Source: an uncultured virus (IMG/VR IMGVR_UViG_3300030108_001449) (lineage: Duplodnaviria > Heunggongvirae > Uroviricota > Caudoviricetes). From it: 20,000 bases of DNA. The stretch is taken from the IMG/VR virus record IMGVR_UViG_3300030108_001449; one strand, written 5' to 3'. Positions 1 to 20,000 of the stretch are shown piece by piece. Position numbers and translations under genes: made by a program. Numbering within the stretch: the first letter of the stretch is position 1; each line of letters begins with the position of its first letter. The notes below the pieces were generated by a model. That model worked only from the letters and a program-made list of their open reading frames with translations, was not told where the DNA came from and did not search any database.

Positions 1-330
1 TCCAAGATACTTCAAGCCATCTGTGTAAGTTTTTTCCCACTCTGATCTGCTGTTTTTGTCTTGTTCAATTGAAGACAAAATATCAGATGACAAAGCGTTA
101 AGCTCTGACTCATCAATAAAGTCAACCAAATTACTATCAAATGGGATTTGTTCTTCTTCTGGCGTTTGTGCTATTTCTTCGTCAATTAATAAGCTGTCAT
201 CACTGACAAGAATTTCAGCAGCGTTCTGTATTTGTTGCTGGCGTGTTTGTTCTGGAAATACGCTAACAGAAGATCCCATCTCCCTGACTTCTGGAGTTTC
301 TGGAGTTCCACCTACTCTTTCAACAGCCAT
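1..330 (-). CDS. Portal protein, N-terminal 110 aa (runs off the left edge; not in the ORF track)
   Basis: Manual translation from ATG at 330: MAVERVGGTPETPEV...IPFDSNLVDFIDESELNALSSDILSSIEQDKNSRSEWEKTYTDGLKYLG, open to base 1. The FDxNL...DxxSRxEWExxYxxGLxxLG pattern is typical of the N-terminus of P22-like portals of marine phages. It lies directly downstream of TerL. Confidence 0.85.
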   Translation of the reverse strand, partial: MAVERVGGTPETPEVREMGSSVSVFPEQTRQQQIQNAAEILVSDDSLLIDEEIAQTPEEEQIPFDSNLVDFIDESELNALSSDILSSIEQDKNSRSEWEKTYTDGLKYLG

Positions 331-351
331 AGCAAATTCTCAACAAATCGA

Positions 352-1836
352 TTAGTAGTAAACCATACGCTTTTTAGGCAGAAAATTCACCTCATCTGGG
401 TAATCTTCATCGAGCGCAACAAAGCCTCCCTGCCTGAATCGCATTAATGCCATTGTCATGCTGTCCACATAGTCGTCGTTATCGCCATAAGGAAAAGCAG
501 CGCATTCTTCGATGACTTCTTCAGCAAAGGTATCGTCAGTAGCCCAGACCATTCCTGACTCGAAGATAGGAGCAACACTGTTCATTCTTGCTATTTTATC
601 CTGACCCCTGCTTGGAGAGTAAGCAGTGACAGGTATTCCCATTCTTCTCAACTCTTGAGTTAAAGGTGTGCCACTAGCCTTGGCTTCTATCAAAACGCAA
701 TCAGGTTCCCAATACCTGTATTCTTCGTAGGCAACTTTTTTAAGTTCTGGAAAATCCACCCTCAAACGTTTTGCGTCAAGCAAAATGATCTGGTCTGCTC
801 CACCTTCTTCTGGGTTAAAGATAGCCCATGTGGTGATTGCAGAGTAATCAGCAGTTTCTTTTTTGCTAAAAGCTGTGTCGTAAGATTGAATGACATACGA
901 GTAAGCAGGAACGTCTTCAGGCTCCCACCTATTCCACCACTCTCTTTTTACAATAGAGCCAGCCTCTGCTGTTGGATTTTGCAGCCACTGGCTGTTCCAT
1001 TTGTTTATGGGAAGAGAAGCTTTTACTGAAAGCAGTTCTTCTTTTTTCCAGAACTCAGGCCAGAGCGGAGTTTCGCTCTCAGGCATGATTGCAGGGAACT
1101 CCACAACATCCCATTGGTCTGCGTGTTCATCGCCTTGTTTTTTTAACACCTTGCCAACCAGATCTTTTGTGCTCCATCTGGTCATAACAATTATAATAAT
1201 CCCACCGGGCTGTAAACGCTGCCTTGGCCCTGACGTATACCATTCGTATGCTGATTCCATTGCAGTGGGTGACATGGCATCTTGCTCTGAATGTGGATCA
1301 TCAATGATCAACAAATCTGCGCCTCGCCCTGTAATCGCGCCTCCCACACCAGCAGCAAAGAACTCTCCTTCTTGATTGCTTGTCCAACGTCCTGCTGATT
1401 TGTTATCAGCTTGAAGTTTAAGGTCAGGGAAAATGACGTTGTAGTCTTCTGAGTCGATTATGTTCCTGACCCTTCTGCCAAACCTAACAGCCAGTTCTGC
1501 TGTGTGAGTTGTTTGGATTATCTTGAGGTTTCCTCTCAGCCCCATCATCCAAGATGGAAAGTAGGTGCTGGCAAATTCTGATTTAGAATGTCTTGGAGGC
1601 AGACATACAATAAGTCTTTTAAGTTTCCCTTCAGCTATCTTGTTGAATTTTTCGCCAATAATTTTGTGATGCCTTCCTTCAATAAAATCAGGCCACAAAT
1701 GTTTGACATAGCTAATAAAGTCTTTTCTACAGGAATCCTGTTTCTCAAGCTGATCGTAACGATTGAGCAAGGCAACAGCTTCTGCCTTATCTTGCTGAGA
1801 CAGTATGTCAAAGTCTTTGAAGTTTAGTTCAGCCAA
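352..1836 (-). CDS. terL: Terminase large subunit (494 aa, TTG start)
   Basis: Walker A-like PPRHSKSE, GGAITGRGADLLIIDDP (Walker B), coupling motif VMTRW, RNase H-fold nuclease QSYDTAF, IEAKASG and DDYVDSMT. TTG start follows the lysozyme stop directly, with GGGAG upstream. Confidence 0.96.
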   Translation of the reverse strand: MAELNFKDFDILSQQDKAEAVALLNRYDQLEKQDSCRKDFISYVKHLWPDFIEGRHHKIIGEKFNKIAEGKLKRLIVCLPPRHSKSEFASTYFPSWMMGLRGNLKIIQTTHTAELAVRFGRRVRNIIDSEDYNVIFPDLKLQADNKSAGRWTSNQEGEFFAAGVGGAITGRGADLLIIDDPHSEQDAMSPTAMESAYEWYTSGPRQRLQPGGIIIIVMTRWSTKDLVGKVLKKQGDEHADQWDVVEFPAIMPESETPLWPEFWKKEELLSVKASLPINKWNSQWLQNPTAEAGSIVKREWWNRWEPEDVPAYSYVIQSYDTAFSKKETADYSAITTWAIFNPEEGGADQIILLDAKRLRVDFPELKKVAYEEYRYWEPDCVLIEAKASGTPLTQELRRMGIPVTAYSPSRGQDKIARMNSVAPIFESGMVWATDDTFAEEVIEECAAFPYGDNDDYVDSMTMALMRFRQGGFVALDEDYPDEVNFLPKKRMVYY

Positions 1837-2292
1837 CTAAACGTTCTCCCAAGCTTCTCCTTTGAAAAGCCTTGACTCAGCCTCTCGCCTTCTAATTAAT
1901 CCATCAAGAACTTGTCCACCAGCACGATTCCAACGCTTCATTTGTCGAGGAACCTCTTCCAGATTCCCAGCGTTCAGTTCCTTGAGCATTGTAGAATCAG
2001 CAAGGTTTGAAGGGCCAAGGTTATACGTCCACGCAACGAGAGCATCGAATTCATTTTGCTCTAAATCTGTCTCTACATATTTTTTAACGTAATTTTCAAA
2101 CTCTGCTAAATCCTCTGCCAGCATCGTTTCTGCTTCTTCTTGGGTGCAAGTATCGCCATCAGAAACACCAGCAGTGTGACCGTAGCCTATGGTTGGTACG
2201 TCAGCACTGCACCTATATGCGCTTAACTCGCATCCTTCAAATGATTTAATTAAGGAGATCCCTTCTTGGGATGTTTTCAAATCGTCATTCAT
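1837..2292 (-). CDS. Endolysin, GH24 phage lysozyme (likely start MNDDLK at 2292, 151 aa)
   Basis: GISLIKSFEGCELSAYRCSADVPTIGYGHT, FDALVAWTYNLG, WNRAGGQVLDGLIRRREAE are GH24 signatures. Confidence 0.95.
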   Translation of the reverse strand: MNDDLKTSQEGISLIKSFEGCELSAYRCSADVPTIGYGHTAGVSDGDTCTQEEAETMLAEDLAEFENYVKKYVETDLEQNEFDALVAWTYNLGPSNLADSTMLKELNAGNLEEVPRQMKRWNRAGGQVLDGLIRRREAESRLFKGEAWENV

Positions 2293-2680
2293 CTTGTTTG
2301 TCCTCTGACTGATCAAGATCACGATAATACTTTAAAATGTTTATGACTTGCCTCAAATATCTTTTGACTTCAGCCATGTTCGTAGAAAGATTCTCGTAAC
2401 CTTTTGCTGTTAAAGAATACCATGCGTTTGTTGGAGCATTACCTTGCTCAAGATCATCTAAATACTCTTGCATGAGGGAGGGTGTCAAGACAGTCCACTC
2501 GACTGGCACAGGATCGATTTGGTTTGGTAAAGGAGGGTGATAGATAGGGGCTTGTTTTTCTATAGTCACCACTTCAACAGGTTTGACCTCTGGTATTTCT
2601 CTTTTAGACCCTAGTACAGAGCACGCACTAGCCAGAAGCAGTGTTAGAAATAATAAAATCTTGATCAAATTGTTTTTCAT
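2285..2680 (-). CDS. Outer-membrane spanin (o-spanin, Rz1-like lipoprotein)
   Basis: Signal peptide with lipobox LASAC, Pro-rich periplasmic segment, overlap with the upstream i-spanin, position next to the endolysin. Confidence 0.75.
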   Translation of the reverse strand: MKNNLIKILLFLTLLLASACSVLGSKREIPEVKPVEVVTIEKQAPIYHPPLPNQIDPVPVEWTVLTPSLMQEYLDDLEQGNAPTNAWYSLTAKGYENLSTNMAEVKRYLRQVINILKYYRDLDQSEDKQDE

Positions 2681-3068
2681 CTGTTATCTGCTTCAGGTCA
2701 TTCAGCACTGTTTTCGTGCCGCGATTGATAATATTTTGGATTAGCTGAGGCTTCCTGATTGACAGCACATCGATAGAATGCTTTGAAAACTTTTTTCTGA
2801 TATCAGTGACCTCGTTTTGAGCAACCATGTTTTCTTTTTGCAATCGCTCGACTTGGGCAACCATGAGTTTGTGATTTTGAACAGTTTGTTCTAAGTTTTG
2901 ATTTTGTTTCTCAATGGTTCCTTCAAGGGTTTTTTGATTCTGAATTGACTGCTCTAACCTTATATGAAACGAGTCCAATTCAGCTTGTGATTTATCGTAA
3001 TACATTTTGAAAGCACCAGATACAAGCACCAAAGCAACGCCTAAGCCAACGCTTAATTTAAATCCCAC
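2628..3068 (-). CDS. Inner-membrane spanin (i-spanin, Rz-like)
   Basis: Single N-terminal TM helix then a long coiled coil; its 3' end overlaps the lipoprotein gene by 53 bp. Confidence 0.75.
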   Translation of the reverse strand: MGFKLSVGLGVALVLVSGAFKMYYDKSQAELDSFHIRLEQSIQNQKTLEGTIEKQNQNLEQTVQNHKLMVAQVERLQKENMVAQNEVTDIRKKFSKHSIDVLSIRKPQLIQNIINRGTKTVLNDLKQITDEKQFDQDFIISNTASG

Positions 3069-3380
3069 TTATGACCCTTTCTTCCATTTTTTGGAGGGTG
3101 ACTTAGTTTTGCTAGGTGACCATTTGACACGGTTTGCCCAGTAAGCTGCTGAAAGCTTGCCCTTTTTTATATTTTTTGCATGGCGAGATTTGAACGCTTT
3201 TCTTTGACCTACAGTCTGATTGGTCTTGACACCCTGCTGCCCGAATCGAATGGTCTTAACCTTGTCGCCTTCTTTTGCTACAACTATGTGTGATTTCTTT
3301 GGATGATTAGGAGTTCTTTTTGGCTTGTTGTAACCAGTGACCCCTGCTCGTTTTAGTCTGGAATCTTTCTCTTTAGGCAT
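3069..3380 (-). CDS. Small Lys-rich phage protein (paralog of 13573..13857)
   Basis: GYNKPKR...VVAKEGDKVKTIRFG...RKAFKSRH...AAYWA aligns by eye with the 13573..13857 product. Confidence 0.8.
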   Translation of the reverse strand: MPKEKDSRLKRAGVTGYNKPKRTPNHPKKSHIVVAKEGDKVKTIRFGQQGVKTNQTVGQRKAFKSRHAKNIKKGKLSAAYWANRVKWSPSKTKSPSKKWKKGS

Positions 3381-3622
3381 TATCGCTTCTTACCTTTGTG
3401 CAGCCCATGCTTTGCATGTTGCTTGCCTTTCTTAGTTGCTGCCCTTTTCTTTTTGTTGGCTGCTGCCAGCTTGGCTCTGCCAGCTTTGGTTGATTTTAGT
3501 TTTTTGATAGTGGCTGAAGGCGCATAAACCTCACCAGTTTCTGATGACTTTTTACCACTAGGGGTTCGCCATTTTTGCTTAGTCCATTTCTTTAAAGACT
3601 TTTGAGATTTCTTCAATGCCAT
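3380..3622 (-). CDS. Small Lys-rich phage protein (DUF5872-like; paralog of 13034..13360)
   Basis: LKKWTKQKW motif; TAATG coupling with the next gene. Confidence 0.75.
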   Translation of the reverse strand: MALKKSQKSLKKWTKQKWRTPSGKKSSETGEVYAPSATIKKLKSTKAGRAKLAAANKKKRAATKKGKQHAKHGLHKGKKR

Positions 3623-3710
3623 TACTGATTATGCTCTTTCAGTTTCTGTTGACGAATCCATTCTTCTATTTTTTTTTACTTTCTATTTTTTGTTGTGCTT
3701 GTTTTGCCAT
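3622..3710 (-). pseudogene. Probable 29-aa gene broken by a 1-nt deletion in an A9 run
   Basis: ATG at 3710 and TAA at 3622-3624 both form TAATG overlaps with the neighbours, but the span is 89 nt. One extra A in the run at 3669-3677 gives MAKQAQQKIESKKKIEEWIRQQKLKEHNQ*. Confidence 0.6.
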
Positions 3711-3919
3711 TAGTTCTTGTATCCACCACCTTTAGCCTTGTACTGCTTTGCAAGCATTTGAGCCTTACGAGCAGACCATTGCCCCGGCTTCCCACCTTTT
3801 GATCCAGCTTTTATCTTGTTAAACAAAGCTTTCCTCATAGTGGGTTTTGTGTAGTTTCCAGCTTCGTTGACTTTAGATTTTGCTTTCTTTTTTGTCGTAG
3901 TCTTTTTTTTAGGAGGCAT
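3710..3919 (-). CDS. Small Lys-rich phage protein (DUF5872-like; probable paralog of 13360..13572)
   Basis: NYTKPTMRKALF...GQWSARKAQMLAKQYKAKGGGYK. Confidence 0.78.
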   Translation of the reverse strand: MPPKKKTTTKKKAKSKVNEAGNYTKPTMRKALFNKIKAGSKGGKPGQWSARKAQMLAKQYKAKGGGYKN

Positions 3920-3921
3920 TC

Positions 3922-4131
3922 TTACACCAAAAAATTAATTGAACTTTCCTGTCTGGCACGTTCCATTTGCACTTTGTTATTTTTTGAAATATACAGGGTG
4001 CTGTCAAGCTGTTCTACCCTCTGTCTTTGCTCTTCAACTTGCAGATTATCCATAAGTCTTTGATACTTTTGCTCTGCTACCTGTCTCCAAGCTATTTGAT
4101 TTGTTGGTGTTGTTGCTCCTATATCCATCAT
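3922..4131 (-). CDS. Hypothetical protein (about 69 aa)
   Basis: Fills the gap in the minus-strand operon and overlaps the upstream stop. Confidence 0.6.
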   Translation of the reverse strand: MMDIGATTPTNQIAWRQVAEQKYQRLMDNLQVEEQRQRVEQLDSTLYISKNNKVQMERARQESSINFLV

Positions 4132-4592
4132 TTAAAGATCAGTATGACCCCTCCAATTAAAATAAATGCACAAAGTAACCCTATAGCGGTCACCCCCATA
4201 ATCACCCAGATCTGTTGAACCATTTTTTTTCTGGCTGCTGCTCTGGCTTTTATCGCCTCCATCTGTCGTTTGTGATTGGCTTTTTGTCTAGCTTTAGCTT
4301 CTTCCCACCGCTGCAAGAGAGCTGGATCGTGAATAACCAACATATCGTGTAGCGACTTTTCCCATTGATCCCTGCGGTGCTTGATACTTTCGAGTTTTAA
4401 CAATTCTTGGGATGACAGGTTGTTGATTACTGAGTCTTTCTTTTCACGCTCAAACGAATCCAGCGCATCAGAAAAACCTTGCATCAATTCGACGGCTTTG
4501 CTGGCCCCATCGCCGACCTCATTGAGCTTATTGATTGCTTGGCTTATGGTGCTGAGGATCGCACCTGCTGCCGCGACTGATTCTATAATCAT
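4128..4592 (-). CDS. Coiled-coil protein with C-terminal transmembrane helix
   Basis: 154 aa, helical, ending in IWVIMGVTAIGLLCAFILIGGVILIFK. Confidence 0.75.
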   Translation of the reverse strand: MIIESVAAAGAILSTISQAINKLNEVGDGASKAVELMQGFSDALDSFEREKKDSVINNLSSQELLKLESIKHRRDQWEKSLHDMLVIHDPALLQRWEEAKARQKANHKRQMEAIKARAAARKKMVQQIWVIMGVTAIGLLCAFILIGGVILIFK

Positions 4593-4601
4593 GGTAAACC
4601 T

Positions 4602-4922
4602 CTATGGCTTACGCGACATATAGGCCGTGGCTCCAAAATAAAGACCTATTATGCTGGCTTGGCTAAGGAACAACATATCGCTTAGGGAAGACAAGGTTGA
4701 GAGGCGTTCTTCTGGTACAAACGGAAATAAAGGCAATAAAGAATATAAAACCATTGATGACATAGCAACCCAAGCTATTCTGCGCTGGCTGTCTTGCTTC
4801 TCCTCTCGCAAGTCCAATTCCAGCATTTGCGTTGCCCGCTCTAGTTCCTCATCGGTTACAGTGCCGTCATTATCTATATCATATTTCGCCCAGACACTGT
4901 TTTCTTGTAGCTTTTTTGGCAT
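4602..4922 (-). CDS. EF-hand-containing two-TM membrane protein, holin candidate (likely start MPKKLQ at 4922)
   Basis: Canonical 12-residue loop DIDNDGTVTDEE, then two hydrophobic segments and a GLYFG motif near a basic C-terminus; upstream of the lysis genes. Confidence 0.65.
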   Translation of the reverse strand: MPKKLQENSVWAKYDIDNDGTVTDEELERATQMLELDLREEKQDSQRRIAWVAMSSMVLYSLLPLFPFVPEERLSTLSSLSDMLFLSQASIIGLYFGATAYMSRKP

Positions 4923-4924
4923 AA

Positions 4925-5146
4925 CTAATCCCAAAATTTTTGGTTGGCCCCAGCCATTACAGGGCGACAATAGGCTGTTATGTTTTGTTGCCTGACTCCT
5001 CCCCTACACTTTGAATCTCGACAATTATGTTCTATCCAGAAAGCAAATTGCTGACATCTATGAATGTCTCGAAATAACATTTGTTCTGCACCATCAACTA
5101 CATTTCCATCAATCACAGTGATGAGCATAAAAGCTAAGATTGCCAT
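4925..5146 (-). CDS. Hypothetical protein, 73 aa, four Cys, hydrophobic N-terminus
   Basis: ORF track; fits operon packing. Confidence 0.7.
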   Translation of the reverse strand: MAILAFMLITVIDGNVVDGAEQMLFRDIHRCQQFAFWIEHNCRDSKCRGGVRQQNITAYCRPVMAGANQKFWD

Positions 5147-5149
5147 TAG

Positions 5150-5329
5150 TCATAGGATTTTGGCTAAAACAACACTAACCAGAATAAATGGATAGACTCC
5201 CCAGATCAACATTTCTAATCGTTTAAATTTTGCTGAACCTTCGTCCAGACGTTTTTCGATGTGCTCATATCTAATCGCGCATTCGCGCTCATGGGTCTTG
5301 ATTTCAGACAACGCCTCAGAATCAGACAT
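5150..5329 (-). CDS. Small coiled-coil plus C-terminal TM protein (XhlA-like)
   Basis: HERECAIRYEHIEKRLDEGSAKFKRLE followed by one TM helix; TGATG coupling to the upstream gene. Confidence 0.7.
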   Translation of the reverse strand: MSDSEALSEIKTHERECAIRYEHIEKRLDEGSAKFKRLEMLIWGVYPFILVSVVLAKIL

Positions 5330-5442
5330 CACTTTTTCTTGAGCGTTTTCTCTAAACGTGCTGCTTGAGAGGCGTGCATCTTACTTGCTTTTTTCAGCTC
5401 TGCAATCATTTTGCGTTTTTGCGCGACAGTCATTTCAGCCAT
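5329..5442 (-). CDS. 37-aa basic protein (not in ORF track; paralog of 8764..8895)
   Basis: MAEMTVAQKRKMIAELKKASKMHASQAARLEKTLKKK; TAATG and TGATG overlaps at its two ends. Confidence 0.75.
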   Translation of the reverse strand: MAEMTVAQKRKMIAELKKASKMHASQAARLEKTLKKK

Positions 5443-5648
5443 TAGTCTGACCTTTTTACAAACTTAATTGGATTGGTTGTGGCTCCATCTTTTGCCTTAC
5501 CAATGTTTAGGGCAACCATTTCTATCACTGGGTAAATGTACTTACCCATAAATTCGTTATCTTTTGGCGTTGGCGTTACGGCGCAAATCGCACTGCTTAT
5601 CGTGACAAACAGGCTGGCGTATATCAGTAGGTCTGCAATAAAATCCAT
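5442..5648 (-). CDS. Small membrane protein, holin-like
   Basis: N-terminal TM, TPTPKDN motif, second amphipathic segment; AAGGA SD upstream. Confidence 0.65.
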   Translation of the reverse strand: MDFIADLLIYASLFVTISSAICAVTPTPKDNEFMGKYIYPVIEMVALNIGKAKDGATTNPIKFVKRSD

Positions 5649-5657
5649 TTTTTTTCC

Positions 5658-6362
5658 TTACAAGCGATTCCCATCATTATCCACTGGCCACACGTTCAGA
5701 TTTGCTGCGACTGTTCTCCTTTCGCCTTCACCCTCAAATGGATAAACCATGTGTTGCAGCCAGCAAGGAAACATTAAAAACTTTCCAACTTCTGGTTTTA
5801 TTATAAACGATTGTGGGGGAGAAAGTCTTTCAGCGTCAGTCTGGCTGTTTCTGCCATAAGAAAACGCCAAACACCCATCAGCGTTCCCCGAGGCGTTGTA
5901 AAGTCGAAACTCCTTAGAATTTGCGTCTGGCTGATCCAATATTTGATCTGGAACCTTAGTCCACAAAACACAAGAAATGCCCATAAGTGTTTTGGTTCCG
6001 TGATCATGGATTGGATTATAGTCTTTTTCATAGCTATGGACAGACCAAATTTCGTCAGTCGCAACCTCCCTTTTCCCTTCAAAAAAATTACCGGTCATTG
6101 AACAAAACTGTTTCACAAAGTCTGTACCTAAACCTTGGATTAATGTGTTAAATTCTTGCAACTCTTCGCAATGCGGATTCATTGTGAGTTGCTGGCCTCG
6201 CGTTATTTGTCCAACCAAGCTCCCAGCATGACTTTTTCGAGTTTCGCTGACCATTAGCTTGTCAAGATACTTATTAAGAGAATCAGTTGTTTCTTTAGGC
6301 ACACGAGCCTCCAGCATAAAAAATGCTGGTATAGTGTGAATCAGGTAGTCTTGCTGAGCCAT
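5658..6362 (-). CDS. 2OG-Fe(II) oxygenase (TIGR02466-like)
   Basis: YNPIHDH metal motif, PEVGKFLMFPCWLQHMVYPF distal His, ERRTVAANL 2OG-binding Arg strand. Confidence 0.85.
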   Translation of the reverse strand: MAQQDYLIHTIPAFFMLEARVPKETTDSLNKYLDKLMVSETRKSHAGSLVGQITRGQQLTMNPHCEELQEFNTLIQGLGTDFVKQFCSMTGNFFEGKREVATDEIWSVHSYEKDYNPIHDHGTKTLMGISCVLWTKVPDQILDQPDANSKEFRLYNASGNADGCLAFSYGRNSQTDAERLSPPQSFIIKPEVGKFLMFPCWLQHMVYPFEGEGERRTVAANLNVWPVDNDGNRL

Positions 6363-6374
6363 GATTAAGGTTTT

Positions 6375-6590
6375 TTAATCAGCAGAAACCTCAAAAGCTG
6401 TGCTTTCTGATTCCAAATTGGAAACATTATCTTCTGCTGGAGCCTGTTGTTTTAACTCATTTAAAAATCGTTCGCGCATTGCTCCTATCGCTGAAAGCTG
6501 GTCGCCGTTAAACATGCCTCGTTTTGCAGCAACATCAATTAAATTTAAGACGTTTGCCAAATCGTGCGTTTCTATAAATTTAGTTTCCAT
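6375..6590 (-). CDS. Small acidic hypothetical protein downstream of the tail fibre
   Basis: 71 aa, LIDVAAKRGMFNG motif, AAGGA SD upstream. Confidence 0.75.
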   Translation of the reverse strand: METKFIETHDLANVLNLIDVAAKRGMFNGDQLSAIGAMRERFLNELKQQAPAEDNVSNLESESTAFEVSAD

Positions 6591-6609
6591 CGTCCTTGCT
6601 CCTGTTTTT

Positions 6610-8760
6610 TTAACCGCTTTCTAACGCTTGTACTTTTGTTTCGAGCGTTTCCAATAAAGTTTGCTGCTCTTGCACCGCCTTGACTAACAAAGGCACAAGT
6701 TTTGAGTGGTCGATGCCTTGATATTTGTCTTTTGTATGCTTGGCTTTCCAAGTCGTATCAGCAGCGTATTTGGCTTCTCTCTTTACATCTCCAACCGATA
6801 CGCCGTCTGGTATATTTACATCGTCCTCTGTCCAAAGAACTGGATCTTTACCAGCTTTCCAATCGTCTTCAGTTATTCCTTCATCGATGACGTTTCCAAT
6901 CGAATTCAACACAACTTCAGTAACATCTTCTGTTTCATTGTATGTGCCTGTAACAGATTCAGGCACTACTTGTTGCGCCTCATGGGCTATAAAGCCATCC
7001 ACAACGGTTCCAGAATCGTCTGCTTTCCATGTAAATCTGGCTGGCTTAAGTTGTTTCAGCCTTGTCAACCCATCCCAGTCATACTCTACATTTTCTTTCA
7101 AGCGATAGTCTGAAGTAGTGTTAAAAGAAACAGAGGTTCCAGTCGCGGCATTACTGATCTGTATTGAGCCAACGGCGGTATCATTATAATTATAAAAAAT
7201 AAGAAAATTTACGGCAGCAGTGCTGTTACCAGACTTAAATCCAGTAACTGCGGAACCACTAAACCCTGTGAAAAACGCGCAATTTGACCTAGTACTATTC
7301 CCTGCAACTTGAAGCCGTTCAGTCCAACCTCCACCATTTTGTCCAGTAGTACCCAGCGAGACCATGCCTGTATGGCCTATTCTCATGTGTTCTGTAACTG
7401 TCGATGCTCCATCCGCTGTTGTTCTGAACTGCAACGAACCGGGCATATCATTAGCACCGGGAACACCATCACATTGGCTAGCTATTGAGGCTCCTTCAAC
7501 CAATTGATTGCCATCTGCGCCTTGAAAACTAAGTGATCCAAAAAAATCTCCGTTTTGGCAAATTGTAGTTGAATTTGCCGCTGTGCCTCTTGTGGTTCCC
7601 ATGACAATATAGCCACCATTAGCGTCATCAGAATTTGTCGTAGCCGCTACCGAGATATATCTGTTTGCTGTTGCAAAATTCTCTATTTGTAAGCATGCGC
7701 CCAAAGACTGATTGAAAAAATGAGTCCTCGCTGAATTGTGACCCAGAATTACTCTGTCATTGCCTCCATCAATGAAGAAACAGTTAGCATCGCCGTCTGA
7801 TTCAATACGGAAATCTACGTCATACCCACCTTGGTTAAAAACAGTTTCTGTTGGCAAGATGTCCATGCGAGCAATCGCAGTACCAGCAGTCATTACATTA
7901 AATGCCATTCTTCCATCTTCTGAACCATCGCTGGCATCTTTTATTTGATTAACGATTTCTCCATATAAGATTTTTTCATCCGCATCATTTTCACCATAAA
8001 TTTCTATGCGTCCTATCTGGTCATTATCAGCAGGGCTGCTAGAGTTTCTATAAAACTGCATTAATGGAGCAATATTTGCGTCTGCATCAGTACTAACCAA
8101 AGCAAGCTGAGCTGTATTATCTGACGTAGTAATTGTTAAACCGCCATCAGGAATAGCTACATCTTTGTTCTCATCAACAGAAATTATTGGGGTTGTGCCG
8201 ACGGTGCTGCCTAAGCCAATGATCAAGTCATCAGCAGAATCATCTAAGCCGATGTAAAAATCTTGTGCGTTTCCATCAAAAACCAACGAAGTATCTTCTG
8301 CTGCACCATTTCCAATTCTAAAATTAGTACCAACGCTTAAATTGTCAAAAGCCTCAGTGACAGCAGCACCACTACCTGCGCCATCCAGATAAACAACTTT
8401 CACATAACCATTAGGGATAGTTATTTCTGCGCCAGAACCTTGTTTAATGATGATGTTTTGTGAGCCTGAAGTTGCGTTTTCTATAATGTGAACGCGGCTC
8501 ATGGTGTTTGGGCCGATAGTAATAGTACAGGCAGAATCAAGAGTTCCGGTGTACTTGATATACATAGCTCTGCCGGGGTCAGTTGAACCATCAGCTACTG
8601 TTGTAGTATGGGTATCAGCATTAGTCGTTATGCCTTCTGTCCCATACCCTAGTGATTCGCCGATCAGCTCTAAATTCGTATTTGTACTCGTACCCCAAGT
8701 TCCTGACTCATCGCCAGTGGCGATCTCTTTTAATCTTAAATCATTAACGTAAGTTGCCAT
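6610..8760 (-). CDS. Tail fibre/spike with C-terminal peptidase S74 intramolecular chaperone
   Basis: N-terminal anchor LKEIATGDESGTWGTSTNTNLELI, beta-rich modules, S74 autocleavage motif TTSDYRLKENV, GFIAHEAQQVVPESV, IDHSKLVPLLVKAVQE and a terminal coiled coil. Confidence 0.9.
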   Translation of the reverse strand: MATYVNDLRLKEIATGDESGTWGTSTNTNLELIGESLGYGTEGITTNADTHTTTVADGSTDPGRAMYIKYTGTLDSACTITIGPNTMSRVHIIENATSGSQNIIIKQGSGAEITIPNGYVKVVYLDGAGSGAAVTEAFDNLSVGTNFRIGNGAAEDTSLVFDGNAQDFYIGLDDSADDLIIGLGSTVGTTPIISVDENKDVAIPDGGLTITTSDNTAQLALVSTDADANIAPLMQFYRNSSSPADNDQIGRIEIYGENDADEKILYGEIVNQIKDASDGSEDGRMAFNVMTAGTAIARMDILPTETVFNQGGYDVDFRIESDGDANCFFIDGGNDRVILGHNSARTHFFNQSLGACLQIENFATANRYISVAATTNSDDANGGYIVMGTTRGTAANSTTICQNGDFFGSLSFQGADGNQLVEGASIASQCDGVPGANDMPGSLQFRTTADGASTVTEHMRIGHTGMVSLGTTGQNGGGWTERLQVAGNSTRSNCAFFTGFSGSAVTGFKSGNSTAAVNFLIFYNYNDTAVGSIQISNAATGTSVSFNTTSDYRLKENVEYDWDGLTRLKQLKPARFTWKADDSGTVVDGFIAHEAQQVVPESVTGTYNETEDVTEVVLNSIGNVIDEGITEDDWKAGKDPVLWTEDDVNIPDGVSVGDVKREAKYAADTTWKAKHTKDKYQGIDHSKLVPLLVKAVQEQQTLLETLETKVQALESG

Positions 8761-8763
8761 AAG

Positions 8764-8895
8764 CTACCTTTTCTTAGTTTTAACTTTGGGTTTTTTCATA
8801 GAAGACAAATGCTTTTTTAAAGTATCTGCTTGTTTCTTGTGGGTCTTAGATGCCTTTTCTAAGCCCTTAATTACTTTTTTTACCTTACGAACCAT
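8764..8895 (-). CDS. 43-aa basic protein (not in ORF track; paralog of 5329..5442)
   Basis: MVRKVKKVIKGLEKASKTHKKQADTLKKHLSSMKKPKVKTKKR; TGATG overlap with the upstream gene, GAGG SD. Confidence 0.75.
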   Translation of the reverse strand: MVRKVKKVIKGLEKASKTHKKQADTLKKHLSSMKKPKVKTKKR

Positions 8896-9596
8896 CAGGC
8901 TACCTCTTTCCAATCAGGTGTTTGACTGTCATCAATAGTTGACCAACCAGGTGTTTGACTGTCATCAATTGCCGACCAACTAGGTGTTTGACTGTCATCG
9001 ATAAGTCCCCAAACATTAACACCACTCGTTGTACAAGCCGCTTCCACGCCTGTTGGGAATACGTTTGCATCTCCATCGAATTCCAACGTTCCGATACTAC
9101 CCGCCATTTCTGGTGTAGAAACTTCAACGGTGTTACTTGTGATCGGAGTGACGCTGCCAAGCCCTGTTGTTCCCGCCACGCCAGTGACACTGACTGTCGC
9201 CGTGCCCGTAACCGTAGGTGATCCCAAACTCCCTGTAGCCGCCACGCCAGTGACCGTAGTGCTTGCGTCAATAGAGACGGTAACCGAGCCAAGCGTTCCC
9301 GTGCCAGCAACACCCGTGGGACTGACATTTGCTTCACCTGTGACCGTAACTGAACCAAGAGTACCAGTGCCTGATACCCCAGATACATCAACATCCGCAT
9401 TAGCGGATACAGAAACCGAGCCAACAGCCCCTGTTCCCGCAACGCCTGTAACTGAGACGTTCGCATCTGCCGTAACCGAGACTGTGCCGACAGCGCCCGT
9501 TGCGTCAGGTACTGCTTGGCCATTACCCCACGTTCCGTCACCCCATCCATGAGATGACGAGTTCCATCCTTCAAAGGCAACCTTGACATCAGCCAC
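8895..9596 (-). CDS. Repeat-rich virion fibre-like protein (233 aa)
   Basis: N-terminal GW..GW..GTWG, about 7 imperfect 22-aa V/T/G/S repeats, three C-terminal IDDSQTPxW repeats. Confidence 0.8.
   Translation of the reverse strand: MADVKVAFEGWNSSSHGWGDGTWGNGQAVPDATGAVGTVSVTADANVSVTGVAGTGAVGSVSVSANADVDVSGVSGTGTLGSVTVTGEANVSPTGVAGTGTLGSVTVSIDASTTVTGVAATGSLGSPTVTGTATVSVTGVAGTTGLGSVTPITSNTVEVSTPEMAGSIGTLEFDGDANVFPTGVEAACTTSGVNVWGLIDDSQTPSWSAIDDSQTPGWSTIDDSQTPDWKEVA
8910..9002. repeat. Three direct repeats, 33-bp period, in coding sequence
   Basis: CCAAyyAGGTGTTTGACTGTCATCrAT starting at 8910, 8943 and 8976; the 18-nt core AGGTGTTTGACTGTCATC is identical in all three. Confidence 0.95.
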
Positions 9597-9606
9597 ACGT
9601 TATATC

Positions 9607-10077
9607 CTATGCAATCCTAATAATTGCGTTACTAGCATCCGCTGCTGGAAACTGAATAGTGAAGTCACCACTAGTAGATGTCTTGTCTGCGCCAAAGTCT
9701 AGCGCACACACTGCCCTGTTAGCCGATCCTGCAGTTGTAGAAGAATTATAGATCAACGCTCCTCTTGCAGTAATTGAGCTACTGGAAAACGTAGTATCGG
9801 CAAAATCTGTAAGTGCTGTAGTACCCGAAGTGGTTGGGTCTACATTGGTCAAAGTGTTTCCACCGGAAGTATAGCCGGTTCCCGACACTTCGTTGGTTGT
9901 TGCAAAAGCGGTGGTAGATGCAGACAACGTTGCACTACTAGTAAACAAGGCAAGCTTAAATGTATTGCCAGTTCCTGTAGTAGTTGTTGTTCCCCCACCA
10001 GAGCCGTTGTGAAAGTTGTGTATTCCCTGAAGTAACTCAGACTTGAAAGAAGTACACATTGCCGTTGTAATAGCCAT
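9607..10077 (-). CDS. Virion structural protein (156 aa)
   Basis: MAITTAMCTSFKSELL...FKLALFTSSA...NEVSGTGYTSGG...ARGALIYN...LDFGADKTST; pattern common in phage tail/neck regions. Confidence 0.75.
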   Translation of the reverse strand: MAITTAMCTSFKSELLQGIHNFHNGSGGGTTTTTGTGNTFKLALFTSSATLSASTTAFATTNEVSGTGYTSGGNTLTNVDPTTSGTTALTDFADTTFSSSSITARGALIYNSSTTAGSANRAVCALDFGADKTSTSGDFTIQFPAADASNAIIRIA

Positions 10078-10367
10078 TACAGTCTCCTTAATATATCAGC
10101 AATGTCTGGATGACCCTGCTGAATAAACTCGTTCAAAAGAGTCGTTCTATCGCTCTTAATAGCTTGTTTGATGATACCTAAAACCACATGGTAAATGCGA
10201 CTTTTAAATGCTTCTGCTTGTTGCCTAACAATCGGATCTACAGAAGAAGATATGCCTACTATTTGTTCAACTGCTCGTTCAGCGAGTTCTTCTGGGGACA
10301 AACCACGATATTCCGTTGTTTTTACCACCACGTCTCCCATGTTGGATTTCACAGCTATTTCAAACAT
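10077..10367 (-). CDS. Conserved phage hypothetical protein (96 aa)
   Basis: RGLSPEELAERAVEQIVGIS...QQAEAFK; TAATG overlaps at both ends. Confidence 0.8.
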   Translation of the reverse strand: MFEIAVKSNMGDVVVKTTEYRGLSPEELAERAVEQIVGISSSVDPIVRQQAEAFKSRIYHVVLGIIKQAIKSDRTTLLNEFIQQGHPDIADILRRL

Positions 10368-11005
10368 TATCTTCCTTTACTAATATCATAACGATACTCA
10401 TCTTTTGCACCATAACCCTCACCGAGGTCTTTTATTGCAGCTATAGCTTGACCAAATCTTTGTTCGTATTGAGCAACTTCTTCCGGAGCTTTTAAAAACG
10501 TTGCTGCTTCTACCAAAGTGCCATACAACAACGCATCCGGTGCGTTGGTAGATAACCACGTGGTGCCACTGTCCGCCCCTGCGGTCAAAGACGCAGGACG
10601 GTATTTATAGTGCAATTCAAAACTGTAACCACTATCTGGAGTAGGAGCTAGAATAAACGTAGTGTCATCAAACAACGCATAATACTTAGGGGTTCCGGTA
10701 GTAGATGCGTTGGGGGTGTAAGCTCGCGCAAAAGAAACGTGCTTAAACAACAAATAAGAATATTCGCTATCTTTTATTACAGCCAGACTATACGGCGCTA
10801 AAAAATCACTAGGCGTCGATAAATAGGTGCTGTTGTTGGTAGCGTTACCTGTGACGTTCTTTCTGAATACCGGAAGCTCTACGTTTTTTAAAATACGTTC
10901 TTCGGACTCTTTTATGAAAGTGGTAAGTTGTGTGTCAAACGTGGTTTCCGACGTTTCACAATAATCCTGCACCGCTGTTTTTAAAGTTGCGTATGTAAAA
11001 CTCAT
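10367..11005 (-). CDS. Head-tail adaptor/connector protein
   Basis: MSFTYATLKTAVQDY, GTPKYYA, LAPTPD, TWLSTNAPDALLYGTLVEA: adaptor-family pattern in the expected position. Confidence 0.75.
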   Translation of the reverse strand: MSFTYATLKTAVQDYCETSETTFDTQLTTFIKESEERILKNVELPVFRKNVTGNATNNSTYLSTPSDFLAPYSLAVIKDSEYSYLLFKHVSFARAYTPNASTTGTPKYYALFDDTTFILAPTPDSGYSFELHYKYRPASLTAGADSGTTWLSTNAPDALLYGTLVEAATFLKAPEEVAQYEQRFGQAIAAIKDLGEGYGAKDEYRYDISKGR

Positions 11006-11307
11006 GTTGTGCTCACCGTAACAGTTCCAACCTGACCAATACCCCGGATAGGAGTAAACGTTGTTTCTACCACGAGGGGAACCCCAACCACTACAACAGT
11101 TGGTTCGACACGGTCTGGTCTGGCGTTTCTTAACGCTTGAGGATCGCTCGCGCTAGGTGGCGGATACAGTTGAGGTTGTTTTGGTTCAAACTCATCTGGT
11201 CCGACCAAAGAACCATTCCATTCGCGTTTCATCGAATTTAATTTGTAACGAAAACCAGATCTATCTGATATTCCGTATGCGTATTTTCCTCTGGCAAATG
11301 CTCCCAT
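11002..11307 (-). CDS. Conserved phage hypothetical protein (101 aa)
   Basis: FARGKYAYGISDRSGFRY...EFEPKQPQL...DPQALRNARPD. Confidence 0.8.
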   Translation of the reverse strand: MGAFARGKYAYGISDRSGFRYKLNSMKREWNGSLVGPDEFEPKQPQLYPPPSASDPQALRNARPDRVEPTVVVVGVPLVVETTFTPIRGIGQVGTVTVSTT

Positions 11308-11309
11308 TT

Positions 11310-12194
11310 TTACGACCTATAGGTTTCGTAAGAGGGGCTTATTCTTAAAGAAGCCCTATCTCGGTCTTCGTCAAGAGCCCGTTGTAATTCTTCTTCGTAA
11401 ATTGTTTTTAAAGCACCCATAAGTTGTGGGTTTCTTTTCATAGAAAGATAGTAAGCCAAACCGGCTGTTAAACAAGGGTAAAACCTAAAAGGTACTTCTG
11501 CAGTGTTGGTGTATGCATCCGCATCGTCAATTCTAGTTAACCTATTAAATTTAACAATGTCGGTATCGTTTTCTGGTGCGGGCCAAATTTGTAACACAGG
11601 CGTTATTTGCCTGTTTAGAAAAAATTGATTTGGCCTACCGGATTGTGACTTGTTGGGTATGTTGAGAAAACTTGAACGACTTACTCTTTCTATTTCGAAA
11701 TCAGTGCTGTCTCGGGTCACCACTGCCGACAAAATATCAATTGTAGACTGCACGTTCGTTAAATCTACAGCCGCCGCTAGAGTGCTTGACGCACCGCTGG
11801 TGCCGCCAATAATTGTTTCTCCGCTGGAAAACGTCCCAGAAGGTATTGTGATAGCCAAGGTGGTGCTAGAAGGTTTACTGGTAACGCTGGCTGTTGCTGC
11901 GCTAGTGCCTCCAGTAAGAGTTTCTCCAACAGAAAAACTAGTAGAGGAACCCACTGTCATTGTTAAAGTTCCACCAGGGTAATCCCTAATGCCCGTAGCT
12001 AACGTTATGGATACCTCTTCAATGGTCCATTGATTCAGGCCACGGTTGGCCCAATCAGCAAACAATAAATTTAAAGAACGTTTGGCGCTTCTTAGATCGT
12101 AACCAGTACGAACTTCTAAACCGCAACGTTCAAATGCTTCTTCCACGTACTCAGCAACGTCTAATTCGAAATCTTTAGAACCTGATGTAGCCAT
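11310..12194 (-). CDS. Head-tail adaptor-like protein with an internal S/T/G-rich insertion
   Basis: EEAFERCG...ARRSLNLL-type motif (AKRSLNLLFADWANRGLNQW), GRPNQFF, IWPAP, VPFRFYPCLTAGLAYYLS. Confidence 0.75.
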   Translation of the reverse strand: MATSGSKDFELDVAEYVEEAFERCGLEVRTGYDLRSAKRSLNLLFADWANRGLNQWTIEEVSITLATGIRDYPGGTLTMTVGSSTSFSVGETLTGGTSAATASVTSKPSSTTLAITIPSGTFSSGETIIGGTSGASSTLAAAVDLTNVQSTIDILSAVVTRDSTDFEIERVSRSSFLNIPNKSQSGRPNQFFLNRQITPVLQIWPAPENDTDIVKFNRLTRIDDADAYTNTAEVPFRFYPCLTAGLAYYLSMKRNPQLMGALKTIYEEELQRALDEDRDRASLRISPSYETYRS

Positions 12195-12868
12195 TATTCT
12201 TCATACAAGTTATTGAAAGTCACCGCTGGATCTAAGTAACTTTCGTGGCCTTCAGCAGAATGTTTCCACTGAGACGGTTTAAAATCTGGCGCTCCTTCTC
12301 CGGTCACCCAAAGAGCGGGACTTGTAGCCCTTACACGGTTGTTCGGTAACGCCACTATATTTCCTTTCCATTTACCTTCTTCTGTTATGCATAATACATG
12401 GGACTGCTTGTGTTGAGCAGAGTCATCTGCAATATCAGATTCTGTATAATCTACAGTAAAAAGGTATTTAGAAGTAAAAAACTCTCCACCAATCTTAGCA
12501 ATCCACGGGGAAGAGCTTACCCTATCCATAACCACAACAGAATGATGATGAGACTCACAGTCCCAAGGCTGGGATAAATGATCATCCATAGGTTCCGGAT
12601 AATCTTGCATAGGCATATCACACACTAAGCCTTGTATTGGCATCCTAGCCCACATAGCTCCTCCATGTATGTTGCCCTCATCGTTATCCTCACAATCTGC
12701 TTCGCAGCCGGTAAAAACAACCTGAAAACTTAAAGAGCGGTCAGGTACTGTATTTACGGCTATCGCTAAACAATGTAAAAACTCTCCGTGATATTTTTCG
12801 TGGTTATGCGTAAATTCTCGTCGCACCCAACATTTAAAATGCGGGATGTTGCTGATTAAATACGACAC
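12194..12868 (-). CDS. Conserved phage hypothetical protein (224 aa, GTG start)
   Basis: GGAMWARMPI, QPWDC, YLFTVDY, QHKQSHV, ALPNNRVR; coupled at both ends. Confidence 0.85.
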   Translation of the reverse strand: MSYLISNIPHFKCWVRREFTHNHEKYHGEFLHCLAIAVNTVPDRSLSFQVVFTGCEADCEDNDEGNIHGGAMWARMPIQGLVCDMPMQDYPEPMDDHLSQPWDCESHHHSVVVMDRVSSSPWIAKIGGEFFTSKYLFTVDYTESDIADDSAQHKQSHVLCITEEGKWKGNIVALPNNRVRATSPALWVTGEGAPDFKPSQWKHSAEGHESYLDPAVTFNNLYEE

Positions 12869-13026
12869 TAAATGCCAAGATCTTTCTTCTTAGACATTTT
12901 CATCATGGCGCCGCCTTTAGATTTTTTCATAAGGGAGCCACCTTTAGATTTTTTCATCACAGAACTATTTTTAGATTTCTTTTTAGCTGACCCTGCGTTA
13001 CCTATGTTTACTCTTGAACCCGGCAT
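12868..13026 (-). CDS. 52-aa basic protein with MKKSKGG repeats (not in ORF track)
   Basis: MPGSRVNIGNAGSAKKKSKNSSVMKKSKGGSLMKKSKGGAMMKMSKKKDLGI; GAGG SD; the stop overlaps the next GTG. Confidence 0.8.
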   Translation of the reverse strand: MPGSRVNIGNAGSAKKKSKNSSVMKKSKGGSLMKKSKGGAMMKMSKKKDLGI

Positions 13027-13033
13027 AACTACC

Positions 13034-13360
13034 TCACGTATATGTTGTTACTTTACGGCGCTCGTTTAACACTGCGCCGCACCCTTTTGCAATCTCCTGC
13101 CGTACTCCGCCGCCACGAGACATGTTTCTTACTGTTGCTTTTTTCGTGTTTTTGACAACAGTTTTACCTTTCGACCCTTCCCGTTTTTTCTTTTTTGCCG
13201 TGGCCGCTCGTTCTGATTTACTTAACGAACGTGCTTTAGCTAAAGGAAGACAACGGTCTGGGTTTTTTTTGTCTTTTGAGGTGCCACAGTCACCGACAAT
13301 ATTTCCGCTGCTATCAATGCGCACCCATTTCTGATCACGCCATTTTTTTAACTCACCCAC
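13034..13360 (-). CDS. Lys-rich phage protein (DUF5872-like)
   Basis: LKKWRDQKWVRI...CG...RCLPLAKARSLSKSERAATAKKKK. Confidence 0.78.
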   Translation of the reverse strand: MGELKKWRDQKWVRIDSSGNIVGDCGTSKDKKNPDRCLPLAKARSLSKSERAATAKKKKREGSKGKTVVKNTKKATVRNMSRGGGVRQEIAKGCGAVLNERRKVTTYT

Positions 13361-13572
13361 TAGGATTTTTTCCTTTTAGATTTTTTTGCGTAATTAGGGT
13401 CTTTGCAATACTTAGAAGCAGCCATGTTCGCATAAGCAGACGGGTAGGTATCAAAAGTGCGCTTTGCCCACGCTTTTCCCGCAGGGCAAATCTTGCTTCC
13501 TTTGCTTTTTTTGGAAGCTCCGCCACCTTTCCTATAATAGGTCAGTCCTTTTGGCATAGAAGCGCGATTCAT
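13360..13572 (-). CDS. Lys-rich phage protein (70 aa)
   Basis: KICPAGKAWAKRTFDTYPSAYANMAASKYCKDPNY. Confidence 0.78.
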   Translation of the reverse strand: MNRASMPKGLTYYRKGGGASKKSKGSKICPAGKAWAKRTFDTYPSAYANMAASKYCKDPNYAKKSKRKKS

Positions 13573-13857
13573 TTACCACGCCTCACACGACCAATAACGC
13601 GCCGTGAACTTATCTTTTGCGGTATCACAATTATGGCGGGCTCTAAAACTCTTCCTGCGTTTAGGCTGGCTTTTTTTGATGGTCATGTCGGGATCACCAA
13701 AACGAACCATCTTAACCTGATCGCCTTTTTTAGCTAAAACTACAGACTTTTTAGAACCACCTTTTGAACGCTTTGGCTGGTTGTACCCAGAAAAAGTTTC
13801 TCCACGATACTCTAATCTTCCGGAAGGCAGTCTTTTTACGTTCTTTACAGTAGCCAC
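13573..13857 (-). CDS. Lys/Arg-rich phage protein (94 aa)
   Basis: GYNQPKR...VLAKKGDQVKMVRFGDP...RKSFRARHNC...ARYWSC. Confidence 0.8.
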   Translation of the reverse strand: MATVKNVKRLPSGRLEYRGETFSGYNQPKRSKGGSKKSVVLAKKGDQVKMVRFGDPDMTIKKSQPKRRKSFRARHNCDTAKDKFTARYWSCEAW

Positions 13858-13863
13858 GTGGTT

Positions 13864-14478
13864 TTACGCATGAAATGCGGTCATAGTGGTAAAGGTTGAC
13901 TGCGTATATTGTATATAAGCACCGCCTGTAAACAAGACGCCCTCTTCCGGAATAGCAACATCTCGGGTAACTGTTGCACTAGCTACCGTGCCAATTTTCA
14001 TCGTACTTGTGCCCGTAGGGGAAGTAATCAAAAAATCAATAGTTCCCGCCGTGCCGGAGTTTACGATGTACGCACCTTTCAGCCTTGTTCTCCCCGCGAA
14101 TATAACGTCTGCAGCAGAGTTGTTGATCCCTGCTGACACATTACCCGCTGGATCGCCTACGGCTGCAATGGCTGTAACGGTCTTAAAATACTTTGATCCC
14201 GTTGCAGTTCCCGCGTTTGCGCCAGTAATCGACTCTGTTTGAGAATCCCCATTTACATCAGTTCCTGTGACTGTAAAAGAAATCCCAGAATCATCACCAG
14301 CAGACAAAATAGTAACTATTCGTCCTGAACTAAACGTGCAACTGCCACTATCAGCAAGCGCACCGCCAATCGTTAAATTAGCGTTGTTACCCACAGCAGC
14401 GGCAGTTGAAATCCCATCGGCATCTAAGGCTTGCGTGTCAGCCGTAATAAAAACAGCTTTAACATCTGATCCTGCCAT
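13864..14478 (-). CDS. Putative virion structural protein (204 aa)
   Basis: A/G/T/S-rich beta-type composition, AAGGAG SD, position downstream of the capsid gene. Confidence 0.75.
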   Translation of the reverse strand: MAGSDVKAVFITADTQALDADGISTAAAVGNNANLTIGGALADSGSCTFSSGRIVTILSAGDDSGISFTVTGTDVNGDSQTESITGANAGTATGSKYFKTVTAIAAVGDPAGNVSAGINNSAADVIFAGRTRLKGAYIVNSGTAGTIDFLITSPTGTSTMKIGTVASATVTRDVAIPEEGVLFTGGAYIQYTQSTFTTMTAFHA

Positions 14479-14481
14479 ACA

Positions 14482-14628
14482 CTACTCCTTGATTTCACCT
14501 CGAAGGACCATAGCTTTGTACTCCGCGCTTCCCACAGGGGGCAAAGTAGACGTTTTTTTAGTCGTCTTTTTAGCCGCAGGTTTTTTAGCAGGGGCCTTCT
14601 TTTCCGTAGATTTTTTAGTAGTCGCCAT
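14482..14628 (-). CDS. 48-aa protein with histone-H1-like K/A/P/T N-terminus (not in ORF track)
   Basis: MATTKKSTEKKAPAKKPAAKKTTKKTSTLPPVGSAEYKAMVLRGEIKE; fills the gap exactly, AGGGG SD. Confidence 0.75.
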   Translation of the reverse strand: MATTKKSTEKKAPAKKPAAKKTTKKTSTLPPVGSAEYKAMVLRGEIKE

Positions 14629-14637
14629 TTACAACCC

Positions 14638-15354
14638 CTATCGGTTTTGTGCAGCAAATAAATAATCGATGGTAGCCGATTTAGTGCCCGTTGCAGAACC
14701 CGAAAGTTCCATCGCACCAATAGCCAGATTTTCATTGTCTGGAATGTTATCAGTGTGCGTAGCAACTAAATTTCTGTTTACAAAAAACTCTACAGAACCT
14801 GTACCTTTCACATGGAATCCTAACGTGACGTAGGTATCGTCAGCTATGTCTACTCCAGAATCAGTAGTAGTGGCTGTACCGTCTTTTTCCGTAACACAAT
14901 CGATGTTAGTGTCACCATCATCAACCTGGAACACAATGCGATCAGCCGCTGTAAGCATAGCCTCTGGGTTCGTCGCAAAGTTCACTGTCAACCCTACGCA
15001 CAAATCAATCGCGCTTCCTTCTGAATCACCAACTTTAATTTTGGTTTCAAACCAAACGTCGCGGCTAGTAGACAATGCAAATATCTCATTGCCCTGTACA
15101 GAAGCCCCGTCGTTATCTGTGGTTGCTTGTGAGGTAAGAACTAACGTACCACTTTCGGCGTCTGCGCCTAAAGCAGCGGTAGCACTGCTGTCTTTAACAA
15201 CAGTCCAGTCGTTTGTGTTGTCCAAAGCAACCCCAGTAAAATCGTCCATGTAGACAACGTAGTCTGGATTTTTGTCGATAGGTAGGTTTTCAAACCATTT
15301 GCGATTGCCGTCTTTCCCGGCAAACAGAATAGGACCAGTAAAATGAGTAGCCAT
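14638..15354 (-). CDS. Putative capsid-associated protein (238 aa, beta-sandwich/lectin-like)
   Basis: MATHFTGP N-terminus, acidic beta-rich body (FFVNRNLVATH), strong AGGAG SD, first gene after the capsid gene. Confidence 0.75.
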   Translation of the reverse strand: MATHFTGPILFAGKDGNRKWFENLPIDKNPDYVVYMDDFTGVALDNTNDWTVVKDSSATAALGADAESGTLVLTSQATTDNDGASVQGNEIFALSTSRDVWFETKIKVGDSEGSAIDLCVGLTVNFATNPEAMLTAADRIVFQVDDGDTNIDCVTEKDGTATTTDSGVDIADDTYVTLGFHVKGTGSVEFFVNRNLVATHTDNIPDNENLAIGAMELSGSATGTKSATIDYLFAAQNR

Positions 15355-15360
15355 GTGTTT

Positions 15361-15404
15361 CTCCTGTCGTGGCTAGTGTCAGTCTCCCCATGAGACTGTC
15401 AGGA
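15361..15404 (-). ncRNA. Structured RNA element, candidate Mu-gpT-DE motif
   Basis: Minus strand TCCTG-A-CAGTCTC-ATGGG-GAGACTG-ACACTAGCCACGA-CAGGA-G: a 7-bp hairpin enclosed by a 5-bp stem. It sits just downstream of a gpT-like capsid gene, the context in which Mu-gpT-DE was described. Family assignment is by context, not by covariance search. Confidence 0.6.
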
Positions 15405-15431
15405 TCATTGAAGAATACCTGTTAAACAGGC

Positions 15432-15459
15432 AAAAAGAAAGGGCGACATGCGCCCTTTC
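15432..15459 (-). terminator. Rho-independent terminator after the major capsid gene
   Basis: Minus strand GAAAGGGCG-CATGT-CGCCCTTTC followed by TTTTT, 20 nt after the capsid stop. Confidence 0.88.
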
Positions 15460-15479
15460 CATAGTAAACAAAGTTTACT

Positions 15480-16388
15480 TTACGCGCCCGGAGTTCCGAA
15501 CACGGCCCTCCAATCAGACACACCGAAAGAGTATCTTTCGCGAGCCTTGAACCGCATATTTCCAGTGTCAAAGTCACCTTCCATAGCTGTTTTAATTGGA
15601 GTTCTTTGGAACAACTTAAAGCCGTTAGGCGCATCCGTCTTGATGAAGAAAGCATCAGTATCCGTAAGGAAGTGATTAACTACTGCACCGTCAGGTAGCA
15701 TACCCATTGACTTGTTGGCGTTAATATCATTATCCGCCGTTCCGGGTCGCAGATTAGAGTTCAATACTCTTTCTGCAATGAACTGAAGTTCTTTAGGAAT
15801 AATTAGTTTCATTCCTCGAACCGCAATTTTTAGTCCTCTTTCGTCAGTAAGACCAGCAATGTCAATCAACATCTGCTCAAGCGAAGTCTCGTTGAGATCC
15901 GCAGCAGTGCTGAGTAGGTTGCGTTGGTTACCTGATAAAGAAGGGTGAGAAGAAGAACAAAGCGCAACACCATCTCCGATGGCAGAAGCACCCGCCGTGA
16001 AGGCGTTGTTCAACACAGTTGCAGCACGTACTTGCTTGGTCTGAGACATAGAACGCGCAAGAGCACGTGTATATCTAGAAGCAAGACGGTCATACAAATT
16101 ATCTTCGATAGCTTCTTCAGTAATCGAGAAAGCAAGAGCAATTGTCTCGTGAGTGTATCGAGCAGTATATGTTTCCTGCGCGTCATCAAAAGAAATTGCG
16201 TTACCTTCTGCCTTTACTGGAGCAGTACCAAACCCTGAAAGCATGACTTCTTCTTCAAATGCTCGATCAGAAGATTCCTCTTCGAAAATCTCAGCACTCT
16301 CGTTGTCATAACGATCATATTCCAGCCCGAACAAAGCATTTAAGCCGGGTTCAAGCTCCTTCGCCAATTGTGCGCGAGTAATAGCCAT
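15480..16388 (-). CDS. Major capsid protein (Mu gpT-like, HK97 fold)
   Basis: MAITRAQLAKELEPGLNALFGLEY, SDRAFEEEV, ITEEAIEDNLY, DFDTGNMRFKARERYSFG; GGAGG SD; followed by a terminator. Confidence 0.92.
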   Translation of the reverse strand: MAITRAQLAKELEPGLNALFGLEYDRYDNESAEIFEEESSDRAFEEEVMLSGFGTAPVKAEGNAISFDDAQETYTARYTHETIALAFSITEEAIEDNLYDRLASRYTRALARSMSQTKQVRAATVLNNAFTAGASAIGDGVALCSSSHPSLSGNQRNLLSTAADLNETSLEQMLIDIAGLTDERGLKIAVRGMKLIIPKELQFIAERVLNSNLRPGTADNDINANKSMGMLPDGAVVNHFLTDTDAFFIKTDAPNGFKLFQRTPIKTAMEGDFDTGNMRFKARERYSFGVSDWRAVFGTPGA

Positions 16389-16402
16389 GATTACCTCCTA
16401 AC

Positions 16403-17053
16403 TTATATGCCGGTTGTTGTGGCAGTGGTTTGAGAGTCGAATCGTGCGTTCGGTGAGTTGTAGTGTGCATTTATTCTTACAATCAACGGAATACCTGCAG
16501 CAGTAAAATCACTGTTAGCATCGTCATCAACAATACCCATGATTTTAAGCGGCAAAGTAGCCGTGGTTGCAATAGTAGATACACCCAACGCCGAACTAGA
16601 TCGACCGGTGTCAGTTGAGCCCGTTCGTGCAGACGTTCCCAAACTTGCATTAGCAAAAACAGCAGCAAGTGCTGTAGCACGATCCGTTAATGACGCATCG
16701 CTTGCAACTTGAAAAGTTTGCATCGGATTATCAGCAACAAGAGCCTTGACAGGATGATTCGTGTCAACGCTTGCGTTGTTAGATCCGGGCCAGTAATTTT
16801 TGAATACGGTCTTCTTTGAGGAAGAGTCCACATACTCTACGCCCATCAAAACACCCAGCGCAGCGGTAGTACCGCCCGCAGTGTCACCAGCTTGATCAAT
16901 CACGCCAGCGGCGAGAGGGATTACTAAGCTGTATTGATAAATGGCATTAGTGTTGTCAGAAGCAATTTCATACTTCGTCACACCTGTAGAATTTGCGGCA
17001 CTGCCTGTTAGTCCTATTGGACGCAGACCGTAAGCGGTTTCCTGATTAGCCAT
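16403..17053 (-). CDS. Putative capsid decoration/cement protein (216 aa)
   Basis: MANQETAYGLRP N-terminus, GVLMGVEY, small-residue-rich, AGGAG SD, directly upstream of the capsid gene. Confidence 0.65.
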   Translation of the reverse strand: MANQETAYGLRPIGLTGSAANSTGVTKYEIASDNTNAIYQYSLVIPLAAGVIDQAGDTAGGTTAALGVLMGVEYVDSSSKKTVFKNYWPGSNNASVDTNHPVKALVADNPMQTFQVASDASLTDRATALAAVFANASLGTSARTGSTDTGRSSSALGVSTIATTATLPLKIMGIVDDDANSDFTAAGIPLIVRINAHYNSPNARFDSQTTATTTGI

Positions 17054-17070
17054 ATTAGTCTCCTAAAACC

Positions 17071-17556
17071 TTACTTACGAGAACCACCAAAAGTAACACG
17101 AGATTGACGGTCAGGTTTGTCAATTCGCATCGTGGAATGTGCATTTTCGCGTAAAATATCCGTTTCTACAGCTTCGACCTGATCTGCATGTTTTGATGCA
17201 AAATAAGCCGTTCTTTCGTCCACTGTTTCTTGCGGAATTCTAGCTAAAAGCAATCCGCCAACTCCAAATACACCTTCATATTTACCCGTCTCCATGACTG
17301 GAGCTTCAAAATCCGGATATTCGTCCTTTCGGACTAGTTCATAACCTTCGCGTAAACGGCCGGTTATATTACTCGTGTCTTCTACGCCACGAGTTTCGGC
17401 ACGTATCCAACGATGTCTGAACCCCGGAGGTGCGGGCGGTGCATCTAATTTCGACGGTGGAGCCCACGGCCTACGCCTAGCCGTATTTGCTCTCGATGAC
17501 TTGGCGCGAGAGGTTTTTTTGATAGCTTCCATTGTTTCATTATCAGAATCTGTCAT
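17071..17556 (-). CDS. Conserved head-module protein (161 aa)
   Basis: WAPPSKLDAPPAPPGFRHRWIR, LREGYELVR, GVGGLLLARIP; between scaffold and capsid genes. Confidence 0.8.
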   Translation of the reverse strand: MTDSDNETMEAIKKTSRAKSSRANTARRRPWAPPSKLDAPPAPPGFRHRWIRAETRGVEDTSNITGRLREGYELVRKDEYPDFEAPVMETGKYEGVFGVGGLLLARIPQETVDERTAYFASKHADQVEAVETDILRENAHSTMRIDKPDRQSRVTFGGSRK

Positions 17557-17558
17557 TT

Positions 17559-18473
17559 TTAATCCTTCACGTATTTTGCGTATTCTTCAAGTGGCACTCC
17601 CAATCGTTTGGCAATAGTGACTTGGCTCGGGGAGAGTCGAACCTGCTTGCCGCGCCCTTTTTTAGGACGAGACACACCCGCAACAGTTTGCGTAGTGCGT
17701 CGGCTTTGAGTAGCGTCTTCTTCAAGATCAAACTTGTGAGGAAACGCCTCTCTAATTCTTGAATCTAAGGCATCATAATACTCATCACTGGTGCCGTCCA
17801 TACCTTTATCTTGTATCAATTCCTTGTGGATTCCAAAGGCAGCAAAGGTCATAGCGGAGTCTGTGCCAAACCAACTGTTGTTTTCTGCCCAGTCTTCAGC
17901 CTTTGGGTCAGGCCGCTGTTGTTGAGGTGCTGGTTGGTAAACAGGTTGTTGTACTTCCTGCTCAAATTGTGCAGCTTGTGTTTCACGCTGCGCAGCCGCT
18001 TGCGCATGACGATCTTTGGCTACCGCTAATTGCGATATTTTTTCTTGCGCAGCCAACTGACGATCCGTATCGCCAGTTTCAATCGCAGTCTTGAGTTCTT
18101 CCTTTGCCCGTTCGGCTTCAGAAGCAACGCGATTGCCATATTCATCAATGTAATTTTTATCCAGGTTATGAAGGCGCTGTTTAATCTGGCTATTTTCTGA
18201 TTGAATCTGCTGTGCGTAACGAAGTGCTTCTTCTCGCTCTCTTTCAGCTTCTCGTGATCTTTTAGTGAGCTGATTAATTCTTTTTTGAACAGACTTGCTG
18301 TACTGTTCAACGTCGTCTTCACTTGCGGTTTGTTCCGCTGCCGGTTCAGGTGAACTGGGTTCCTCGGATTCTGTATCCGCCACTTCTTCCAAAGTGACTT
18401 CTTGTGCTTCTTCGGTAAACTCCAGATCAATTTGACCATCATCGGCTTCGTGCTTGGGCTTTGCTTCTGCCAT
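17559..18473 (-). CDS. Capsid scaffolding protein
   Basis: Acidic N-terminus, long coiled coil (YSKSVQKRINQLT), C-terminal LSPSQVTIAKRLGVPLEEYAK; between portal and capsid genes. Confidence 0.75.
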   Translation of the reverse strand: MAEAKPKHEADDGQIDLEFTEEAQEVTLEEVADTESEEPSSPEPAAEQTASEDDVEQYSKSVQKRINQLTKRSREAEREREEALRYAQQIQSENSQIKQRLHNLDKNYIDEYGNRVASEAERAKEELKTAIETGDTDRQLAAQEKISQLAVAKDRHAQAAAQRETQAAQFEQEVQQPVYQPAPQQQRPDPKAEDWAENNSWFGTDSAMTFAAFGIHKELIQDKGMDGTSDEYYDALDSRIREAFPHKFDLEEDATQSRRTTQTVAGVSRPKKGRGKQVRLSPSQVTIAKRLGVPLEEYAKYVKD

Positions 18474-18484
18474 AATGCCGTTCC

Positions 18485-18931
18485 TTAGTTAAGATGAATG
18501 TCGTTAGGGTCTAAAATAGTTCCAAGTATTTCGTCGTCGTTTAAAATTCGAACTTCGCTACCAAAAGCAGCTTTTTTGTCACCGTTTAAACGAAACCGAG
18601 AACCTGCGTAGCGGGCAAAAATTACCCACTCGCGTTCTTTACACCATGCCCCATCCGGATACCGTTGTTTATCCGCATAAGCCGAAGGACCCATTTTAAG
18701 GACATAGCCTACTTGCGTCTGGACTACATCTTCTTCTATGGTTTTTGGGCTTAATAAAATACCGCCTTTGCTTTTCTGGGCGGGTTTAAAAGGAGCGATT
18801 AAAATACGCCACCCGGTAGGTTGTGGGAGACGTTCTATAACACTTTTATCTACTAAAGAAGGGTCTAAAACTCTTTCTTCTTCTGCGACGTAGCAATCAG
18901 ATAAATCTTCTGCTTCATTCGTTTCAGGCAT
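18485..18931 (-). CDS. groES: GroES/Cpn10-like co-chaperonin
   Basis: PTGWRILI, mobile loop KSKGGILL, VLKMGP, VIFARYAG, RILNDDEILG. Confidence 0.9.
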   Translation of the reverse strand: MPETNEAEDLSDCYVAEEERVLDPSLVDKSVIERLPQPTGWRILIAPFKPAQKSKGGILLSPKTIEEDVVQTQVGYVLKMGPSAYADKQRYPDGAWCKEREWVIFARYAGSRFRLNGDKKAAFGSEVRILNDDEILGTILDPNDIHLN

Positions 18932-19121
18932 CTTGTTCTTCCTGTTTTTTTAGCATTTCAGAAAGTTCCACCAAAACGTAATCACACGCTCTGATTTCAC
19001 CCATACACTCTCTGTAATGTTCCATATCCTTTATCCCACCATCAGTCATGAGTTCCTGAATCTGGGCTTTGCGGCCTTTTAGTGTTTTTTGTACAAATTG
19101 TACAACATCCAGACCGTCCAA
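18924..19121 (-). CDS. Conserved hypothetical protein (65 aa, TTG start)
   Basis: GGIKDMEHYRECMGEI; AGGAG SD; overlaps the groES start. Confidence 0.75.
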   Translation of the reverse strand: MDGLDVVQFVQKTLKGRKAQIQELMTDGGIKDMEHYRECMGEIRACDYVLVELSEMLKKQEEQDA

Positions 19122-19172
19122 CTACTCTCCTGTATCTTACTGTCTGAGTAACTCCGATACTATCGCAGTTTT

Positions 19173-19376
19173 CTACGCAATAGTAAAGCGGCCACCACGC
19201 TCTGCTGCGCCCATGCCACGCTTCTTACCCGTAGTAATTTTGGCAAACTCGGTGTTAGGCGTTGCTACTTCTTCCGCTTGTGCATAAGGTATGCTGCCTT
19301 GGCCCTGAATCTCCGCTTTTGTAGACGGCTTAGGGGGCTCTTTGATGGGACCGCCGTTGAATTTTACTGTTCTCAT
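19173..19376 (-). CDS. Small hypothetical protein (67 aa)
   Basis: ATGA overlap with the portal stop; ends RGMGAAERGGRF. Confidence 0.75.
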   Translation of the reverse strand: MRTVKFNGGPIKEPPKPSTKAEIQGQGSIPYAQAEEVATPNTEFAKITTGKKRGMGAAERGGRFTIA

Positions 19377-20000
19377 TGATCACCTCGTTGTTTCAATAGT
19401 TCTCTTTCGATACCTGCATCTATTCTAGCCTGTGTTTGCGCCTCTTGGCTTGCCAAACGCTGCTGGAAGTTAGATTCACGTTGAGCAAGTTTTTGTCGTT
19501 CAAGCTCAATTTCTTGCTGCTCTCGGGCTACGTCGTTTTGTTCCTGTTGAGACCGCAATTGAAGCTCTTGTTGTTTCAACTGAATTAACGGGTCTGGCCC
19601 TTGCTGTTGTTGCGGTTGTCCCGATTGCTGTATTTGAGAGCCTAGTTGGACGACCTGCTGCATAATTTGAGCAACAAACTGGGAAACCAAAGCTTGATAA
19701 GGCTGGTTAGTTTCGGCGTTGGTCAGCGTGACATTTGGGTTTTGTTGAACGAACGTTTGCTCCGCTTGTTCTTCTGCCATCAATTGCACATGGTTTAATA
19801 TGTGTTTTTGGATAGCCAACCCGACTTGTGGCAACGAAGAAGCCATCCCGCCTGTTGCGAAAATCAAATGCGCCTGTATGTGAGCCATGTGATCTTGACC
19901 CTTAAAAGCCTGTAAAGGTACATTTTCCAGCACATCCATGTTTTCACGTGCTGGATCTTTGGGATACGGCTCGTCAGGAGCGTCCGCTTTCAATATCTGA
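19373..20000 (-). CDS. Portal protein, C-terminal about 208 aa (enters from the right edge)
   Basis: Frame open to the window edge. PKDPAREN...LQAFKGQDHMAHIQAH...LAIQKHILNH, then DPLIQLKQQEL and a Q-rich coiled coil (P22-like barrel). Upstream of GroES, scaffold and capsid. Confidence 0.82.
   Translation of the reverse strand, partial: QILKADAPDEPYPKDPARENMDVLENVPLQAFKGQDHMAHIQAHLIFATGGMASSLPQVGLAIQKHILNHVQLMAEEQAEQTFVQQNPNVTLTNAETNQPYQALVSQFVAQIMQQVVQLGSQIQQSGQPQQQQGPDPLIQLKQQELQLRSQQEQNDVAREQQEIELERQKLAQRESNFQQRLASQEAQTQARIDAGIERELLKQRGDQ

Follow-up and report, generated by a model that had tools for sequence, protein, structure and literature searches.

The described phages closest to the locus considered here include those of the HTVC023P type, for which GroES and terminase are listed among 13 core genes and a size of 58,776 +/- 2,523 is given for 82 genomes (PMC9599517). 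Pelagibacter phage HTVC027P carries one TerL (large terminase), one GroES and one capsid gene in a 57.6-kb genome that begins with its replication genes, and a gene annotated as encoding a hypothetical protein sits between TerL and GroES. The phages DSL-LC04 and 023Pt_psg01 and the Roseobacter phages CRP-901 and CRP-902 have genomes of 52-62 kb, each with one head/packaging gene set.

The window, by which is meant the whole stretch of 20,000 nucleotides of uncultured-virus DNA under analysis (IMG/VR record IMGVR_UViG_3300030108_001449), displays the same gene order as HTVC027P. The succession TerL, portal, GroES-like, MCP and adaptor of an HTVC023P-like structural region is present, and its TerL is 57-61% identical to those of cultured members. 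A single genome of this kind would be expected to measure 52-62 kb and to hold a single head/packaging set together with replication genes, yet the window contains two portal pieces and no replication gene. As described below, the window is likely a piece of a chimeric metagenome contig, in which the assembler stitched two related HTVC023P-like marine podophages together at a shared fibre module.

Overall arrangement of the window

All sizeable open reading frames of the window lie on the minus strand. Their order on that strand is a C-terminal portal piece, a GroES-like gene, a scaffold-like gene, the MCP, an SU10-type adaptor, p233 and the tail fibre, followed by small open reading frames with a 2OG-Fe(II) oxygenase, spanin-like genes, an endolysin, TerL and an N-terminal portal piece. 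The labels A-type and B-type used in the following refer to two natural genome types among the relatives. The C-terminal 208 residues of portal_B (19373-19999) run off one end of the window. The B-type head module (15480-18931) consists of the GroES-like gene (18485-18931), the scaffold-like gene (17559-18473), p161, p216 and the MCP (15480-16388), with profile matches to Phage_capsid_4 (3.3e-15), Cpn10 (3.3e-06) and phrog_28737 (4.9e-68). Virion and unknown genes, B-type by nucleotide identity, fill the region between the MCP and the adaptor (11002-15354), and p156, p96 and the adaptor, also B-type, occupy 9607-11005. The adaptor itself (10367-11005) matches SU10_adaptor at 3.4e-28.

The B-type version of the repeat-rich p233 (8895-9596) lies upstream of the fibre gene, and the spacer between them holds a small lysine-rich open reading frame in the ORF list, 43 residues long from its ATG (8764-8895). 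The tail fibre of 716 residues (6610-8760) matches phrog_18345 (1.1e-54) and Peptidase_S74 (4e-09); its first codons are B-like and the remainder is A-like. Beyond it are the small accessory genes of a movable module (3069-6590), whose proteins are 99-100% identical to those of the A-type contig L009 and among which the oxygenase (5658-6362) matches 2OG-FeII_Oxy_5 (9.3e-14). The lysis genes (1837-3068) comprise two spanin-like open reading frames (2628-3068 and 2285-2680) and the endolysin (1837-2322), with matches to Phage_lysozyme (6.6e-48), phrog_7 (8.8e-61), phrog_812 (7.6e-14) and phrog_739 (2.2e-08). TerL_A (352-1836), from the A-type clade, matches phrog_38 (3.7e-106) and Terminase_6C (3.3e-10), and the N-terminal 110 residues of portal_A (1-330) run off the other end. 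No replication gene was found in the window; 17 proteins of at least 150 residues, encoded at 23-51 kb in the relative G001, gave no tblastn match to it.

The two portal pieces

The earlier note had recognized portal sequence at both ends of the window and had favored two distinct portals over a single split one. Both statements are borne out by tblastn and by the completion of each piece in near-identical public contigs. When compared alone with profiles, the end pieces matched 0 PHROG families and no portal family in Pfam, because the portal profile spans approximately residues 94-686 of the full proteins. By tblastn, however, the N and C pieces match the N and C parts of the same annotated portal gene in CRP-901, CRP-902, DSL-LC04 and 023Pt_psg01. 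The N piece and residues 1-110 of portal_A, an 831-residue protein in L009, agree at every position (100% identity), and the full reading frame of portal_A matches phrog_1216 (9.7e-43) and, above the cut-off, the SU10_portal family PF23899 (2.2e-12). Portal_B, an 812-residue protein in the B-type contig L004, contains the C piece without a mismatch (100% identity) as its residues 605-812; it matches phrog_1216 at 4e-57 and reaches no Pfam family. At full length the portals share 47.5% identity; for the two TerLs the value is 60.7%. Two further signs that had been cited in support of distinct portals are present in milder form. The paralogous cassettes amount to one blastp pair, p94 and p103 (42% over 78 residues), and the sharing of phrog_14910 by p108 and p80, which is weaker than claimed, and the difference in composition between the portal fragments is small (GC 0.39 versus 0.46).

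Natural gene orders in the relatives

A module of ∼7.6 kb, referred to as M and composed of p233, the tail fibre, small accessory genes, spanins and the endolysin, occurs in both lineages at different positions, namely before TerL in the A-type and after p156 in the B-type. On a circular map the A-type order is M, TerL, portal, head, adaptor, p156, T632 and other virion genes, and replication genes. It is seen in G001 (52,088 nt, CheckV 99%), which reads fibre, lysis, TerL, portal, head, adaptor, p156, T632, then primase/helicase, and later p233 and fibre. The B-type order is TerL, an extra gene, portal, head, adaptor, p156, M, and then T632 and the rest; B-type loci accordingly read p156, p233, fibre, lysis, T632. 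Among 174 related loci, a few of which are the same contig taken twice (L007 and L118, for example), the B-type junction p156-p233 is present in 78 and the A-type junction endolysin-TerL in 67, and not one carries both. The lysis genes are followed by T632 in seven loci. None of the eight B-type loci that reach the lysis genes proceeds to TerL, and two of the eight end there.

The accessory proteins p122 and p154 of the window are 93-96% identical to those of the B-type loci L107, L112, L116 and L120. The A-type and B-type are sister lineages within an abundant group of marine podophages, and they exchange parts of module M at up to 96% amino acid identity. The family as a whole is highly mosaic, so that identity breaks alone occur in real genomes too, a point that counts against a chimera.

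Identity profile and probable position of the switch

On the basis of its identity profile, for which the best A-type and B-type matches were recorded per 250-nt step, the window is a mosaic of A-type and B-type sequence. Across bases 1-8000 the best A-type match is 96-100% identical, whereas the best B-type match is at most 85% or is missing. The A-type match falls to 82-94% over 8001-8750, no fetched A-type locus matches the chunks 8751-10750 at all, and above 10750 there are only partial A-type matches of 66-80% that cover at most about two-thirds of a chunk. From 8751 upward the B-type identity is 74-100%, or 93-100% once the p233 repeats and the p204 cassette are set aside. Bases 6751-7750 and 8001-8250 are unmatched by any fetched B-type locus.

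The individual comparisons follow this profile. Over 8,091 nt the window shares 99.74% identity with L009, including 99.76% over the fibre region at 6400-8091, and bases 8001-8250 are 94% identical to the A-type contig L178. With the B-type L004 it is 97.1% identical over 5,527 nt; its head module is 97% identical to L004 at the nucleotide level and only 30-61% identical, as protein, to the head module located after portal_A in L009. Bases 12007-15354 are 93-100% identical to L004, L103, L008 and L120, except in the p204 cassette (13857-14474). The p156, p96 and adaptor proteins are 97-99% identical to those of L098, L099 and L103, and p233 is 83-87% identical to its B-type counterparts versus 35-45% for the A-type homologues. 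The TerL of the window is 81-99% identical to those of 80 retained IMG/VR loci.

Window 31-mers up to 8607 are found only in A-type loci and those from 8708 onward only in B-type loci; those in between occur in neither set of fetched loci. In the alignment the window and L009 are the same over 8661-8686, and over ∼8709-8886 the window matches the B-type L103 at all but two positions. The B-type L103 and L098 have the spacer between p233 and the fibre; L099 and the A-type L009 and L178 lack it. The parentage thus appears to switch at ∼8607-8708, within about codons 18-52 at the 5' end of the fibre gene, with A-type sequence to the left and B-type to the right. Among fetched A-type and B-type pairs no exact common stretch was found at 8607-8708, the alignment revealing short motifs only. 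Elsewhere the two sets of loci have 498 exact 55-mers in common, some of them inside module M (for example, window 4073-4136), and therefore sequences of the two types would meet in a de Bruijn graph. The B-type contigs closest to the block of the window from head to p156, L099 and L103, stop within ∼80 nt of the switch; assemblies therefore commonly break at that spot. The fibre encoded after p233 in the record of L098 shares only 49% identity with that of the window.

Copy number, contig size and depth

Ten long relatives of 35-62 kb were each queried with the MCP or the portal, and the B-type records G006-G008, G010 and G011 with TerL as well; these searches gave no second copy of MCP, portal or TerL. 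Each of the five A-type records (35-52 kb) has one MCP, the two matches in G004 being one gene with an internal TGA. Four of the five B-type records have one portal, and the fifth, a 69%-complete fragment, has none. One TerL, 56-57% identical to that of the window, is present in the four B-type records in which the gene is intact, and in G011 a single TerL (51-57% identical) is split across the terminal repeat.

Complete relatives measure 52.1-61.6 kb. For every exact window protein looked up, the longest contig is 68,439 nt, and on the basis of these cluster look-ups the source contig is probably 68,439 nt long, which is longer than any relative and 7-16 kb above the complete ones. The exact 716-residue hybrid fibre is on one contig only, whereas neighboring proteins are on 6-193 contigs, and a 40-mer across position 8091 occurs in no IMG/VR contig.

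Depth was taken from Logan contigs of public runs that hold the window, with one figure per contig, and the values are hence a weak hint. The two halves have depths of 147-179 versus 46-84 in run X1, 18.0-18.9 versus 5.1-13.9 in X2 and 46-57 versus 16-21 in X3. Along 1-8004 the contig figures, weak as they are, remain flat in X2 (18.0-18.9) and X3 (46-57). A 3,003-nt contig in X2 and a loose end in X3 depart from the window at 8091 along the sequence of L009, and in X2 the contig of depth 18.9 passes 8091 on the L009 path unbroken. In X1 the 5' part of the window-type fibre has a depth of 45.8, near that of the B-part contigs (46.5-84.2).

Origin of the contig

The two sides of the window match different natural genome types, and their combined order is in none of the 174 loci. 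Of the origins proposed in the earlier note, a chimera of two related phages is therefore favored, and a natural two-module genome, given also the lack of any second copy in the long records searched, is not. The description of two head-packaging modules in tandem is accurate for the contig and most likely does not apply to a phage. The join appears to have arisen during assembly rather than inside a cell. Since parts of M are conserved between the types, an assembly could pass into it from a B-type genome, through portal_B, the B-type head genes, p156 and the B-type p233, and exit into an A-type genome, through the fibre, lysis genes, TerL_A and portal_A. The outcome would be one contig on which an A-type packaging module comes after a B-type head module.

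It is unlikely, though worth weighing, that the contig represents a real molecule, either a co-integrate or an A-type genome with a ∼17-kb B-type block of TerL, portal and head, produced by one crossover between co-infecting phages in the conserved 5' part of the fibre gene. Judged from the maps, a single crossover inside M would give exactly the order B-type head, M, TerL_A, portal_A, and a B block of ∼17.3 kb plus an A genome of ∼52 kb comes near 68.4 kb. The switch also sits at the N-terminal boundary of the fibre, a usual site of natural recombination, and the X1 depth of the window-type fibre part is close to that of the B-part contigs, as one molecule would also give. Such a molecule is nevertheless at odds with the separation of the two junctions in all 174 loci, the excess in length over complete relatives, the restriction of the exact hybrid fibre to one contig, and the unbroken continuation of the depth-18.9 contig of X2 through 8091. 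It is at odds, too, with the lack of a second MCP or portal in the ten long records and of a second TerL in the five B-type ones, and a natural genome with tandem modules is accordingly disfavored. If real, it would represent a tailed phage whose genome holds two head-packaging modules, both complete and diverged from each other, and possibly a snapshot of a module moving between map positions.

There is only a slight chance that a B-type phage naturally acquired an A-like fibre and M, with the misjoin by the assembler placed further left, within 1837-8607, where the tract shared with the A-type ends. The B-type versions of p122 and p154 and the exact stretches of at least 55 nt common to both types at 4073-4136 are consistent with this course, but the fetched B-type loci lack a match to 6751-7750 or 8001-8250, and in X2 and X3 no added B-type depth is seen over 1837-8091 relative to the TerL/portal part, a weak sign from contig figures. 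Finally, the earlier note had also offered a single portal divided between the two ends of a circle of ∼21-22 kb, satellite-like or GTA-like, with structural and lysis genes and no replication genes. The lack of a replication gene in the window and the alignment of both end pieces to a single portal gene in reference phages accord with it. The N piece, however, extends into portal_A in contigs 99-100% identical to it, and the C-terminus of portal_A is 31% identical to the C piece of the window; the C piece is part of portal_B, and the N-terminus of portal_B shares 36% identity with the N piece over 47 residues. Additionally, contigs in X2 and X3 continue 4,525 nt beyond base 1, and the probable source contig is 68 kb. 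Because the flanking contigs supply two different full portals, each 100% identical to one end piece, the small circle fails as an explanation; we give it practically no credence and treat it as ruled out.

If accepted as it stands, the contig would give the first case of a tailed phage that carries two diverged sets of portal, terminase and capsid; the evidence points more to two abundant marine phages stitched together. This is of consequence where such contigs are used for taxonomy, genome-size statistics, host prediction or counts of "novel" gene orders. Its two positions and the exchange of its parts make module M a hot spot for recombination as well as a trap for assemblers, and the underlying biology, the same module at two map positions in sister lineages, is real and modestly interesting.

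Comparison with known systems

HTVC023P and HTVC027P are distant sequence relatives of the window, with a TerL 57% identical and a match of 44-47% to the portal_B piece, which in HTVC027P is the hypothetical protein gene between TerL and GroES; they have one portal, in contrast to the two of the window. The fibre and lysis genes that directly precede TerL in the A-type relatives are not seen there in HTVC027P (41 kb examined). The TerLs of DSL-LC04 and 023Pt_psg01 are 60-61% identical to that of the window, and in DSL-LC04, as in L004, a large gene separates TerL from the portal. The order GroES, MCP, adaptor is common to the window, these two phages, CRP-901 and CRP-902, although the TerLs of the latter pair are only 36% identical to that of the window. 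Of the SU10-type families (PF24175 and PF23899), matches are limited to the adaptor of the window and the full portal_A, with none for portal_B.

Chimeric contigs are common among microdiverse marine phages. The present case resembles those that arise from inter-genome repeats in that each side of the window matches a different genome type, the types have exact repeats of at least 55 nt in common, the probable source contig exceeds every complete relative in length, and the gene that bears the joint has been seen once.

Gene Content of the Window

All of the sizeable open reading frames in the window are located on the minus strand. When read in that direction, the map opens with a frame lacking its 5' end (positions 19373-19999, 208 residues), which encodes the C-terminal portion of a portal protein referred to here as portal_B. 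It is followed by two small open reading frames, a GroES-like gene (18485-18931; Cpn10, 3.3e-06; phrog_3188, 4.7e-11), a scaffold-like gene of 304 codons (phrog_28737, 4.9e-68), two unknown genes, and the gene for the major capsid protein, MCP (15480-16388; Phage_capsid_4, 3.3e-15). Small genes and genes of unknown function fill ∼4.4 kb between the MCP and an SU10-type adaptor (10367-11005; 3.4e-28), downstream of which lie p96, p156, and the repeat-rich p233 (8895-9596), all named for their lengths in amino acids. The tail fibre (6610-8760; phrog_18345, 1.1e-54; Peptidase_S74, 4e-09) is trailed by ∼3.5 kb of small open reading frames, including a 2OG-Fe(II) oxygenase, and then by two spanin-like frames, the endolysin (1837-2322; Phage_lysozyme, 6.6e-48), and the terminase large subunit, TerL (352-1836; phrog_38, 3.7e-106). 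The last frame begins at position 330 and leaves the window (1-330), thereby providing the N-terminal 110 residues of portal_A.

A megablast search of the window against the GenBank phages gave no match. None of the 17 proteins of at least 150 residues encoded at 23-51 kb in G001, the most complete relative of the TerL-bearing part, matched the window, and thus it holds no counterpart of that replication region. The direct DNA repeats in the window, sought as a mark of duplication, comprise three short families, none of which connects the two halves, and the gene-by-gene GC and GC3 values of the two parts do not differ clearly.

Several local features were also observed. A pair of paralogous cassettes, one per half of the window, is found at 3069-3622 and 13034-13857; p103 and p94 both belong to phrog_7595 and are 42% identical, and p80 and p108 both belong to phrog_14910. 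The p204 gene (13857-14474) is replaced by an unrelated 134-residue gene in four contigs that are elsewhere 92-97% identical to the window (L004, L098, L099, and L103), and its boundary at 14474 is also marked by a loose end in the public run X2. The p233 gene is rich in VTG/VSV repeats and has the highest GC content of the window (0.53). Its C-terminal end (8910-9015) carries three 33-nt tandem repeats that encode the motif IDDSQTP.WS three times, and its identity is at most 87% in every fetched locus versus 99% for the flanking p156 in the same contigs. The spacer that separates p233 from the fibre holds a lysine-rich frame of 43 codons (8764-8895), which L103 and L098 also carry and which L099 and the A-type contigs lack; one X2 contig connects 8760 to 8899 without it.

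The Two Portals

Neither end piece alone matched the portal profiles, because the profile spans approximately residues 94-686. By tblastn, however, the two pieces aligned with opposite ends of one annotated portal gene, the N-terminal piece with its start and the C-terminal piece with its end, in the Roseobacter phages CRP-901 and CRP-902 and in DSL-LC04 and 023Pt_psg01. The C-terminal piece also matched the Pelagibacter phages HTVC023P and HTVC027P. Two overlapping contigs allowed the portals to be completed. The first, L009 (MDSY01026248.1, 28,447 nt), is 99.74% identical to the window over 1-8091 and extends leftward past it to give an 831-residue portal_A, the first 110 residues of which correspond to the window piece. 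The second, L004 (12,776 nt, from IMG/VR), is 97.1% identical over 14474-20000 and extends rightward to give an 812-residue portal_B, the last 208 residues of which correspond to the other piece. Both full-length frames match phrog_1216 (9.7e-43 and 4e-57, respectively), and portal_A additionally matches PF23899, SU10_portal (2.2e-12).

The two portals are 47.5% identical over 764 residues. The N-terminal piece is 36% identical to portal_B over 47 residues. Measured against the two lineages, hereafter A-type and B-type, the window TerL is 81-99% identical to the former and 56-61% to the latter, whereas the portal C-terminal piece is 100% identical to B-type and 31% to the corresponding part of portal_A. 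The genes beyond portal_A in L009, namely those encoding GroES-like, scaffold-like, p161-like, and p216-like proteins and the MCP, are 30-61% identical to the head genes of the window. In L004, a TerL that is 60.7% identical to that of the window lies upstream of portal_B, with a 912-residue gene between them. Contigs in two public runs extend 4,525 nt past base 1 of the window. The earlier note had correctly recognized portal sequence at both ends and favored two distinct portals, and, as it suspected, a B-type portal and head block on this contig is succeeded by an A-type TerL and portal. Its alternative of a single portal split by a small circle is refuted by the two diverged portals into which the end pieces complete, the diverged head genes, the separate TerL of L004, and the contigs beyond base 1; we accord it next to no chance.

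The 912-residue gene of L004 (1421-4159) shows a sub-threshold resemblance to ART-PolyVal, the ADP-ribosyltransferase of polyvalent proteins (27.2 bits versus a cut-off of 31.2), and a "PcfJ-like" gene occupies the equivalent position in DSL-LC04. In the G007 contig (5091-6836), the record from which L107 derives, the portal match falls in a 1,629-residue open frame, about twice the portal length, which may represent a portal fused to the upstream gene.

Gene Orders in the Two Lineages

IMG/VR abounds in relatives that share 81-99% identity with the window TerL; they account for 599 of the 600 stretches matched, and 80 of them were kept. Their long records display the A-type order: a p233-like gene, fibre, small open reading frames, spanins, endolysin, TerL, portal, GroES and, further on, MCP. 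G001, read in its entirety (52,088 nt, CheckV 99%), continues past the head genes with the adaptor, p96, p156, and six large virion or unknown genes, the first of which is T632, a 632-residue virion structural protein (phrog_3287). Replication genes follow, with a Toprim/VapE-like primase-helicase and a PD-(D/E)XK-like exonuclease, and the record ends with a p233 homologue and a fibre that wraps to its start. The gene preceding p233 in the A-type contigs G001, L064, and L178 encodes a 270-residue protein rather than p156.

Just as frequent are relatives of the window p233 (546 of 603 stretches, with 80 loci kept), which define the B-type order: portal, head, adaptor, p96, p156, p233, fibre, 2OG oxygenase, small open reading frames, spanins, endolysin-like gene, and T632. 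Complete B-type records are 58.3-61.6 kb in length, two of them with direct terminal repeats. Accordingly, a module of ∼7.6 kb running from p233 to the endolysin, designated M, precedes TerL in A-type genomes, whereas in B-type genomes p156 and T632 flank it. Its placement was seen in the window (1837-9596), in G001 (L045, L096, and L097), and in L101, L106, L112, and L116. The inner order of M is variable as well, for in some B-type contigs T632 lies within it, after p60, rather than after the lysis genes (L107, 8391-10280; L110, 6254-7760). Two of its small genes, p122 and p154, are 93-96% identical at the amino acid level across the lineages. The positional polymorphism of M between two sister lineages, with partial exchange between them, is real; we do not claim that it is unpublished.

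The combined order of the window was encountered nowhere else among the relatives examined. In 174 loci annotated with the window proteins, which include a few duplicates (one contig represented by more than one locus, as with L007 and L118 or the pieces of G001), p156 adjoins p233 in 78 and the endolysin or spanin adjoins TerL in 67, and no locus contains both junctions. None of the eight B-type loci that reach the lysis genes continues to TerL: five proceed to T632, one has T632 earlier within M, and two end there. In the long relatives, no second copy appeared of the head-packaging genes that were sought. Five A-type records carry a single MCP apiece, the two matches in G004 being one gene with an internal TGA. 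Of five B-type records, four have one portal, the fifth being a 69%-complete fragment with none, and all have one TerL, 56-57% identical to that of the window in records with an intact gene; the G011 copy is divided across the terminal repeat (51-57% identical). The MCP of G004, a 43-kb relative, consists of pieces of 97 and 212 residues, with ∼270 nt that include a TGA between them (L076, 13894-15096); inserted sequence, a frameshift, or misassembly could account for this.

Where the A-type and B-type Parts Meet

The best match to each lineage was recorded for every 250-nt step of the window. From 1 to 8000, A-type identity is 96-100% (L009) and B-type identity is at most 85% or none. The A-type value is 94% (L178) at 8001-8250 and 82-89% at 8251-8750; no fetched A-type locus matches between 8751 and 10750, and above 10750 A-type matches are partial, at 66-80% over at most about two-thirds of a step. 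B-type identity from 8751 upward ranges over 74-100%, rising to 93-100% once the p233 repeats and p204 cassette are set aside. The 31-mers of the window up to 8607 are confined to A-type loci and those from 8708 onward to B-type loci. The alignments place the window identical to L009 over 8661-8686, and differing from B-type L103 at just two positions over ∼8709-8886, which covers the fibre start and the small basic frame of the spacer. On the basis of these comparisons, the change of type would lie in the 5' end of the fibre gene, at 8607-8708. L099 and L103, the B-type loci nearest to the head-to-p156 block, terminate within ∼80 nt of it, and the record behind L098 continues with a fibre just 49% identical to that of the window.

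Position 8091, where L009 departs with 426 additional bases, was considered as the join and rejected. The A-type fibre of L178, retrieved with a 25-mer from just right of 8091, crosses that position in the form seen in the window (93% and 81% identity), and 8091 therefore marks a difference between A-type fibre variants. An exact 40-mer across it had no match in IMG/VR. Three runs contain most of the window, and in them the A-type population that dominates takes the L009 path there, represented in X2 by a 3,003-nt contig and in X3 by a loose end identical to L009 from 18068 on.

Chimera or Real Molecule

The window is probably an assembly chimera of two related phages. In addition to its unique gene order, A-type and B-type loci have 498 exact 55-mers in common, some within M (for example, 4073-4136), and thus the two types of genome would touch in an assembly graph. 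For every exact window protein looked up, the longest contig carrying it is one of 68,439 nt, taken to be the source contig, which exceeds complete relatives by 7-16 kb. Exact window patterns matched in IMG/VR and among metagenome contigs just fragments and the near-identical L009, and not the source contig itself. Subtraction of the B-type block, ∼17.3 kb from the L004 start to the switch, would leave ∼51 kb, one A-type genome. The exact 716-residue fibre, which spans the join, occurs on this contig only, versus 6-193 contigs for neighboring proteins; the exact TerL is on 17 others, up to 55,891 nt, and on three more under the JGI spelling with L as the first residue. The L009 path taken at 8091 by the dominant A-type population also speaks for an artefact, and the depth of the A-part contigs, two- to threefold that of the B-part contigs, is a hint in that direction only, each contig having a single depth figure. 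Exact p233 (M or V first) and exact endolysin are absent from the protein collection, possibly through other start choices by gene callers. HTVC023P-type genomes average 58,776 ± 2,523 in a set of 82 (PMC9599517). Capsids of this group package 52-62 kb and would be expected to be overfilled by a 68-kb genome. No other tailed phage is known to us to carry two divergent sets of head-packaging genes, and among microdiverse marine phages chimeric contigs are a common occurrence. Taken together, these points lead us to prefer the chimera.

A real recombinant molecule is unlikely, although several points tell against an artefact. One natural crossover within M between the two orders would yield exactly this arrangement, no exact stretch at 8607-8708 is common to any fetched pair of A-type and B-type contigs, and the case for an artefact rests on assembled contigs rather than raw reads. 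In addition, the 5' part of the window-type fibre has a depth of 45.8 in run X1, close to that of the B-part contigs. The lack of a listed window-type contig at 8266-8311 in X2 and X3 is a gap in the Logan contigs and was not counted as evidence. Against a real molecule stand the capsid limit, the combined order in 0 of 174 loci, and the lack of a second MCP in the long A-type records and of a second portal or TerL in the long B-type records. A chimera with the wrong turn further left in M is more improbable still. The earlier note's observation of portal sequence at both ends is confirmed and its interpretation partly supported: a recombinant or assembly chimera is the preferred of its options, and a natural genome with two modules is unlikely. 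The "two head-packaging modules in tandem" are most likely not a real feature. A 302-residue MCP in the same 90% cluster as that of the window lies on a 76,953-nt contig, also longer than complete relatives, and other over-long contigs may exist in this group.

Comparison with Known Phages

The gene set of the window belongs to an already known kind of phage. Judging from sequence similarity, its genes are those of the HTVC023P-like marine podophage group, which likewise has a GroES-like gene, an MCP, and an adaptor. The TerL of the window is 57-61% identical to those of HTVC023P, HTVC027P, DSL-LC04, and 023Pt_psg01, and phage SU10 gives its name to the families of the window adaptor and portal (SU10_adaptor and SU10_portal).
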